Source: an uncultured Planctomycetaceae bacterium (GTDB lineage: Bacteria > Planctomycetota > Planctomycetia > Planctomycetales > Planctomycetaceae). From it: a stretch of 64,000 nt of DNA. A program made the position numbers and the translations under genes. Of the stretch, positions 1 to 64,000 are shown in pieces. The stretch lies in the NCBI GenBank assembly GCA_964388415.1, contig CAYMAO010000001.1:65072-129071 (forward strand). Direction: 5' to 3'. The notes beneath the pieces are model-generated. The model saw only the letters and a list, made by a program, of their open reading frames with translations, had not been told where the DNA came from and did no database searches. Every line of letters begins with the position of its first letter. Position 1 is the stretch's first letter.

Positions 1-296
1 TGGCTCGACACGGGGACGCATGATGCGCTGCTGGAAGCCGCCACATTTGTCAGCGTGATCGAAGCCCGACAAGGGTGGAAGGTGGCGTGCGTGGAAGAAA
101 TCGCCTGGCGGATGAACTTCATCGACGACGGCCAACTTCGGAAACTCGCCGAGCCGCTCCAGAAAAACCCTTACGGACAGTATTTACTCGACCTGCTCGA
201 GCGGGGGGAGTAAGCCCCCTGGTTGCGGCATCCACGACGATTCGCGCACAATCCGGGGACTGACGTCCTCCGCTCGGCATTTCTGAGGGTCCGCTC

Positions 297-842
297 ATGG
301 ACTACGAATACTACTTCATCCGCATGATCGGCTGGGGACCGGCGCTGTTGGTGCTGCTGTTCGGAGTCGTATTGGCCGTTCGCAACGGAACCATTTCTCG
401 ACGCGGCCGTTGGTGCCTGGCAGCGGCGATGGCGCTGCAGGCCGCGCAGATGCTGGCCGTGCCAATGATCAAACACGCGGCCAACGGACTGATGAATGCG
501 CCGGCAATCGCGTGGAACAAGATCATTGAAGACCATTCACCGACCCCCCAAACGTACGGCAACCCGCCCGCGCTGGAAGATGGTTTCTACTTTTCTGATC
601 TGCCAACCGCCGATCAACTTCCGCGCCCGAAAACTGGTCAAATGGCGAGCCTGTTTTTGTGTCCATCGCATCTCTCGGAAGAACAACTCGAACAGCATTG
701 GCAGTTCTATCGCGCGAAACGCTGGAAATGGACACTTTGGGACGTGCTCCCCGAGAGCCTTTTGACCGCGCTGACCTGGGGCCTGATTCTCTTCGCCGTC
801 TTCGACCGCCCGGCAGCGCCGAAGTTTCTGGCGGAGGAATGA
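297..842 (+). CDS. small 3-TM membrane protein, paralog A (hypothetical)
   Basis: ATG start. Three hydrophobic helices. C-terminal WGLILFAVFDRPAAPKFLAEE is conserved with the next ORF. N-terminal MDYEYYFIRM matches MDFEYQIARLM of paralog B. Confidence 0.55.
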   Translation: MDYEYYFIRMIGWGPALLVLLFGVVLAVRNGTISRRGRWCLAAAMALQAAQMLAVPMIKHAANGLMNAPAIAWNKIIEDHSPTPQTYGNPPALEDGFYFSDLPTADQLPRPKTGQMASLFLCPSHLSEEQLEQHWQFYRAKRWKWTLWDVLPESLLTALTWGLILFAVFDRPAAPKFLAEE

Positions 843-890
843 CCGACGGCGCGAAATCGTTTGCTAACGGAAGGGCCGAAAATCTTGGGC

Positions 891-1265
891 ATGGATTTTG
901 AGTATCAAATTGCACGGCTCATGGCTCTGACGCCGATGTTGCTGGTCGTCCTGGCCGGAACGACATTGGCGATTCGGCGGCTCCCCAAGTATCCGCGGCC
1001 CTGTTGGCTCATTCTGGCGGCGCTGGCCATCGATGCGTTCAGCAGTCTCGCGTTGCCGGTTGCCATGCAATACGTGACGTCGCTCCTGTCGATGAATACC
1101 GGCGTCCAGAATCACGTGATGATGGCGTTCCTCTGGACGTTGCCCTATAGCCTGATCTCTGCCTTGGTTTGGGGAATGGTTCTGTTCGCCGTTTTCGACC
1201 GACCCGACTCGCCGAAGTTCCTCAAGGAGGACGACCTGGAAAGGGATATTTTGGACCGCCCCTGA
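891..1265 (+). CDS. small 3-TM membrane protein, paralog B (hypothetical)
   Basis: ATG at 891 (track start 861 is TTG). Same architecture and C-terminal motif WGMVLFAVFDRPDSPKFL as paralog A. Lacks the ~60-aa Pro-rich insert of A. Confidence 0.5.
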   Translation: MDFEYQIARLMALTPMLLVVLAGTTLAIRRLPKYPRPCWLILAALAIDAFSSLALPVAMQYVTSLLSMNTGVQNHVMMAFLWTLPYSLISALVWGMVLFAVFDRPDSPKFLKEDDLERDILDRP

Positions 1266-1475
1266 TTCGAGAAAACGTCGGTCGCTCGGAATGGCTCTGC
1301 AATCGCACGGTTGCCGTCAACACGGGGCTGGCACCCGCCGCTCGGGAATTTCGCTGAGAATCTCGCTGCGCGACGCCCCATTTGCGGGTTCTCCCTTCTC
1401 AGGGTAAGATTCCCACTTGGCGAGCCGTGGCGCGAACCGGCTGGAGTGCATCGCGTTCGCCGGGGTGGTACTGAC

Positions 1476-3218
1476 GTGCCGTATCTGAAAGTCATCAAAG
1501 GCGGGCTTCCGGGGCAGCTCATCGAGTTGCAGGGAGAGCGGACCATTTTCGGCCGGCATCCCGGCTGCCAAGTGATGCTGGACAACTCGGCGATCAGCCG
1601 GCATCACGCGCAGATTATCGAGAATCACGGAACGTACTTTCTGGAAGATTTGCGAAGCCGCAACGGAACGCACTTGAACGACGTCGCCGTCCGCGGCCGC
1701 ATGGAACTGCACGACGCCGACGAAATCAAGCTCTGCGATTTTGTCTTTCATTTTCTGCTGCGCGCGCCGGCCGGGCCAGCCCCCGAACCCACGCAGACAT
1801 TCGACCGTTCTTCCGGCGTCCTGGGCGGCTTTCGGGCCAGGGAAGCAACGGCGGTGCGATCGTCGTCGCCTCTGATCTCGTTGCCGAAGTCATCCCTGGA
1901 GGAACCGCAGCAGGGTTCGTCGATCATCACGTCGGTGGATGCGGGGTCGGTTCGGACGGTGCGCTACAACGTTCGCCCGGAAGTGAAATTGCGAGCCGTG
2001 CTGGAGATCAGCGCCGCGGTCGGGCGGCTGTTGAAACTGGACGACATGCTGCCGGTGATCTTGCAGTCGCTCTTCAAGATCTTTCCACAGGCGGACGCCG
2101 GTTTCGTGCTGCTGAAAGATCCGGCGACCGAGAAGCTTTCGGTTCGGTCCTCGTTGCAGCGGGCACAGCAGGAAGACGACGACGTTCCGGTCAGCATGAC
2201 CATCGTCAACATGGCGATGGACGGAAAACGTGCCGTGCTCAGCGCTGACGCCACGGGCGATTCGCGGTTCAAGACCAGCGAAAGCCTGGCGGACATGCGG
2301 ATCCACTCGGTGATGTGCGTGCCGATGGTCACGCAGACGAACGAGGCGCTGGGCGTGATTCAGATCAGCACGGGAGACATCGCTCAGCAATTCTCCGCGG
2401 ATGATCTCGATCTGCTGGCCAGCGTCGGAGCGCAGGCGTCGCTCGCCGTGGAAAACGCGAAACTGCACGAGTCGCTGGTGGCTCAGCGCGATCTGGATCG
2501 CGAGCTGGAATTCGCCACGCAAGTGCAGCTCGGCTTTCTGCCCAGCGAGCCGCCGCACGTGCCCGGTTACGAATTCGCCGATTATTATGAACCGGCCAAC
2601 CGCGTGGGAGGCGACTACTTCGATTACGTCCCGTTGCCAAACGGAAATGTCGCGGTGGCGGTCGGCGACGTGGCGGGCAAAGGCGTCCCCGCCGCACTGT
2701 TGATGGCCCGGCTTCATGCGTCGGCCCGGTATCATCTGCTGAGCGCGACCGGCCCCGCGGACGCCATGACCAGCCTCAACGCGGAGATCGCCACGAGCGG
2801 GCTGGGCTTCCGGTTCATCACGCTGGTCATGGCGGTCATCAACGTGAAGACGCATCAGATTCACTTCGCAAACGCCGGGCATCTGCCGCCGCTCATCCGC
2901 CGAGCCAGCGGCGTGGTCGAGGCCGTCGGCATGAAGGAATCAGGAATGCCGCTGGGACTGGGCGGCCCGCAGACATTCCGGGAGATCACCGTCGCCCTGG
3001 AGGCCGGCGAGGCGTGCGTGCTGTATACCGACGGCGTCACGGAAGCCATTGATGCGCAGCAGGAAATCTACGGTCGCATTCGATTGAATGACGCCATCCA
3101 GCGGGCCCCGGCATCGGCCAAGGAACTGGTCCAGTCGGTCGTGGCAGACGTCGAAAAGTTTTACGGCGACCTGCCGCAGCGCGACGACCTGTGCATCGTC
3201 GCCACGCGCCGGCTGTAG
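1476..3218 (+). CDS. FHA-GAF-PP2C (SpoIIE/RsbU-type) serine phosphatase
   Basis: FHA signature GRHPGCQVMLDNSAISRHHAQI...RSRNGTHLN. Central GAF-like region. C-terminal PP2C/SpoIIE motifs GGDYFDY and GDVAGKGVPAALLMA. Start placed at GTG 1476, preceded by GGGGTGG. The TTG 1311 N-extension looks non-protein-like. Confidence 0.8.
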   Translation: MPYLKVIKGGLPGQLIELQGERTIFGRHPGCQVMLDNSAISRHHAQIIENHGTYFLEDLRSRNGTHLNDVAVRGRMELHDADEIKLCDFVFHFLLRAPAGPAPEPTQTFDRSSGVLGGFRAREATAVRSSSPLISLPKSSLEEPQQGSSIITSVDAGSVRTVRYNVRPEVKLRAVLEISAAVGRLLKLDDMLPVILQSLFKIFPQADAGFVLLKDPATEKLSVRSSLQRAQQEDDDVPVSMTIVNMAMDGKRAVLSADATGDSRFKTSESLADMRIHSVMCVPMVTQTNEALGVIQISTGDIAQQFSADDLDLLASVGAQASLAVENAKLHESLVAQRDLDRELEFATQVQLGFLPSEPPHVPGYEFADYYEPANRVGGDYFDYVPLPNGNVAVAVGDVAGKGVPAALLMARLHASARYHLLSATGPADAMTSLNAEIATSGLGFRFITLVMAVINVKTHQIHFANAGHLPPLIRRASGVVEAVGMKESGMPLGLGGPQTFREITVALEAGEACVLYTDGVTEAIDAQQEIYGRIRLNDAIQRAPASAKELVQSVVADVEKFYGDLPQRDDLCIVATRRL

Positions 3219-3365
3219 TAAAGCCCGTGGCGTGTAAAGCCGATGGGGTCTCCTGGTCCCGCCGCTTCGATTTTGCAACCATTTTCCTTGTGGAATTTCG
3301 TGACCCCGGTCTCTATGATAGGAGAGCCTGCAATTGTGCCCGCCGAATCTCCTTCCTGACGAAAG

Positions 3366-4469
3366 ATGATGACTGTGAGCAACTTGGATCAACTCGTCGC
3401 CAAGGCCAAGGCCGATCTGGACGCCCACACCCGCGAAAATGTCCGCTGGCATTTCAGTCCGGAAACCGGCAGCCCGTATTGGCTGGAAAAGGCGAAATCA
3501 CTCAAGTTCGATCCGCTCAAAGACGTCAACTGTTTCGACGATCTGAAAAAATTCCCGCTCTTTGAAGACGATGAACTTCGCGGCGGACCGGTCCAGCGCT
3601 GGATTCCGAAAGGCCTCGCCGGCAAACCGACCTACGTCTTCGAAACTGGCGGCACGACCGGCATCCCCAAATCCCGCGTCGTCATCGAAGATCACTGGAT
3701 CGACTACGAACTCTTCAGCGAAACCCTCGACGACAAGCATTTCCCCAAGGGATCCAACTGGCTGATGCTCGGACCGTCCGGTCCGCGCCGCTTGCGGTTG
3801 GCCGTCGAACATCTGGCCCAGTTCCGCGGCGGCATCTGCTTCTGCGTCGACCTCGATCCCCGCTGGGTGATCAAGCTCATCAAGCAGGGCAAGATCAAGG
3901 AAGCGGAGGCGTATAAGGATCACGTCATCGACCAGACGATGACCATCCTCTCCGCCGGCCACGAGATCAAGTGCGCGTTCATGACGCCCAAGCTGCTCGA
4001 AGCGCTCGCCATGCGGCTGATCAAGGAAGGTTCCAGCATCGCCGAGACCGGCATCAAAGGCATCTTCGGCGGCGGGACGGAATTCTCCCCGCAGTGGTAC
4101 CGTTTCTGCTGCGAGGAACTCCTGGGCCCGGACGTCTTCATGACGCCGACTTACGGCAACACCCTGATGGGCCTGGCCTGCTCCAAGCCGTTCGACATCG
4201 CCGACAACTACAAGATCACCTACCATGGCCCGCAGCCGCGCGCCGTGATCGAAGTCGTGAAATTTGAGGACTACAACCAGCTCGTCGGCTACGGCGAAAC
4301 GGGCCGCGTCAAGCTGTACACCATGACCAAGGAACTCTTCATCCCCGGTTTCATGGAACGCGATGAAGGCGAACGCGAAAAGCCGCACGAGAAATACCCG
4401 TGGGACGGCATCTCCGGGACGCGGCCGTTCCATGTGTTCGCGAAGACGACGACGGTGGGAGTGTATTGA
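3366..4469 (+). CDS. acyl-protein synthetase / adenylate-forming enzyme (LuxE- or PaaK/F390-synthetase-like)
   Basis: ETGGTTGIPKS adenylation motif (compare LuxE TSSGTNGLKS, PaaK SSGTTGKPK). ~367 aa, typical LuxE length. Sits next to a LuxC-like reductase. Confidence 0.65.
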   Translation: MMTVSNLDQLVAKAKADLDAHTRENVRWHFSPETGSPYWLEKAKSLKFDPLKDVNCFDDLKKFPLFEDDELRGGPVQRWIPKGLAGKPTYVFETGGTTGIPKSRVVIEDHWIDYELFSETLDDKHFPKGSNWLMLGPSGPRRLRLAVEHLAQFRGGICFCVDLDPRWVIKLIKQGKIKEAEAYKDHVIDQTMTILSAGHEIKCAFMTPKLLEALAMRLIKEGSSIAETGIKGIFGGGTEFSPQWYRFCCEELLGPDVFMTPTYGNTLMGLACSKPFDIADNYKITYHGPQPRAVIEVVKFEDYNQLVGYGETGRVKLYTMTKELFIPGFMERDEGEREKPHEKYPWDGISGTRPFHVFAKTTTVGVY

Positions 4470-4524
4470 AGGGGGGATAGCGGAAGAGAATTAGAGTGGG
4501 TGGAAATGATAGCGAGGTCGCGAA

Positions 4525-5088
4525 ATGACCATTGATGAATTCATCGCCAGCCCGCTGAGTGGTGATTGCAGCCTGCTCAAGCGACTCTATGACTTTGAAT
4601 ACCAAGCACTTGCAAACAAGCTGGGCTGTGTTCTCTCATTATTGGACATAGAGTCATATGAGGGAACGGCCTTGTGCAATCCAGCACTAACGCCAATTAA
4701 CTCCGTGACCTTTGCAACTACTGGGGGTGATGACGTTCATTTCGGACTAGTTGCAATCGAGCGGAAATATAGCGATTTATCGCCGATCGTAATGACAGTT
4801 CCCATGGCGGGCGACAACCCGAAAGAGACGAATTTCGTCGTGGGCGAGTCTTTACATGAATTTCTAAGGCTTGGCTGCGTACACGACTTTTTTGACCTGG
4901 AAAAGCTCGCATACTCATGGAGAACTGATTTATTTGGTCAGTATAAAAAAACACCTGCTCTGATTGATGAGCCAATCTACGTAAGATTTCGAAAAGAATT
5001 TGAACTGAAGCCATGGATTGAGCTGGAGTCGAGGTTTCAAGAACTCCAAAACAAATACTGGCCGCTATTGCGATTTCGGCGCGGATAA
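4525..5088 (+). CDS. hypothetical protein, low-GC orphan ORF
   Basis: ATG with GAGGT RBS 8 nt upstream. Visibly AT-richer than both flanking genes. No motif recognised. Soluble, acidic and aromatic-rich. Confidence 0.5.
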   Translation: MTIDEFIASPLSGDCSLLKRLYDFEYQALANKLGCVLSLLDIESYEGTALCNPALTPINSVTFATTGGDDVHFGLVAIERKYSDLSPIVMTVPMAGDNPKETNFVVGESLHEFLRLGCVHDFFDLEKLAYSWRTDLFGQYKKTPALIDEPIYVRFRKEFELKPWIELESRFQELQNKYWPLLRFRRG

Positions 5089-5143
5089 CTACCTCGCAAT
5101 TTTCTAAGCGAACTGTCTACACCTCTAACCCTCTGGATCTCTC

Positions 5144-6580
5144 ATGATCGAACTTCCCGTCCTCCGCTGGGGCAAACCGTACGAAAGTATGGAAAAGGCC
5201 GACGTCGTCCATTTTGAAACGGGCGAAGTCCTTGCCAAGGTCCATCAAGCCACCGGGTCGATGCTCGGCATGGACATGCGCCATGCCAAGAAGGCCCGAG
5301 ACGCCTTGCGGCAGCTTTCGATCGATCAGTTGATCGCGATGACAGCCAAGGCCGCCGACCTGTATTTGAACCAGACGCTGCCGCTCGGGACCGGCACGCA
5401 GTCCCCTGCCGAATTCTGCCGCATGCAGTCCGCGACCACCGGACTTCCAGAGCACATGTGCGCCGGCAACATGAAGAAGAATTACTTCGTGCTGACCCAC
5501 ATGCGCGACGTGCTGGAATCCCTCACCCGCGGGCTGCCGCTCGACATCTTCACCAAGGGCTTCGGTCAGGAAGCTCGCGGCGTGATGCTCAGCTACCAGG
5601 CGAATACGTCCGTCCTGGGCATGGTGCTCCCGTCCAACAGTCCGGGCGTCCATACGCTGTGGATGCCCGTCATCCCCTTGCAGATCGGCCTGGTCCTCAA
5701 GCCTGGCCCGCAGGAACCCTGGACCCCGTACCGCATGGCCGAAGCCTTCTTTCAGGCAGGCGTCCCTCGGGAAGCCATCTGCCTGTATCCCGGCGGACCG
5801 GACGTCGGCGCCGCCGTCATTGAACATTGCCCGCGGACCATGATCTTCGGCGGCACCGCCACCGTGGAACGCTACCACGGCGATCCCCGTGTCCAGGCTC
5901 ACGGCCCCGGCTTCAGCAAGTTGCTGCTCGGCGACGACGTCGTCGACAACTGGCCCGAATACCTCGACCTGATGTTCGACAGCATCGTGATGAACTCCGG
6001 CCGCGGCTGCATCAACTGCTCGGGCATCTGGGCGTCGCGTCATACGGAGGAGATCGCCGATGCGCTCGCCAAGCGGATGGGGCCGATTGCGCCGCTGCCC
6101 ATGACCGACCCGAAGGCCCAACTCGCTGCGTTCACGGTGCCGGGCCAGGCCGAGGCGATCAACAACCAGATCGATGAAGGCTGCAAAGCGTCCGGCGTGA
6201 CCGAAGTGACGGCGAAATATCGCGACGGTTCCCGCTGGGTGAAAAACGAACGCTGCGATTATTTGCGGCCGACGCTGATCCACTGCAACGCGCCGGGTTC
6301 GGACATGTCCAAGGCGGAATACATGTTCCCGTTCGCCTCGGTCGTGAAATGTCCGCAGGCCGACATGCTCAAGAAAATCGGCCAGACGCTGGTCTGCTCG
6401 GCGATCACCAAGGACGAGAAATGGTCGCAGGAACTGCTCGATGCGACGCACATCGACCGGCTGAACATCGGCCCCTTGAAAACGATCGCCCTCAACTGGC
6501 TGCAGCCGCACGAAGGGAACATCATTGACTTCCTGTTCCGCAACCGCGCGTTCCAGAACAGCCCGCCGCCGCCGCATTAA
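5144..6580 (+). CDS. LuxC-like long-chain acyl-CoA reductase (aldehyde dehydrogenase superfamily)
   Basis: Aligns by eye to V. harveyi LuxC: NSPGVHTL...KPGPQ; IFGGTATVERYHGD vs VAWGGPDAINWAVEH; catalytic-Cys region SGRGCINCSGIW vs DQRACFSAQNIY. 478 aa. Confidence 0.65.
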   Translation: MIELPVLRWGKPYESMEKADVVHFETGEVLAKVHQATGSMLGMDMRHAKKARDALRQLSIDQLIAMTAKAADLYLNQTLPLGTGTQSPAEFCRMQSATTGLPEHMCAGNMKKNYFVLTHMRDVLESLTRGLPLDIFTKGFGQEARGVMLSYQANTSVLGMVLPSNSPGVHTLWMPVIPLQIGLVLKPGPQEPWTPYRMAEAFFQAGVPREAICLYPGGPDVGAAVIEHCPRTMIFGGTATVERYHGDPRVQAHGPGFSKLLLGDDVVDNWPEYLDLMFDSIVMNSGRGCINCSGIWASRHTEEIADALAKRMGPIAPLPMTDPKAQLAAFTVPGQAEAINNQIDEGCKASGVTEVTAKYRDGSRWVKNERCDYLRPTLIHCNAPGSDMSKAEYMFPFASVVKCPQADMLKKIGQTLVCSAITKDEKWSQELLDATHIDRLNIGPLKTIALNWLQPHEGNIIDFLFRNRAFQNSPPPPH

Positions 6581-6714
6581 CGAGATCAGATCGCCGCTTG
6601 CCGTTTCGCGGCGCTGACCGCATGCCTGACATCAGTTTTCGTGTTGAGTCAACCGGCCGATTTCGCGTACAGTGCTCGAATCGGAAACGGACATATTTCA
6701 CGGAGGAACGGCGC

Positions 6715-7521
6715 ATGCGCTGCCGCAGGGTCTGGTGTGTCGTCTTGTTGGCGGGTCTCGGTTGTGGGGAAACCAAGACTCCCCCCTCGGCGGCAGCCAA
6801 TCCTGCCAAGACTGTTCCGCCGAAAAACGGAGAACTGCTGTCCGCGCCGTCGTCGAACGGGCGGTCCAACGCAGTTGCCGACAAGGCGTTCGCCGATCTG
6901 CTCGAAGCGACGCATGGCTCGAACCCCGACGCCTGGAGCGCGGCCGAGAAATCGCTGACCGAACTCGGGGCGCAGGCTGTTCCCGCATTGGCGCGTTACT
7001 TGGCTCACGACGATCAGACGGCCCGGGAACTCGCCGTGCAGTTTCTGGCCCAACTCGGGCCGGACGCCAAAGGAGCGGAGCCTGCGTTGACGAAAGCTCT
7101 GGCCGACGACTCGCCGATGGTTCGCGTCAATGCGGCGGCGGCGCTCTTGGCGCTCAATGCGTCCGCCACGGAGGCTGTCGCCGCGCTGCGGTCGATGCTC
7201 CAAGATGATGATGCGTCGGTCCGATTGCCTGCCGCGATTTCGCTGGCCGGGATGTCTGACGCCGTGAAGGATGCCGTTCCCGTGCTGACCGAACTACTGA
7301 CCGCCCGGGAACCCAGTATTCGGCAGACCGCAGCCGAAACGCTGGGAAAGCTGGGGAAGAATGCGGAGTCGAGCCTGGGCGCGCTCCAGCAATTGGAGTC
7401 GGACGATAACACCGAGGTCCGCTCCGCAGCCGCAGCAGCCGTGAATGCGATCGAGGCTGCGGAGAACTCCTCGTCAGAGACGAAGCCGGCGGACAGCGTC
7501 GAGAACGAAACGAATCCGTGA
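6715..7521 (+). CDS. HEAT/PBS-lyase repeat protein with N-terminal signal peptide (possible lipoprotein)
   Basis: ATG 6715 preceded by GGAGGA. Signal peptide MRCRRVWCVVLLAGLGCG. Repeated HEAT-like units (AVPALARYLAHDD..., AEPALTKALADDSPMVRVNAAAAL..., AVPVLTELLTAREPSIRQTAAETLGKLG). Confidence 0.7.
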   Translation: MRCRRVWCVVLLAGLGCGETKTPPSAAANPAKTVPPKNGELLSAPSSNGRSNAVADKAFADLLEATHGSNPDAWSAAEKSLTELGAQAVPALARYLAHDDQTARELAVQFLAQLGPDAKGAEPALTKALADDSPMVRVNAAAALLALNASATEAVAALRSMLQDDDASVRLPAAISLAGMSDAVKDAVPVLTELLTAREPSIRQTAAETLGKLGKNAESSLGALQQLESDDNTEVRSAAAAAVNAIEAAENSSSETKPADSVENETNP

Positions 7522-7629
7522 AGCGAACGGAGCAGTTTTCTCGCGACGCGGCGACTTCCTGGCGGAGCGCTGTGTTCCGCCACGGCACCTGTGTACGATG
7601 ATTCTCAGTTCATTCCTGAGGATCGCCCC

Positions 7630-8748
7630 ATGTCGCAATCCGTGCCTGAAATTGTGCCGGCCGATTATTTGCCGAAATTGCCGCGCGATCGTTCGCCCGG
7701 CATTGGGTGCATCGGCACCGGGTTCATCATGGCCGATTGTCACCTCGTGGCATATCGGCAAGCCGGGTTTCGGCCGGTGGCCATCACGTCGCGGCAGCGG
7801 CAAAATGCGGAGGCCGTTGCGGCTCGGCATCGGATTCCTCGCGTCCATGACGATGTGAAGTCTCTCGCGGCTGATCCCGAGGTGGTCGTCGTCGACGTCG
7901 CCGTTCCGCCGGATATTCAGCACGAGGTGATTCGTGAAGTCTTGACACGGGGCAAGCAGATTCGCGGCATCCTGGCGCAAAAACCGCTGGGTGTGGATTA
8001 TCGGCAGGCGAAAGACATTGTGCGGATGTGCCGGGACGCCGGGGTGACGCTCGCCGTCAATCAGAATATGCGCTACGACCAGTCGGTCCGAGCGGCGAAA
8101 TCGCTTTTAGAAAAAAAACGGCTCGGCGACCCGGTGCTGGCGACGATCGATATGCGGGCCATTCCGCATTGGATGCCGTGGCAAGAGCGGCAGGGCTGGG
8201 TCACTTTGCGAATCATGAGCATCCATCATCTGGACACGTTCCGATTCTGGCTGGGCGATCCTGTCCGCGTCTTCGCCAGCATTCGGCCTGATCCGCGCAC
8301 GGCGAAGAAATTCGCCCATGAAGACGGCATCTGCCTGTATATCCTCGAATTTGCGAACGGCGCCCGGGCTTCGAGTTGGGATGACGTCTGGGCCGGTCCG
8401 GCGCGCGAGGGTGCCGGCGCGGACATCGGCATCCAGTGGCGGATTGAAGGAACCGAGGGGTTAGCCCGCGGGACAATCGGCTGGCCCGAATATCCCAAGC
8501 CGACGTCCAGTACGCTGGATTTCTCCACAATTCACGACGCCGGGACGTGGCATCAGCCGCGCTGGCCGGAAGTCTGGTTTCCGGACGCATTTGTCGGGCC
8601 GATGGCTCAATTGTTGTGCGCTCTGGAAGACGGCACTCCGCCGGAAATCAGCGGTGACGACAACCTGAAGACGATGGCCCTGGTCGATGCGTGCTATCTT
8701 TCGGCCCGAGAGCATCGCGCGGTGGAACTGGCCGAAGTTCTTGCTTGA
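7630..8748 (+). CDS. Gfo/Idh/MocA family oxidoreductase
   Basis: Rossmann N-terminus [22 protein letters not shown] and Gfo/Idh/MocA C-domain. ATG 7630 with GAGGA 9 nt upstream. Track start 7591 is GTG. Confidence 0.75.
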
Positions 8749-8753
8749 CGTGA

Positions 8754-10133
8754 ATGGTGAGGGTGATGGCTCAACATCTTCAAGAGCGGTCGCTGCCGCG
8801 AAACGTGCGATTGCTCTTGGTGGATGTGGCCGGGCAGAAGGTCAACACCTTTACCGCCGAAGTGATTCGGGAGTTCGCGGACTTTCTCGCCGAGATTTCT
8901 CGGCAGCCGGACGTGCGCGGCCTGATCGTGGCCAGCGGCAAGCCGGGGCAGTTTTTCGCCGGGGCCGACCTGCATGATCTCGCCGATCCGAATCCTGCCG
9001 CACACGTGCGATGGACTTCGGCCATTCTCGACGGCAATCGCTTGATGACGGTGTTGTCGGAACTGCCGTTTCCCACGGTGACGCTGATCAACGGCGCCTG
9101 CCTGGGCGGCGGCGCGGAACTGGCGCTCGCGACGGATTTCCGCGTCGTCGCCGACGAGCCGCAGGTGAAAATCGGCCTGCCGGAAGTGACGCTCGGCCTG
9201 ATTCCCGGCTGGGGCGGCACGCAACGGCTGCCCCGACTCGTGGAGTTGGGCGCGGCGTTGGAGATGATCGTCACGGGCCAGCCGGTGGATGCCCGGCGTG
9301 CGGCGGACATCGGTCTGGTGGATGCCGTTGTACCTGCCGACCGGTTGCTTGACGCCGGCCTGGCGCGGATCGAAGACATGCAGCAGTCGCAAGAGTGGCG
9401 TGCGATGCGTCAACAGCGGAGACAACCGTTGACCTTGTCCGAGGAGCACCAGTCGCAACTATTTTCCGCTGCGGAAGCCGGGCTGCTCCAGAAATCGCCG
9501 GAGTCGAATTCCGCCCCGTGGACTGCGTTCCGCGTGGTGCGGGACGGCGTCGTGGTGCCACTGGAAGACGGGTTAGCACTTGAACGGACGGAGTTCTTGC
9601 ATCTGGTCGGCAGCCCCGTTTCCACAAAACTGATTACAGAGTTTTTCAATACATCGCGTCGGCAGCGTTCCGCGGACGTCCAGGAAGCTGGCAACACGCC
9701 CCGAGCGTTGCAGACCGTCGGAGAACAGGGAGCACGCATGTCTGAGCCACGGACGAATCCCTTCCTCGGCCATTTGCAACTGCCGCCGGTCACAGTCAGC
9801 GAGCAGGTGGCCCGGCTGGAATTCACGGTGGAGGCGATTCATCTCCGGCACGGCGGCGTCGTGCACGGCGGATTGCTGGCCGCGGTTTTGGACAGCGTGT
9901 CAGGGTACGCCGCTTATGAAGTTGCACCGCCCGGGACAGACCTGGTCTCCGTGCAGTTGAACTTGAATCTGACGGCGACGGCCCGGTTGGGTGACCGACT
10001 GACCGCCACGGCTCGGGTGCAACATGCCGGTCGCCGCACGGCCGTGGTGCAGGGGGAAATCCGCCGCGGCGATGGTAAGCTGGTCGCGTTGGGGAGCGTG
10101 ACGGTTTTTTTCATCGCGGAAGGGCTCACGTAG
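8754..10133 (+). CDS. enoyl-CoA hydratase/isomerase (crotonase) fused to PaaI/4HBT hotdog thioesterase
   Basis: Crotonase motifs FFAGADL and GGGAELALATDFRV. C-terminal hotdog motif HGGVVHGGLLAAVLDS. Confidence 0.75.
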   Translation: MVRVMAQHLQERSLPRNVRLLLVDVAGQKVNTFTAEVIREFADFLAEISRQPDVRGLIVASGKPGQFFAGADLHDLADPNPAAHVRWTSAILDGNRLMTVLSELPFPTVTLINGACLGGGAELALATDFRVVADEPQVKIGLPEVTLGLIPGWGGTQRLPRLVELGAALEMIVTGQPVDARRAADIGLVDAVVPADRLLDAGLARIEDMQQSQEWRAMRQQRRQPLTLSEEHQSQLFSAAEAGLLQKSPESNSAPWTAFRVVRDGVVVPLEDGLALERTEFLHLVGSPVSTKLITEFFNTSRRQRSADVQEAGNTPRALQTVGEQGARMSEPRTNPFLGHLQLPPVTVSEQVARLEFTVEAIHLRHGGVVHGGLLAAVLDSVSGYAAYEVAPPGTDLVSVQLNLNLTATARLGDRLTATARVQHAGRRTAVVQGEIRRGDGKLVALGSVTVFFIAEGLT

Positions 10134-10166
10134 TTTCTCGTTCGAACTCGTCGTAAGATCATCAGG

Positions 10167-11075
10167 ATGAATCACTCGTCAATCACACTGTCGGCGGGAG
10201 CGCGGTTTCGTGCGGCAATAGACGCCGAACGGCCGCTTCAAGTGGTCGGCACGGTCAATGCGTATTGTGCGCTGTTGGCCGAGCGGGCCGGTTTTCGGGC
10301 GTTGTATCTGTCGGGAGCGGGCGTGGCGAATGCGTCGTTCGGTCTGCCGGACCTGGGCATCACCACGCTGAATGACGTGTGTGAAGACGTTCGCCGCATC
10401 ACCCAGGCAACGCCGCTGCCGTTGTTGGTCGATGCCGATACGGGCTGGGGCGGGGCTTTCCTGATCGGGCGCACGATCCGGGAGTTGCACCGAGCCGGCG
10501 CGGCGGGTTGCCATCTCGAAGACCAGGTGCAGGCGAAGCGGTGCGGTCATCGTCCTGGGAAAACGCTGGTCAGCAGTGCGGAAATGTGTGACCGGCTGAA
10601 AGCCGCGATGGATGCCTCGCCCGATGATCAGTTCGTGATCATGGCTCGGACCGATGCCCATGCGGTGGAAGGACTGACGGCGGCCATCGATCGAGCCGGG
10701 GCCTATGTCGACGCCGGGGCCCACATGATCTTCGCCGAGGCGCTCACCAGCCTGGAAGACTATCGGGCTTTCACCCAGGCGATCTCGGTGCCCGTGCTGG
10801 CGAACATCACCGAATTCGGCAAGACGCCCTTGTTTCGCACCGACGAACTCGGCGCCAGTGGAGTGCGGCTGGTGCTCTACCCCTTGAGCGCCTTCCGCGC
10901 GATGAATCGCGCCGCCGAACGGGTTTATCGTACGCTCAGGAAGGAACAGTCCCAGGCTTCGGTTCTCGAACTGATGCAAACCCGAGACGAACTGTACGAT
11001 GTCCTCGGCTATCTCCGCTACGAGCAGCAGCTCGACGCGTTGTTTTCTCACGATCCACCCGGCAAGCCGTCATGA
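10167..11075 (+). CDS. prpB: 2-methylisocitrate lyase (PEP mutase/ICL superfamily)
   Basis: KRCGH active-site signature within [15 protein letters not shown]. Overall PrpB-like sequence. 4-nt overlap (ATGA) with the downstream citrate synthase homolog. Confidence 0.8.
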
Positions 11076-12226
11076 GTGATTCTCCAGCCAATTCGCAGTT
11101 CAAGCCGAAAAAATCGGTGGCGCTGTCGGGCGTCATCGCAGGCAATACCGCGCTGAGCACCGTCGGCCAGACCGGCAACGACCTGCATTACCGCGGATAC
11201 GACATCCGGGACCTCGCCGCGAACTGCGAGTTCGAAGAAGTCGCGTACCTGTTGATCCACGGCACGCTGCCGAACGCCACGGAACTCGCCGCGTACAAGG
11301 CGAAGCTGCAATCGCTGCGAACTTTGCCGACCGCGGTGTGCCGCGTGTTGGAGAATCTTCCTCAGGCAACGCATCCGATGGATGTGCTGCGGACCGGCGT
11401 TTCTGTTCTGGGTTGCCTGGAGCCGGAAGCGCAGACTCATGATCCGGCCATGGCCCGAGACCTGATCGACCGGTTGCTGGCATCGCTCGTCTCGATGCTG
11501 CTGTACTGGCATCACTTCGCTGCGCAGGGCCGCCGCATCGATGTTTCGTCATCGGAAAGCTCAGTGGGGGGCCAGTTTCTGCAACTGCTGCACGGTTCGC
11601 GCCCGCCGGCGTCGCAGGTGCAGGCCATGCACGGGTCGCTGACCCTCTATGCTGAACATGAATTCAATGCGTCGACGTTTGCGGCAAGAGTCATAGCCGG
11701 AACCGGATCCGATCTGTATTCCGCCGTGACGGGGGCCATTGGTGCGCTGCGCGGTCCGAAACACGGGGGGGCGAATGAATACGCGTTCCTGATCCAGAGC
11801 CGCTATGCAACACCCGATGAAGCCGAGGCCGACATCCTGAGACGCATGGCCGCGAAGGAAATTCTCATCGGCTTTGGACATCCCGTCTACACGATTTCCG
11901 ATCCGCGGAACGAGGCGATTAAGGAGATCGCCCGCTCGCTCTCCGAAGCGGCCGGCGACATGACGCTGTTTCACATCGCGGAGCGCATCGAAACGGTGAT
12001 GTGGCGCGAGAAGAAAATGTTTCCCAATCTCGACTGGTACAGCGCGGTGGCCTATCACCGGTTGGGTATCCCCACGGCCATGTTCACTCCGTTGTTTGTG
12101 CTGGCCCGCATCACAGGCTGGGGGGCTCACGTGCTGGAGCAGCGTGCGGACAACAAGATCATCCGGCCCGGGGCCCATTACGTCGGGCCGGACAATCGGC
12201 CCTTCGTGCCTCGGGATCGGCGCTGA
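11072..12226 (+). CDS. prpC: 2-methylcitrate synthase / citrate synthase family
   Basis: Citrate synthase family sequence (GYDIRDL..., GFGHPVY, HGGANE). Translationally coupled to prpB. Confidence 0.8.
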
Positions 12227-12289
12227 TTTCTCATTGTCGTCTGTAAGCCCTTTTGCGCCCCCCCGCTCGGGTCGAGATCCCAGCGCGAA

Positions 12290-13222
12290 TCACATCTCTC
12301 GGGCCGATTCACGGCCGGGGATTCTGCGATAGATCTGCAGCATTCCGATCAGCATCACGAATCCGAGGCCCGCGAGCGCCGCCAGAATCAACAGGCCATA
12401 CCAGTCACCGAAGATGCCGCGCGTGCGGAGCCAGATCGGCCCCCAACTGTACAAGACGATCAGCGCGCCGCCGCCGAGAAACGGCCCGAACGGAATGTAG
12501 GGCTTGTTGGTCATCAGCTTGAGCGGAATCCCGACCAGCAGCCCCAAGAGCGGCGCGAGCAGAAACGCGCAGACCGCGGGCTGCCAGCCAAGAAAACTGC
12601 CGATCACCGCCATCAGCGTGACATCCCCGAACCCCAGCGTTTCCCGGCCCATGAGCCAACTGCTCACGGCGCGCACCAGCCACGTCAGGCCCGCGCCGAT
12701 GACCAGTCCGGCACCGCTCCAGGACAGCCCATGCCAGTGACGGTGGGCGTCAAACCAGTCGGGAAAATACGGCCCGCGAACCTGCGGCATTTCGATGCTC
12801 CAATCCACCCACAGATGGATCAACTGCAGCTCGCCGGAGAGAAACGCCGCCAGTAAGCCCACCGCCATCCCGGGCAGGGTGATCTGATCCGGGATCACGT
12901 AGCCGTCCCAATCCACGGCGGTGGCGACGAGAATCAGGCCGATCAGCACCTGGTGGTAGATTAACCGAAGGTTCTCACCCCAGGGCGATGGCAAAACCTC
13001 CGGGGTCGCTTGCCCGCCGGCGGCAACCTTTTGAGCCAGAATGACGCACAGGCCAATGTACCAGAGAGTCATCGTCCCGATCCGCAGGCGTTGCGTGCCG
13101 ATCGAAAGTGCCGTTCGGCCAGTTTCGCGGCGATCTTGAACAATCAATCGCAGCGACCACCAGCCGAAGAACAGGCCCAGAGGAGGAGCGATCAGAACGG
13201 TGATCGAGACTGGATTCTGCAA
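12290..13222 (-). CDS. A24-family type IV prepilin leader peptidase
   Basis: Polytopic membrane protein with GFGDVTLMAVIGSFLGW matching the prepilin peptidase catalytic-Asp region. True start may be an internal Met (e.g. MTLWYIG). Confidence 0.7.
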   Translation of the reverse strand: MQNPVSITVLIAPPLGLFFGWWSLRLIVQDRRETGRTALSIGTQRLRIGTMTLWYIGLCVILAQKVAAGGQATPEVLPSPWGENLRLIYHQVLIGLILVATAVDWDGYVIPDQITLPGMAVGLLAAFLSGELQLIHLWVDWSIEMPQVRGPYFPDWFDAHRHWHGLSWSGAGLVIGAGLTWLVRAVSSWLMGRETLGFGDVTLMAVIGSFLGWQPAVCAFLLAPLLGLLVGIPLKLMTNKPYIPFGPFLGGGALIVLYSWGPIWLRTRGIFGDWYGLLILAALAGLGFVMLIGMLQIYRRIPGRESAREM

Positions 13223-13347
13223 GCGGCGGATTCCCTTCAGATCAGAAACATATCCATCCAGACGCTTCAGTTCGTGAACGGTGTTGGATACGATTGGAAA
13301 TTCCTGCCGCGGTCTTGAGGCGGCAATTTCGTGAATGCTGAAGCATT

Positions 13348-13364
13348 CGGCACCAATGTTGCAA
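13348..13364 (+). promoter_or_regulatory. sigma-54 (-24/-12) promoter for amt
   Basis: cGGCACcaatgTTGCA matches TGGCAC-N5-TTGCA with correct GG/GC spacing, ~118 nt upstream of the amt start. Immediately preceded by palindrome GAATGCTGAAGCATTC (13332-13347). Confidence 0.6.
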
Positions 13365-13481
13365 TAGTATCGGCTCGGTGGTGAACCGACAGCGAGCGTG
13401 CCGGACGGCTCGCAGGCTCAGCGGAAATGGCTCAAGGCCACGTTCAACATCGTATCTATTTACTATAAAAGGGGTTGTGAG

Positions 13482-14879
13482 ATGGGTCGGCTATTCGGGA
13501 TTCTGCTCGCGGTGATTTTTGCAACCTGTTTTTCAGAAACAACTTACGGAGATATTGAAGTCGCCAGCCCTCCGGCGGCCGCTCCTGCGTCCGTCCCGTT
13601 GGACAAAGCCGATATCACTTGGGTGCTTGTTTCTTCGGCATTGGTGCTCATGATGACGGCACCTGGTCTGGCGTTGTTTTATGGCGGGCTCGTTCGCAAA
13701 AAAAATATTCTGGGGGTGATGATGCAGTGCATGTTCCTCATGGGGATCATGTCGCTCGTCTGGGCGCTCTGGGGTTACAGCCTCGCCTTCAGCGGCGACG
13801 TGGGCGGGTACGGAGTGATTGGGGACCTCGGGTTTGTCGGCCTTCAAGGCGTGATGCCGACGGCTGCCGCGGCAGGAGAATATCCGAAAGATGATACCGC
13901 CACCATTCCACGCATGTTGCACATGATTTTCCAGATGATGTTCTTCATTATTACGCCGGGGCTGATTTGCGGCGCCTTTGCCGAGCGGATGAAATTCTCG
14001 GCGATGGTCGTCTTTTCGGTGCTTTGGGGAACGCTGATCTACTGTCCGGTCGCGCATTGGGTCTGGTCGGGCAGCGGCTGGTGTTCGGAATTCAACACGA
14101 ATGTCGCGTTCAAGATCAAGGCCATTGATTTTGCCGGCGGGACGGTGGTGCACATCACATCGGGGTTCTCGGCGCTGGTCTGTGCGCTGCTGTTGGGAAA
14201 GCGGCTGGGCTACGGTCAAGAGCCGATGCCGCCGCACAACTTGACATACACCTGTATCGGAGCGGCTCTGTTGTGGGTCGGTTGGTTCGGCTTCAACGGG
14301 GGCAGCCAATTGGCGTCAGACGTCCGCGCGGTGAACGCCTTCGTGTCGACGCACATGGCGGCAGCCGCCGGGCTGGTGGCGTGGGCCGGGATGGAATGGG
14401 TATTGCGCGGCAAGCCGAGCATCCTGGGGGCGTGTTCCGGCGCGGTCGCCGGGCTGGTCTGCATCACGCCCGCCTGCGGTTCGGTCACGCCGATGAACGG
14501 CATCCTCCTGGGCCTGGCGGCGGGCGTGGTCTGTTACTATGCGTGCACGAAACTCAAGAATCAGTTCAAGTATGATGACTCGCTGGACGCATTCGGCGTC
14601 CACGGCGTCGGCGGGACGCTGGGGGCCATTCTGACCGGCGTGTTCGCCTCCAAGGCGATCACCGGCCCGACCGGGTTGCACGGGTTGATCGAAGGAAACG
14701 CGAAGCAGTTCGTCGATCAGTTGATTGCCATCGGCGCGGCGGCTGCATTGGCCATCGTCGGCACGGTGATTCTGCTGAAAGTCATCGATGCCGTGATCGG
14801 GCTTCGCATCAGCCAGGCCGGCGAACTGCAGGGGCTGGACATCAATCAACATGGTGAAGAAGGCTATATCTTCCTATAA
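13482..14879 (+). CDS. amt: ammonium transporter (Amt family)
   Basis: Signal/TM N-terminus and Amt signature DFAGGTVVHI. ATG 13482 with AAAAGGGG RBS. Track start 13398 is GTG. Confidence 0.9.
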   Translation: MGRLFGILLAVIFATCFSETTYGDIEVASPPAAAPASVPLDKADITWVLVSSALVLMMTAPGLALFYGGLVRKKNILGVMMQCMFLMGIMSLVWALWGYSLAFSGDVGGYGVIGDLGFVGLQGVMPTAAAAGEYPKDDTATIPRMLHMIFQMMFFIITPGLICGAFAERMKFSAMVVFSVLWGTLIYCPVAHWVWSGSGWCSEFNTNVAFKIKAIDFAGGTVVHITSGFSALVCALLLGKRLGYGQEPMPPHNLTYTCIGAALLWVGWFGFNGGSQLASDVRAVNAFVSTHMAAAAGLVAWAGMEWVLRGKPSILGACSGAVAGLVCITPACGSVTPMNGILLGLAAGVVCYYACTKLKNQFKYDDSLDAFGVHGVGGTLGAILTGVFASKAITGPTGLHGLIEGNAKQFVDQLIAIGAAAALAIVGTVILLKVIDAVIGLRISQAGELQGLDINQHGEEGYIFL

Positions 14880-15284
<405 letters not shown>

Positions 15285-15300
15285 TTCCTCTCGAGAGGAA
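15285..15300. promoter_or_regulatory. perfect 16-bp palindrome TTCCTCTCGAGAGGAA between the two PII genes
   Basis: Immediately follows the glnK stop (15282-15284). Perfect dyad. Not followed by a T-tract. Confidence 0.4.
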
Positions 15301-15322
15301 CCCCACTGATCAATCTGCCTGA

Positions 15323-15679
<357 letters not shown>

Positions 15680-15701
15680 AGCGGGATGAGACACGAAAAA
15701 C

Positions 15702-15852
15702 ACGTTCGGCGCGGGTCTCCTGACCCCGCCGACTTCTTGCCTGCGGTCTCCTGACCGCTGTTCGGAATCCTGTGACACGTAACATCGGCATTAAACAGGG
15801 AGCGGGAGTCCCAAGAAGAAAACGGCGGGGTCAGGAGACCCTCGCCGAACGT
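15702..15852. repeat. composite palindromic repeat cluster: two 29-nt inverted arms (28/29 match) plus an internal third unit GCGGTCTCCTGACCGC
   Basis: Arm1 ACGTTCGGCGCGGGTCTCCTGACCCCGCC at 15702-15730. Arm2 at 15824-15852 is its reverse complement with one mismatch. Each unit also contains a local hairpin GGGTC-TCCT-GACCC. Confidence 0.6.
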
Positions 15853-15950
15853 CGAAGCCAAATGCTCATGCCTTGCCTTTTCGTGCGTTCTAGTGTTTTT
15901 TGTGGCAGCCCTGCCTTGAATTGTCTCCGGATTTCCTCGGGCCATCGATC

Positions 15951-18638
15951 ATGAGCGGCCCTGCCGCCACGACACCACCGGGCGATTCCGCGCGTCGAAC
16001 GGAGAACCGCCGCCGGTTGGACGCACTCCGTCAGCAGGCTCGGCAGCGGTTTGAGCGCGGAGCCACGGGGCTGCAGGTTGGCGGGGGATTGTCGCTCGGC
16101 TTCGATGAACTCGTGCTGTTCCTGCTGGAAGACGCTTTGGAAACCTGTTCCGCCCCGGAGCAGGCCGTCTTGCGGGAGACCACGGCGGTGGCAGCCGTGG
16201 GCGGGTCCGGCCGAGGGGAACTGGCTCCGTATTCGGATGTTGACCTGCTGTTCCTGTTTCGACCGGAAGCGGAAACGCTGTTTGCCCGCATCGTCTCCCA
16301 GGTCGTTCGGGATGCCTGGGATTCTGGGCTGAAACTCGGCCACAGCGTGCGAACCGTCCGCGATGCAGTCCAGGCGGCCAGGCAAGACATTCAGTTCGCG
16401 ACCGCGCTGACCGATCTGCGGCCGTTGTGGGGATCGGCGTCGCTGACGGCTGAACTGGGCCGCCGATTTCGCAGGGGCGTCTTGCAGGGTCGGGTCGGTC
16501 CCTTTCAGGCCGAATGCGTGGAGGCCCGTGAAAAAGAACGCCAGGAAGCCGGCGGCGCGGTGCTGCAACTGGAGCCGGACATCAAGCGCTCCTTCGGCGG
16601 GATGCGCGATCTGCATCTCATCCGCTGGATCGGCTTCGCGAACTACGGCGTGAGCGAGACCGATTCGCTCCGGCTCCGCGGCGTGCTCACCAAGGAGGAC
16701 GCCCGGAGGCTCTCGGTCGCCCATGATTATCTGCTGGCGCTGCGGATCAATCTCCATTTTCACGCCGGCAAGCCGCACGACGTCCTCACCCGGGATCATC
16801 AACTGCGCATCTCCCAGGAGCGGTCGATCACCGGGACAAAAGGGCAGCTTCCCGTCGAGCGGTTCATGCAGGATTATTTTCGGCACAGCCTGGCCGTCGC
16901 CGAAATCGCCGACCGGTTTGTCGCCCAGCATCAAAAGACGCCGTGGCTCAGACGGCTGTTCGATTTTGTGATGACGATTCGCATCGATGACATTTATCGC
17001 GTCGGGCCGAGGCAGGTCGATGTGCTGCGCCGCCAGCGCGCGGAGGTCACCGGTTCGCTGGAAGGGGCGCTGCAACTCTACCTGACGGCGGCCCGCTATC
17101 GCGTCGACCCGGCGCATTCCCTGCTGGAGATGATCCAGGAGCAGTCGCCGGCGTTCTCTCAGGCGCTCAGTCCGGAGGCTTCGTCCACGTTTCTACAGAT
17201 TCTCGCCACGCCGGGCCGGCTCGGCAAGGTGCTGCGGAGCATGTATCACACCGGCGTTTTGGAGACGGTCTTGCCGGCGTTCCGGCATGTGCGGTGCCTG
17301 CTGCAGTTCAATCAATATCACAGCTACACCGTGGACGAGCATACGCTGCGGACGATTGAAGTCCTCGAATCGTATGAGACCGATCCCGGGCCGATCGGGC
17401 AGGCGTACCGTGAGATCCGGCATCACGAAATCCTGCACCTGGCGCTGTTGCTCCACGACGCCGGCAAAGGGTTCGAGGAAGACCACTCGGAAATCGGCAA
17501 AAGACTGGCGGAAGAAGCCGCCGACCGGCTAAGGCTGACCGACGCCCGGCGCACGCTGCTGGTGTTCCTGGTGCACCGCCATTTGCTGATGGCCGAACTG
17601 GCACTCCGCCGCGATTCCACCGACCCGAACGTGTTGCTGAACTTCAGCCGCGAGGTCGGCAGTCCGGAAACCTTGAAGCTGCTCTTCGTGCTGACGGCGG
17701 CAGACATCAGTGCCGTCGGCCCCGGCGTCTGGACGTCGTGGAAATCGGAACTGCTGGTCAGCCTGTATGAACGGACGATGCAATGGCTGAGCGGCCAGAG
17801 CCATCTGTTGCAGGAGACGGCCCGTTTAGATGCGATCCGCCAGGACGTCGCGGCCAAATTGAAGACGACGCAGTCGCCCGACGAGACCTCGCGCAAGCTA
17901 GACTTGTTCCCGGCGCATTACTTGTTGTCCACCCCCCCGGAGCGCATTGCGGCCGATTTGCAGATGATCGCCGCACGGCAGCCGGGTGACATCTGCGTCG
18001 AAGGCCGTTATGATCCCGACACCGATACGGTCGCCTATCGGGTCATCACGCAGGAAGACGTCGTCCAAGGCTGCTTTCACAAATTGACCGGCGTCCTCAC
18101 GGCGCAAAGGATGGAAATTCTGTCCGCCGGCATCTGCACCAGCCAGGACGGCATCATCATCGACAGCTACCGGGTGGTAGATCACGATCACGCCGGGGAA
18201 GTGCCGGACTTTCGGATCGATGACGTGGCGGCGGCGATCCGCCGCGTGCTGACCGGCCAGGTCGCGGTGGAAACGATGTTGTCCTCGCGCGGAAGGTTCG
18301 GCCCCAGCCGTTTCCGCGGGCCGCTGTCCAACTTGCCGCTTCGGGTGGTGATCGACAACGACTGGTCCGACCGTTCCACGGTGATCGAAGTCTTCGCCCA
18401 TGATCGCCCGGGGCTGTTGTACCTGATCTCCCGGGCAATCTTTCAGCTTGAGTTGTCGGTGGCCCGCGCGCAGATTTCGACGCATTTCGACCAGGTCGTG
18501 GATGCGTTTTACGTGACCGATCTCCAGGGCCGAAAAATCGACGACGAACGCCGGCAAAAGGAAATTCACGATCAACTGGTCGAGGAAATCAGCCGCTTCG
18601 AACAAGCCGCCCAGTCGGAGACCCTCGCGACACGCTGA
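15951..18638 (+). CDS. glnD: [protein-PII] uridylyltransferase / uridylyl-removing enzyme
   Basis: Nucleotidyltransferase motif GGSGRGELAPYSDVDLLFL. HD domain (HTVDEHTL..., LLHDAGKG). Two C-terminal ACT-like domains. Start ATG 15951 (track TTG 15900); the start is uncertain. Confidence 0.85.
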   Translation: MSGPAATTPPGDSARRTENRRRLDALRQQARQRFERGATGLQVGGGLSLGFDELVLFLLEDALETCSAPEQAVLRETTAVAAVGGSGRGELAPYSDVDLLFLFRPEAETLFARIVSQVVRDAWDSGLKLGHSVRTVRDAVQAARQDIQFATALTDLRPLWGSASLTAELGRRFRRGVLQGRVGPFQAECVEAREKERQEAGGAVLQLEPDIKRSFGGMRDLHLIRWIGFANYGVSETDSLRLRGVLTKEDARRLSVAHDYLLALRINLHFHAGKPHDVLTRDHQLRISQERSITGTKGQLPVERFMQDYFRHSLAVAEIADRFVAQHQKTPWLRRLFDFVMTIRIDDIYRVGPRQVDVLRRQRAEVTGSLEGALQLYLTAARYRVDPAHSLLEMIQEQSPAFSQALSPEASSTFLQILATPGRLGKVLRSMYHTGVLETVLPAFRHVRCLLQFNQYHSYTVDEHTLRTIEVLESYETDPGPIGQAYREIRHHEILHLALLLHDAGKGFEEDHSEIGKRLAEEAADRLRLTDARRTLLVFLVHRHLLMAELALRRDSTDPNVLLNFSREVGSPETLKLLFVLTAADISAVGPGVWTSWKSELLVSLYERTMQWLSGQSHLLQETARLDAIRQDVAAKLKTTQSPDETSRKLDLFPAHYLLSTPPERIAADLQMIAARQPGDICVEGRYDPDTDTVAYRVITQEDVVQGCFHKLTGVLTAQRMEILSAGICTSQDGIIIDSYRVVDHDHAGEVPDFRIDDVAAAIRRVLTGQVAVETMLSSRGRFGPSRFRGPLSNLPLRVVIDNDWSDRSTVIEVFAHDRPGLLYLISRAIFQLELSVARAQISTHFDQVVDAFYVTDLQGRKIDDERRQKEIHDQLVEEISRFEQAAQSETLATR

Positions 18639-18856
18639 CGGGATCCGCTCAGCGGAACCGGGCCTGTTCCCTCACGCCTCTGCCTCTGCGCTACCAGAGA
18701 TCGATGCTTTCGTGCCCGGCGTCTGCTGCCGAGGCGGCAGCCTGTCTCGTTCGACAACCCCTCGCTTTGATGGCAGAATGAGCGTGAACAAAGACACCCT
18801 GAAGACCGCCCATCCCGAAGCGACGCCGTCGTCGGCAATCAAGGAATCGGCTGGCT

Positions 18857-19453
18857 ATGACAATGGCGACATCTCTGTCCCTGCTCGACGGACTCAAGCG
18901 GAATGATCACGAAGCCTGGGAACAGTTTCGGAAAATCTATCAAGAGCGGCTTCACAAGCAATTGTGGTTGATTCTCAGGGATCAGCACGACGTCGAAGAC
19001 GTCTACCAGGAAGTGCTGGTTGTGCTGCGCGACCGGATGCCGACGTTCGACCGCCAACGGACGGGTTCCTTCCGAACGTTTCTAAAACTCACTTGCCTGA
19101 ATATTGCACGCGACCGTCGTCGCAAGAATCGCAAAGAGCGGCCGCCGTCCGGCGTTCCGTCGCCTGACGATGTGCTTGATGTCGAACAGCTCAACGACTC
19201 CGAGAGCGAATTGAGCAAGAAGTGGGAACAAGACCACGAGGATTTTGTGGCGGGAAAAGTCTTGGAGGAACTGCGCAAACGCTGCGGCGACCGGAACTAC
19301 GAAATCTGGTGCGAGTTTGTGCAGAAGAAGCTGCCGCGCGCAGAAAGCGCCGAAAAGTTTGGCATGTCGATTGCCAACCTGCACGTCGTTTACCACAACG
19401 TGCAGAAAGTCCTGAATCAAATCAAAGCGGAGTGGGGCGACCTCTTCGAATGA
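18857..19453 (+). CDS. ECF-type RNA polymerase sigma factor
   Basis: Sigma-70 region 2-like (DVEDVYQEVLVVLRDRMPTFD) and region 4-like HTH (AEKFGMSIANLHVVYHNVQKVL). AAGGAA RBS 10 nt upstream of the ATG. Confidence 0.75.
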   Translation: MTMATSLSLLDGLKRNDHEAWEQFRKIYQERLHKQLWLILRDQHDVEDVYQEVLVVLRDRMPTFDRQRTGSFRTFLKLTCLNIARDRRRKNRKERPPSGVPSPDDVLDVEQLNDSESELSKKWEQDHEDFVAGKVLEELRKRCGDRNYEIWCEFVQKKLPRAESAEKFGMSIANLHVVYHNVQKVLNQIKAEWGDLFE

Positions 19454-19547
19454 AAAAAGTCCGCCAGGAATTCCCGGATTCTTTGAGACGTTTTCACGAA
19501 TTCCCCCATTTCTCTTCCGGGATCCTTCCTGAGAGAGACGCCAGACA

Positions 19548-21890
19548 ATGACCCTGTCCACGGATGCCTGCTGCTCCCCGGAGCGGCTGCGGGAATTCGC
19601 GCACGGCGAAATTGCCGACGACGGGGAACTTGCGTTCATTGCCGAACACCTGGCGAATTGCCCGTCTTGCACGAAACGATTCGACGCCATCGAAGACTTG
19701 CCGATCGTCGCCCTGCTCAGAACGGCCATTGCCGATCGGACGCTCAGCGACGCGGGTGACGAACAGGCCCGGGCCTTCGGCGACTCGCCTCCGCCGCCGG
19801 CCCTGCTGCACCACCCCAAGTGGAAACCGCTGCGCCGCTTGGGCCAGGGCGGGATGGGCGTCGTCTATCTCGCCCGGCATCGCCATCTGAAAGAACTCGA
19901 CGGCGAATACCAGTTCCGTGCGCTGAAAATCGTGCAAAAATCCCTGGCGTCCGGCGAGAAATACAAGGAACGGTTCCTCAACGAACTCCGGGCCGTCATC
20001 GGGCTGCCGGAACACCCCCACATTGTGCGGGGCTTTGATGTCGATGTCGATTCGCTGGATTCGTTCCTGCTGCTCGTGATGGAGTACGTCCCCGGCGACG
20101 ACCTCGAACACTACGCCGCCGCGCAGCCGGGCGGACGGCTGCCTGTCGACATGGCGTGCGGCATGATCTTGCAGGCACTCTCCGGGTTGGATCACGCCCG
20201 AAAGCATGGCGTCGTCGCCCACCGCGACCTCAAGCCGGAAAATCTGATCCTCTCCGACACGGGCATCGTCAAAGTCGTCGACTTCGGGCTGGCCAAAATC
20301 CGCGTGACGGACGTCGACCCGACGCATCCCACTCAAAGCGGCCTGCAAGGCTGCGGCAGTCCGAAATACGCGGCCCCGGAACAGATGAACGACTTCGCCG
20401 CCGCCGACGGCCGTTCCGATCTCTACAGCCTGGGCTGCACGCTGTATCGCTTGCTGGCCGGCCACCCGCCGTTTGGCGTCCACATCGGTTGCAAAAGCGT
20501 GCTGGAACTCTGGCAGGCCCACCAGACTTTCCGGCCGGCGTCCCTCGTGCAGATCGTCCCCAGCGTGCCGGCGAAGTTGAGCGCGCTGGTCGACCGGCTC
20601 CTGCAGAAATCCCCCGCCGCGCGCTGCCAGTCGCTGATCGAGTTTGCCGCGGAACTCTTTCCGTTTGCGTCGCCGGAATCCCAGGTCCTGACGCTGGAGT
20701 GGATCCGCGAATCACGACCCGATTCCCCGGAATCCACCGGCCCCCCGACACGGAAATTGCCCGTACGCTGGAGAAGCGGAACGCCGTTCCTGCTCACCTT
20801 GTTGTTGATCCCCATCCTGCTGCTGATAATTTCCCTTGCCTTCAGAAACCCTGCGAAGTTGAATTCGGCAGGGGATCACGATCTCGCTTCGTCCCCTGAA
20901 GCAATGCCGGCGGCTGCAATTGCACCTTTTGATCGGCAGCAGGCCGAAGATTTTCAGAAGCAATGGGCCGAACATCTAGGCGTGCCGGTCGAATGGGAAA
21001 ATTCCCTTGGCATGAAGTTCCGTTTGATTCCGCCCGGCGATTTCTGGATGGGGAGCACAGATGACGAAATCAAAGCCGTCGTCGCTGAACTTCGCCGACT
21101 GAAACAACCGGGCGAAGACCGTTTCGTGGAATGGGTCCAGAGCGAAGCTCCGCAGCATCGGGTCATTTTGACGCACCCTTATTACCTTGCAGTCCATGAA
21201 CTGACGCAATCTGTGTATGCCAAGGTGAATGGCAACAATCCATCCCATCACTCGGCGACAGGAAATGGCCGGGAATCTGTCGCAGGTTTCGACACCGCGA
21301 AATTTCCGGTGGACTCAGTGACCTGGAACGAAGCGATTGCGTTCTGCAATCACCTGAGCGATCTCGATCAGTTAAGCCCCGCCTACGAGGCGACGTCGTC
21401 TAGTATTACCGTGCTCAAGGGGAACGGTTATCGACTTCCCACGGAAGCGGAATGGGAATTTGCCGCCCGCGCGGGGACAACCACGAAATTCTGGTGTGGA
21501 GATCGAGTTGCAGATTTAGTTGCTTCCGAATGGATCACAGATAACTCACGCAATCTCCCGCACCCGGTCGGCCAGTTGAAGCCCAATCCTTTTGGCCTGT
21601 ACGACATTCTGGGTAATCAGATGGAATGGGTATTTGACGCCTGGGATCCGGACTATTATGCCCGCTTTCGAGACCAGGCCGCGGTCGATCCGACCGGCCC
21701 CGCTCCCGCAAATGCGGCTCACATCTGGCGAGGCGGCGCCTGGGGCAACTATTCCTACGCGGCCCGACCGGCCATGCGGAACCACTCCAACGGGCCGAAC
21801 TTTGCCGGCGGCGGAATCGGTTTTCGCCTGGCGATCTCCGTCGAGGCCGTCCGGCAGCAACAGCGAACCGATTCTACGTCCCCCGAATAG
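19548..21890 (+). CDS. Ser/Thr protein kinase with N-terminal ZAS-like zinc-finger segment, one TM helix and C-terminal FGE-sulfatase (SUMF1-like) domain
   Basis: Kinase motifs HRDLKPENL, DFGLAK, GSPKYAAPEQ. N-terminal HLANCPSCTKRFD resembles the anti-sigma HxxxCxxC motif. TM helix PFLLTLLLIPILLLIISLAF. C-terminal FGE motifs WEFAARAG and GFRLA. Confidence 0.85.
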   Translation: MTLSTDACCSPERLREFAHGEIADDGELAFIAEHLANCPSCTKRFDAIEDLPIVALLRTAIADRTLSDAGDEQARAFGDSPPPPALLHHPKWKPLRRLGQGGMGVVYLARHRHLKELDGEYQFRALKIVQKSLASGEKYKERFLNELRAVIGLPEHPHIVRGFDVDVDSLDSFLLLVMEYVPGDDLEHYAAAQPGGRLPVDMACGMILQALSGLDHARKHGVVAHRDLKPENLILSDTGIVKVVDFGLAKIRVTDVDPTHPTQSGLQGCGSPKYAAPEQMNDFAAADGRSDLYSLGCTLYRLLAGHPPFGVHIGCKSVLELWQAHQTFRPASLVQIVPSVPAKLSALVDRLLQKSPAARCQSLIEFAAELFPFASPESQVLTLEWIRESRPDSPESTGPPTRKLPVRWRSGTPFLLTLLLIPILLLIISLAFRNPAKLNSAGDHDLASSPEAMPAAAIAPFDRQQAEDFQKQWAEHLGVPVEWENSLGMKFRLIPPGDFWMGSTDDEIKAVVAELRRLKQPGEDRFVEWVQSEAPQHRVILTHPYYLAVHELTQSVYAKVNGNNPSHHSATGNGRESVAGFDTAKFPVDSVTWNEAIAFCNHLSDLDQLSPAYEATSSSITVLKGNGYRLPTEAEWEFAARAGTTTKFWCGDRVADLVASEWITDNSRNLPHPVGQLKPNPFGLYDILGNQMEWVFDAWDPDYYARFRDQAAVDPTGPAPANAAHIWRGGAWGNYSYAARPAMRNHSNGPNFAGGGIGFRLAISVEAVRQQQRTDSTSPE

Positions 21891-22172
21891 CTGCGTGGAC
21901 ACAATCGCCGCAACCTGTTTTCCATGAAACTCTTGCAGCGATTCTTCCGCAAACTGCGTGTCGTCGCGCAACCGCTCCCGTCTGACAACTTTGGTCCTTC
22001 TTGCAAGATTTCTCAAATTTCTTGAGAGATTTTCACCATAGCTCTCATTTCTATTGCAGACGGGTGAACCGTCACCCGCCGCATCCCGGGACTGATTTCG
22101 ACCCGTGGGCTGTGGGGGGAAATGTCCCCCTGAAGGGATACGAATTTCATATTACTTGGAGGAGGATAAGCG

Positions 22173-22880
22173 ATGGGACGCGTACTGTTGACGGCGCTTG
22201 CATTGGCAGGCTTATGCCGTGACGCCAGCGCCGGCATTATGGTGGATTCAATCAATCCCAGTGCCTCACCGAAAGAAAATATCAATTATGACTCTTCCTG
22301 GATTGGTATCGGCTGGTACTACACACCCGGCCAGGACTATGAGTTGACCCGTATCGAGAGCTTGTTCAATCCGATTCCTCACGCATCATCTCCGCCGCAG
22401 AAGCCAATCGCAATCAAGTTGTTTGATGATCGCCCCGTAGAAGGCGGAGTGTTGTTGGCGGAGTCTGCATTTACGCTGAATGTTCGTAATGGCGGCTGGC
22501 AAGGCACCGACTTTCTTCCGTTTGAACTTACCGCCGGCCAGCGTTACTTCTTGGCTTTTGAAGGAATCGCACTTGTAGGAATAAACCTCTCAACTTGGGA
22601 GTTTGTGGGTGGATTGCCAACGCTTTCGGGTGGCGCGACGGAGAGTTTGGGGGCCTATTACAGAGACCTTAACTACGCCACGGAGGTCACCGACCAATTT
22701 CAAGTTGCAAGTCCGACTGGAAACGTGAGTGGCACGTCCCCGATTCTCAGATTTTTTGGAAACCTTCCTGATCCACCTCCTCCTCCCTCCGTCCCCGAAC
22801 CCGGCACGTTGACTTTGGCGGGCCTTGGCATTGTCGGCTTGCTCGGGGCGCGGTGGCGGAAGCGGCGGGCGGGGAATTGA
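22173..22880 (+). CDS. PEP-CTERM sorting-domain secreted protein
   Basis: Signal peptide MGRVLLTALALAGLC. C-terminal VPEPGTLTLAGLGIVGLLGARWRKRR is a PEP-CTERM anchor. GGAGGAGG RBS. GC content lower than neighbours. Confidence 0.8.
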   Translation: MGRVLLTALALAGLCRDASAGIMVDSINPSASPKENINYDSSWIGIGWYYTPGQDYELTRIESLFNPIPHASSPPQKPIAIKLFDDRPVEGGVLLAESAFTLNVRNGGWQGTDFLPFELTAGQRYFLAFEGIALVGINLSTWEFVGGLPTLSGGATESLGAYYRDLNYATEVTDQFQVASPTGNVSGTSPILRFFGNLPDPPPPPSVPEPGTLTLAGLGIVGLLGARWRKRRAGN

Positions 22881-22980
22881 CGGGAACAAAAATCATGGGG
22901 GCGCATCCGGGGACCGGTGGCGGTGTGCGAGTTTCGTGAGTGATCAGAAGCGTTCTGCTTATGCATTCCGGGCGGAAAAC

Positions 22981-23083
22981 GGGTAGTGGGTCAGTTTAAT
23001 AATGTAGGACACTTGCTCCGCAAGTGTGATTGGCACTTGCGGAGCAAGTGTCCTACATTGAAAGGCAAACTGACCCACTACCC
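22981..23083. repeat. ~103-bp nested inverted repeat: 17-bp outer arms plus 26-bp inner arms, each inner arm containing its own palindrome CACTTGC-N3-GCAAGTG
   Basis: GGGTAGTGGGTCAGTTT (22981-22997) pairs with AAACTGACCCACTACCC (23067-23083). AATGTAGGACACTTGCTCCGCAAGTG (23001-23026) pairs with 23034-23059. Central loop is 7 nt. Confidence 0.7.
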
Positions 23084-23418
23084 GGAAACGAGGGCAATCT
23101 TTCCCACTCCAGCCTGTTCCGTCGCTTGTTCAGACGACCAATCTGCGGTTGCGCCTCAAATCTACGGCCAAGCCAGGACTCGGTTCCGTTGCCCGGCGTG
23201 GTCTCGCCGCGTCAGCCGCATGGCCGACCTGTGCCGCCTGATCTCAGAGATCTTCGACGACGCCTCGCAGCGCGAAGCTGCGAAGGAGGGGCTGTCGGCG
23301 GACTTTCATCTGGACTCAGGGAATTGTGAAGGCTATCATTCGCCGCGCCGGAATATGCCGGTAAGCGATGCAGAGCTTGAGTTGTCGCGCATGAGCCCCA
23401 CTTCTAGGTTGAGATCTG

Positions 23419-24351
23419 ATGCAGCCGAATTTCTTCATCGTGGGGGCGCCGAAATGCGGGACGACCGCCATTTACTCCTATCTCCAGAGAAATCCCGCCG
23501 TTTTCGTGCCGAGGGCCGTCAAAGAGCCGCATCATTTCAGTCCGGAATTCTGGAGTGTCGATTCGATTATTTCCTCCCAAGCCTACGAGCGGCTGTTCGA
23601 GAGGGCGACGGCGCGGCATCGGGCCGTGGGCGAAGCCTCGACCGGCTATATTCTGTCCGACGTCGCGCTGGAGCGGATCCGCTCGTACAATGTGTCCGCG
23701 AAAATCATTCTGATGCTCCGCAACCCGGTCGAGATGGCCGAGTCGTTGTTCGAAGAGATGAAGTATCATTGGATGGAGCCGCTGAATACATTTGAAGCCG
23801 CGTGGGCCGCCCAGGAACGACGACTCTTGTCCGGTCCGCCGAAGGTCGCCACGGAAACGGATGGCCGCCTGCAATACAGCCGCTGTTGCAGCGTCGGTTC
23901 CTTGCACCAGAAGGCTCTGGGCGTCTTCCCGGCAGAGCAAGTCCACGTCATCTTGTTCGATGATTTCAAGGCCGGCCCTCGAGATGTGTACCTCCAATTA
24001 TTGCGTTTTCTGGAGGTTCCCGACGATGGCCGCGTGGACTTTCCGTCGGTCAATGCGCGTCGAGTCCACCGGTATCCGCAGCTCATGCGACTGATTATGA
24101 AACCTCCCGAACCGTTCTATTCACTCAAGAAGCGAATTCGGAACGCACTGGGGCTGCGGGACGCAGGGTGGGGATGGAAGCTCATTTCCCGATTCTCAAA
24201 AACGACCACCAAGCAACCATTGCGTCCCGAATTCGAGGCGGAGTTGCGACGACATTTCGCCCCCGAGGTGGAACGCCTGGAAGAACTGCTGGGACGTTCG
24301 CTCGCCGCCTGGAAGACAGCGGCTCCCGCAGCGCACCGCACCGCCGCCTGA
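23419..24351 (+). CDS. sulfotransferase family protein
   Basis: PAPS 5'-phosphosulfate-binding loop GAPKCGTT. 3'-phosphate-binding region LMLRNPVEMAES. Confidence 0.8.
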   Translation: MQPNFFIVGAPKCGTTAIYSYLQRNPAVFVPRAVKEPHHFSPEFWSVDSIISSQAYERLFERATARHRAVGEASTGYILSDVALERIRSYNVSAKIILMLRNPVEMAESLFEEMKYHWMEPLNTFEAAWAAQERRLLSGPPKVATETDGRLQYSRCCSVGSLHQKALGVFPAEQVHVILFDDFKAGPRDVYLQLLRFLEVPDDGRVDFPSVNARRVHRYPQLMRLIMKPPEPFYSLKKRIRNALGLRDAGWGWKLISRFSKTTTKQPLRPEFEAELRRHFAPEVERLEELLGRSLAAWKTAAPAAHRTAA

Positions 24352-24480
24352 GCAGCGCACCCGTCACGGAGACGGACGTGGTTTCCGTCTTGACCGATCT
24401 GCGGATCGTCATTAGATTTCCGGCACATTTCGCCGGTTCCAGGCGGAAACCGCGGATGATTTGCTGCTTGAGGCCACTGA

Positions 24481-25854
24481 ATGTCGTTGCTCGCCACGGC
24501 TCGCGTCGTCTCCGAACCGGCTCCGGCTGCGGGTCGTCCGCGAAACCGTTGGACTGCGTCGGCGTTCGGCCTGACGCTGCTGTGGAGCGTCGGTTGGACG
24601 GTCTGCGGCGCGATCGGCTCCAAGGGGGGCGCGCTTTTGAGTCAAATGGTGCTGGCGCGCCTGTTGAAGCCGGAAGCCTTCGGCGTGTTCTGCGCCGCGC
24701 AAGGCGCCATCACGATGATCAGCACCATGTTCGGTACTGCGATCGGCCTGGCCGTGCTGCAGCGAGTGGCGATGCGCCGCGATGCGGCCTGGCGCACGAT
24801 CGGGTCCGCTTTGGCGACGACCGCCGCGCTTGGCTTCGGCCTCAGCCTGCTGTTGATGGTGTTGATCGTCGGATTGGCCGACCAACTGCCGCGCGGACTG
24901 CAATCGCCGTGGACGGGAATCCTCTGGTCTTCGTTGCTGATCGGCAGCCTGATCGCGCTGGTCCAGGCGAATGCGCTGCAGGGATTGCAGGAATTTTCCT
25001 CACTCGCCCGGTTGCAGTTGCTCGCGGCGGCAGTCGGGTTGCCCATTCAAGTGTTTTGCGCCTGGGGCTGGGGATTTTCGGGCGCCGTGCTGGGAATCAC
25101 GATCGCGACGGCTTTGCAAGTCGCGCTCCTTGGGGTCGCCATTCGGTCTGCGGCGAAGCCGTTGTCCGCAGTGGGCGATGCGGACAAACCGATGGACGCG
25201 CTGCCTTCCTCGCTGCTTTCTTTCAGCGTGCTCCCCTTGCTGTTCACGAGCGTGCTGTTTGCGGCGGTGGAGTGGTGGTGTCCGCTGCTGCTGGTCACGG
25301 ATCGGCAGAATTTCCAGTCCTATGCCGTCTGGTGCGTCGTGCGCGACTGGCTGCTGATGGCCGGATTCGTGCCCAACATGTTGTCGCAGAGCGTCCTGCC
25401 GATGCTGACCGAACGTTGCGCCCTGGGCGACGTCCGCGGTGCCGTACACGTTCTCGGAATTCAACTGGCGGCGGGCCTTTTGCTCTGTGGCGTCTTGGCG
25501 GCCGGACTGTGGCTGGCGGCCCCGTGGATCGCCGGCGCTTACGGCTCGGAATTCGCTTCCGCGGCATTGCCGTTTCGCGTGGGGTCGTTGACGATTCTGT
25601 GCATCGCCGTGTCGAAAAGTTTCGAGACCTTTCTCGTGGCGCGCGGCCGCCTGTGGTGGAACTTCGCATTGAACGTCTGGTTTGCCGCGTGGTACCTGGG
25701 CGCAACCTGGCAGTGCGCAAGCTGGGGCCCGGTGGGAATCGCTGCGGGCCGCCTCACTGCCTTTGGTCTTCATGCCGTGCTCGCGGGCGGCCTGACCGCG
25801 ATCGAATTTCGCCGGCTGCGTGCGCAGGCCGGGGTTACATCCCTTTCTTCGTAG
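24481..25854 (+). CDS. polysaccharide/oligosaccharide flippase (Wzx, MOP superfamily)
   Basis: ~12-14 TM helices. Typical Wzx-like length and hydrophobicity pattern. Sits in a glycan cluster. Confidence 0.65.
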   Translation: MSLLATARVVSEPAPAAGRPRNRWTASAFGLTLLWSVGWTVCGAIGSKGGALLSQMVLARLLKPEAFGVFCAAQGAITMISTMFGTAIGLAVLQRVAMRRDAAWRTIGSALATTAALGFGLSLLLMVLIVGLADQLPRGLQSPWTGILWSSLLIGSLIALVQANALQGLQEFSSLARLQLLAAAVGLPIQVFCAWGWGFSGAVLGITIATALQVALLGVAIRSAAKPLSAVGDADKPMDALPSSLLSFSVLPLLFTSVLFAAVEWWCPLLLVTDRQNFQSYAVWCVVRDWLLMAGFVPNMLSQSVLPMLTERCALGDVRGAVHVLGIQLAAGLLLCGVLAAGLWLAAPWIAGAYGSEFASAALPFRVGSLTILCIAVSKSFETFLVARGRLWWNFALNVWFAAWYLGATWQCASWGPVGIAAGRLTAFGLHAVLAGGLTAIEFRRLRAQAGVTSLSS

Positions 25855-25866
25855 AGGATTGCAGCA

Positions 25867-26535
25867 ATGGCCAAGACCAGCCGGGAAGAACGGAAACGCA
25901 TGGCGATCGAGTATTGCCGGGGGAAGCGCGTGCTGCATCTCGGCTGCACCGACTGGCCGTTCACCGCGGACAAAATTCGCGATCACGAATTGCTGCATGC
26001 GCAGCTCGCCGAGTGCGCGAAAGACATCATCGGCGTCGACATCTGCGACGAAGGATTAGAGCTGCTGCGGCGCTGCAATCCGAACTGGAAGCTCGTTTCC
26101 GCGGACGCGTGCGAATATCACTCCGACTTTGAAGCCGACATCGTGATCGCCTCCGAGCTGATCGAACACCTGGAAAATCCGGGCCAGATGCTGCGGTGCA
26201 TCGCGTCGTATGCGAAGCCGGAAACGGAACTGCTGATCACGACGAACAACGCGCAATCGCTGAAGAGCGCGCTCAGGGCCGTGGTCGGGAAGGAAGAATG
26301 CCATCCCGATCATACGCTGCTGTTCACCACGAAGACGATGACCCAACTGCTGAAGCGGACTGGGTGGGATGTCGTCGACATTCAGTATTACCGTGTGGCC
26401 GCCGAGCGTCCGTTGATGGCGGTCCTGTCCGGCTGTCTGCGCCTGCTGGAACTGGTCGGGTCGCCCCAGATGCGCGAAGGTCTGGTCGTCCTGGCGCGTC
26501 CCCAGGCGGCACAAGCGCAGCGACTTTCCGCCTGA
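25867..26535 (+). CDS. class I SAM-dependent methyltransferase
   Basis: Motif I VLHLGCTDW followed by a DI-GVD acidic loop. 222 aa. Confidence 0.7.
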   Translation: MAKTSREERKRMAIEYCRGKRVLHLGCTDWPFTADKIRDHELLHAQLAECAKDIIGVDICDEGLELLRRCNPNWKLVSADACEYHSDFEADIVIASELIEHLENPGQMLRCIASYAKPETELLITTNNAQSLKSALRAVVGKEECHPDHTLLFTTKTMTQLLKRTGWDVVDIQYYRVAAERPLMAVLSGCLRLLELVGSPQMREGLVVLARPQAAQAQRLSA

Positions 26536-26593
26536 GGCCTGCCCGTTTTCACTCTGTGCTCTTCGATTCGCCGGCCGCCCAGACGCCAGGTTT

Positions 26594-28039
26594 ATGACGC
26601 ACACTTTGCCACTGCCGCTGACGCGTTCCCTGACGGGAAGGCCGGTTGCGCGCGGTTGGACGACTCCGTTCGTGCTGTATGCCCTGACGTTTCTCGCGGT
26701 CAATTTGCACCTGCTGCGCAATGCCTCGGGAATGTATGTCGCCTTTCCCCTGGCGTTGTATGTCGTGACGTTTCTGTTCCAGATCCGCCGCGACGCCGGC
26801 CTGGCCCGGACCTCGCAGGGCGTCCATCCCAGTCTTGCGCTCGTGACTCCCCTGGCGTGGATCTTTCTGTATGGCACCGCTTACATGACGGCAGTGTCTT
26901 TCTGTTACCTCACCTCGCAAGAAGTGTTGAACGGTGCGATGCGCGTCTGGTTCGCGCCGCCGTTGTTGATTCTCGCCAAGGATGCCATCCGCAGCGAACA
27001 GGACGTCACCCGCATGCTCACGGTCATCGTGATGTTCATCGCGGTCGGCTGTCTGACGGTGCCGCTGCAGGTCGTGACAGGCCCGATCCCCTGGTTCGTC
27101 GAATCGTCGTCTCGCGGGGGCATGGATCGTTTCGGTTCCCTGTTTGGCAACCTGACGGCCATCGGCTGCGTCGGCGGACTGGGGCTGGTCGTGTCGCTGA
27201 TCTCGTCCATGTCCTATTTTTTGCGATTCGCCTGCTGCGTCATCATCGGCGGCAGCATGATGTTCTCGCTGCAAAAGGCCGGCGTGATCAACCTGGTCGT
27301 CGCACCGGCGGTCTTCCTCCTGTTCGGCGGCATCAGTCTTCAAACGCGTCTGAGCCGCGCCATCAGCGTGATGATTCCCTGCATTGCCGGCATTATCTAC
27401 ATGTCGTACGTCGACGATCAGTTCTCGGATTATTCAGGATACGTCGCGCGGAAACTGGGGTTGGGCTTTGGCGCGACCGGCGGAGTCGTCGACGATTACG
27501 GCATCAGTGAAAATCTTCAAGAGCGCCTGGTCGAAACCGTCATGATGCTCTTTGACTTCTACGGCTGGCTGGGAATCTTCTGCGGCGTCGGCGTGATGGG
27601 CCTTGGGGGAACCGCGGGCTTGCCGGATTATGAGATGGCCCATAATACCTATGGAGACCTGCTGTTCAGCGGAGGCGTCTTCTATCTCCTTGCGTTCCTT
27701 GCCTTGCAGGCAGCCGTGCTCTTATCGCTGTTCCACTTAAAGCGCCTGGCGACCATTCATCGCGACCAGGGGATGCATACCAACGTGTGCACGCTGATCT
27801 GCCTGACGCTCGTGTATTTCATCAATCTCCCCGCAGGCAGCGGACAACTGGTGCAGCCCAATTTGTGTTCCCTGTTTTATGTCACGGTCGGGGTGATCAT
27901 GGGGCACTATCACCGCCGGGCCGCCGAATTGGGGCAACGCGCCCTGATTCCGCAGGCCCGGATGTCGAGACGCTCTTTTCCAACCGCAGCAATCGGCCCG
28001 TCTCTTCAGAATCGGCAAATACAGCGCCGCGCTGCGTGA
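26594..28039 (+). CDS. O-antigen ligase/polymerase-like (Wzy-type) polytopic membrane protein
   Basis: ~10-12 TM helices with a large extracytoplasmic loop. Sits in a glycan cluster context. Assignment is by architecture only. Confidence 0.5.
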   Translation: MTHTLPLPLTRSLTGRPVARGWTTPFVLYALTFLAVNLHLLRNASGMYVAFPLALYVVTFLFQIRRDAGLARTSQGVHPSLALVTPLAWIFLYGTAYMTAVSFCYLTSQEVLNGAMRVWFAPPLLILAKDAIRSEQDVTRMLTVIVMFIAVGCLTVPLQVVTGPIPWFVESSSRGGMDRFGSLFGNLTAIGCVGGLGLVVSLISSMSYFLRFACCVIIGGSMMFSLQKAGVINLVVAPAVFLLFGGISLQTRLSRAISVMIPCIAGIIYMSYVDDQFSDYSGYVARKLGLGFGATGGVVDDYGISENLQERLVETVMMLFDFYGWLGIFCGVGVMGLGGTAGLPDYEMAHNTYGDLLFSGGVFYLLAFLALQAAVLLSLFHLKRLATIHRDQGMHTNVCTLICLTLVYFINLPAGSGQLVQPNLCSLFYVTVGVIMGHYHRRAAELGQRALIPQARMSRRSFPTAAIGPSLQNRQIQRRAA

Positions 28040-28094
28040 AGGACGCACCGGTTTCCACGACCCGTTTTTTTCGGAAGCAGAAAAGCAGGACACC

Positions 28095-29114
28095 ATGACC
28101 CGACATTCGCCTCTGTTCGCATCCGTGCAAATTCCCACGTGGCGCCGCCGTGAACGGCTAGCGACGCTGATTGATTGCCTCGCCAATCAAACGGCGCCGC
28201 TCAGTTCGTATGAAATCGTCGTCTGCGACAGCGGCAGCGGCGACGGCACCCGGGAAATGATGCAGGAACGGATGCAAACCCTCCCCAACCTGCGGTTTCT
28301 GGACATCACGACCAACACGCTCGCGGCCAAGCGGAACGCGCTGTTTTACGGTTCCGATGCGCCGGTTGTGATCCTGCTGGACGACGATCTCACCGTGAAT
28401 CCCGAATTCGTCGCCGCGCATGTCGCCGCCCATGCGTCGTCGACGCGGACCGTTTTCTGCGGGGATGTCCGGTTTCCGCCGGAATGGACGAGTCACAGTA
28501 ATTATTATCGCTGGCGGGAATCACGGCACATCGGCGAGACGCGCCCCGAGATCAACCAGGAAGATATTTCGGCCCGACATCTCGTGGTGATGAATTTCTC
28601 GGCGAAGCGGGCCGAAGTCGCTCCTTTGGGGTTCATGTCCGAGGAGTTTCGCCGTTACGGCTGCGAAGATCACGAGTTCGGCTACCGCGTCAAGCAGGCC
28701 GGGCTGCGAGTCCAGTTGGTGAAAGAGGCCGTGTGCTGGCATTACGAAGGGACCGGGGACCGGACCTCGATCGCCGGATACGAAAAGAAAGCCTATACCA
28801 TGATGCGTTACGGCATGCCCGTACTTCAAAACCTGGCGCCGGAAGCCGCGCACGGATCCTGGACCCAACTCCTGGAACCTGCGCAAGCCGCTGATCCCTT
28901 CGCACGCAAAGTTCTCAAGCAGGGCGTTCAACTTGCGTTGCGCCCTGGGCTGTCCCGGCAGGTGCGCAAATTTCTTGAACGGGTCGACGCGACGCCCGCG
29001 GCGTACTTTCCGTGGCTCTATCAATACGTGATCAGCACCGCCATGCTGCAAGGCCGGAAGGAGCGCAGCCCCGCGGACTGGACGGAACCGAGCGAATTCC
29101 TGAAAGCGGCGTGA
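28095..29114 (+). CDS. family 2 glycosyltransferase
   Basis: GT2 N-terminal fold: VQIPTWRRRERL...YEIVVCDSGSGDGT...LLDDDL (DxD). Confidence 0.75.
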   Translation: MTRHSPLFASVQIPTWRRRERLATLIDCLANQTAPLSSYEIVVCDSGSGDGTREMMQERMQTLPNLRFLDITTNTLAAKRNALFYGSDAPVVILLDDDLTVNPEFVAAHVAAHASSTRTVFCGDVRFPPEWTSHSNYYRWRESRHIGETRPEINQEDISARHLVVMNFSAKRAEVAPLGFMSEEFRRYGCEDHEFGYRVKQAGLRVQLVKEAVCWHYEGTGDRTSIAGYEKKAYTMMRYGMPVLQNLAPEAAHGSWTQLLEPAQAADPFARKVLKQGVQLALRPGLSRQVRKFLERVDATPAAYFPWLYQYVISTAMLQGRKERSPADWTEPSEFLKAA

Positions 29115-29133
29115 TCGATCGTGCCGAAGCGGA

Positions 29134-30270
29134 TTACACGGTCCGGCGGACTTTCCGCCCGGCGGTGAAGCGGTCGATCACGAGATTGCCCAGGTCTTGC
29201 GCGTTGCAGTAGGCCGCGACGCCGCCGCTGGCTTTCGCCATCCGCTCCACGAAGTTCACCAGGTCGAGATAAAAGTAGTCCTCGATCAGCGCGAAGCTCG
29301 ACAGTTGAATGCCTTCTCGGGCGCACTGACGCACTTCGGCCAGCGTGGCGTTTGCCGTCTGTTCGCACGGAGGGTAGATCAAGAGCACATCGCGGCCTTC
29401 GATGTGGGCCGTCGGTTCGCCGTCGGTGATCGTCACGATCTGCTTATTCTGCGCCCCTTGCCGGCGTAAGATTCTCCGGGCGTACTGCAGCCCGGCATGA
29501 ATGTTCGTAAAATGTTGCGGCACAAAACGGGGAGGATGATCGAGACTCACCCGCAACCGGACCCGGGGATCAAACAGGCTGACCGGCTTCGGGGCCGACA
29601 ACAGCAGTTCCCGCTCGTTCATCGGCGAGGCGAATGTGTAGAACCCGACGACCTGCAAGAAGTCTCCCTGGTATTTTCCGCGGACGAGGGCCTGCATGGC
29701 CAGGGCGACTTTTTTCGCCGCACCGTATTTGCCGAAACGGCTCATGCTGCCGGACATGTCCAAAAGGACGACAGTCGCGCACGACGTCTGATACTCGGAT
29801 TCATTGATCGCGAAGTCGTCTTCGGTGACGCGGATCGGCGTCCCCTGGCCTTGACGCTGCAGCGCATTCCGTAGCGTCTCCTGCAGATTCAGATTGGCGA
29901 CCGGGTCACCGTACTCGTAGGGCTTCGTCTCATCCTGCCGGACCGTGCCCGTCCCGCGGAAGTCGGTTTCATGACGGCCCAGCGTGTCTTTCCGGCGGAC
30001 ATCGAACAGCTCTTCCAGCGCCTTGTTTTCGACGCGGCGCAACCCCTTCGGCGTGACGCGGAATTTCCCCTCGGCGTCTTTCTCGATGTAGCCCTGCTTC
30101 AAAAGCAGGTCGAGCAGTTCCGGGTTCTCTTCCTCCCACTGGTTCAGCGAGTCAAGCACATCCTCGCCGTACTGCATCAGGTATTCGCTGAGTTGGTCGA
30201 AGAGCCGATCCGCCGATTGCGGCGTGAACTCCTGCGATCCGTCCCAGCGGGAGTATTCATACGCGGGCAT
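29134..30270 (-). CDS. VWA domain protein (CoxE-like)
   Basis: MIDAS motif VVLLDMSGSMS. CoxE-like VWA C-terminal region. Start placed at ATG (MPAYEYSRWDG); the track GTG-30372 extension is Pro/Arg/Cys-rich and implausible. Confidence 0.75.
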   Translation of the reverse strand: MPAYEYSRWDGSQEFTPQSADRLFDQLSEYLMQYGEDVLDSLNQWEEENPELLDLLLKQGYIEKDAEGKFRVTPKGLRRVENKALEELFDVRRKDTLGRHETDFRGTGTVRQDETKPYEYGDPVANLNLQETLRNALQRQGQGTPIRVTEDDFAINESEYQTSCATVVLLDMSGSMSRFGKYGAAKKVALAMQALVRGKYQGDFLQVVGFYTFASPMNERELLLSAPKPVSLFDPRVRLRVSLDHPPRFVPQHFTNIHAGLQYARRILRRQGAQNKQIVTITDGEPTAHIEGRDVLLIYPPCEQTANATLAEVRQCAREGIQLSSFALIEDYFYLDLVNFVERMAKASGGVAAYCNAQDLGNLVIDRFTAGRKVRRTV

Positions 30271-30368
30271 GGCGAGTCCGATGCGGCGACAAGGAAACGG
30301 CAAACAGCAGCGTCCTGGGAATTGTAACCGATTCGGCCTCGCCGTGAGAAAAACAATCAACGGCGGTA

Positions 30369-33300
30369 TCACCGGCGAGGTACGTCCGGCGGAGGTTCCG
30401 GGAAGATGGGAGGCGGCAATCCCCCGGTGCCGGGCATGTCTCCCAGATAAATCTGCCGGCGCCCCGTCAGGCCCGGGTCAACCAGCGTGAAGGGTTTGCC
30501 GCTCAACGCTTCGACGACGGCCGTCCAATACCAGTGCTGGCGCGACAATTCCGGATGCCCGCGCGACACGGCCAGCAGTTGTTGCAGACGGTCGGCTTGC
30601 CCCCGGGATGCCTGCCGGCGCTGTACCGCGGCGGCTTCCGCGTCGACTAACACCGCGGCCGCAGTGCCGGAAAGCGTCCGGTCTCCGGCGGCATCCGGCG
30701 TGGAAAGCGATTTCCACGCGTCGTCGCTCAGTGTCCAGTCGGAAATATTCTGCGGCTTGCCCCGTCGATCCAACTGGCGGATCGCAGTTTCTCCTGCGGC
30801 GCCGAACAGCGTTCGCGTTGCCAAGGCCTCGGCTTCATTCACGGCCTGCTCACTCTGCTCCCAGGCGTCGGACACCTGGCGGTAAGCGTCCACGACCGGC
30901 CGCGGGGGATGAACATCCAGCCAATGCACGGCGAGCACATCCAGACCAACATCGTACCCCGCGATCCGTTGCTGCAAATCTTCTCGGCAGCGCTGCTCTA
31001 ATTCGGTGCGCTGCTCCGTCAGGACCGCATCCAGCGGCTGCGCGGCAATCGCCGCCCTAAGCACACTCTCCGCGGCAGACCGCAGCAGTTCATCCGGCTG
31101 CAGCCCCCCGGACAACGCAAATCGCTGCACGTCGGCAATGCGGTAGTGAACTTCCGCCGTCAATTCCACGGCGACTTCGTCCCCCGTCAGGTACAGCGAT
31201 TCCTCCGGTACGCCGCGAAAGTGGGCGTCCTCATGCGAACTCGTCCACTCCAGATCCACGCGATCCTCGGTTGTCGGTTTTGCAACGCTTTCACCGGTGC
31301 GAAATCCGACCGACACCGACTTCACCTCTGAAGGGCGCAGCCGGACCAATCGCTCCAACGGCCACGGCCACCGCCAGGACCAGCCGGCCGACAGCGTCTC
31401 GTGATATTGGCCGCCGCGCAATACGACCACGGCTTCGTCATCGCGGACCATCACGATCTGGCTTGCCAGCCAGGCGATTGCCAGGCCGCATCCGGCGAGT
31501 TGCAACGTCAGCCGCCAGCCGCGAATTCCTTTCGCGAGCAACCGCCCGGGTGACAGCCGCGCGGCCCATTGCTCGAGAAAAGCATTCCCATCGAAATGCA
31601 CCGTCTTTGTCGCCGAGGGGCGATCTTGAAACCGCAATAGTCGCAACGCGTTCAACAGCACGAGCAAAGAAGCGGCTTCATGAAACACGGCCGCCGCCAC
31701 GGGAGACAACCAGCCCGTGCTGCAAGCCAGCACTCCCGCGCCATTGACCCCGAGGGCAAACCAGTACAGGCTTTGCCCGATGTTTTCTACCAGCGCCCGC
31801 GACAGCCGGACTAGCCCCGGCAGCGGCCGCAGCGGATCGCCCAGCAGCAGGATCTCGCCCGCTTCGCCTGCCGGCACACTCCCCGAACGGCACACAGCAA
31901 GCCCGACATCCGCCGCCGCGAGCGCCGGCCCGTCATTGAGGCCGTCGCCAATCATCGCCACGCGCTGGCCGGATTTCTGCGCCGCTTCAATCCAATGGGC
32001 CTTGTCCTCAGGCAGTTGCTGCGCCGCGACGTGATCGAACAGGGCCAGTCGCAAGGCCGCCGCTTGCGCAGGCAATTCGCGATCGCCCGTCAGCATGACA
32101 AGCCGGCGAATCCCAAGCTGCTTTAATTCGCGCAGGACCGCCGCTGATTCTTCACGAAGCGTCTCCTGGATGCCCAGCACGCCGGCGAGCTGACCATCGA
32201 CGCCGATCAGCAGCGGCGTCTGTCCGGCTTGCAGCAACTGATGGATGGCCTCCATGCCTGCGGCCGGCATCGTGACGTTGCGATCAGCGAGCAGCCGCTC
32301 CGAGCCGATCACCACCTGCCGCGCCGACGATTCCGATGCAGACTCTGGACCAGGTTTCGCGAGCGTCACCTGGGCCGTGACGCCGGCCCCGAGGTGCGCC
32401 GCAAAGTCCTTCGGCCAGGCCAGGTCCAGTTGGTGGGATTGCGCCGCGGTACGCAGCAACTGGGCGATGGGATGCGCGCTCGGACGTTCCGCGCTCGCTG
32501 CCAGTTGCAGCAGGTCCGTTGTGGACAACTCGCCGACGGAGAGGATGCTTCCCAACGAGAGATCACCTTCACTGAGCGTGCCTGTCTTGTCGAACGCGAA
32601 GACGTCGATGCCTGCCAGCCGTTCCAGCGCGGCCGATCCCTTCACGACGATGCCCCGCCGCGCCAGCCAGGCGAGCGCCGCCATCACGGCACAGGGGGTC
32701 GCTAGAATCAACGGGCACGGACAGGCCACGACAAGCACGCCAAGCGCCGGCAGCCAGCCCGCCTGCCACGTGCCGGTCTGCACCCGCCAGGCCAGCAGCG
32801 TGATCGCCGCGATGGCGAGCACCGCCGGCAAGAACCACCGGGCGAACCGGTCCGCCGTCCGTTCGCATCGCATCTTGCGCGACGTCGCCTGCCGGACCAG
32901 CCGTTCCATCTCCGCAAGGGCGGTGTTCGCACCGGACTTCTCGACGCGAATCGTGAGTGCCGACGTGAGATTGACGGTCCCGGCAATCACCGCGTCGTCC
33001 GTCGTCTTTTCGACCGGCAGACTCTCGCCGGAGATCAGGCTTTCGTTGATCGACGACATTCCCGTCACAATCCGGCCATCTGCGGGAATGCGGTCTCCGG
33101 CCCGGACCAGCACCAGGTCGCCGGGCTGTAAGGCTTCCGCGGCGATCTCCCGTTCCAGTCCGTCACGAATGAGCTGCGCCGTCTCCGGCCGCTGCTCGAA
33201 TGTTCGTCGAATGGCCCGCTTCGCTTGAGACAGCGTGAAGCCTTCGACGCTCTCCCCGATCAGCGAGATGAACACGACCAGGCCGGCCGTCTGATGTTCG

Positions 33301-33632
33301 CCAAGCGCGATCGCCGCCAGGCATGCCGTCGTCAGCGCGAGGTCGGCTCCGAACCGCCCGGCGAGCACGTTCTCGAGGCTGTGATAGAGAATCCGCGCGC
33401 CGCCCGACACTGCGGCGAACAGTGCCAGCCGATAGCCCCACGGAGCGCGCAGCCACTCCCAGCCGCCGGGAAGAGTCGCCAGCCCTAAGACCATGTCACC
33501 GGCCAGCAGCAGCCCGACGACTGCGGTCAAGGCATATAGCGAGGCAACTTCCGCCAGCGCGGCTTCGTCGGACCGCGAACCGCGCGCCGGCTCCTGAAAG
33601 AATTCACACGCCGATTCTGGAACATAATGCAT
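30369..33632 (-). CDS. P1B-type heavy-metal-translocating P-type ATPase fused to a C-terminal SPFH/band-7 (HflK/HflC-like) domain
   Basis: ATPase motifs CPC (VACPCPLILATP), DKTGTLS and MIGDGLNDGPALAAADVG. After the last ATPase TM pair comes an extra TM helix (LTLQLAGCGLAIAWLASQIVMV). It is followed by SPFH-like sequence: VVVLRGGQYHETLSAGW..., LTGDEVAVELTAEVHYRIADVQRF..., DVLAVHWLDV...RQV. Single 1087-aa uninterrupted ORF. Confidence 0.75.
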   Translation of the reverse strand: MHYVPESACEFFQEPARGSRSDEAALAEVASLYALTAVVGLLLAGDMVLGLATLPGGWEWLRAPWGYRLALFAAVSGGARILYHSLENVLAGRFGADLALTTACLAAIALGEHQTAGLVVFISLIGESVEGFTLSQAKRAIRRTFEQRPETAQLIRDGLEREIAAEALQPGDLVLVRAGDRIPADGRIVTGMSSINESLISGESLPVEKTTDDAVIAGTVNLTSALTIRVEKSGANTALAEMERLVRQATSRKMRCERTADRFARWFLPAVLAIAAITLLAWRVQTGTWQAGWLPALGVLVVACPCPLILATPCAVMAALAWLARRGIVVKGSAALERLAGIDVFAFDKTGTLSEGDLSLGSILSVGELSTTDLLQLAASAERPSAHPIAQLLRTAAQSHQLDLAWPKDFAAHLGAGVTAQVTLAKPGPESASESSARQVVIGSERLLADRNVTMPAAGMEAIHQLLQAGQTPLLIGVDGQLAGVLGIQETLREESAAVLRELKQLGIRRLVMLTGDRELPAQAAALRLALFDHVAAQQLPEDKAHWIEAAQKSGQRVAMIGDGLNDGPALAAADVGLAVCRSGSVPAGEAGEILLLGDPLRPLPGLVRLSRALVENIGQSLYWFALGVNGAGVLACSTGWLSPVAAAVFHEAASLLVLLNALRLLRFQDRPSATKTVHFDGNAFLEQWAARLSPGRLLAKGIRGWRLTLQLAGCGLAIAWLASQIVMVRDDEAVVVLRGGQYHETLSAGWSWRWPWPLERLVRLRPSEVKSVSVGFRTGESVAKPTTEDRVDLEWTSSHEDAHFRGVPEESLYLTGDEVAVELTAEVHYRIADVQRFALSGGLQPDELLRSAAESVLRAAIAAQPLDAVLTEQRTELEQRCREDLQQRIAGYDVGLDVLAVHWLDVHPPRPVVDAYRQVSDAWEQSEQAVNEAEALATRTLFGAAGETAIRQLDRRGKPQNISDWTLSDDAWKSLSTPDAAGDRTLSGTAAAVLVDAEAAAVQRRQASRGQADRLQQLLAVSRGHPELSRQHWYWTAVVEALSGKPFTLVDPGLTGRRQIYLGDMPGTGGLPPPIFPEPPPDVPRR

Positions 33633-33687
33633 TCTGAAATCATAATCGCCGCGCGCGACCCTTCGCCATGCCGGAGTTGATCCGACG

Positions 33688-33996
33688 TCATCCCGGCAGG
33701 TCGACCAGCACGTCGTCGCCCGTCACGGTGACGTCGTACTTCCTGGTCTGAATGTGGGCCGTCAGGCAGTGCCGGCCGGTGGTCACGTCGAATTGCCAGC
33801 CATGCCAGGGGCACGTGACGATGTTCTTCCGCAGCATTCCTTTCCCGAGCGGCCCGCCGGCGTGCGGGCACACGCCGTCAACAGCGTAGTACTCCCCGTC
33901 GACGTGATACAGTGCGATGATTTTCCCGTCGATCACCAGTTCTTTGCCGGTGCCGTTCGGGATGTCGGTTACGCAAGCGGCGCGGTGTTGAGTCAT
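33688..33996 (-). CDS. Rieske [2Fe-2S] domain protein
   Basis: CPHAGGPL...(17)...CPWHGWQF (CxH...CxxH). Start at ATG 33996 (MTQHRAACVTD). Confidence 0.75.
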   Translation of the reverse strand: MTQHRAACVTDIPNGTGKELVIDGKIIALYHVDGEYYAVDGVCPHAGGPLGKGMLRKNIVTCPWHGWQFDVTTGRHCLTAHIQTRKYDVTVTGDDVLVDLPG

Positions 33997-34096
33997 ACCG
34001 ATAGGATGCGGGATGAGCGGGCCGGGATCAAGGATAATCCCAAAGCCCGGCGATGGCATCGCCGGGATCCCGCCGTCGCCGACGGCGGGCTTTCCC

Positions 34097-35044
34097 TCAT
34101 GCCGCCTTCAATTCCCTTGCCGGCCGCTTCCGCGGTTCGCTCTTCCAGCGGCGATGAACCCAGAAGTATTGCTCCGGCGCGCGTCGGACGGCTTGCTCGA
34201 GCGCCGACGTGTACTGCTGCGTGATTTCGCGGACCGGGTCTTTCGACGTGATTCGCCGGGGGTCGATGACGGCGTCCATCTGCATCCGGAACCGCGACCA
34301 ACCGATGCGGTCGAAATCATCCGGCAGGCGAATCGTCGAACCGACGACGAGGAGGGCATCATACTCCAGCGCCAACAGCGCGATCGACTTGAACGTCGAT
34401 GCCGGCGTCCCGAAGTAATCGACGAACAGCCCGCGCGAGCCGGCGTCCTGGTCGCACAGCAGGCCGATGTTGCCGCCGCGATCGAGCAGCGTCAGCATCT
34501 CGTCGAAGTCGCCCTTTTTCGCCAGAAGATGGTGGCCGGTTCGTTGCCGCTCGCGGGAAAACCAGGCCTGGAGGTACGGGTTGTCCATTTCGCGGGCGAC
34601 GACTCCCATGCGGAAACCCCAGACGCCGAACAGGGCCATGCCGATCTCCCAACTGCCGAAGTGCCCGCCGAGCACCAGCACCCTGCGGCCGGACAACAAG
34701 GCATTGTTCGAGTCGGCCAGCCCTTCGAATTCAACGATCCGGCGATAGCTGTGCAGGTGAAGTTTTCTTGGGGCCTGAACCATCTCAATCACCGTGCGGA
34801 ACAGGTGGACCCACATGCCGTGCCGCAGCCGGCGCAATTCATTTTTTCTGATCTCTGGTCCAAACGCCCGGCGCAGATTATCGTAAATGACTTCCGTCCG
34901 CGTCCATTTTTCCGGCAGCGAATCACAGAAAAACGTCGCCAGCCTGTTCGCCCAGCGCGCAGCGGCCCTGGGCGACAGGCAATCAATCCAGCAGACCGCC
35001 AGCCGAAACGCCAGAAACTCGAACCAAAATCGCACCGCCTGCAT
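34097..35044 (-). CDS. LpxL/HtrB-family lysophospholipid (lipid A late) acyltransferase
   Basis: HFGSWE (HX4E acyltransferase motif). LpxL-like length after trimming to ATG 35044 (MQAVRFWFEF...). Confidence 0.7.
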   Translation of the reverse strand: MQAVRFWFEFLAFRLAVCWIDCLSPRAAARWANRLATFFCDSLPEKWTRTEVIYDNLRRAFGPEIRKNELRRLRHGMWVHLFRTVIEMVQAPRKLHLHSYRRIVEFEGLADSNNALLSGRRVLVLGGHFGSWEIGMALFGVWGFRMGVVAREMDNPYLQAWFSRERQRTGHHLLAKKGDFDEMLTLLDRGGNIGLLCDQDAGSRGLFVDYFGTPASTFKSIALLALEYDALLVVGSTIRLPDDFDRIGWSRFRMQMDAVIDPRRITSKDPVREITQQYTSALEQAVRRAPEQYFWVHRRWKSEPRKRPARELKAA

Positions 35045-35277
35045 CGTGTGCCCCTGACCGCTCCATCGGGACGCCGGTCGTATGTTGATCGCGTGCGAAG
35101 TGAGCGGCGGTTCCCGTCGCAAAGTCTCTCCGGAATCGCGATTTCCGTCAATTGAAGTTCGTCGGAAGATGTCGCTCGAACACTCGTCGCTCGTCGTCTG
35201 GGGTTGGTCGATGCTATGATGGGTCCCCTGCGGCCTTTTCATGTGTTGCCGGCATTCGCAGTCAGGGTTTCCGATCG

Positions 35278-37002
35278 ATGCTACATCTCAACGCGAGACG
35301 AAATACGCCGCGGCTAAGACGAAGGCGTATTGCCTGGCTGTTGTGCTCCATCGGCTGGGTCTGTTCGTCTGTCACTGCTGAAGACCGGCCACCGTATGAC
35401 GTCGTCATCCGTCAGGGACGAATCGTCGATGGCACGGGCAACCCGTGGTATCACGGCGACCTGGCGATCCGGGGTGATCGAATCGCGGCCATCGGAAGAA
35501 TCCCTGCCAAGGCAGGTCAGACAGAGATTGACGCCCAAGGGTTGGTCGTCGCTCCGGGCTTCATCGATATTCACGCTCACTCGGAAACGTTGCTGCTGGA
35601 AGACGGGGCCGCACACAGCAAAATCCGCCAGGGAGTGACGACGGAAATCTTCGGCGAAAGCGATTCCGCTGGCCCGGCTTCGGGAAAAATCGGACCGCAG
35701 AAACTCACGGTCGGCGATCGCACGCTGACCTGGAGCACGCTCGGCGATTATTTCGAAACGGTAGGCCGCGAAGGAGCCGCCGTGAATGTCGGATCGTATG
35801 TCGGCCTGGGGTCTGTCTGGCGCTGCGTGATGGGAGATTCCTTCGACCGGCCGACCGCCGGCCAGTTGCAAGAGATGCGAGTGCTGATTCGCGAGGCGCT
35901 GGCCGACGGCGCCCTGGGCCTCTCCAGCATGTTGATGATGCCGCCGGGGTCGCTGGCCACGACCGACGACATCGTGGAGCTATGCGGCGAATTGTCTGCA
36001 TTCGGGGGGATTTATTCGTCGCACATTCGCACCGAAGGGATCGACGTGTTCGATGCCGTCCGGGAAGCGATCGCCATCGGCGAACGGGCGCGCGTGCCGG
36101 TGGACATCATTCACCTGAAGATTGCCGATCAAAAGTGCTGGGGCCGGATGGATGAACTGATCGCCCTGATCGAAGCGGCCCGCCGGCGCGGCGTGAATGT
36201 TCAGGCCAACGTGTATCCTTACACCCGCGGGAACAACAATCTGGCCAGCATCGTTCCGCCGTGGGCCCATGAAGGGGGCACTGCCAGGCTGCTTGAACGT
36301 CTGAATGACCGCGCGCAGCGCGATAAGATCAAGCGAGATATCCGGCAGGGACTTCCCGGCTGGTATAACCATTACACGGCCGTCGGCAATGATTGGAGCC
36401 GAATGCTCATCAGCAAGGAGACGACGTTCAAAGGACTGACGATGGACCGCGTGCTGGCGACGCGCACCGCTGGAAAATCGCCCCCGGTGGATGTTCTGGA
36501 CGAGTTTCTCGATTATCTCGTGCAGGAAGACGGCAGCGTCTCGACGATCTTCGCCCATCACACCGAAGAGGATATGACCGCTGCCTTGTCGCAGCCGTGG
36601 TGTTCAGTCGGTTCCGACGGTTCGGCCCTGGCAACGGACGGGCCGCTCCGCCGGGGAAATCCTCATCCGCGCAGCTTCGGAACGTTTCCCCGCGTGCTCG
36701 GGGTGTATGCCCGGGACCTCAACGTGCTTCGCCTGGAAGACGCCATCCGCAAGATGACCTCGCTCAACGCCGCGAAGGTCGGTTTGCAGGATCGCGGCCT
36801 GCTGCAGCCGGGACGGTTTGCGGACATTGTCCTGTTCGACCCCTTGCAGGTGCGCGATCTCGCCACGTACACCGAACCGTTTCAGTATCCCGAGGGGATC
36901 GAGACCGTGATCGTCAACGGTGAAATCGTTTTGGACCAGGGGACGCCGACCGGCCGACGTCCTGGCCGACCGCTGCGCGGCGTACGCGACTCGTCACCCT
37001 GA
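35278..37002 (+). CDS. N-acyl-D-amino-acid deacylase family amidohydrolase (secreted)
   Basis: Signal peptide. GFIDIHAHSE metal-binding motif. D-aminoacylase-like architecture. Confidence 0.7.
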   Translation: MLHLNARRNTPRLRRRRIAWLLCSIGWVCSSVTAEDRPPYDVVIRQGRIVDGTGNPWYHGDLAIRGDRIAAIGRIPAKAGQTEIDAQGLVVAPGFIDIHAHSETLLLEDGAAHSKIRQGVTTEIFGESDSAGPASGKIGPQKLTVGDRTLTWSTLGDYFETVGREGAAVNVGSYVGLGSVWRCVMGDSFDRPTAGQLQEMRVLIREALADGALGLSSMLMMPPGSLATTDDIVELCGELSAFGGIYSSHIRTEGIDVFDAVREAIAIGERARVPVDIIHLKIADQKCWGRMDELIALIEAARRRGVNVQANVYPYTRGNNNLASIVPPWAHEGGTARLLERLNDRAQRDKIKRDIRQGLPGWYNHYTAVGNDWSRMLISKETTFKGLTMDRVLATRTAGKSPPVDVLDEFLDYLVQEDGSVSTIFAHHTEEDMTAALSQPWCSVGSDGSALATDGPLRRGNPHPRSFGTFPRVLGVYARDLNVLRLEDAIRKMTSLNAAKVGLQDRGLLQPGRFADIVLFDPLQVRDLATYTEPFQYPEGIETVIVNGEIVLDQGTPTGRRPGRPLRGVRDSSP

Positions 37003-37122
37003 GTCGCCGTTATTCGGTGTTCATTTCCCAGCCGCCTCTGCCTCGAACTTCGTAGGAGCGTTCCCATTCAGCCCACATCGTTACCGCCAGCCGTCCCTGA
37101 GGCCCGCACCGGTTCGCCGGGA

Positions 37123-38553
37123 TTGTCCCGTGAACTGGGGCTGGGCGTGGCGATCTCCATCGTCGTGGGCAATGTCATCGGTTCAGGAATTTTCAATAAG
37201 CCCGGGGTGATCGCGCTCTATGGCGGCAACGTGCCGACCATTCTCGCCGGCTGGGTGGCGTGCGGCGTGCTGTGCCTGTTTGGCGCGCTCTGTTTTGCGG
37301 AGCTCTCGGCGATGCTGCCCCACGCGGGCGGGCTGTACGTCTTTATTCGCGAGGCCTATGGCCGGCCGGCGGCATTTCTTTTCGGCGTGAATGAATATGC
37401 CATCGGCCGGCCGGCGTCCATCGGCGCGCTCGCGCATTATGCCGCGTTCCTCATCGGGAACATGATCTTGCCGCACGACATGCAGTTGACGGCCTGGGGG
37501 CAGGCCGTGCTGGCGGTGGGGTTGATCGTCCCTTTTGCGATGGTCAACATCTTCGGCGTCTATTGGGGAGGGCTCGTTCAAGGCGGCAGTACGCTGGTCA
37601 AAGCCGGCTTCGTGGGATTGCTCGCCCTGTTGCCGTTCGTGCTGTGGGTCTTTCAAGCCCCGGTCAGCGTGAAGTGGTCGAACTTTTTGACAACGTCGAT
37701 CCCCCCCGAGGGGGCCACCTTCGGCATGAGGTTCGCCGCCGTCATGCTGGCCATGATGTGGGCCTACAACGGCTGGCACGACGTGGCCCCGGTGGCGGAA
37801 GAAATCAAAAACCCGCAACGAAATGTACCATTGTCGCTGATTCTCGGCGTGATCCTCCTCGTGTTCCTCTATGCCGGAGCGAATCTGGCTTATCACGCCG
37901 TGCTCTCGCTGGAAGAAGTTGCTCAAGCCAAGATGGCGGCGCCGCAAGAGATGATCCGCCGCTTGTTTGCCCCGTGGGGCGCAGGCGTGTCCTCGGGCAT
38001 GATCGCCGTGATGTCGCTGGTGATTCTGTGCAGCGTGCTCGGGGCGGTGAACAGCAACTTGCTGCTGGGGCCGAGAATTGCGTTCGCCATGGGGAGGGAC
38101 AACCTCGCTCCGCAGATTCTCGGCACGGTTCATGCTGCGTGGCGCACGCCGGCGGCGTCCATTGCCCTGCAGGCGCTGCTCGGAGCGGGTTTCGTGCTGC
38201 TGGTGACGTACTTGCAGAAGAATGTCGATCTCTTCGCCGAGATCAACGTTTTTGACTTTCTGACCGACACCGTGGTCTATTGCGCCAGCGTGTTCTATTT
38301 CCTTTGCGTCGTCGCCGTTTATGTCTTTCGGTTTCGCAATCCCCATTGGACGCGGCCCTATCGCACCTGGGGCTACCCGGTCACTCCGGCCTTCTTTGCC
38401 GCATCGTATGTCGTTTTCCTGTATTTCGCCTGGCTGGCGAAGCCTCTGGAGTCCATCTCGGGAATAGTGCTGATCGTCGCCGCCGTGCCGTTGTATTTTC
38501 TCTGGCAGCAACTCGGCTCCCGATCTCTGCCGGACGCCCCCAAAGCTCCGTAG
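37123..38553 (+). CDS. APC-family amino acid permease
   Basis: SRELGLGVAISIVVGNVIGSGIF N-terminal APC signature. 12 TM helices. TTG is the first in-frame start after the upstream stop. Confidence 0.8.
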   Translation: MSRELGLGVAISIVVGNVIGSGIFNKPGVIALYGGNVPTILAGWVACGVLCLFGALCFAELSAMLPHAGGLYVFIREAYGRPAAFLFGVNEYAIGRPASIGALAHYAAFLIGNMILPHDMQLTAWGQAVLAVGLIVPFAMVNIFGVYWGGLVQGGSTLVKAGFVGLLALLPFVLWVFQAPVSVKWSNFLTTSIPPEGATFGMRFAAVMLAMMWAYNGWHDVAPVAEEIKNPQRNVPLSLILGVILLVFLYAGANLAYHAVLSLEEVAQAKMAAPQEMIRRLFAPWGAGVSSGMIAVMSLVILCSVLGAVNSNLLLGPRIAFAMGRDNLAPQILGTVHAAWRTPAASIALQALLGAGFVLLVTYLQKNVDLFAEINVFDFLTDTVVYCASVFYFLCVVAVYVFRFRNPHWTRPYRTWGYPVTPAFFAASYVVFLYFAWLAKPLESISGIVLIVAAVPLYFLWQQLGSRSLPDAPKAP

Positions 38554-38597
38554 AAGTTCACCGTTCCTGACCGCGGAGTCTCATTGCGAGCCCCTGC

Positions 38598-38626
38598 CAA
38601 AGCCCGGCGTCGGCGACGCCGGGAAC
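38598..38626. repeat. REP-like palindromic element copy A: CAAAGCCCGGCGTCGGCGACGCCGGGAAC
   Basis: Hairpin CCCGGCGTC-GGC-GACGCCGGG between a convergent gene pair. Same unit is found at 52230 and, inverted, at 63396. Confidence 0.7.
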
Positions 38627-38648
38627 GTCTTAGCATTCGCTAACTCTT

Positions 38649-39713
38649 TCACTCTTTCGCCGTCTTCGCCCCGCGCTTCCAGTCACCGATCCAGAGCTGG
38701 CTGGTCCCGTCGGCGGTCCGGTTGGAAGTCCACATCAGTTGCGTGCCGTCGGGACTGAAGACCGGCAAAACGTCGGCGGATTTGTGGTCGGTGATCCGCG
38801 TGATTTTCCCGCCTTTGAGCGTTTTCGGCGTCCGTTCGATTTCCATCGTCCATAAGTCAAAGTTCGCTCCCTGCGGACCTTTGCCGTAGTCGGCTCCCGC
38901 CCAGATCAGGTACTTCCCCGTCGGATGGAAATACGGGCACCAGTTGACCTGGTCGAGATTGTCGGTCAGCGGGACTTCGGTCTTGCCGTCGACGGAAATC
39001 GCAAACAACTGCAGCATGTCTTTTTTCTGTCGGTCGCTGCGAAAGATGATCCAGTTCCCATCGGGTGAAAAAAACGGCCCGCCGTCATAGCCGTCAGCAT
39101 TCGTCAGTTGGCGCACGCCGGTCCCATCGGCGTTCATCACGTACAAGTCGGGGTCTCCGTCGCGTGAGGACGTAAACACGATCTGCTTTCCGTCCGGCGA
39201 GAAACTCCCTTCGGCATCGTAGCCTTCCGACTCGGTCAACCGCTTCAGTCCCGTGCCGTCCAGGTGGACGATGTACAACTCCATGTGCGGATCAAAATCC
39301 CATTGGTAGCGGCGGCGGCCCCCTTGTGCAGCTTCATCGCGGGCCTTCTTCTCGGTGATGTCGATCGCCGGATCGGTATGGCTGGAGGCGAAGAGGACGT
39401 GGTCTCCTGAGTGAGAGAAATAGCTGCACGTCGTCCGCCCGCGTCCGGTGCTCAGCAAACGGGGCACGCGCTCATCCAGGTTCTGCACGTAAATCTGGTA
39501 GAACGGATAGCCGATCGGGTTCGCCTGGTAGACGATCATTTTCCCGTCGGGCGAGAAATAGCCTTCCCCGGCCCGCGGCAACCCAAACGTCACCTGCCGG
39601 ACGTTTGCCAGATGCCCGCCTTCCAGTTCGGTGACCGGCGGCGCGTCTTCCGCCCGGCCGACACTGCAAATCACGCTTGCGATAAGCAAAGAACCGCACA
39701 CGCCTCGTCCCAT
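38649..39713 (-). CDS. TolB-like / PD40 beta-propeller repeat protein (secreted)
   Basis: Signal peptide MGRGVCGSLLIASVICSVGRA. Repeated FSPDGK...YVMNADGTG PD40 motifs. Confidence 0.75.
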   Translation of the reverse strand: MGRGVCGSLLIASVICSVGRAEDAPPVTELEGGHLANVRQVTFGLPRAGEGYFSPDGKMIVYQANPIGYPFYQIYVQNLDERVPRLLSTGRGRTTCSYFSHSGDHVLFASSHTDPAIDITEKKARDEAAQGGRRRYQWDFDPHMELYIVHLDGTGLKRLTESEGYDAEGSFSPDGKQIVFTSSRDGDPDLYVMNADGTGVRQLTNADGYDGGPFFSPDGNWIIFRSDRQKKDMLQLFAISVDGKTEVPLTDNLDQVNWCPYFHPTGKYLIWAGADYGKGPQGANFDLWTMEIERTPKTLKGGKITRITDHKSADVLPVFSPDGTQLMWTSNRTADGTSQLWIGDWKRGAKTAKE

Positions 39714-39844
39714 GATCCCCACGCCTTTCTGCTGACCGGGCAACCGCTTGTCCAGCAGACTACCCTATCAGCGACAGCGTCGATCAGCAACTTGACGAGG
39801 GAGTGATCGCTCACTCCGAGTGCGGCGAACCAGCGCCACGACCA

Positions 39845-41917
39845 TCACTTCATCACGCCGACGACGTGATTGAAGCGGTCGGTCCACAGTACCAACGGGC
39901 GGTCGCCTTGCCGCGTGTTCTGTACGGCGGCCTGAATCACCGGCGTTTCCAGTGCCGCGGCATCCCGTGTCACGAGCATCCAATCGCAATATCCGGCTTC
40001 ACCGGCGACCTCGGCCAGCGAATAGACCTTCACGGCGTGCAAGCCGAAGCGATCGGCAGCCCCGTGAATCACCGGTTCCAGATCGAAGTGCCGGTTCGTG
40101 ATGTGAAACGCCAGCACCCCGTTCGGCTTCAAGTGCTTCAAATAGATGCCGAAGGCTTCCTCGGTAAGCAAATGGGCGGGCACCGCGTCGCTGCTGAAGG
40201 CGTCCAGCACGAGGACGTCAAACTGCTGAGCCGCTTCTCGTTCCAGCGACAGCCTCGCATCCCCGAGGACCATCTCCACCGTCGCTTCCGAATCGCTGAG
40301 ATAGCTGAAGTGCGCCCGCGCCAAACGGATGACGTCGGGATTGATCTCATAGAACCGGAAGCGGTCGCCCGGTTGTCCGTAAGCCGCCAGCGTTCCGACC
40401 CCCAGGCCGACCATGCCGACATTCCGCGGCGCCGATGCTTGCGATTGCAGCAACAACCCGATGCCGGATTGCTCCCCGTAATACGTCGTCGGAACCTTCC
40501 GTTTCTCAGGGGCCAGGTACTGCATGCCGTGCACAATCCTGCCGTGAACCATTCTCCGCGAGGCAGTTTCCGGCGTGTCGACGTCATGATCGACGACGCG
40601 AAGCACGCCGTAAAAATTCCGGCTCGATTCCAGTTCATTCGGCCCCGCGACCGCCGTTGCGATCCCGACCAGCCGCAGTCCGGCCCATGCGGCCAGCACG
40701 ACGTAACTCCAGCCCCAGCGCGGCGTGGTGCCGTTCCAGAGTTCGTCCTTGTCGCTCAGCAAGACCCACAGCACGATGCCGCAGCCGGCAATCAGTGCCA
40801 GCGGCAATTCCAGATAGTTGGACAAGATCAGCGGCGCCACTGCACCGACCAGGAGCCCGCCCGTTGCGCCGCCGGCACTGGACGCCAGGTAAAACGTCGT
40901 CAAAAACTGCGGCTGCGGACGCAACCGAACCAGTTCCCCGTGACAGACCATGCAGCAGAAAAACAGCGACGTAAAATGAACGACGATTTGCGAGAACAGC
41001 GAGGTGTCGCTGCCTGCCTGCAAGACAAACGACAGGCAGACAATCGCCCCGGTCAACGCCGTGGCATAGGCCCTCCGCGGATACCACCAGGCCCGGTCGA
41101 AACACAAAATGAACGACGCCAGGTACAACGTCAAAGGCAACACCCACAGGAACGGAATCACGGCGACATCCAGGCACACCTGGTTCGTCGTCGCCAGCAG
41201 CATCACCGAGGCGCACGCCGACAAGCCGAACCACGCGCCGATCAGCGGCCAACTCGGCGGAACAGCGGCCTCCGCGGACGTCACGGAGGCAGTCGCCGGC
41301 CGGCGGCTGCGCAGGATGAGATCCATCGCGCACACGCCGCAAACCACGGCGAAAAGTCCGAAACCCGCCGACCACCACAACGACTGATCTTCGGACGAAA
41401 GCCACGGCTCAAACACGAAGGGATACGTCACCAACCCCAGCACCGAACCGATGTTCGACAGCGCGTACAATCGATACGGTGATGCGCCCGGCCGCGTCTG
41501 ACCGAACCAGGCCTGCAGCAATGGCCCCGTTGCGGACAGCAGGAAGTAAGGCAACCCCACGGTCGCCGTCAGCAGTCCGAGAATCCGCAGCGCCGGGTTC
41601 TCATCTCCGACCGGCTTCCAGGACGCATCCGGCGACATCGGCAACAGCAACAGCGCCGTTGCCAGCAAGGCCAGATGAACGACAGCCTGCCCCCGCGGCG
41701 TCAACCAGCGAATGCTGCCGTGAGCATAGGCATAGCCGGCGAAGAGTACCACCTGAAAGAACAACATGCAGGTGGTCCAGACGCCCGGAGTGCCGCCGAA
41801 CCACGGCAAGATCGACTTGCTGATCAGCGGCTGCACCTGAAAGATGAGAAACGCGCTGGTGAGAATGGTGAGGGCGTAGACCGCCGTCGTCTGCCGGGGA
41901 GATCGAGAGTCTGTCAT
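39845..41917 (-). CDS. fused MFS-like membrane domain / spermidine synthase-like protein
   Basis: N-terminal ~12 TM helices. C-terminal spermidine-synthase/methyltransferase fold (VGLGVGTLAAYGQPGD...VLVLDAFSSD...NGVLAFHI). Confidence 0.75.
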   Translation of the reverse strand: MTDSRSPRQTTAVYALTILTSAFLIFQVQPLISKSILPWFGGTPGVWTTCMLFFQVVLFAGYAYAHGSIRWLTPRGQAVVHLALLATALLLLPMSPDASWKPVGDENPALRILGLLTATVGLPYFLLSATGPLLQAWFGQTRPGASPYRLYALSNIGSVLGLVTYPFVFEPWLSSEDQSLWWSAGFGLFAVVCGVCAMDLILRSRRPATASVTSAEAAVPPSWPLIGAWFGLSACASVMLLATTNQVCLDVAVIPFLWVLPLTLYLASFILCFDRAWWYPRRAYATALTGAIVCLSFVLQAGSDTSLFSQIVVHFTSLFFCCMVCHGELVRLRPQPQFLTTFYLASSAGGATGGLLVGAVAPLILSNYLELPLALIAGCGIVLWVLLSDKDELWNGTTPRWGWSYVVLAAWAGLRLVGIATAVAGPNELESSRNFYGVLRVVDHDVDTPETASRRMVHGRIVHGMQYLAPEKRKVPTTYYGEQSGIGLLLQSQASAPRNVGMVGLGVGTLAAYGQPGDRFRFYEINPDVIRLARAHFSYLSDSEATVEMVLGDARLSLEREAAQQFDVLVLDAFSSDAVPAHLLTEEAFGIYLKHLKPNGVLAFHITNRHFDLEPVIHGAADRFGLHAVKVYSLAEVAGEAGYCDWMLVTRDAAALETPVIQAAVQNTRQGDRPLVLWTDRFNHVVGVMK

Positions 41918-42244
41918 GCTGCCGCATCCGTTGGTGCTGGTTCTGCCGGTTGTAGCGCCTCCGCCGGGATGTCGACGGACCGCAACATGGCAAATCTAGC
42001 ACACGCCGGCTGCAATGCCGGGCGAATTTTTCGTTCCATCACCCTGGCCGGAGTGGTTGCGCTCTGTCAGGCAGTCGTGCACCGTCTGATGAGCATCCGA
42101 GGAGTTGGCTGACCTTCGGGCCGAACACGAAAGATGTGTGTTATTGACAGCGAAAACTCAGGGGCATGCCACCCGTTTCAAAGTGTACCACTACCGGAAC
42201 TCGGGGCAATGCCGATGAGGCTCAGGACTCGCCACCCGCGGCAT

Positions 42245-43294
42245 TCAACCAAGATCGGCACTCAATTCCCCGACCATCTTCACCAGCGCCTTCACATGTT
42301 CGGCCGGCGCTTCGGGCATCACGCCGTGGCCGAGATTAAAAATGTGGCCGGGGCGGCCGCCGGCGGCATCCAGGATTTCCTGCGTTCGGCGGCGGAGCGT
42401 CGGCAGATCGGCCAGCAAAATGACCGGGTCGAGATTTCCCTGCACGGCCCGGTCGTAACCGACGGTCTTCCAGGCGTCGGCGAGGTTCACTCGCCAGTCG
42501 ATGCCAATCACTTGCCCGCCGGCTTCTTTCAGCAACGGCAATAGCGCCGGGTTGCCGGTCAGGAAATTGATCACCGGGACATCCGCCGGCAAGCCGTCCA
42601 GAACCTGTTTCGTGTACGGCAGGGCGTACCGGCGGTAATCGTCCGGCGACAGGCATCCGGCCCAACTGTCGAAGAGTTGCACCGCCTGGCAACCGGCGTC
42701 GATCTGCGCTTTGAGATAGCGAATCAAACTGCGGGCCAGCGTGGTCATCAATGTCCGCCACGCTCCTTCATCACGGTACATCAACGATTTCGTCAGCAGG
42801 TAATTTCGCGAGCCGCCTCCTTCGATGGCATACGAGGCCAACGTGAACGGCGCCCCGGCAAAACCCAGCAAAGGAATATCGCTCGGCAGATCGCGGCGGA
42901 TCAGTTTCACGGCGTCGAATACAAATTGCAGCGACCCCACGTCTTCGAGTTCTTTCAGTCGCCCCACGTGCTCAGCCGACTGAATCGGATTGTGAATGAC
43001 GGGGCCTTCCCCTTTTTGATACTCCAGATCCAGGCCCATCGGTTCGAGCATCGGCAACAGGTCGGCAAACAGAATCGCCGCGTCGACGCCCAGAATCCTC
43101 TGCGCATCCAGCGTGACCTGTGCCGCAAGTTCCGGTGTCTTGCACAGTTCGATAAACGTCACTTTCGACCGGACGGCCATGTATTCCGGCAGATAACGGC
43201 CGGCTTGCCGCATGATCCAGACAGGCGTTCGATCCACCGGCTCGCGCCGGCAGGCTTTGAGAAATCGACACTGGTACAAGGCGTCCGGCGGCAT
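42245..43294 (-). CDS. hemE: uroporphyrinogen decarboxylase
   Basis: [15 protein letters not shown] signature. Start at ATG 43294 ([19 protein letters not shown]...) with GGAG RBS. Track start is GTG 43369. Confidence 0.9.
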
Positions 43295-43386
43295 GTCATC
43301 TCCATTGAAGATGGCACGATTATAGCTGCGCGACGGACCGAATTCTCTGGTGAAAATCGTCAAAGGCACGCTTCTGCGAAGCGACG

Positions 43387-44208
43387 CTAAGTTTGACGTG
43401 CCGCGAGCAGTGCCGTTGCGGCTGCCAGTGACTCTTTCACCAGCGGCCCCATTTTCGGATGCGACGGTTCGAAGTCGGCCCTGAGGCCCAGTTCTTGCAG
43501 CGTTTCGGTCGCTGTCGGGCCAATCGAACCGATCAGGCAGCGACTGGCTGCGGCAAGGCAGTCCTCTCGGACGCCCATGTCTTCCGCCACTCTCAGCAAA
43601 TGGTGAATCTGCTGGGCACTCGTGACGAGCAGCAGGTCAAACTCCCCGGCAATCAAGCGGCGAACGGCCGTTTGCAGCGGGGCGATGTCATCCGGCAAAT
43701 CCCAGCGGTAGACCGGCACGGGGAGGACGCGGCATCCCCAGAACTCAAGCTGCTGATAAAACTCGGGGTTCGGTTTGCCGTATTCCTGAATTGCAACCGT
43801 CGGGTGGTCGAGACACACGGCGGTCTTCATCACGCCCAGGACTTCTCGCCACGTGTTCGGCTCCGGGGCGCGGTGATCGATTCGCACGCCCCACTCTCTG
43901 AGCACGGCCACCGGTTTCGGTCCTCGCACCACGACCGTGCACCGCGATAACGCGGAGAAAAATTCCTCGCGGGGTATTTTTATCTCGACGACTTCCAGCA
44001 GGCCACGCGCACCGACGCCCGTCATGAAAATCACCACTTGCACCCGGCCGGCGATCAGTTCCTCCAGGAACGCGAAGACTTCAGGATTCTGGGCGAGCGG
44101 AATTTCCTGCATCGACGGGGCGACAAACGCCGTGCCTCCCTGCCGCTCGATCAGCGACCGCATCTCCTCCGCCCGACGGCTTTCCAGGCTGCACACTCGA
44201 ACGAACAT
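43387..44208 (-). CDS. hemD: uroporphyrinogen-III synthase
   Basis: HEM4-family sequence adjacent to hemE. N-terminus [16 protein letters not shown] aligns to the HemD N-terminus (MSILVTRPSPAGEEL). Confidence 0.7.
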
Positions 44209-44641
44209 GGGTGGAAACCCCGCGGCTCGGACACAAAAAAGAGTAGGCGACTGGAAGCATAGGCGCTCGCCCGGAATCAGCACAAGTCTGCCCCGGCTAC
44301 ACTCCCAGTCGCCGTACCCTTGGTGGAGCACGCGAAGACAGCCGGTTCCGAGCGTCGGTTGCCGACTGTTGATCTAGCGTTTAACGGTATCGCAAGGTTC
44401 ATGCCATTGAGCGAGAATCTTTGCTTGTAATCCGTAACCTGTTATCGGATAATATGTTATTAACTGTAGATTCATTTCCCGGGAGCATGCCATTGCCGGG
44501 CATTGCCTGAAGTTCAGGCAGCCGAAGATCGAAAAGAATTCAACGACAGGCTTGCCGGATTCCTTTCAGGCATCGCCTCAGACAGCGTTGGCAGCAAGCA
44601 ACACCGCGGATATCATGGCAGGATAAGATGTTGCGACAACC

Positions 44642-44723
44642 GGCCGCTTGGTGGAACTGGCAGACACGCAGGATTTAGGATCCTGTGCCGCAAGGCGTCG
44701 GGGTTCAAATCCCCGAGCGGCCA
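44642..44723 (+). tRNA. tRNA-Leu (anticodon TAG)
   Basis: Hand-folded. Acceptor GGCCGCT/AGCGGCC. U8. 3-bp D stem with GG in the loop. Anticodon stem CAGGA/TCCTG with loop TTTAGGA. Long variable arm (class II). T arm CGGGG-TTCAAAT-CCCCG. Discriminator A. CCA not encoded. Confidence 0.85.
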
Positions 44724-44777
44724 TTCTTTGCAGACTTCGCTGAATCCGGCGGGGGACTGCCGAGGGGGCTCTGCATC

Positions 44778-45827
44778 TCACGGCTTCCGGTGAAGGCTGC
44801 TCAGCGGCAGCCGATACGACAGCACGCCCTTGCCCTCCACGTTGCGGATGGCCAGCGTCACGGTCGGATCGGTCTCCTGCCAGTCGATTTCGATCCACCC
44901 GAAGTTGACCGGCGTGAACAATTCGCCAACGCGGTCCGCGTTCGGCTCGGTCTTCGGCTGGCTCGGCGCGTTGAGGCTGCTGGAGGTCACGTCAAACAGA
45001 GGGTAAGTCAGTGCGTCTTCCGTGCGGTTGATTTCCGCGTGATGCCGGTCGCCGCTGAGGCAGATCACGCCCTCGGCTTCGGTTTCGCGAATCAGGTCGA
45101 ACAGACGCTGCCTTTCGCGGGGAAAGTTTCCCCACTTCTCCCAGGCGTGCTCATTGGCCAGCACTTGAACGCTGGAGCACAAGATCCGGACCTCGGCTTC
45201 CACCCGGAGTTGCTCGGCCAGCCATTGCCACTGAGCATCACCAAGCAGCGTGGCGTCGGCGTCGTCATTTGGGGCGTACGGACCGGGATACGGTTGGCCG
45301 GGGACTCGTGTCAGTCCGTTCTTCTTCAACGGACTGCGATGATAGCGCGTATCGAGCAAGATAATCTGCACGCGTTTTCCCTCAGGGCCAAGGACGGCCG
45401 CGTCGTAGATGCCGGCTTGAGCACGCCTGGGCGAATCGGCCGGTTCGCCCAGGAAATCGAGCATGACCTGCTGGGATTCCTTGCGAAAGGGGTATTCGGC
45501 CCCGGCGTCGTCCCGGCCGTAATCGTGATCGTCCCAGGTCGCCATCAACCGGGCCGTTTTCCGCAGCGCTTGAAATCCAGGCTGACCGCCAAGCTGCTTC
45601 CACTTGGCGCGCAACACGTCCATGGCGTCGGAATCTCCGTAGATGTTGTCTCCGATCATCAGGAAGACTTGCGGCTTCGAAGCGACGATCGGCTCCCAGA
45701 TCGGCTGCGGCTTGTCCTGCTTGGCGCACGACCCGAACCCAATCCGCGAAATCGGCTTCTCATTCTCCGCCGCCGGCAGCAGGACGCCGCTGATCAGCCC
45801 GAACGCAACAATGGCTTGGATCCGCAT
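44778..45827 (-). CDS. PhoD-like metallophosphatase (alkaline phosphatase D family)
   Basis: Signal peptide. GDNIYGD and WDDHDYG metallophosphoesterase motifs. Start at ATG 45827 (MRIQAIVAF...). Confidence 0.75.
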   Translation of the reverse strand: MRIQAIVAFGLISGVLLPAAENEKPISRIGFGSCAKQDKPQPIWEPIVASKPQVFLMIGDNIYGDSDAMDVLRAKWKQLGGQPGFQALRKTARLMATWDDHDYGRDDAGAEYPFRKESQQVMLDFLGEPADSPRRAQAGIYDAAVLGPEGKRVQIILLDTRYHRSPLKKNGLTRVPGQPYPGPYAPNDDADATLLGDAQWQWLAEQLRVEAEVRILCSSVQVLANEHAWEKWGNFPRERQRLFDLIRETEAEGVICLSGDRHHAEINRTEDALTYPLFDVTSSSLNAPSQPKTEPNADRVGELFTPVNFGWIEIDWQETDPTVTLAIRNVEGKGVLSYRLPLSSLHRKP

Positions 45828-45919
45828 GATGATGTCTTTGAAAGTGAGCAGGGAGACCCGTTGCTGACGCTCCGGGCTGTCTGAAGACGTAGCAAAACGT
45901 GATTCGCTTCCGAGTATGT

Positions 45920-46723
45920 TCACTCCGCGCCGGCTTCGCGAGTGAAGTGATGCAGAAAAATTCCCGCGGCGACAGCAACGTTCAACGAATCCGCATCGCC
46001 CGACATGGGGATCGTGACGGTTTGATCGCAGGCCACGATCCATTCGGAACCGAGGCCCGTCGCCTCGTTACCCAGCAGCAGCCCGAATCGCGGCGAACGG
46101 CGGGCCTCAGTCAGCGGCGCCGCCGTCGGGTCCAGCACCGACGCCGCCAGCCGGAAATTCCATTCGGACTTTAATCGCTTCAAATCTCCGGCCAGGTCGG
46201 GCGATTCGATGATCGGCTGACGGAATGCCGTGCCCATCGACACCCGCAAAACCCGGCGAGAAAATGGGTCGCAGCATCCCGTGCCGAGCAAGATCAGGTC
46301 CGCGCCGAAGCCGCGGCTGATCCGCACGATGGCCCCCAGATTTTCCGGGTTGTCGCAATTTGGGCAGACGACGACCGTGAGCTGCGCCGCCGTCGGCGGC
46401 AGCACCTCGTCCAGCCGGGGGCTCGGCCGGCGACGCCCGGCGGCCATCACGCCGACGTGAAAGCTGAACCCGACGAGCTGCGTCCCCAGGCGTTCCGGAA
46501 CAATGAAGATGGGAATGTTCGCTGGGACGCGCGGCAGCCATTCGGCCTCGCGTTTCTCGCTCAGCAGCACGGCCGCCGTCTCGTAATCGCTGCGAAGCAG
46601 CCGATCGACGACCTTGGTCCCTTCGGCGATGAACAGCTCGCCGTGCCGCATCAGATTCGCGGCCTTCAGGTCCCGAAACGGCAGCACGCGCGGGTCGTCG
46701 AGACTGGCGATGGGGATGCGCAT
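45920..46723 (-). CDS. TrmH/SpoU-family RNA 2'-O-methyltransferase
   Basis: SPOUT motifs: GLLLGNEATGL, VTIPMSGDADSLNVAVAAGI. Confidence 0.75.
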   Translation of the reverse strand: MRIPIASLDDPRVLPFRDLKAANLMRHGELFIAEGTKVVDRLLRSDYETAAVLLSEKREAEWLPRVPANIPIFIVPERLGTQLVGFSFHVGVMAAGRRRPSPRLDEVLPPTAAQLTVVVCPNCDNPENLGAIVRISRGFGADLILLGTGCCDPFSRRVLRVSMGTAFRQPIIESPDLAGDLKRLKSEWNFRLAASVLDPTAAPLTEARRSPRFGLLLGNEATGLGSEWIVACDQTVTIPMSGDADSLNVAVAAGIFLHHFTREAGAE

Positions 46724-46852
46724 GCGTCGCCGTGATCGTTGCGGGTGGTGTGAGAGATCGAGAGTCGCAGGGAAGGAGAGAAAATGAGAGAGGTCATCCG
46801 TCGCCGAATGGCTTCATCCCTCTCACGCTCGCACCCCTTAAACTCTCGTACC

Positions 46853-48955
46853 TTAATTTCGCGGCCCCGGGGTGCCATTCGATCGGCCGGTTTCCAGGCG
46901 GCGAAATTCATTAAAGTGCAGGTATTCCCAGTGGCGGTAGAGCAGCGACTCATTCACCAGCACAGACTGCGGGCCTTGCGCGGCGATGTGGCCGTTGTGC
47001 AGCAGCAGCACTTCATCCACCCGTTTCAGCGTTGTCAGCCGGGTTGGAAGAAAAATCACCATGCGCCCGGGAATAATCCTCTGGTACGTGTCGTCGAGCA
47101 GTTGCTTGGTGTCGTCATCGAAACTGCCTTTCGGCTCTTCAATAATCAGGAGCGCCGGGTCGTGCAGCACGGCGCGCGTCAGCGACAAGCGAAACCTCTG
47201 GCTGACGTCCAGTTCGTCGTCGCCGCCCGAGAGCGGAGTTTCGTAGCCCTGCGGCAGCCGCACCAGAAAGTTATGCGCGTGCGTCTGCTTGGCCGCCTCG
47301 GTGGCCAGTTGAAGAGTGTACTGCGCGCTGCCCGCCTGCAGATTCTCCAGCACGGTCCCGCGGAGCGGCGGGTCGTCGCCGCCGACGAAGACCGCCTCGG
47401 CACGCAAGGATTCGAGCGTCGCCCAGGCGATATCCTCTCCGTCGAACAGCACCCGGCCCGATTGCGGTTCCAGAAACCGCGGCAGCAACAGCGAAAACGC
47501 CTTCGCCGCGAGCGGGTCGAGGGACACCACGGCGTAGCTTTTTTTCGCGTCGAGTTTCAGCGTCACCCGGTCGAGAATCACCTGCTGCGACGGCGTCCGA
47601 TAGCTGACAGCATCGAAGTGCAGCGACCGGCCGATGGGCTGAAGGAATTTCGCACCGACGGCCTGGCTGACGGATGGCAGCCGGTCGAGATATCGGAAAA
47701 TCTGATCTGCGGACAGCGAGATCGCATCATACACTGATTTCAGCGACCAGAGTTCGCGCGCGCCGCGAAGCGTCACCACCACCGCCAGCACAAAGACCGT
47801 CGCGCCGCCAAAACTCAACTCTTCCGACGCCCGGAGAAGCTTGATCCCCATCGAAAGCGACAAAAACAAGATCAGCACGGCGCACACAGGTGCCGTCAGC
47901 CGCTGCAGCCACAGGGCCTCGCGCTGCGACGGAAAGAGATCTTTCGGCGGGGTCAGCGTCCGTTCGAGCCGCTTCACGAATTCTTCGTGTTCCGAATGTT
48001 CGATGCCGAAGCCGCGCACCAGCCGGGCATTCAACATCTGCTGGGACAACGCCTGGTATTCGTTCCGCTGCCGGTCGTCGGCCAGGCGCCTGGCAGCAGC
48101 CAGGCGCAGCGAAGCCCGTTCAATCAGGAACCAGCACAAGAGCAAGGGGACGGCCCACTGGATGGTCATCAAGGGGTCGATGCTGAAGGCGATAACTAGG
48201 ACGCACAAGATTTCCAGTGGATAGCGGGCCAGCCGATTGATCCAGTTTTCCAGGCCAAAGCGCACGCCGTCTGCTTGCGTGGTGAACAATTCGACCGCGG
48301 AACGAGCCGAGTGCTCGTCGATGTCTTCCGGACTCAACCGCAGCGCCTGCCGATGCAGATTGTTCCGAAGTACGACGGCAATGCGCAGCGCTGCGGTCTG
48401 GCTGTGGTGCATGACCCTTTGCAGACAGCACAGCCTGGTCAGCCAGAAGACGATCACCAGGACCAGCAGACTGACCAGGGCAATATCATTGTGCCGAAGG
48501 AACTCGACGCGGCGGTAGAGCCAGGCAAAAGGCTCGCCGTACCAATGACCGTGTGACAGCCACACGCTGCGAAGCACCCCTTCGCCGGATATATGATGTT
48601 CCGTGGCCTGCTCTGGCTGCGGCGGGGCGATCTCCGGCGGAGGCTGTTCGGCGTTCGGAACTCCCTCGGCAGCGGGATCTTCCGGCGCTTTCGGGCCGGG
48701 TTGGAGTACCGGGCCGACATGCCGCATCTGAATGCCGGTGAAACGGTTGAACTCTTCCAGCTCGGTCGTTGTGAGCTTGATGCGCAACGGCTCCTGATCG
48801 GTCAGCAGTCCGACGATCAGCGCAAACGATATCAGGATCAGCGCCAGCAGCAGCGTGGCCAGCACGGACCAGATCACCGCCCGGCGCGCGGGGCCGGAAA
48901 ATAAGTCGCGATTGGCGAAAGTCCGCGAGAATGCGCTCTGGGGTTCGTTCGCCAC
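46853..48955 (-). CDS. ABC exporter-type fused TMD-NBD protein with degenerate nucleotide-binding domain
   Basis: Six N-terminal TM helices plus a C-terminal NBD-like domain. The NBD motifs are degenerate: Walker A position reads VSLDPLAAKAF; signature LSGGDDELDV replaces LSGGQ; Walker B is LLIIEEP. GTG start. Confidence 0.6.
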   Translation of the reverse strand: MANEPQSAFSRTFANRDLFSGPARRAVIWSVLATLLLALILISFALIVGLLTDQEPLRIKLTTTELEEFNRFTGIQMRHVGPVLQPGPKAPEDPAAEGVPNAEQPPPEIAPPQPEQATEHHISGEGVLRSVWLSHGHWYGEPFAWLYRRVEFLRHNDIALVSLLVLVIVFWLTRLCCLQRVMHHSQTAALRIAVVLRNNLHRQALRLSPEDIDEHSARSAVELFTTQADGVRFGLENWINRLARYPLEILCVLVIAFSIDPLMTIQWAVPLLLCWFLIERASLRLAAARRLADDRQRNEYQALSQQMLNARLVRGFGIEHSEHEEFVKRLERTLTPPKDLFPSQREALWLQRLTAPVCAVLILFLSLSMGIKLLRASEELSFGGATVFVLAVVVTLRGARELWSLKSVYDAISLSADQIFRYLDRLPSVSQAVGAKFLQPIGRSLHFDAVSYRTPSQQVILDRVTLKLDAKKSYAVVSLDPLAAKAFSLLLPRFLEPQSGRVLFDGEDIAWATLESLRAEAVFVGGDDPPLRGTVLENLQAGSAQYTLQLATEAAKQTHAHNFLVRLPQGYETPLSGGDDELDVSQRFRLSLTRAVLHDPALLIIEEPKGSFDDDTKQLLDDTYQRIIPGRMVIFLPTRLTTLKRVDEVLLLHNGHIAAQGPQSVLVNESLLYRHWEYLHFNEFRRLETGRSNGTPGPRN

Positions 48956-49008
48956 AGAAGTGCCCGTCCAGAAGGAACAATTCGGATCAGCTTCCGTGCC
49001 CGACGCCG

Positions 49009-49962
49009 CTATGCCAGATCGCGATCCTCAAACAAGATAAACGCCATCAAGATCGACGCCGCGCAGTAGCACAAACAGTACAGCCCCGCCTGGCCGAGAT
49101 ACTCGGGAGGCGGGATCTTATTCGTGGCCACCGCCGCGTTGATGTTGAACGAATCGAGCGACGGGAACACCGTGGCGATCAAGCGGGCCATGAACGCCAC
49201 GAATTCGTTCTTGATCGCGCTGCTTTCCACCAGGACCGACGTCAGGTGGCCCACCACGAACACCGCCAGGCAGGTCGTAAGGTTCACCACCATTGGCAAT
49301 CGCGTCGAAATCGCCACGCTCACTGCCGCCAGTACGGCGACCTCCATGAACATCAGCAACAAGCCCGGCACAACCTGGACCATCGCGTTCCAGCGGTCAT
49401 CGGCCGTGGGAGGATCCCCCCCGAGTTCCCGCGCATCGTAGCCGACCTTGTAATAGATCAGGGCCAGGAACATGAGCGAGAGCGGCAGCATGTACCACAA
49501 GACGGCCTGCACGATCCCGATGTATTTCCCGAGGATGAACTGCCGGCGATTGACGGGCTTTGAGAGCAGCGTCATCGCCGTCTTGCCTTCAATTTCGTCC
49601 GCCACGCTGGTGCTCGCCGTCCAGACGGAAATCAGCAGCGAGGAAATCAGCAGCGTCGCCAGGCCGCAGTCTTTCAGCATCTTCACGTCGTCGCCCAGCG
49701 AGAAGAACGGCAGGAAGGTATTCACCACCAGCAACACCACCGCCAGGCCGAAGCAGAGCCAGAACACCGGCTGCCGCACGGCTTCCTTCGTCGTGGCGCG
49801 GGCGATGATGCCCGCCTTGGTCAGGAAGTCAAACGCCCCCAGCGCCAACAGGCAGCAGGCCGCGACAATGGCCGTTGCCGTCCAGTTGATCGGGGCTTCC
49901 ACGATTCCGTAGCGATCGGCGCTTTGCGCTAACAACCACATTCCAGGCATTCCCTCCGTCAT
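49009..49962 (-). CDS. ABC-2-type / polytopic membrane permease
   Basis: 6-7 TM helices. Start at ATG 49962 (MTEGMPGMW) with GAGGTG RBS. Track start is TTG 50022. Confidence 0.55.
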   Translation of the reverse strand: MTEGMPGMWLLAQSADRYGIVEAPINWTATAIVAACCLLALGAFDFLTKAGIIARATTKEAVRQPVFWLCFGLAVVLLVVNTFLPFFSLGDDVKMLKDCGLATLLISSLLISVWTASTSVADEIEGKTAMTLLSKPVNRRQFILGKYIGIVQAVLWYMLPLSLMFLALIYYKVGYDARELGGDPPTADDRWNAMVQVVPGLLLMFMEVAVLAAVSVAISTRLPMVVNLTTCLAVFVVGHLTSVLVESSAIKNEFVAFMARLIATVFPSLDSFNINAAVATNKIPPPEYLGQAGLYCLCYCAASILMAFILFEDRDLA

Positions 49963-50218
49963 GCTGCACCTCAATGAGAAAATCGCGAATAAGGAACGGA
50001 CCCACAGCGACCAGCGGTTCAACGCCGTGTACGCCGTTCCGCTGGCTCCGGTTGGATTTTCTCTTGGTTGTTCCTGGAATTTAGTCTAATCGCCGCAAGA
50101 GGCGCTGGGAATGATCGGACGGTGCAGGAACCGGGAAATTTTCAGATCAGCCGATCATCGTCCTCAGAGATGTTGTTGACGGAGAAGTTTTCCTGAGGCA
50201 ACCCCACCGAGACTGTGG

Positions 50219-50500
50219 TCATTCCCGAACCGTAAACCCTGTTGCATGAAACTCTTGAGTCGCAGGCAGCTCCTCGATGCGTGTCAGGCTGGCCTGAAAT
50301 TGCGTGGCGACTTTCGTCAAGAATCCCGTAACGCCATCCGACGAGCCCTGGGCCTGAAGTTCGACCGTCCCGTCCGGCAGATTGCGAACGTACCCCGCGA
50401 TCGGGAAGGAGCGGGCCAAGTGGGCCGTGGTCGCACGAAACCCAACTCCTTGTACCCGGCCATGATAAATCACACGGCGGGTGATGTTTTCCTGATTCAT
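50219..50500 (-). CDS. acylphosphatase
   Basis: Signatures VIYHGRVQGVGFR and GYVRNLPDGTVE. Confidence 0.85.
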   Translation of the reverse strand: MNQENITRRVIYHGRVQGVGFRATTAHLARSFPIAGYVRNLPDGTVELQAQGSSDGVTGFLTKVATQFQASLTRIEELPATQEFHATGFTVRE

Positions 50501-50588
50501 GGTAACGCTCTACACCGGGATCGGATAGAATTGAGTTCGTGAAATTTCCTGAGGGATCGCCGCGGAGTTCTGCAAGAAAGCCCCAGCC

Positions 50589-50813
50589 ATGTCGATGAAC
50601 CGAGACCAATTGTATCAAGCCGCTCTGGATTTGCAGGACAACGAACGACTGGAATTGGCCGGGCAATTGATGGAAACAATTTCCCCGGCTGTCGAACTCT
50701 GGGAAGCCGACAATCCCGAATTTCTCGATGAACTAGATCGGCGGAGCGACGATCAATCTCCGCCGATTCCCTGGGCGCAAGTTCGCTCGGAATTGAACTC
50801 TCATGAATCGTGA
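50589..50813 (+). CDS. putative addiction-module antitoxin (TIGR02574-like)
   Basis: 74 aa. LELAGQLMETI and C-terminal IPWAQVRSEL match the typical addiction-module component. Local GC is low. Confidence 0.65.
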   Translation: MSMNRDQLYQAALDLQDNERLELAGQLMETISPAVELWEADNPEFLDELDRRSDDQSPPIPWAQVRSELNSHES

Positions 50814-51123
50814 GGTGGATTTTCACTGGCGAGCGAGAGCGGAATTGCGGAATGTCGTGGCATGGTATCAGGCGCGTTCGCAGAGGGCTGTCAGCCAATT
50901 CCTGATTCAAATGGATCGAGCCGTCATCCGATTGGCCGACGATCCGGAATCTCTACCGCGGATGGGGAAACGATACCGATCGCTGCGGGTTGGCAAGTTT
51001 CCCTTCTTGATTGTGTTTCTCCAGCGACCAGACCTGTCTGATTTTTGTCGTCGCGGTGGCGCATTACGAGTCGGCGTTCCGGGTATTGGCGAGGCCGAAA
51101 GCCATAATCCGAACCATGGGTAG
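50803..51123 (+). CDS. RelE/ParE-family toxin (C-terminus divergent)
   Basis: Overlaps the antitoxin by 11 nt. RSLRVGKFPFLIVFLQRPD matches the ParE core (RELRVGKYPYLIFYRV). The distal C-terminus lacks the usual ILRVxH. Confidence 0.55.
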   Translation: MNREVDFHWRARAELRNVVAWYQARSQRAVSQFLIQMDRAVIRLADDPESLPRMGKRYRSLRVGKFPFLIVFLQRPDLSDFCRRGGALRVGVPGIGEAESHNPNHG

Positions 51124-51216
51124 ACGGATGCAAGCCAGGGATGCTTTTCCGTTCGGAACCCGCTCTGAGAAGTAGCATTTGGAATGATTACCGTCTTAAC
51201 GAATTGCTGAATCCTC

Positions 51217-52218
51217 ATGTTTGTCGACCAGATCTCAATCTCCTGTTTCGGCGGCGACGGCGGGCCCGGGTGTTGCAGCTTTCGCCGGGAATCGCACGTC
51301 CCGCGCGGCGGTCCCGACGGCGGCGACGGCGGCCGCGGCGGACACGTCATTCTCGAAGCCGATGAAAACGTCAGCAGCCTGGTGCATCTCGTCGGCATCA
51401 AGGACTGGAAGGCAGACAGTGGCGCGCCGGGACAAACGGCACTGAAAACCGGCCGTGACGGCGAAGACATCGTCATCCGCGTGCCGCCCGGAACCATTCT
51501 CCGCGATGCCCAGCGCGGGTTCGTCCTGAAGGACATGACCCGCCACGGCGACCGGGTGATCGTTGCGAAAGGAGGCGCCGGCGGCCGCGGCAATGCGGGG
51601 TATATGACGTCGACCAATCGTGCCCCGCGCGAGTTCACGCCGGGTGATGAGGGCGAACAGCGAGACCTCGTCCTGGAACTGAAAGTCATCGCCGACGTCG
51701 GACTGGTCGGCAAGCCGAACGCCGGCAAATCGACGCTGCTCAGCCGCTTGTCGCGTGCAACGCCCGAGATCGCCAATTATCCCTTCACTACCAAATCGCC
51801 GAACCTGGGGGTCGTCAACGTCGGCACGGACCGTCAATTCGTCCTGGCGGATATTCCGGGGCTGATCGAAGGGGCGCACGCCGGGGTCGGCCTGGGACAT
51901 GAGTTCCTCAAGCACGTGGAACGGACGCGCGTCTTGCTGCACCTGGTCGAACCGCAGCCCGACGATCAATCCGACCCGATCCAGAACTACCTGTCGATCC
52001 GTGAAGAATTGCGATTGTATGACGCCGCGCTGGCCGAGCGGCCGGAACTGGTCGTCGTCACGAAGGGCGAACTGGAGGACGCCGCGGCGATTGCGGAACT
52101 CCTGAATGAAACGATCCATCGCCCGGTGCTGGTGATTTCCGCCGTTACCGGTAAAGGGCTGCCGCAATTGATCCAGGCCACCGTCAAGCTGCTGGATGAC
52201 CTGAACGAACCGCAATAG
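51217..52218 (+). CDS. obg: GTPase Obg
   Basis: Gly-rich Obg fold (GGDGGPGCCSFRRE...GGPDGGDGGRGG). G1 GKPNAGKST. DIPGLIEGA. Confidence 0.9.
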   Translation: MFVDQISISCFGGDGGPGCCSFRRESHVPRGGPDGGDGGRGGHVILEADENVSSLVHLVGIKDWKADSGAPGQTALKTGRDGEDIVIRVPPGTILRDAQRGFVLKDMTRHGDRVIVAKGGAGGRGNAGYMTSTNRAPREFTPGDEGEQRDLVLELKVIADVGLVGKPNAGKSTLLSRLSRATPEIANYPFTTKSPNLGVVNVGTDRQFVLADIPGLIEGAHAGVGLGHEFLKHVERTRVLLHLVEPQPDDQSDPIQNYLSIREELRLYDAALAERPELVVVTKGELEDAAAIAELLNETIHRPVLVISAVTGKGLPQLIQATVKLLDDLNEPQ

Positions 52219-52229
52219 GCTGTTCTGCC

Positions 52230-52258
52230 CAAAGCCCGGTGTCGGCGACGCCGGGACC
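52230..52258. repeat. REP-like palindromic element copy B: CAAAGCCCGGTGTCGGCGACGCCGGGACC
   Basis: Same unit as 38598 with a single G·T wobble in the stem. Lies downstream of obg. Confidence 0.7.
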
Positions 52259-52352
52259 TTGCTGGCGAACGCACCCTCCTCACACGTTCCGAACTTTCTG
52301 ACTCGCATCCGGTGCGCGCAGCGACTACCATCATGAGTCCGATCCCCGGCTG

Positions 52353-54044
52353 GTGATGCGCTCCCTGACGACACGGAACCGTAATCGTATGGCTCACGAG
52401 CAGACTCCGAACGCCCTGTCTGATTTCACGCCCCCGCATCCGGGAACCTCGCAAATGCCCCGCTGGGACGGCGGCGAATTGCCGGCCCCGCCGGAGTTTC
52501 GACTGCGGAATTGGGCGTTGATGCTCGGTCCCGGACTGGTGATGGGAGCTTCGGCGATCGGGGGAGGGGAATGGCTGACCGGTCCGCTGATCACGGCTCG
52601 GTTTGGCGGCGGGCTGTTCTGGCTGGCGACGCTCAGCATTCTCGGCCAGACGATTTATAACGTCGAGATCAGCCGGTACACGCTCTACTGCGGCGAGCCA
52701 ATTTTTACAGGCAAATTTCGTATTCTTCCCGGACCGATGTTTTGGGTGTTTTTGTATCTGCTGCTGGACTTCGGCTCGTTCATGCCGTACCTGGCCAAGA
52801 GTGCGTCGATACCGCTGTTGACGTTGTACTACGGCTACGTACCGGAATTGAAAGAGATCCCCCTTCAGTACAGCATCGTCTCCTGCGTGCTGTTCGTCAT
52901 GCTGCTGATTCCGCTCTTGGTGGGGGGCAAAGTTTATAACTCGATGAAAGCCGTGATGACGTTCAAGTTGATCTTTGTCTTGTCGTTTCTCATGTTTCTG
53001 GCGGTGTGCTTTTCCTCCCCCGCCGTGTGGGAAAATCTGATCGGCGGTTTTTTCAAGTTTGGCAACATTCCGATCGTGCCCGTCGAACCGGGAGGCGCCA
53101 ACCTGGACAACGTGTTCGTCGCGCTCTGGGAAGGACGCCCGTGGCCAAAAATTGACATGACGGTGATCAGCCTGGTCATGGCGATGGCGGCCATTGCCGG
53201 GAATGGTGGACTCACCAACACGCCGATCAGTTCCTACACCCGCGATCAGGGCTGGGGGATGGGCAAGCACGTCGGTGCCATCCCCAGCGTCGTCGGCGGC
53301 CATGCCATCGAATTGTCACACGTCGGCATGGTGTTCCCGCCAAATTCCGAGACGTTACCGCGGTGGCGCGGATGGGTGCGTCACGTCATGCGGGAACAAT
53401 GGGGGCTCTGGATGCCCGCCTGCTTCATCGGGCTGGCGCTGCCCAGCATGCTTTCGCGAGTTTTTCTGCCGCACAACTCGATTCTCCCGAACCCGAATAC
53501 TGCAGCGGCAATGACGGCCCTCAAAGTCGGCGAATCTGTGGGGGCTGCCTTCGGAACGCAACTCGGGTCGCTGTTCTGGTTTTTGACGCTGTTTTGCGGT
53601 TTGCTGATACTGGGGACCAGTTGCGCCGCCACGGCGGATGGTGTGCTTCGCCGCTGGATCGACGTCTTTTGGACCGGCTTGCCCATGCTGCGGAAGTGGG
53701 ACGCCAAACATATCGGCAAGCTCTATTTCGGCACGCTGATGGCGTACGCCGCCATTGGACTGTTGATGCTGATCTTCGTGGACGGGACGCAATTATTGAC
53801 CATCTCGACAATGATTTACAATTACGCGCTGGGCTTCAGCTGTTTCCATGTCCTGATCGTCAATTTGACGCTGCTGCCGAAGGAATTGCGACCAGGCTGG
53901 TTCCCGCGGATTGGCCTCGCGGTTGCCGGTGTCTTCTTCATCTGTTTCGCGGTCATGTCGATGCTGGCGAAACTGGAAGAATTGAAAGTCATCGACTGGT
54001 TCGAACCGTATGAAACGTCCGCAGCTGTAACAACCGAGAAGTAG
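52353..54044 (+). CDS. Nramp-family divalent metal transporter
   Basis: GPGLVMGASAIGGGEWLTGP resembles the Nramp N-terminal motif. ~11 TM helices. Start is ambiguous (GTG 52353, ATG 52356 or ATG 52389). Confidence 0.65.
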   Translation: MMRSLTTRNRNRMAHEQTPNALSDFTPPHPGTSQMPRWDGGELPAPPEFRLRNWALMLGPGLVMGASAIGGGEWLTGPLITARFGGGLFWLATLSILGQTIYNVEISRYTLYCGEPIFTGKFRILPGPMFWVFLYLLLDFGSFMPYLAKSASIPLLTLYYGYVPELKEIPLQYSIVSCVLFVMLLIPLLVGGKVYNSMKAVMTFKLIFVLSFLMFLAVCFSSPAVWENLIGGFFKFGNIPIVPVEPGGANLDNVFVALWEGRPWPKIDMTVISLVMAMAAIAGNGGLTNTPISSYTRDQGWGMGKHVGAIPSVVGGHAIELSHVGMVFPPNSETLPRWRGWVRHVMREQWGLWMPACFIGLALPSMLSRVFLPHNSILPNPNTAAAMTALKVGESVGAAFGTQLGSLFWFLTLFCGLLILGTSCAATADGVLRRWIDVFWTGLPMLRKWDAKHIGKLYFGTLMAYAAIGLLMLIFVDGTQLLTISTMIYNYALGFSCFHVLIVNLTLLPKELRPGWFPRIGLAVAGVFFICFAVMSMLAKLEELKVIDWFEPYETSAAVTTEK

Positions 54045-54058
54045 GCCGAGCTCTCCTG

Positions 54059-54784
54059 ATGAACGAACTTCGCGAACAGCTCAGTTGGCTGCTGCACATC
54101 CAGGATCGCCTGGACGACATGATCACGCTGTTTGGTCCCTGGACCTACGTGATCCTGTTTCTGGTCATCTTCTGCGAGACGGGCCTCGTCGTGACGCCGT
54201 TTCTGCCGGGTGATTCGCTGCTGTTCGCCGCCGGGGCGTTCGCGGCTTTGAACCCTCAGCATCTCAACATCTGGGTGATGTTCGTCGTGCTGAGCGTGGC
54301 GGCAATTCTGGGGGACACGGTGAATTACTGGATCGGCAAATGGATCGGACCTAAGGCTTTCAGCGGGAAGATTTGGTTTCTCAAACAGGACCATCTGCGA
54401 AAGACGGAAGCGTTTTACGAGAAGTACGGGGCCAAGGCGATTGTGCTGGCCCGGTTTGTGCCGATCGTCCGGACGTTCATTCCGTTCGTGGCGGGGATCG
54501 GGGCGATGAACTATCAGCAGTTCATTGCTTACAACATCCTGGGCGGGATCGCCTGGGTCGGGATCTGTACGTGGGCCGGCTACTTTTTTGGAAATTTCCC
54601 CTGGGTGAAAGACCATTTTGAAGCCGTTGTGGTGGCGATCATCGCGCTCTCGGTGCTGCCGATGGTCTGGGAAATTTATGCCTCGCGACGCTGGCCGGAG
54701 CCTCATGTGGCGAACGGCGAACTGCCCGCAACCGACGGCGAACCCGCAAGCGGCCAACCCGCATCCATCAACTCTCAACTCTGA
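54059..54784 (+). CDS. DedA-family membrane protein
   Basis: VVTPFLPGDSLLFAAGAFA DedA/SNARE-associated signature. Confidence 0.8.
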   Translation: MNELREQLSWLLHIQDRLDDMITLFGPWTYVILFLVIFCETGLVVTPFLPGDSLLFAAGAFAALNPQHLNIWVMFVVLSVAAILGDTVNYWIGKWIGPKAFSGKIWFLKQDHLRKTEAFYEKYGAKAIVLARFVPIVRTFIPFVAGIGAMNYQQFIAYNILGGIAWVGICTWAGYFFGNFPWVKDHFEAVVVAIIALSVLPMVWEIYASRRWPEPHVANGELPATDGEPASGQPASINSQL

Positions 54785-54792
54785 ACCAAATC

Positions 54793-56478
54793 ATGAACAA
54801 CGGCGGCAAAGAACGTTGGGCCTCACGGATTGGCCTGGTGCTGGCGATGGCCGGGAATGCCGTTGGCTTGGGGAATTTCCTGCGTTTTCCGGCCCAGGCG
54901 GCGAAAAACGGCGGCGGGGCGTTTCTGATTCCGTACTTCGTGGCGTTTGTCGTTGTCGGCCTGCCGCTCGTCTGGATCGAATGGACGATGGGCCGTTATG
55001 GCGGGCAGTTCGGGCATCACTCGACACCCGGTATCTTCGATGCGATGGGGAAAAAGAAATTCTGGAAGTATCTCGGCGTGTTCGGCCTGTGGGGCAACCT
55101 GATCATCGCCGCGTTTTATCTGTATATCGAATCATGGTGCATTGCCTACGCTGGGTTTGCGTTAGGCAACGGGTTCGCTCATCAGTCCGGTCTGGAATAT
55201 TTTAAGTTGGTGACGGGCGAGAAGCCGGGGGAACTTCAGGCGGTCAGCCCCTATGGCCTGAAAATTTTCGCGGTTTGCGTCGCAATTAACATCTATATAC
55301 TCTCGCGCGGCCTGGCCAAAGGGATCGAACTGGTCTGTAAGATCGGGATGCCCTTGTTGATGCTGTTTGCCGCCTTCCTGGCGATTCGCGGATTGATGAT
55401 CTCGCCGGCGCTCGATGGCGCGCACGTCAAAGCCAGTCCGCTTGTGGGGTTGAATTTCGTCTGGGAACCAAAGTTCGATCAACTGACCAATCCGGCGGTC
55501 TGGCTGGCCGCCGCCGGGCAGATCTTCTTCACGTTGTCGATCGGCATGGGCTCCATGCATTGTTATGCATCCTACCTGCGGAAAAACGACGATGTGACAT
55601 TGAACGGCGCGACCGGAGCCTGGACAAACGAATTTTGCGAAGTGGTGCTCGGCGGGAGCATTCTGATTCCGATCGCCGTGGCCTACTTGGGGCTGCAGGA
55701 AGTGCAAAGCGCCGTGGGCGGCGGATCGGGGTTCGGGCTGGGATTCATGGTCTTTCCCACGCTGTTCAATAATTGGGGCGCATTGGCGCCCGCGGCCGGG
55801 TTTATGTGGTTCGGCCTGTTGTTCTTTGCGGCAATTACCAGTTCGCTGGCGATGGGGCAGCCGATCATGGCGTTTCTGCAGGACGAATTCGGTTTCTCCC
55901 GCGAGAAAAGCGCACTCGCATTCGGCGGCATGTTGTTGCCGCTCGCGCTGCCGGTCGCGCTGCTCAGCCAGGCGAGTTTCTTCGATGAATTCGACTACTG
56001 GGCTGGAACGCTGGGGCTGGTCCTCATGGCCGTAGCGGAATCCGTGCTGTTCTGCTGGGTGTTCGGCGTCAACAAGGGCTGGGACGAGATGATGCGCGGC
56101 GCCGATCTGAAAGTGCCCCGCTTCTTCTTTTATATCATGAAGTATGTCACGCCGACGTTTCTGATCGTGATTCTCACCGCCTATGTCTTCCTGCCCGAGG
56201 CGGGATGGGAAACGTATCTCGGCGCTGGACCGAAGGACAAACCGATCCCGGCCTGGAAATGGTCTAAAGACGGCATGATCGGAAAGCTGCTGCATTACGA
56301 TCTGCCGATGAAAGCCGATGCCACGCCCGAAGAAATCGAATTCAACAACGACCTGAAAATGGTACGGACCGTCGATCGCGTGATCATGGTCACGGTCTTC
56401 GTCGGCTTCTCCGGGCTGGTCAGCCTGGCGTGGAGTCGGCGTGAGAGAAAAATCCAGACAGCGGAGGGTGTTGCATGA
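54793..56478 (+). CDS. sodium-dependent transporter (NSS/SNF family)
   Basis: GLGNFLRFP NSS signature in TM1. 11-12 TM helices. Confidence 0.85.
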   Translation: MNNGGKERWASRIGLVLAMAGNAVGLGNFLRFPAQAAKNGGGAFLIPYFVAFVVVGLPLVWIEWTMGRYGGQFGHHSTPGIFDAMGKKKFWKYLGVFGLWGNLIIAAFYLYIESWCIAYAGFALGNGFAHQSGLEYFKLVTGEKPGELQAVSPYGLKIFAVCVAINIYILSRGLAKGIELVCKIGMPLLMLFAAFLAIRGLMISPALDGAHVKASPLVGLNFVWEPKFDQLTNPAVWLAAAGQIFFTLSIGMGSMHCYASYLRKNDDVTLNGATGAWTNEFCEVVLGGSILIPIAVAYLGLQEVQSAVGGGSGFGLGFMVFPTLFNNWGALAPAAGFMWFGLLFFAAITSSLAMGQPIMAFLQDEFGFSREKSALAFGGMLLPLALPVALLSQASFFDEFDYWAGTLGLVLMAVAESVLFCWVFGVNKGWDEMMRGADLKVPRFFFYIMKYVTPTFLIVILTAYVFLPEAGWETYLGAGPKDKPIPAWKWSKDGMIGKLLHYDLPMKADATPEEIEFNNDLKMVRTVDRVIMVTVFVGFSGLVSLAWSRRERKIQTAEGVA

Positions 56479-56600
56479 CAACCTGGGCGTGGGTCTTCAT
56501 GTTCGGTGCCTGGGCCGTGATCATCGGCTGCATGGTGTATTGTTTTTCCAAGCTGCTTTTCTCGCCGCGCGGCTTGGGCGATGATGTTTCGGAATCGTAA
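56475..56600 (+). CDS. 41-aa single-TM small protein translationally coupled to the NSS transporter
   Basis: ATG overlaps the NSS stop (ATGA). MTTWAWVFMFGAWAVIIGCMVYCFSKLLFSPRGLGDDVSES. Below the ORF-track length cutoff. Confidence 0.45.
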   Translation: MTTWAWVFMFGAWAVIIGCMVYCFSKLLFSPRGLGDDVSES

Positions 56601-56659
56601 ACTTGCAAACGTCTTCGCCCCGGCGAACCGCTCGAGGCAACTCCTGAGAAAGCACCGTC

Positions 56660-56968
56660 ATGCCAAGTTTTTCCAGCGAACCGATCCTCAAAACGGCCCG
56701 GCGCGAAATGTTCTCCGCGGCCGGCGTCTGGCTCGCCACACTCTGCTGGTCCGTCGGATATTGTGCGAACTACGGATATGATCTGCAGCCCGAAGACCTG
56801 ACATTCGTGTTCGGTTTTCCGACCTGGATTTTCTATGGCGTCGTGCTGCCGTGGTGGCTGTGCACGCTGATCTCCGGCGTGTTTGCGTTTGGATTCATGC
56901 AGGATGCCGACCTCGGCGAAACCGATGAAGGGCCGTCGGCTGCGGAGGGCGAAGATGCCGGTCGCTAA
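56660..56968 (+). CDS. small 2-TM membrane protein, putative SSS-transporter-associated small subunit (DUF4212/DUF485-like)
   Basis: Two hydrophobic helices and an acidic C-terminal tail. Overlaps the start of the downstream SSS gene by 14 nt. Confidence 0.55.
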   Translation: MPSFSSEPILKTARREMFSAAGVWLATLCWSVGYCANYGYDLQPEDLTFVFGFPTWIFYGVVLPWWLCTLISGVFAFGFMQDADLGETDEGPSAAEGEDAGR

Positions 56969-58703
56969 TTTTGGATTTCTGCTTGCCGAGGCCGCGGGGA
57001 AATCCGCCGCGGACAAGCCTGGCGCGTTCGTGTTCGTCGCGCTGATGGTGTTCATTGCCGCCTCGGTCTGGCTGGGCACGCTGGCCCAGTCGGCCATGGA
57101 CAAGAAAAAATTCCTCGAAGGTTTTTTTCTGGGCAACCGCGGCCTCGGGGCCTGGGCGCTCGCGCTGACGGCCACCGTGCAGAGCGGCGGGACATTCATG
57201 GGCTTTCCGTCGCTGGTTTACAGCTCCGGGTGGATCGTCACACTGTGGATCGGCAGTTACATGGTCGTCCCGCTCACCGGGTTTACGATTCTAGGCAAAC
57301 GGCTGGCGCAGCTTTCCCGCAAGGCGAACGCCATCACCGTCCCCGATCTGCTGCGCACCCGCTTCGATGATCCCCGCGTCGGGCTGACGGCGTCGCTGCT
57401 GATCATGCTGTTCATGAGCATCATGATGATCGCCCAGTTCAAAGCCGGCGCGATCGTGATGAAGCTCTCCGCGGGCGACCTGATGGCCTTTTCCGAAGAC
57501 GCCGAGGTCAAGATCGACTGGCAGTATTACATCGGCCTGACCGTCTTTTCGCTGACCGTCATCGGCTACACGATGATCGGCGGATTTCTCGCGTCCGTCT
57601 GGACCGACTTGTTTCAAAGCGTGATGATGTTCTTCGGCGTGATGGTGCTGCTGGCGTTAGCGCTGATTGCCGTCACGAAGGAAGCCGAGCAGACGTCACT
57701 GACCGCGGGCATGGAGCAAGCCACGCGAAACGCCGTGGAAAAGACGTCGATGCGGTTTGCCTCCGGTCCTGGTTATGCAACCAAGCCGAATCCCGATTTT
57801 GTGAAGGGACGAACGGACAATCAAGTCCCGGAGGAGATCGAAGCTCCAGAACACGGCTTTCTGCCGGTGGGCCTGGCGTTTTCCATGTTTTTCGTCTGGG
57901 TCTGGGGAGGCTGGGCCTCGCCGGCGAGCATGGTCCGCGTGATGGCGGCGTCCAATACCGAGGTCATGCGGAAATCGATTTTTCTGCTCTCGTGCTACAA
58001 CTGCTGCATCTATCTCCCCTTGATTGTCATCTGCGTCTGCGGCCGAACGATTATTCCGGACCTGGTGCAGACCGATGAAATCATCCCCCGGCTGGCCATC
58101 CGGCTGACGCAGGAAATCCCCGGCGGGTCCATGATCACGGCGCTCATTCTCGCCGCTCCGTTCGGGGCGATCATGGCCACGGTCAGCTGTTATCTGCTCG
58201 TGATCGCCTCCGGACTGGTTCAGGACGTGTATCTGCGATTCATCAACCCAGGGGCAACGTCGAAGGAACTTCGGTTCTGGACGAATGTGTCGATGGTCGG
58301 CATCGGAGTCGCGGCCATTCTCGCCAATCTCGATCCGCCCAAATATCTGCAGGCGCTCGTGGTGATGAGCACGTCGTGCGGGGCGGCGGCCCTGGCGGTT
58401 CCCATGCTCATGGCCTGCTATTGGCGCAAGGCGACCTCCGCTGGCGTACTGACCGCCATGCTGACTGGCTCGGGAACCGTGCTGTTGTTGTTCGGCCTGG
58501 GACAGCTTCCACTCGATTGGCTCGGTCCGCCGCAGACCATCGGCATGACAAAAGGCTTCAAGCCGTATTTCGTCTACGGCCTGGAACCCGTCGTCTGGGG
58601 GCTGCTGGTCTCGGCAATCGCCGGTGTCGGCGTGAGCCTGGTCACCAGGCCGCCGCACGAAGACCATCTGGCAAAATACTTCGACGCGCCGTTGGCGAAA
58701 TAA
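56955..58703 (+). CDS. sodium:solute symporter (SSS) family transporter
   Basis: ~13 TM helices. SSS-like features (GGFLASVWTDLFQ...). ATG 56955. Track start is 56883. Confidence 0.8.
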   Translation: MPVANFGFLLAEAAGKSAADKPGAFVFVALMVFIAASVWLGTLAQSAMDKKKFLEGFFLGNRGLGAWALALTATVQSGGTFMGFPSLVYSSGWIVTLWIGSYMVVPLTGFTILGKRLAQLSRKANAITVPDLLRTRFDDPRVGLTASLLIMLFMSIMMIAQFKAGAIVMKLSAGDLMAFSEDAEVKIDWQYYIGLTVFSLTVIGYTMIGGFLASVWTDLFQSVMMFFGVMVLLALALIAVTKEAEQTSLTAGMEQATRNAVEKTSMRFASGPGYATKPNPDFVKGRTDNQVPEEIEAPEHGFLPVGLAFSMFFVWVWGGWASPASMVRVMAASNTEVMRKSIFLLSCYNCCIYLPLIVICVCGRTIIPDLVQTDEIIPRLAIRLTQEIPGGSMITALILAAPFGAIMATVSCYLLVIASGLVQDVYLRFINPGATSKELRFWTNVSMVGIGVAAILANLDPPKYLQALVVMSTSCGAAALAVPMLMACYWRKATSAGVLTAMLTGSGTVLLLFGLGQLPLDWLGPPQTIGMTKGFKPYFVYGLEPVVWGLLVSAIAGVGVSLVTRPPHEDHLAKYFDAPLAK

Positions 58704-58802
58704 GCCCGCAGCGCGAGCAAGGGACGCGAATCACGAGCCACGAGCCTCGAGCGTCAGCGGCCGGTCCGTCCTCATCCCTGTCGGTCGGGGCGATCTTCGG
58801 AA

Positions 58803-60143
58803 TCACACCCAACCGGGTTCCCAGCCGGCGCGGTACGATTTCGTCAGCAGTGATTTTGCGTGCGGGGAGCCGGTCAGTTCCATGGCCTCCGGGTTCCAGG
58901 AGAGCTTCGTTCCCTTCAACCGGATGGCGATCGTTCCCAGAAGCACGGCTTCCGACAGCGGCCCGGCGTAGTCGAAGTGCGACGTCGTCTTGTCTTCGCC
59001 GCGGCACGCGTCGGCCCACGAGGTGTAATGATTGCGGGCCGGCACGACTTCGATCTTGTAATCCGCGAATTTCTCTTCCGGGAACAGCTTCGGCATCGCC
59101 ACGTGCGGAATCACCAGCGAGCCCCTCTCGCCGATAAGCACCGAACCTGAGCCGGGGAGTGCATAGCTTTCCGGCAGCCCGGTTTCAGCCTTGGACGGCA
59201 GATGCTTCTCACCGTCGTGCCAGGTGACTTTGATCGTCTCGCCAGCCGTCAATTCGGTGCCTGGGAATTCGTATGACACGGTGGAGTGCCTGTACCAGAT
59301 CTCCTTGTTCATGGGGCCGGCATCGGCCTGAATGCTCAACGGGGCCGTCAGCTTGAGCGCCATGAAGACCGGGTCGAGAATGTGGCAGCCGAAGTCGCCC
59401 AGTTGGCCGTTCGAGAAATCCTGCCAGGCGCGCCAGTTGAAGCTGTGATAAATCTTTGGCATAAACGGCCGCTGTGGCGCGACGCCCAGCCATTCGTCCC
59501 AGTGGATCGTTTCCGGCACGGGTTCGCCTTGGGCCGGACGGTCGTCGACGAGAATCCAGCCCATCGCGCCGCTCTGCCAGGAATGAACTTCCTTCACCTT
59601 GCCGATGACGCCGTCATGCACCAGCTTGACCGCGGTGCGGTACGCTTCGTGCGACTGAATCTGGTTCCCCATCTGCGTAACAACATTGTATTTTTTCGCC
59701 GCCAGCCGCATCTGCCGGGCTTCATGGACGGTGTGCGTGAGGGGCTTCTGGCATTGGACGTGCTTGCCAAGCTGCATCGCCGGCAGCGAGACCGGGGCAT
59801 GCATGTGATCGGGCGTAGAGACAATAACCGCGTCGAAGTCCTTGTGATGCTCGAACAGCTTCCGCCAGTCGGTGTAGCGCTTCGCCTGTGGATACTTTTC
59901 AGCCGCCTGACCAAGATGCGGCTTGGATTCGTCGATGTCGCAGAGCGAGACGACTTCCACCTGCGGACTTGCTGCGGTCGCCGTCAAATCCGACCAGCCC
60001 TTCCCGCCGCACCCGACCGAGGCGACGCGCAATTTCCCGTTCGCTCCGTAAACCCTGGACCAGCTTGCGGCGGTCAACGGCAGAATCGTTCCGGCTGCGG
60101 CAGCGTTCTTCAGAAACTGGCGGCGCGTGGATCGGGCGGGCAT
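58803..60143 (-). CDS. TAT-secreted Gfo/Idh/MocA-family oxidoreductase
   Basis: Twin-arginine signal RRQFLKNAAAAG. Rossmann motif LRVASVGCGGKG. Gfo/Idh/MocA C-domain. Confidence 0.8.
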   Translation of the reverse strand: MPARSTRRQFLKNAAAAGTILPLTAASWSRVYGANGKLRVASVGCGGKGWSDLTATAASPQVEVVSLCDIDESKPHLGQAAEKYPQAKRYTDWRKLFEHHKDFDAVIVSTPDHMHAPVSLPAMQLGKHVQCQKPLTHTVHEARQMRLAAKKYNVVTQMGNQIQSHEAYRTAVKLVHDGVIGKVKEVHSWQSGAMGWILVDDRPAQGEPVPETIHWDEWLGVAPQRPFMPKIYHSFNWRAWQDFSNGQLGDFGCHILDPVFMALKLTAPLSIQADAGPMNKEIWYRHSTVSYEFPGTELTAGETIKVTWHDGEKHLPSKAETGLPESYALPGSGSVLIGERGSLVIPHVAMPKLFPEEKFADYKIEVVPARNHYTSWADACRGEDKTTSHFDYAGPLSEAVLLGTIAIRLKGTKLSWNPEAMELTGSPHAKSLLTKSYRAGWEPGWV

Positions 60144-60521
60144 GGCGTCGGCTCCTTGTGATTCGTTTTTGCGAGCGGATTCACGACGTCAGTTTAACAG
60201 ACGACGGGCGGGCAGGGAATTCGCTTGCCGGCGTTTGACGTCTTCGGGTGTCGTCGCGGATTTCGGGATTCGGGCGGCGAGCGGGATGACTTGGCGCTCG
60301 AATTGATGCCACCAGCCATCCTGCCTGGTGAGCGCCCTGTCATCCGGTCGAAACGGCCACCTTTTCCCGCCAGGGGAGTAGAGGAAAAACAATCCTCCGA
60401 TACGACACCCCTGCCGAAACGCGATAGATTCCCTGATTGCCGGTTGCATCAACGGGCGTTGATCTGCTATGCTGGTTCGGGATGAAATCTACAGGCAACG
60501 GAGCACACAGGAACTCCGAAG

Positions 60522-61934
60522 ATGCTGCGAATTTTGGGCCGCGGATCGACCCTGTGTGACCGAGTGCCTCGCCGCGAGGCGCTGCGTGTCGGCGGGTTGG
60601 CGTTGTTGTCTGGTGCGACGTGGCCGCAAAGAGTGCCGGCCGCCGCGGCATTGCCGGCGTCGCATTCCGGTGCGGCGAAGTCGGTGATTCTGATCAACCT
60701 CTTCGGCGGGCCGCCGCACCAGGATTTGTTCGATCTCAAGCCCGATGCGCCGAAAGAAGTGCGCGGGGAATTCTCGCCGATTTCCACTTCAATTCCCGGA
60801 GTTCAGATCGGCGAGTTGCTGCCTGAGATTGCTCAGGTCATGGACCGCTGCACGCTGATCCGGACGTATTCCCACAAGTACAACAGCCACAATCCGTACA
60901 ATGTTTTCACCGGGTTCGATGGCGGGAACGACCGCGAAAATTACTTTGCGAAGCGGTCCGACCATCCGTCGATCGCCTCGGTCTGCATGTCCGTGCGGCC
61001 GCCCTCGGGCGATATCCCGCCGTATGTGATCCTGCCGGCCTATCCGGGGTATTCGCAGGCATTGCGTCGGTCCGGTCCGTACGGGGCGTATCTCGGCAGC
61101 CAGTACGATCCGCTGTTCACGCTGTGGGACCCGCAGTTCCCCGGCAAGTCGAAGGACTTTTACGAGCATTTCACGGCGCAGGGGCAGCCCGTGCTCCCTT
61201 CGCTCGATGGCTTGCCGAACATCACGGCGGATCGGCTCGACCGGAGGCAGACGCTGCTGGAACAGATCGACCGGCAGACCGCCGCGCTGGAACGGTCGCG
61301 CGTGGTCGAAGGGATGGCTCATTTTCAACGGCAGGTCTTCACGCTGCTGACGTCGCCCAAGACGCGGTCGGCCTTTGATCTCTCTCGGGAAAGCGACGTA
61401 TCCCGGGACCGTTACGGCCGCCATCTGTGGGGTTCGAGCCTGCTTCTTTGCCGCCGGCTGGTCGAAGCCGGTTCGCTGTTCGTGAGCGTGAACTGGGAGG
61501 CCGACAACGGCAATCACTGGGATCTGCACGAGAACAATTTCGGCATGTGCCGGGCGCAGGCGCCGATCCTCGATCAGATGGTGTCGGCGCTCATTCTCGA
61601 TTTGGAAGCGCGCGGCATGCTGGAGACGACGCTGGTCATCGTGATGGGCGAAATGGGCCGATCTCCCCGGATCAACGCTAAGGCCGGCCGCGATCACTGG
61701 CCGCAATGCGGCTTCGCGCTTCTGGCCGGGGGTGGGATGAAGCGCGGGCTTGTCGTCGGGAAGACCGATGGCCAGGCCGGATACCCAATCGAGCGGCCCG
61801 TCTCCGCAGGCGACCTGGCGTCGACGATCTACCACTTGCTGGGCATCGATTACAACCTCACCGTCAACGACTTGACGGACCGGCCCAATCACATTTCGCA
61901 CGGCGGCGAACCCGTCTGGGAGGCCCTGGCATGA
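60522..61934 (+). CDS. DUF1501 domain protein (sulfatase-like fold, TAT signal)
   Basis: RREALRVGGLALLSGA TAT signal. DUF1501 hallmarks VILINLFGGPPHQDLFDLKPDAPKEVRGEF and GRDHWP. Confidence 0.85.
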   Translation: MLRILGRGSTLCDRVPRREALRVGGLALLSGATWPQRVPAAAALPASHSGAAKSVILINLFGGPPHQDLFDLKPDAPKEVRGEFSPISTSIPGVQIGELLPEIAQVMDRCTLIRTYSHKYNSHNPYNVFTGFDGGNDRENYFAKRSDHPSIASVCMSVRPPSGDIPPYVILPAYPGYSQALRRSGPYGAYLGSQYDPLFTLWDPQFPGKSKDFYEHFTAQGQPVLPSLDGLPNITADRLDRRQTLLEQIDRQTAALERSRVVEGMAHFQRQVFTLLTSPKTRSAFDLSRESDVSRDRYGRHLWGSSLLLCRRLVEAGSLFVSVNWEADNGNHWDLHENNFGMCRAQAPILDQMVSALILDLEARGMLETTLVIVMGEMGRSPRINAKAGRDHWPQCGFALLAGGGMKRGLVVGKTDGQAGYPIERPVSAGDLASTIYHLLGIDYNLTVNDLTDRPNHISHGGEPVWEALA

Positions 61935-63361
61935 CGCCTGGAAATCTGCACGAACGACTGGCAATTTCGCAGTTCTCCCGGCGAACGGGTTTGCAGGCCG
62001 GCGCGCTCGGCCTGATGGGCTTTGGCATGGCCGACGTCGCCGCCGTTCATGCCGCGAACTCCGAACTGCCCGTGACGCCGACCAAGTCGGTGATCTTCGT
62101 CTTCTTGAACGGCGGTATCTCTCAACAGGACAGTTTCGATCTGAAGCCCGGTGCGCCAGAATCCGTGCGAGGCGAATTTGCGCCGATCGCCACCGACACG
62201 CCCGGCGTTTCGATCTGCGAACATCTTCCTTTGCTGGCCCGTCAGAGTTCCCGGTATGCGCTGGTCCGGTCGATCACCTCGGACAGCAGCGACCACGGAG
62301 CGGCGTGCCACATGCTGTTCACGGGCCGGATGGACATGCCGCCGGGGGCGAACTTCAGCCAGGTTCCCGGGCCGAATGAATGGCCGTCGCTGGCCTCGCA
62401 GATGACGTATGCCACGCGGACCCGGTCTGGTTTGCCGCCGGCCGCCGTGTTGCCGCAGCCCAGCGTCAACGAAGCGAATCTCTTCCGGCCGGGGCAATAC
62501 GCCGGGAAACTGGGCGCGGGCCATGAAGCCTGGCATCTGCCGGTGGCAGCCCCGTGTGCGCTGGGCAACGGGGCGTGTCCGCATTGCTTTCGATTCGACG
62601 GCCAGCCGTTTGATCATGGTTCATCGACGATTTTCGAGATGCCGATGCTGACATTGCCCGAGGGGGGGCCGACGCGGTTAGGTCGCCGCATCCAGCTTCT
62701 TGATCACATCGACGGCCAGCGCCGGGCTCTGGAAGTCGGGGCCGAAGCGTTGCGGCTGGACCGGAATCGTCAGCAGGCGTTGTCCGTCTTATCCAATCCG
62801 AAAGTCCGGCTCGCCTTTGAAGTCGAACAGGCCGATCCGGCGATTCTCGCGGCCTACGGCAAGAATAAATTCGGGCTGTCGCTGCTGATGGCACGGCGTT
62901 TGGTGGAGGCCGGCGTGAACCTGGTGCAGGTGAATCTCGGGAAGAACTCGTCGTGGGATACGCACCGCCGGAATTTTCCGAACCTGAAATCGAACCTGCT
63001 GCCGTACCTCGATCAGTCGTTGTCCGCCCTGTTGCAAGACCTCGCGGACCACGGGCTGCTGGAAAGCACGCTGGTCGTCGTGTCTGGCGAGTTCGGCCGC
63101 ACGCCGAAAATCAACGCGGAAGGGGGCCGCGATCACTGGGGGCCCGTGATGACGAGCCTGTTCGCCGGCCCGGGAGTTCCCGGCGGCCAGGTGATCGGCG
63201 AGACCGACGCGCTGGCGGCGTACCCGATCAGCCAGGTCTACAGCGTGGAAAATCTGGCCGCCACGATGCTCCAAGCACTGGACATTCCGGCGCACGCTCA
63301 GTGGATGGACCTTGACGGTCGGCCGCATGAATTCTATCGAGCCGATCCGATCGCGTTCTGA
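61931..63361 (+). CDS. DUF1501 domain protein, second tandem copy
   Basis: ATG 61931 overlaps the upstream stop (ATGA). VIFVFLNGGISQQDSFDLKPGAPESVRGEF. GRDHWGP. Track start 61706 is upstream of the real start. Confidence 0.8.
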   Translation: MTPGNLHERLAISQFSRRTGLQAGALGLMGFGMADVAAVHAANSELPVTPTKSVIFVFLNGGISQQDSFDLKPGAPESVRGEFAPIATDTPGVSICEHLPLLARQSSRYALVRSITSDSSDHGAACHMLFTGRMDMPPGANFSQVPGPNEWPSLASQMTYATRTRSGLPPAAVLPQPSVNEANLFRPGQYAGKLGAGHEAWHLPVAAPCALGNGACPHCFRFDGQPFDHGSSTIFEMPMLTLPEGGPTRLGRRIQLLDHIDGQRRALEVGAEALRLDRNRQQALSVLSNPKVRLAFEVEQADPAILAAYGKNKFGLSLLMARRLVEAGVNLVQVNLGKNSSWDTHRRNFPNLKSNLLPYLDQSLSALLQDLADHGLLESTLVVVSGEFGRTPKINAEGGRDHWGPVMTSLFAGPGVPGGQVIGETDALAAYPISQVYSVENLAATMLQALDIPAHAQWMDLDGRPHEFYRADPIAF

Positions 63362-63395
63362 GACGCGTCGCATGACATGATGGCTCGCGTTCGCT

Positions 63396-63424
63396 CGGTC
63401 CCGGCGTCACCGACGCCGGGCTTT
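63396..63424. repeat. REP-like palindromic element copy C (inverted orientation): GGTCCCGGCGTCACCGACGCCGGGCTTTG
   Basis: Reverse complement matches copies A and B. Hairpin followed by CTTTG on the + strand, so it can act as a terminator for the DUF1501 gene. Confidence 0.65.
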
Positions 63425-63567
63425 GATGCGGGCTCGGCAGCAGGGTGTACTTCGGCCCCCTGGTTTCTTGCCGCTCGCAAGAACCAGTCTCCCCACGTAC
63501 GGGCTTCTCCGATAGAATCCGCATTGCGAAGATTGTGCAGTCATTTCGTTTTGCGAAAGAATTTCTC

Positions 63568-64000
63568 GTGCCCAATGGATGGCCCACGCTGCCGGTGTTG
63601 CCCGACGGCCTTTTGCAGGGTCTGTCGTCGATCTCCACGCTCGTGATTCTGGGGGCGTTCGCGCTGCACCTGGTGTTTTTCTGGTGGCTCTCGGCGTGGG
63701 CGCGCCGGGATGAACGGCGAATGGCGGCCGATTTCGAGGCGTTCACCCGCGATTTGAAGCATCGCAGCATTCTGGAACGCGGGATGCCGTTGTCCGATCA
63801 GATCGAGGCGTTTCTCGCCGACGTGAAAGATGTGCTGGACGATCCGGCGAAAGTTTCCGACCGGAAAGCGCTCTGGCAGCGGATCAAAATTCTCGATGAA
63901 GAGCGCCGGTATCTCCAGTCGCAGTCTTTTGAAACCTCGTACAACGTCTGCCGGACGATGATCGAAGCCTATCCCATGGCGGGAATTCTGGGCACCGTCC
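63568..64000 (+). CDS. MotA/TolQ/ExbB-family proton-channel protein (5' partial, runs off window)
   Basis: Not in the ORF track. In-frame translation from GTG 63568 gives TM1 ISTLVILGAFALHLVFFWWL, a cytoplasmic loop, then AYPMAGILGTV matching the MotA/TolQ LGLLGTV motif. Start codon is uncertain (GTG 63535 or 63568). Confidence 0.5.
   Translation, partial: MPNGWPTLPVLPDGLLQGLSSISTLVILGAFALHLVFFWWLSAWARRDERRMAADFEAFTRDLKHRSILERGMPLSDQIEAFLADVKDVLDDPAKVSDRKALWQRIKILDEERRYLQSQSFETSYNVCRTMIEAYPMAGILGTV

What the first reader, a model, noticed from the sequence alone, without database searches (positions are those of the whole stretch)
38598..63424. A second REP-like palindromic repeat family, CAAAGCCCGG(C/T)GTCGG(C/T)GACGCCGGGA(A/C)C, present three times in 64 kb
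Near-identical 29-nt units lie at 38598-38626, at 52230-52258 and, in inverted orientation, at 63396-63424. All three are intergenic and sit immediately 3' of genes (APC permease with convergent TolB-like gene, obg, and the DUF1501 pair). Each forms a 9-bp GC-rich stem with a 3-nt loop flanked by CAAAG/CTTTG, so it can act as a bidirectional terminator hairpin. This indicates a genome-wide dispersed palindromic element family that may not be annotated.
Basis: seen in the sequence. Interest (0 to 1): 0.5.

Follow-up and report, generated by a model that had tools for sequence, protein, structure and literature searches.

The report
Planctomycete REP-like repeat with cognate transposase
The three hairpin repeats are real (five copies in the window) and belong to a 29-base REP-type dispersed element of Planctomycetaceae which, in related genomes, brackets a previously unannotated IS200/RAYT-like transposase gene that most likely copies it.

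Summary
The window holds five copies at four intergenic sites, not three: 38598, 52230 and 63397, plus an inverted pair at 34041-34094. The unit is 29 nt: C-AAAG, a 9-bp GC stem, a GGC loop, then ACC. The flanks carry no sequence information.

The same unit recurs in at least four other Planctomycetaceae MAGs and in 120 or more metagenome blocks, at about one site per 16 kb. Three stem pairs covary. Sites lie a median of 12 nt after stop codons. They are about 15 times denser between convergent genes than between divergent ones. 28% are tail-to-tail pairs that mix two stem variants. A few are in-frame inserts in genes such as PurL. Presence varies between close relatives.

In four independent genomes or metagenomes, head-to-head pairs of the element bracket a ~190-aa gene. 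No curated model recognises this protein, but its predicted fold and its HUH and Tyr motifs match IS200/IS605 TnpA and E. coli RAYT. This is a REPtron.

So this is a REP/RAYT-type system with a new foot (CAAAG, not GTAG or CGTC) and a divergent transposase clade. The cognate gene was not located in the window's own genome, and its genome-wide copy number could not be counted. A terminator role is untested, and no U-tract is present.

The parts
34041..34069 (+). Element copy, stem variant CCCGGCGAT/ATCGCCGGG ('G-AT'). Left half of a tail-to-tail doublet that lies between a lipid-A acyltransferase gene (stop at 34097, - strand) and a Rieske gene.
   Evidence: (53 bits)
34066..34094 (-). Element copy with head GAAAG and stem variant CCCGCCGTC/GACGGCGGG ('C-TC'). 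Right half of the doublet. It starts 2 nt after the acyltransferase stop codon. The two halves are separated by only 2 nt (AT).
   Evidence: 46 bits; two separate hairpins, with the AAAG and CUUU feet pairing with each other
38598..38626 (+). Element copy (CCCGGCGTC GGC GACGCCGGG) between convergent genes: an amino-acid permease (stop at 38553) and a PD40 beta-propeller protein (stop at 38649).
   Evidence: (52 bits)
52230..52258 (+). Element copy 11 nt after the obg stop codon, in sense orientation, with one G.T wobble (CCCGGTG). A strain with 98% Obg identity has a perfect-stem copy at the same site. Relatives at 89%, 84% and 81% Obg identity lack it.
63397..63425 (-). Element copy 36 nt after the stop codon of the second DUF1501 gene (61931..63361, + strand), antisense to that gene, with loop GGT.

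Best explanation
The five window copies belong to a REP-type (repetitive extragenic palindrome) family of Planctomycetaceae. The unit is 29 nt: an unpaired foot C-AAAG, a 9-bp GC-rich stem (CCCG-S-CG-NN), a GGC loop, and a short ACC tail.

By analogy with REP/RAYT and IS200/IS605 systems, the unit most likely folds as a single-stranded DNA hairpin. A single-copy, domesticated HUH/Y1 tyrosine transposase would then recognise it through the hairpin plus the 5' foot, and cut and rejoin it, so that copies spread to new sites. A ~190-aa protein of exactly that fold is encoded in related genomes and is bracketed by head-to-head pairs of the element, which is a REPtron.

Copies persist where they do little harm: just downstream of stop codons, and occasionally in frame in protein loops. 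There they are probably transcribed as 3'-UTR hairpins.

Shown here:
- the family, its covariation and its sharp boundaries;
- its positional bias and its heterotypic doublets;
- gain and loss between relatives;
- the REPtron architecture and the transposase fold.

Inferred, not shown:
- that this protein mobilises the element;
- any RNA-level role;
- that the window's own genome still carries the cognate gene.
For: Family and structure:
- 26 copies in the window plus four MAGs share the consensus. Pairing holds in 99% of cells, with compensatory changes at 3 pairs.
- In an independent set of 127 unique metagenome copies, the three stem pairs left free by the search pattern are Watson-Crick in 97%, 94% and 93% of copies. 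Chance expectation is 50%, 25% and 25%.
- Boundaries are sharp, with no information beyond -1 and +3.

Distribution:
- 130 unique sites comprise 93 singlets, 36 tail-to-tail doublets and 1 head-to-head doublet.
- Density per kb of intergenic DNA is 1.5 for convergent, 0.62 for tandem and 0.10 for divergent gene pairs.
- The median distance after the stop codon is 12 nt.
- Singlets show no orientation bias, 20 sense to 15 antisense, and the density is about 1 site per 16 kb.
- Doublets are heterotypic in 26 of 36 cases, p = 0.007.

Turnover and insertion:
- The obg site is present at 98% Obg identity and absent at 89%, 84% and 81%.
- There are in-frame inserts in a PurL loop, with different stem variants in orthologues, and a tandem triplet in an FG-GAP protein.

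Transposase:
- The L075 and L154 proteins are 51% identical.
- The family has 281 members, none with a precomputed Pfam domain.
- H106, H108, Y164 and H168 are invariant.
- A profile search of the PDB hits only IS200/IS605 TnpA, with the HUH and Tyr motifs aligned.
- The AlphaFold2 model has mean pLDDT 86. The top 30 Foldseek PDB hits are all IS608, ISDra2 or IS200 TnpA, or E. coli RAYT 4ER8.

REPtron:
- Element pairs bracket the gene in L075, L154, L219-222 and L233.
- The only head-to-head pair among the 130 census sites is the one at a transposase gene (Fisher p = 6e-8).
- P0249 comes from the same metagenomes in which the element is abundant.
- More distant homologues are flanked by sister hairpins, and one of these sister hairpins (GAAG-CCCAGGGGTTGCAACCCCTGGG-CTTC) was shown to be a dispersed family in its own right. 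This matches the transposase/REP co-evolution described for RAYTs (PMC6006769, PMC8266576).
Against: - No cognate transposase gene flanked by this element was found for the window's own organism.
- The one family member recovered from the window's samples (P0324) is flanked by a sister element that is absent from the window. Its assignment to the same genome rests only on coverage and composition.
- Two of the four REPtron cases (L075, L154) were found in blocks selected for containing the element, which is an ascertainment bias. The two unbiased positives are P0249 and P0248, out of four homologues sampled.
- The protein scores far below the curated cut-offs: NCBIfam RAYT 14 bits against 80, and Pfam Y1_Tnp 12-15 bits against 23. 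It also lacks the Y---NP signature of RAYTs.
- No target-site duplication or conserved target motif was seen.
- Mobilisation was not demonstrated.
- Genome-wide copy number in the source genome is an extrapolation.
Confidence: 0.72

Rival explanations
1. The copies are ordinary host intrinsic terminators, or 3'-end mRNA-stabilising hairpins, whose similarity reflects convergent selection for a GC-rich hairpin rather than copying of one element.
For: - Sites sit a median of 12 nt after stop codons and are enriched between convergent genes.
- The hairpins are stable, at -17 to -19 kcal/mol.
- The first collection scan also found many unrelated AAAGCCCG...CGGGCTTT terminator-like hairpins in other phyla.
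Against: - There is no U-tract. The tail is ACC on one strand and CUUUG on the other, and the terminator scan missed the two copies in the scanned stretch, 52230 and 63397.
- The unpaired foot, the loop and the tail are conserved in sequence across genomes that share only about 70% nucleotide identity in obg.
- There is no orientation preference relative to the upstream gene.
- Copies occur in frame inside PurL and other genes.
- The element brackets a transposase-fold gene.
- Element boundaries are sharp.
Confidence: 0.08
2. The motif is a binding or processing site for a host protein, such as a nucleoid-associated protein, gyrase, an RNA-binding protein or an RNase. On this view it is kept by selection and spread by recombination or slippage, and the nearby Y1 gene is a bystander that happens to attract such sites.
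For: - The foot, loop and tail are conserved in sequence.
- Doublets are heterotypic in the manner of E. coli BIMEs, which bind IHF and gyrase according to the background given in PMC6006769.
- Partial tandem duplications in L010, L011 and L040 suggest slippage.
Against: - The head-to-head architecture on both sides of the Y1 gene recurs in four independent lineages and is otherwise absent among 129 sites.
- Sister Y1 genes carry sister hairpins, which is the signature of enzyme/substrate co-evolution.
- No candidate binding protein was identified.
Confidence: 0.1
3. In the window's own genome the family is an orphan. The copies are relics of past amplification and the cognate transposase has been lost or replaced, possibly by the P0324 gene, whose flanks carry a sister element.
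For: - The only Y1 homologue recovered from the window's samples is flanked by the sister element, not by this one.
- The window holds 5 copies, of which one has a wobble and two are diverged.
Against: - Three of the window copies differ from each other by only 1-3 bases, and four of the five have perfect stems.
- The density in the window equals that in populations that do carry the REPtron.
- Only about 0.1 Mb of this organism could be inspected, so absence of the gene is not shown.
Confidence: 0.25

Closest known systems
REP / BIME / REPIN elements with their RAYT (TnpAREP) genes, i.e. REPtrons of Proteobacteria such as E. coli, Pseudomonas and Stenotrophomonas (PMC3733652, PMC6006769, PMC8266576, PMC3116915)
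   Same: - A short GC-rich palindrome with an unpaired conserved 5' foot.
- Dispersed and mostly extragenic, within about 20 nt of ORF 3' ends, with convergent and unidirectional contexts far more common than divergent ones.
- Singlets and inverted dimers that mix two REP subtypes, like the Y/Z REPs of E. coli.
- Occasional in-frame intragenic copies.
- A single HUH/Y1 gene bracketed by the repeats.
- Transposase and repeat co-vary between lineages.
   Different: - The foot is C-AAAG rather than GT[AG]G or CGTC.
- The stem is a perfect 9 bp with a fixed GGC loop and an ACC tail.
- Dispersed dimers are tail-to-tail, whereas the pairs next to the gene are head-to-head.
- The protein lacks the Y---NP signature (it has Y-I-L-R-H), carries an N-terminal WFH..LTTY.AWLPGDPRGFRTR motif, and scores far below the NCBIfam RAYT and Pfam Y1_Tnp cut-offs.
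Class 3 TnpAY1 of Quentin et al. 2018 (PMC6006769), found mainly in Planctomycetes and Acidobacteria
   Same: - The same phylum.
- About 180 aa long, with an HVH-type HUH motif and W followed by A.
- Genes flanked by atypical hairpins that can reach hundreds of copies, so REPtron-like.
   Different: - Class 3 is defined by the Y-motif Y----Q (YV[VI]xEQ) and a CnGA foot. Here the motif is YILRH and the foot is CAAAG.
- I could not compare sequences directly, so the relationship is unresolved.
IS200/IS605 TnpA (IS608, ISDra2)
   Same: - The best sequence-profile and fold matches.
- HUH plus a single catalytic Tyr.
- Substrates are subterminal single-stranded DNA hairpins with a guide tetranucleotide at the 5' foot.
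   Different: - This is not an insertion sequence. The gene keeps one conserved chromosomal context, has no tnpB and shows no multi-copy gene.
- What is multi-copy is the 29-nt hairpin alone.
Rickettsia palindromic elements (RPE) and intragenic REPs (PMC3733652)
   Same: In-frame insertion of a palindromic repeat into loops of housekeeping proteins: PurL, and an FG-GAP protein.
   Different: - The unit is much shorter, adding about 9-11 aa.
- Intragenic copies are a small minority.

Membership tests
REP (repetitive extragenic palindrome) elements | Short (20-40 nt) palindromic unit able to form a stem-loop | tested here: met
   The unit is 29 nt with a 9-bp stem and a 3-nt loop. Covariation is seen at 3 stem pairs.
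REP (repetitive extragenic palindrome) elements | Many dispersed copies per genome | tested here: inconclusive
   There are 5 copies at 4 sites in the 64-kb window. Related populations show about 1 site per 16 kb.
REP (repetitive extragenic palindrome) elements | Predominantly extragenic, close to ORF 3' ends, rare between divergent genes | tested here: met
   Sites per kb of intergenic DNA are 1.5 (convergent), 0.62 (tandem) and 0.10 (divergent). The median distance after a stop codon is 12 nt. All four window sites are intergenic.
REP (repetitive extragenic palindrome) elements | Inverted dimers or clusters (BIME/REPIN-like) | tested here: met
   36 of 130 sites are tail-to-tail doublets, and 26 of those 36 are heterotypic. 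The window doublet is at 34041-34094.
GTAG- or CGTC-tagged REP superfamilies (Di Nocera 2013) | Unpaired GTAG or CGTC tetranucleotide at one end of the hairpin | tested here: not met
   The foot is C-AAAG in 158 of 181 copies, and the other end is ACC.
REPtron (REP family with cognate Y1 transposase gene) | A Y1/HUH transposase gene flanked by copies of the same REP | tested here: met
   Met in related genomes: L075, L154, L219-222 and L233. It was not located in the window's own genome. P0324, from the same samples, carries a sister element instead.
RAYT / TnpAREP (class 2 TnpAY1) | HUH motif, catalytic Tyr and the IS200-like fold | tested here: met
   H106, H108 and Y164 are invariant. The PDB profile hits are all TnpA. 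The top 30 Foldseek hits are TnpA or RAYT 4ER8.
RAYT / TnpAREP (class 2 TnpAY1) | Y---NP signature and curated model score (NCBIfam NF047646 at least 80 bits; Pfam PF01797 at least 23 bits) | tested here: not met
   The motif is Y-I-L-R-H. NF047646 scores 12.6-14.4 bits and PF01797 scores 12.5-14.7 bits or gives no hit.
RAYT / TnpAREP (class 2 TnpAY1) | Cleaves and rejoins cognate single-stranded REP DNA | not testable with these tools
   This needs the in vitro cleavage/strand-transfer assay of PMC8266576.
Class 3 TnpAY1 (Quentin 2018) | Y----Q motif and flanking hairpins with a CnGA foot | tested here: not met
   The motif here is YILRH and the foot is CAAAG. The published definition is taken from PMC6006769.
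Intrinsic (Rho-independent) terminator | GC-rich hairpin followed directly by a U-rich tract | tested here: not met
   The hairpin is present but no U-tract follows it; the tails are ACC or CUUUG. The consensus scan of 50000-64000 lists neither the 52230 copy nor the 63397 copy.

The most novel reading that the evidence does not exclude
The CAAAG-foot hairpins and the ~190-aa 'YILRH' HUH proteins form a distinct, so far undescribed class of REP/domesticated-transposase system, widespread in Planctomycetota. It would have several sister repeat families that share an AAG-CCC...GGG outline, each paired with its own transposase. It would also have its own architectural rule: head-to-head pairs at the gene, and heterotypic tail-to-tail pairs when dispersed. 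The class is invisible to current Pfam and NCBIfam models.
Probability: 0.5. Interest if true: 0.55.

Novelty: new variant of a known kind. Interest (0 to 1): 0.45.

Why it matters
REP/RAYT systems have been characterised almost entirely in Proteobacteria.

- **A compact new example.** This is a 29-nt substrate with a different foot, paired with a transposase clade that annotation pipelines call 'hypothetical'.
- **Annotation.** The element can be used to annotate hundreds of intergenic hairpins in Planctomycetaceae genomes. It also explains assembly breaks in MAGs and flags in-frame inserts in housekeeping genes.
- **Experiment.** It provides matched enzyme/substrate pairs (CCCGSCG, CCCAGGGGTT and CCCACGGATAG stems) for testing how HUH enzymes read a hairpin foot.

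It does not change the general picture of how REPs work.

Tried and rejected
- **Rfam.** A scan of the whole window found only a tRNA.
- **Literature.** A full-text search for the sequence found only unrelated primers and terminators. Searches for REP or RAYT in Planctomycetes found only GTAG/CGTC families and class 3.
- **Phage.** A scan of viral contigs gave 0 hits.
- **First collection scan.** About 60 single hits in unrelated phyla were discarded as symmetric AAAAGCCCG...CGGGCTTTT terminator-like hairpins or coding coincidences.
- **Sense orientation near stop codons.** An apparent rule that copies within 11 nt of a stop are always sense did not hold. It is trivial for tail-to-tail doublets, and singlets are 20 sense to 15 antisense.
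- **Single reading frame.** An apparent single frame (QSPATASPG) for intragenic copies held for the four verified cases. It did not hold in the wider, crude census, where several non-arginine frames occur.
- **L122 RAYT-like gene.** This Y..NP-type gene is not the cognate enzyme. It has its own different flanking repeat.
- **General 'AAAG + any hairpin' scan.** Too noisy to be useful.
- **Finding the window's own Y1 gene by source accession.** The cluster listing gives no sample identifiers.
- **Gene calls in fetched loci.** These come from a crude codon-usage caller. Most of the 23 'intragenic' census sites are start-codon over-extensions through the stop-free element.

Full report
**1. Observation**

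The third was reported 1 nt off. No match occurred in 100 shuffles.

Relaxing the pattern revealed a fourth locus with two diverged copies tail to tail:
- 34041-34069 (+): CAAAG CCCGGCGAT GGC ATCGCCGGG AT
- 34066-34094 (-): GAAAG CCCGCCGTC GGC GACGGCGGG AT

Their stems differ from the other copies by compensatory changes.

A covariance model built later finds no further copy in the window. Rfam recognises nothing there. Among about ten perfect hairpins with stems of at least 9 bp in the window, four belong to this family, and the wobble copy at 52235 makes five. Each unit folds at about -17 to -19 kcal/mol. The doublet folds as two separate hairpins, with the outer AAAG and CUUU feet pairing with each other.

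**2. Context in the window**

Pfam identifies the neighbouring genes:
- The doublet starts 2 nt after the stop codon of a lipid-A acyltransferase gene and lies upstream of a Rieske gene.
- The 38598 copy lies between a convergent amino-acid permease gene and a PD40 gene.
- The 52230 copy lies 11 nt after obg.
- The 63397 copy lies 36 nt after a DUF1501 gene.

All sites are intergenic. Orientation relative to the upstream gene is not constant.

**3. The family outside the window**

The window is identical to metagenome contigs from ERZ3430527, ERZ3430528 and SRR73699xx. Its Obg protein places it in Planctomycetaceae near Schlesneria.

- About 60 single, symmetric AAAAGCCCG...CGGGCTTTT terminator-like hairpins or coincidences in unrelated phyla.
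- Multiple asymmetric matches in four Planctomycetaceae MAGs: JBBIJW01, CAZDGB01, CAVPPT01 and CAZWGW01.

None of these MAGs is the source genome. Their obg is only about 69% identical at the nucleotide level, and the element sits elsewhere.

The 26 copies give the consensus (C)AAAG CCCG-S-CG-WY GGC RW-CG-S-CGGG (A/T)C. The base before AAAG and the bases after GGG are conserved although the search pattern did not constrain them. Pairing holds in 99.1% of cells, with double changes at three pairs.

A family-specific scan of metagenomes also hit its limit, at 120 blocks and 967 kb, mostly from Ga0105047 and Ga0335397. In 127 unique exact matches, the three pairs left free by the pattern are Watson-Crick in 97%, 94% and 93% of copies, each with at least two abundant pair types. 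Information content falls to zero beyond position -1 (C) and positions +1 to +3 (ACC). The unit is therefore 29 nt with sharp edges.

**4. Distribution**

These figures use a crude codon-usage gene caller; about 82% of the DNA is called as coding. The 130 unique sites comprise 93 singlets, 36 tail-to-tail doublets and 1 head-to-head doublet.

| Context | Sites | Sites per kb of intergenic DNA |
|---|---|---|
| Tandem genes | 46 | 0.62 |
| Convergent genes | 33 | 1.5 |
| Divergent genes | 4 | 0.10 |

A further 24 sites lie at block edges, and 23 were called intragenic (see section 5).

- The median distance from the upstream stop codon is 12 nt, and 75 of 112 distances are 20 nt or less.
- Singlets show no orientation bias, at 20 sense to 15 antisense.
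- A zero-truncated Poisson fit gives about one site per 16 kb. This matches the window's 4 sites in 64 kb.
- Tail-to-tail doublets preferentially combine a G-type half with a C-type half (26 of 36, p = 0.007). TC with AT is the commonest inner-stem pairing, exactly as in the window's doublet.

These properties match those described for REPs: location within 20 bp of ORF 3' ends, convergent and unidirectional contexts far more common than divergent, head-to-head and tail-to-tail dimers, and intragenic copies (PMC3733652).

**5. Evidence for gain, loss and insertion**

*The obg site.*
- A strain with 98% Obg identity carries the element at the same place, with a perfect stem. Its contig ends exactly at the element, as expected at a repeat.
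- The relative at 89% lacks it within the 49 nt available after obg.
- The relative at 84% has an unrelated hairpin at that position.
- The relative at 81% has the next gene directly after obg.

*Inside genes.*
- In MAG JBBIJW the element lies inside PurL, translated as QSPATASPG. It also occurs as three tandem 33-nt units inside an FG-GAP protein.
- Most Planctomycetaceae PurL proteins have a short loop at that position. The clade nearest JBBIJW carries a 9-11 aa insert there.
- At the DNA level the orthologues carry different versions: a perfect copy (L050), a decayed copy (L096), the GAT/ATC variant with 2 mismatches (L098, which also has a second intragenic copy), and a different perfect stem, CAAAG-CCCAGGGGTT-GC-AACCCCTGGG (L097).
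- The element has no stop codon in any frame.
- In the wider census, most of the 23 'intragenic' calls are start-codon over-extensions. The deep ones use several frames, none of them arginine-rich.

**6. The transposase**

A motif scan found an HUH...Y protein in L122. It is RAYT-like: Pfam Y1_Tnp scores 24.6 bits, and NCBIfam RAYT scores 49 bits against a cut-off of 80. It is flanked by a different repeat, so it is not the cognate enzyme.

A tblastn search with that protein then pointed to ORFs in L075 and L154 that abut element copies.
- These two ~190-aa proteins are 51% identical, E = 4e-72.
- They define a family of 281 proteins, none with a precomputed Pfam domain. Most are labelled hypothetical, and a few carry a JGI 'RayT' label. 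Many lie on contigs of only 1-2 kb.
- Invariant residues include H106 and H108 (HVHLL) and Y164 and H168 (YILRH), together with an N-terminal WFH..LTTY.AWLPGDPRGFRTR motif.
- Curated models score far below threshold.
- A profile of the family hits only IS200/IS605 transposases in the PDB. The E-values are marginal (0.006-0.02), but the HUH and Tyr motifs are aligned.
- An AlphaFold2 model has mean pLDDT 86 and pTM 0.81. Its 30 best Foldseek PDB matches are IS608, ISDra2 and IS200 TnpA and E. coli RAYT 4ER8, each with probability 1.00.

**7. REPtron architecture**

- **L219-L222 (P0249).** This protein comes from the very metagenomes in which the element is abundant. The gene has a head-to-head pair upstream, 923-961 (-) and 995-1033 (+), with the ATG at 1046. 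A second head-to-head pair, 1578-1616 (-) and 1636-1674 (+), overlaps the stop codon, whose TGA is formed by CTTTG-A. Both pairs share the form gagagtg-[G type]-spacer-[C type]-cacyct.
- **L075.** The same 3' arrangement.
- **L154.** A head-to-head pair on the 5' side and a single copy on the 3' side.
- **L233 (P0248), a different sample.** A head-to-head pair ending 8 nt before the ATG, and a degenerate copy after the stop.

The only head-to-head pair among the 130 census sites is the one in L154 (Fisher p = 6e-8).

Of the four homologues chosen from the protein list without regard to the element, two are bracketed by it. The other two are bracketed by sister hairpins with the same AAG-CCC...GGG outline:
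- CCAAG-CCCACGGATAG.CTATCCGTGGG-CTTTTC for P0253.
- GAAG-CCCAGGGGTTGCAACCCCTGGG-CTTC for P0324.

The second sister hairpin is itself dispersed, with about 17 unique copies in the metagenome loci. It is also the stem found in the L097 PurL insert. This pattern matches the transposase/REP co-evolution reported for RAYTs (PMC6006769, PMC8266576).

**8. What remains open for the window's genome**

P0324 comes from ERZ3430525, ERZ3430527, ERZ3430528 and SRR7369907. Three of these, all except ERZ3430525, are samples that also hold the window's contig.

| Sample | P0324 contig coverage | Window contig coverage |
|---|---|---|
| ERZ3430527 | 5.1x | 5.3x |
| ERZ3430528 | 8.2x | 7.0x |

Its tetranucleotide composition also matches the window, with r = 0.98. 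However, its flanks carry the sister element, which has no copy in the window, and its 15.7-kb contig has no CAAAG-CCCGSCG copy.

So one of three things is true:
- the contig belongs to a co-resident relative;
- the genome carries several REP families whose cognate genes lie elsewhere;
- the window's family is an orphan.

**9. Mechanism**

*Shown:*
- a hairpin-forming 29-nt unit with a conserved unpaired foot;
- its dispersal and turnover;
- its bracketing of a Y1/HUH gene.

*Inferred from IS608, ISDra2 and E. coli TnpAREP biochemistry (PMC6006769, PMC8266576):*
- the enzyme binds the folded single-stranded hairpin;
- it uses the bases at the 5' foot (CAAAG), and perhaps the ACC tail, to select the cleavage site;
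- it cuts and rejoins single-stranded DNA, which produces new copies and dimers.

The bias towards gene 3' ends may reflect purifying selection, insertion preference, or both. A secondary RNA-level role as a 3'-UTR stabiliser or weak terminator is plausible but untested. No U-tract is present.

**10. Comparison and novelty**

The system works like a REP/RAYT REPtron. It fails the defining features of three known groups:
- the GTAG and CGTC REP superfamilies (different foot);
- class 2 RAYTs (no Y---NP motif, and scores below curated cut-offs);
- class 3 TnpAY1 (no Y----Q motif and no CnGA foot).

I found no description of this sequence or this protein clade in the searchable literature.

I rate it a new variant of a known kind. 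It is of moderate interest to specialists in mobile elements and useful for annotation, but it is not conceptually surprising.

Noticed in passing
window 22981-23083 (core 23001-23059): A 26-bp-stem perfect palindrome, AATGTAGGACACTTGCTCCGCAAGTG / tgattgg / reverse complement, sits inside a second, outer inverted repeat (22981-22997 with 23067-23083). Its GTAG-containing arm recurs as inverted pairs at 35 or more sites in the metagenome loci. It is therefore a separate, GTAG-type REPIN-like family, with one copy in the window.
   Followed up: partly
L234 6861, 7696, 8278; L097 11812, 12304; about 17 unique sites in L099-L218: A sister dispersed palindrome, GAAG-CCCAGGGGTTGCAACCCCTGGG-CTTC, with a symmetric 'double foot'. 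It flanks the Y1 homologue P0324 from the window's own samples and is inserted twice in the PurL gene of L097. It has no copy in the window.
   Followed up: partly
L122 1-700: A RAYT-like gene of the Y..NP type (39-626). It is flanked by its own ~25-bp inverted repeat, TCGCTTGCGCTTCGCGGACCTTCGA, which is also dispersed (L125, L145, L151, L155, L157, L177). This is a third repeat/transposase pair in the same community.
   Followed up: partly
PurL proteins P0121-P0170 (loop between NNEF.Y and SIPPSLL): This PurL loop is a hotspot for short inserts in Planctomycetaceae. Besides the CAAAG element, some lineages carry AHGLQPVG or AHGLRPVD, which can be back-translated (my reconstruction; DNA not fetched) to another perfect palindrome, GCCCACGGGCTGCAGCCCGTGGGC.
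   Followed up: no
L093 11070-11115: In the relative with 84% Obg identity, the position after obg holds an unrelated 14-bp-stem hairpin, ACCGACCGCATCAG/CTGATGCGGTCGG, in place of the element.
   Followed up: no
window 14944-15145 and 15339-15540: A 202-nt direct repeat with 77% identity and 395-nt spacing. It may be an internal repeat of a coding sequence.
   Followed up: no
L010 5880-5990; L040 2853-2900; L011 6824-6917: Clusters contain truncated or partially duplicated units, for example a repeated right arm ATCGCCGGGA and 33-nt tandem units. This suggests slippage or abortive processing at the hairpins.
   Followed up: no
window 44642-44723: A tRNA gene, the only Rfam match in the window.
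   Followed up: no
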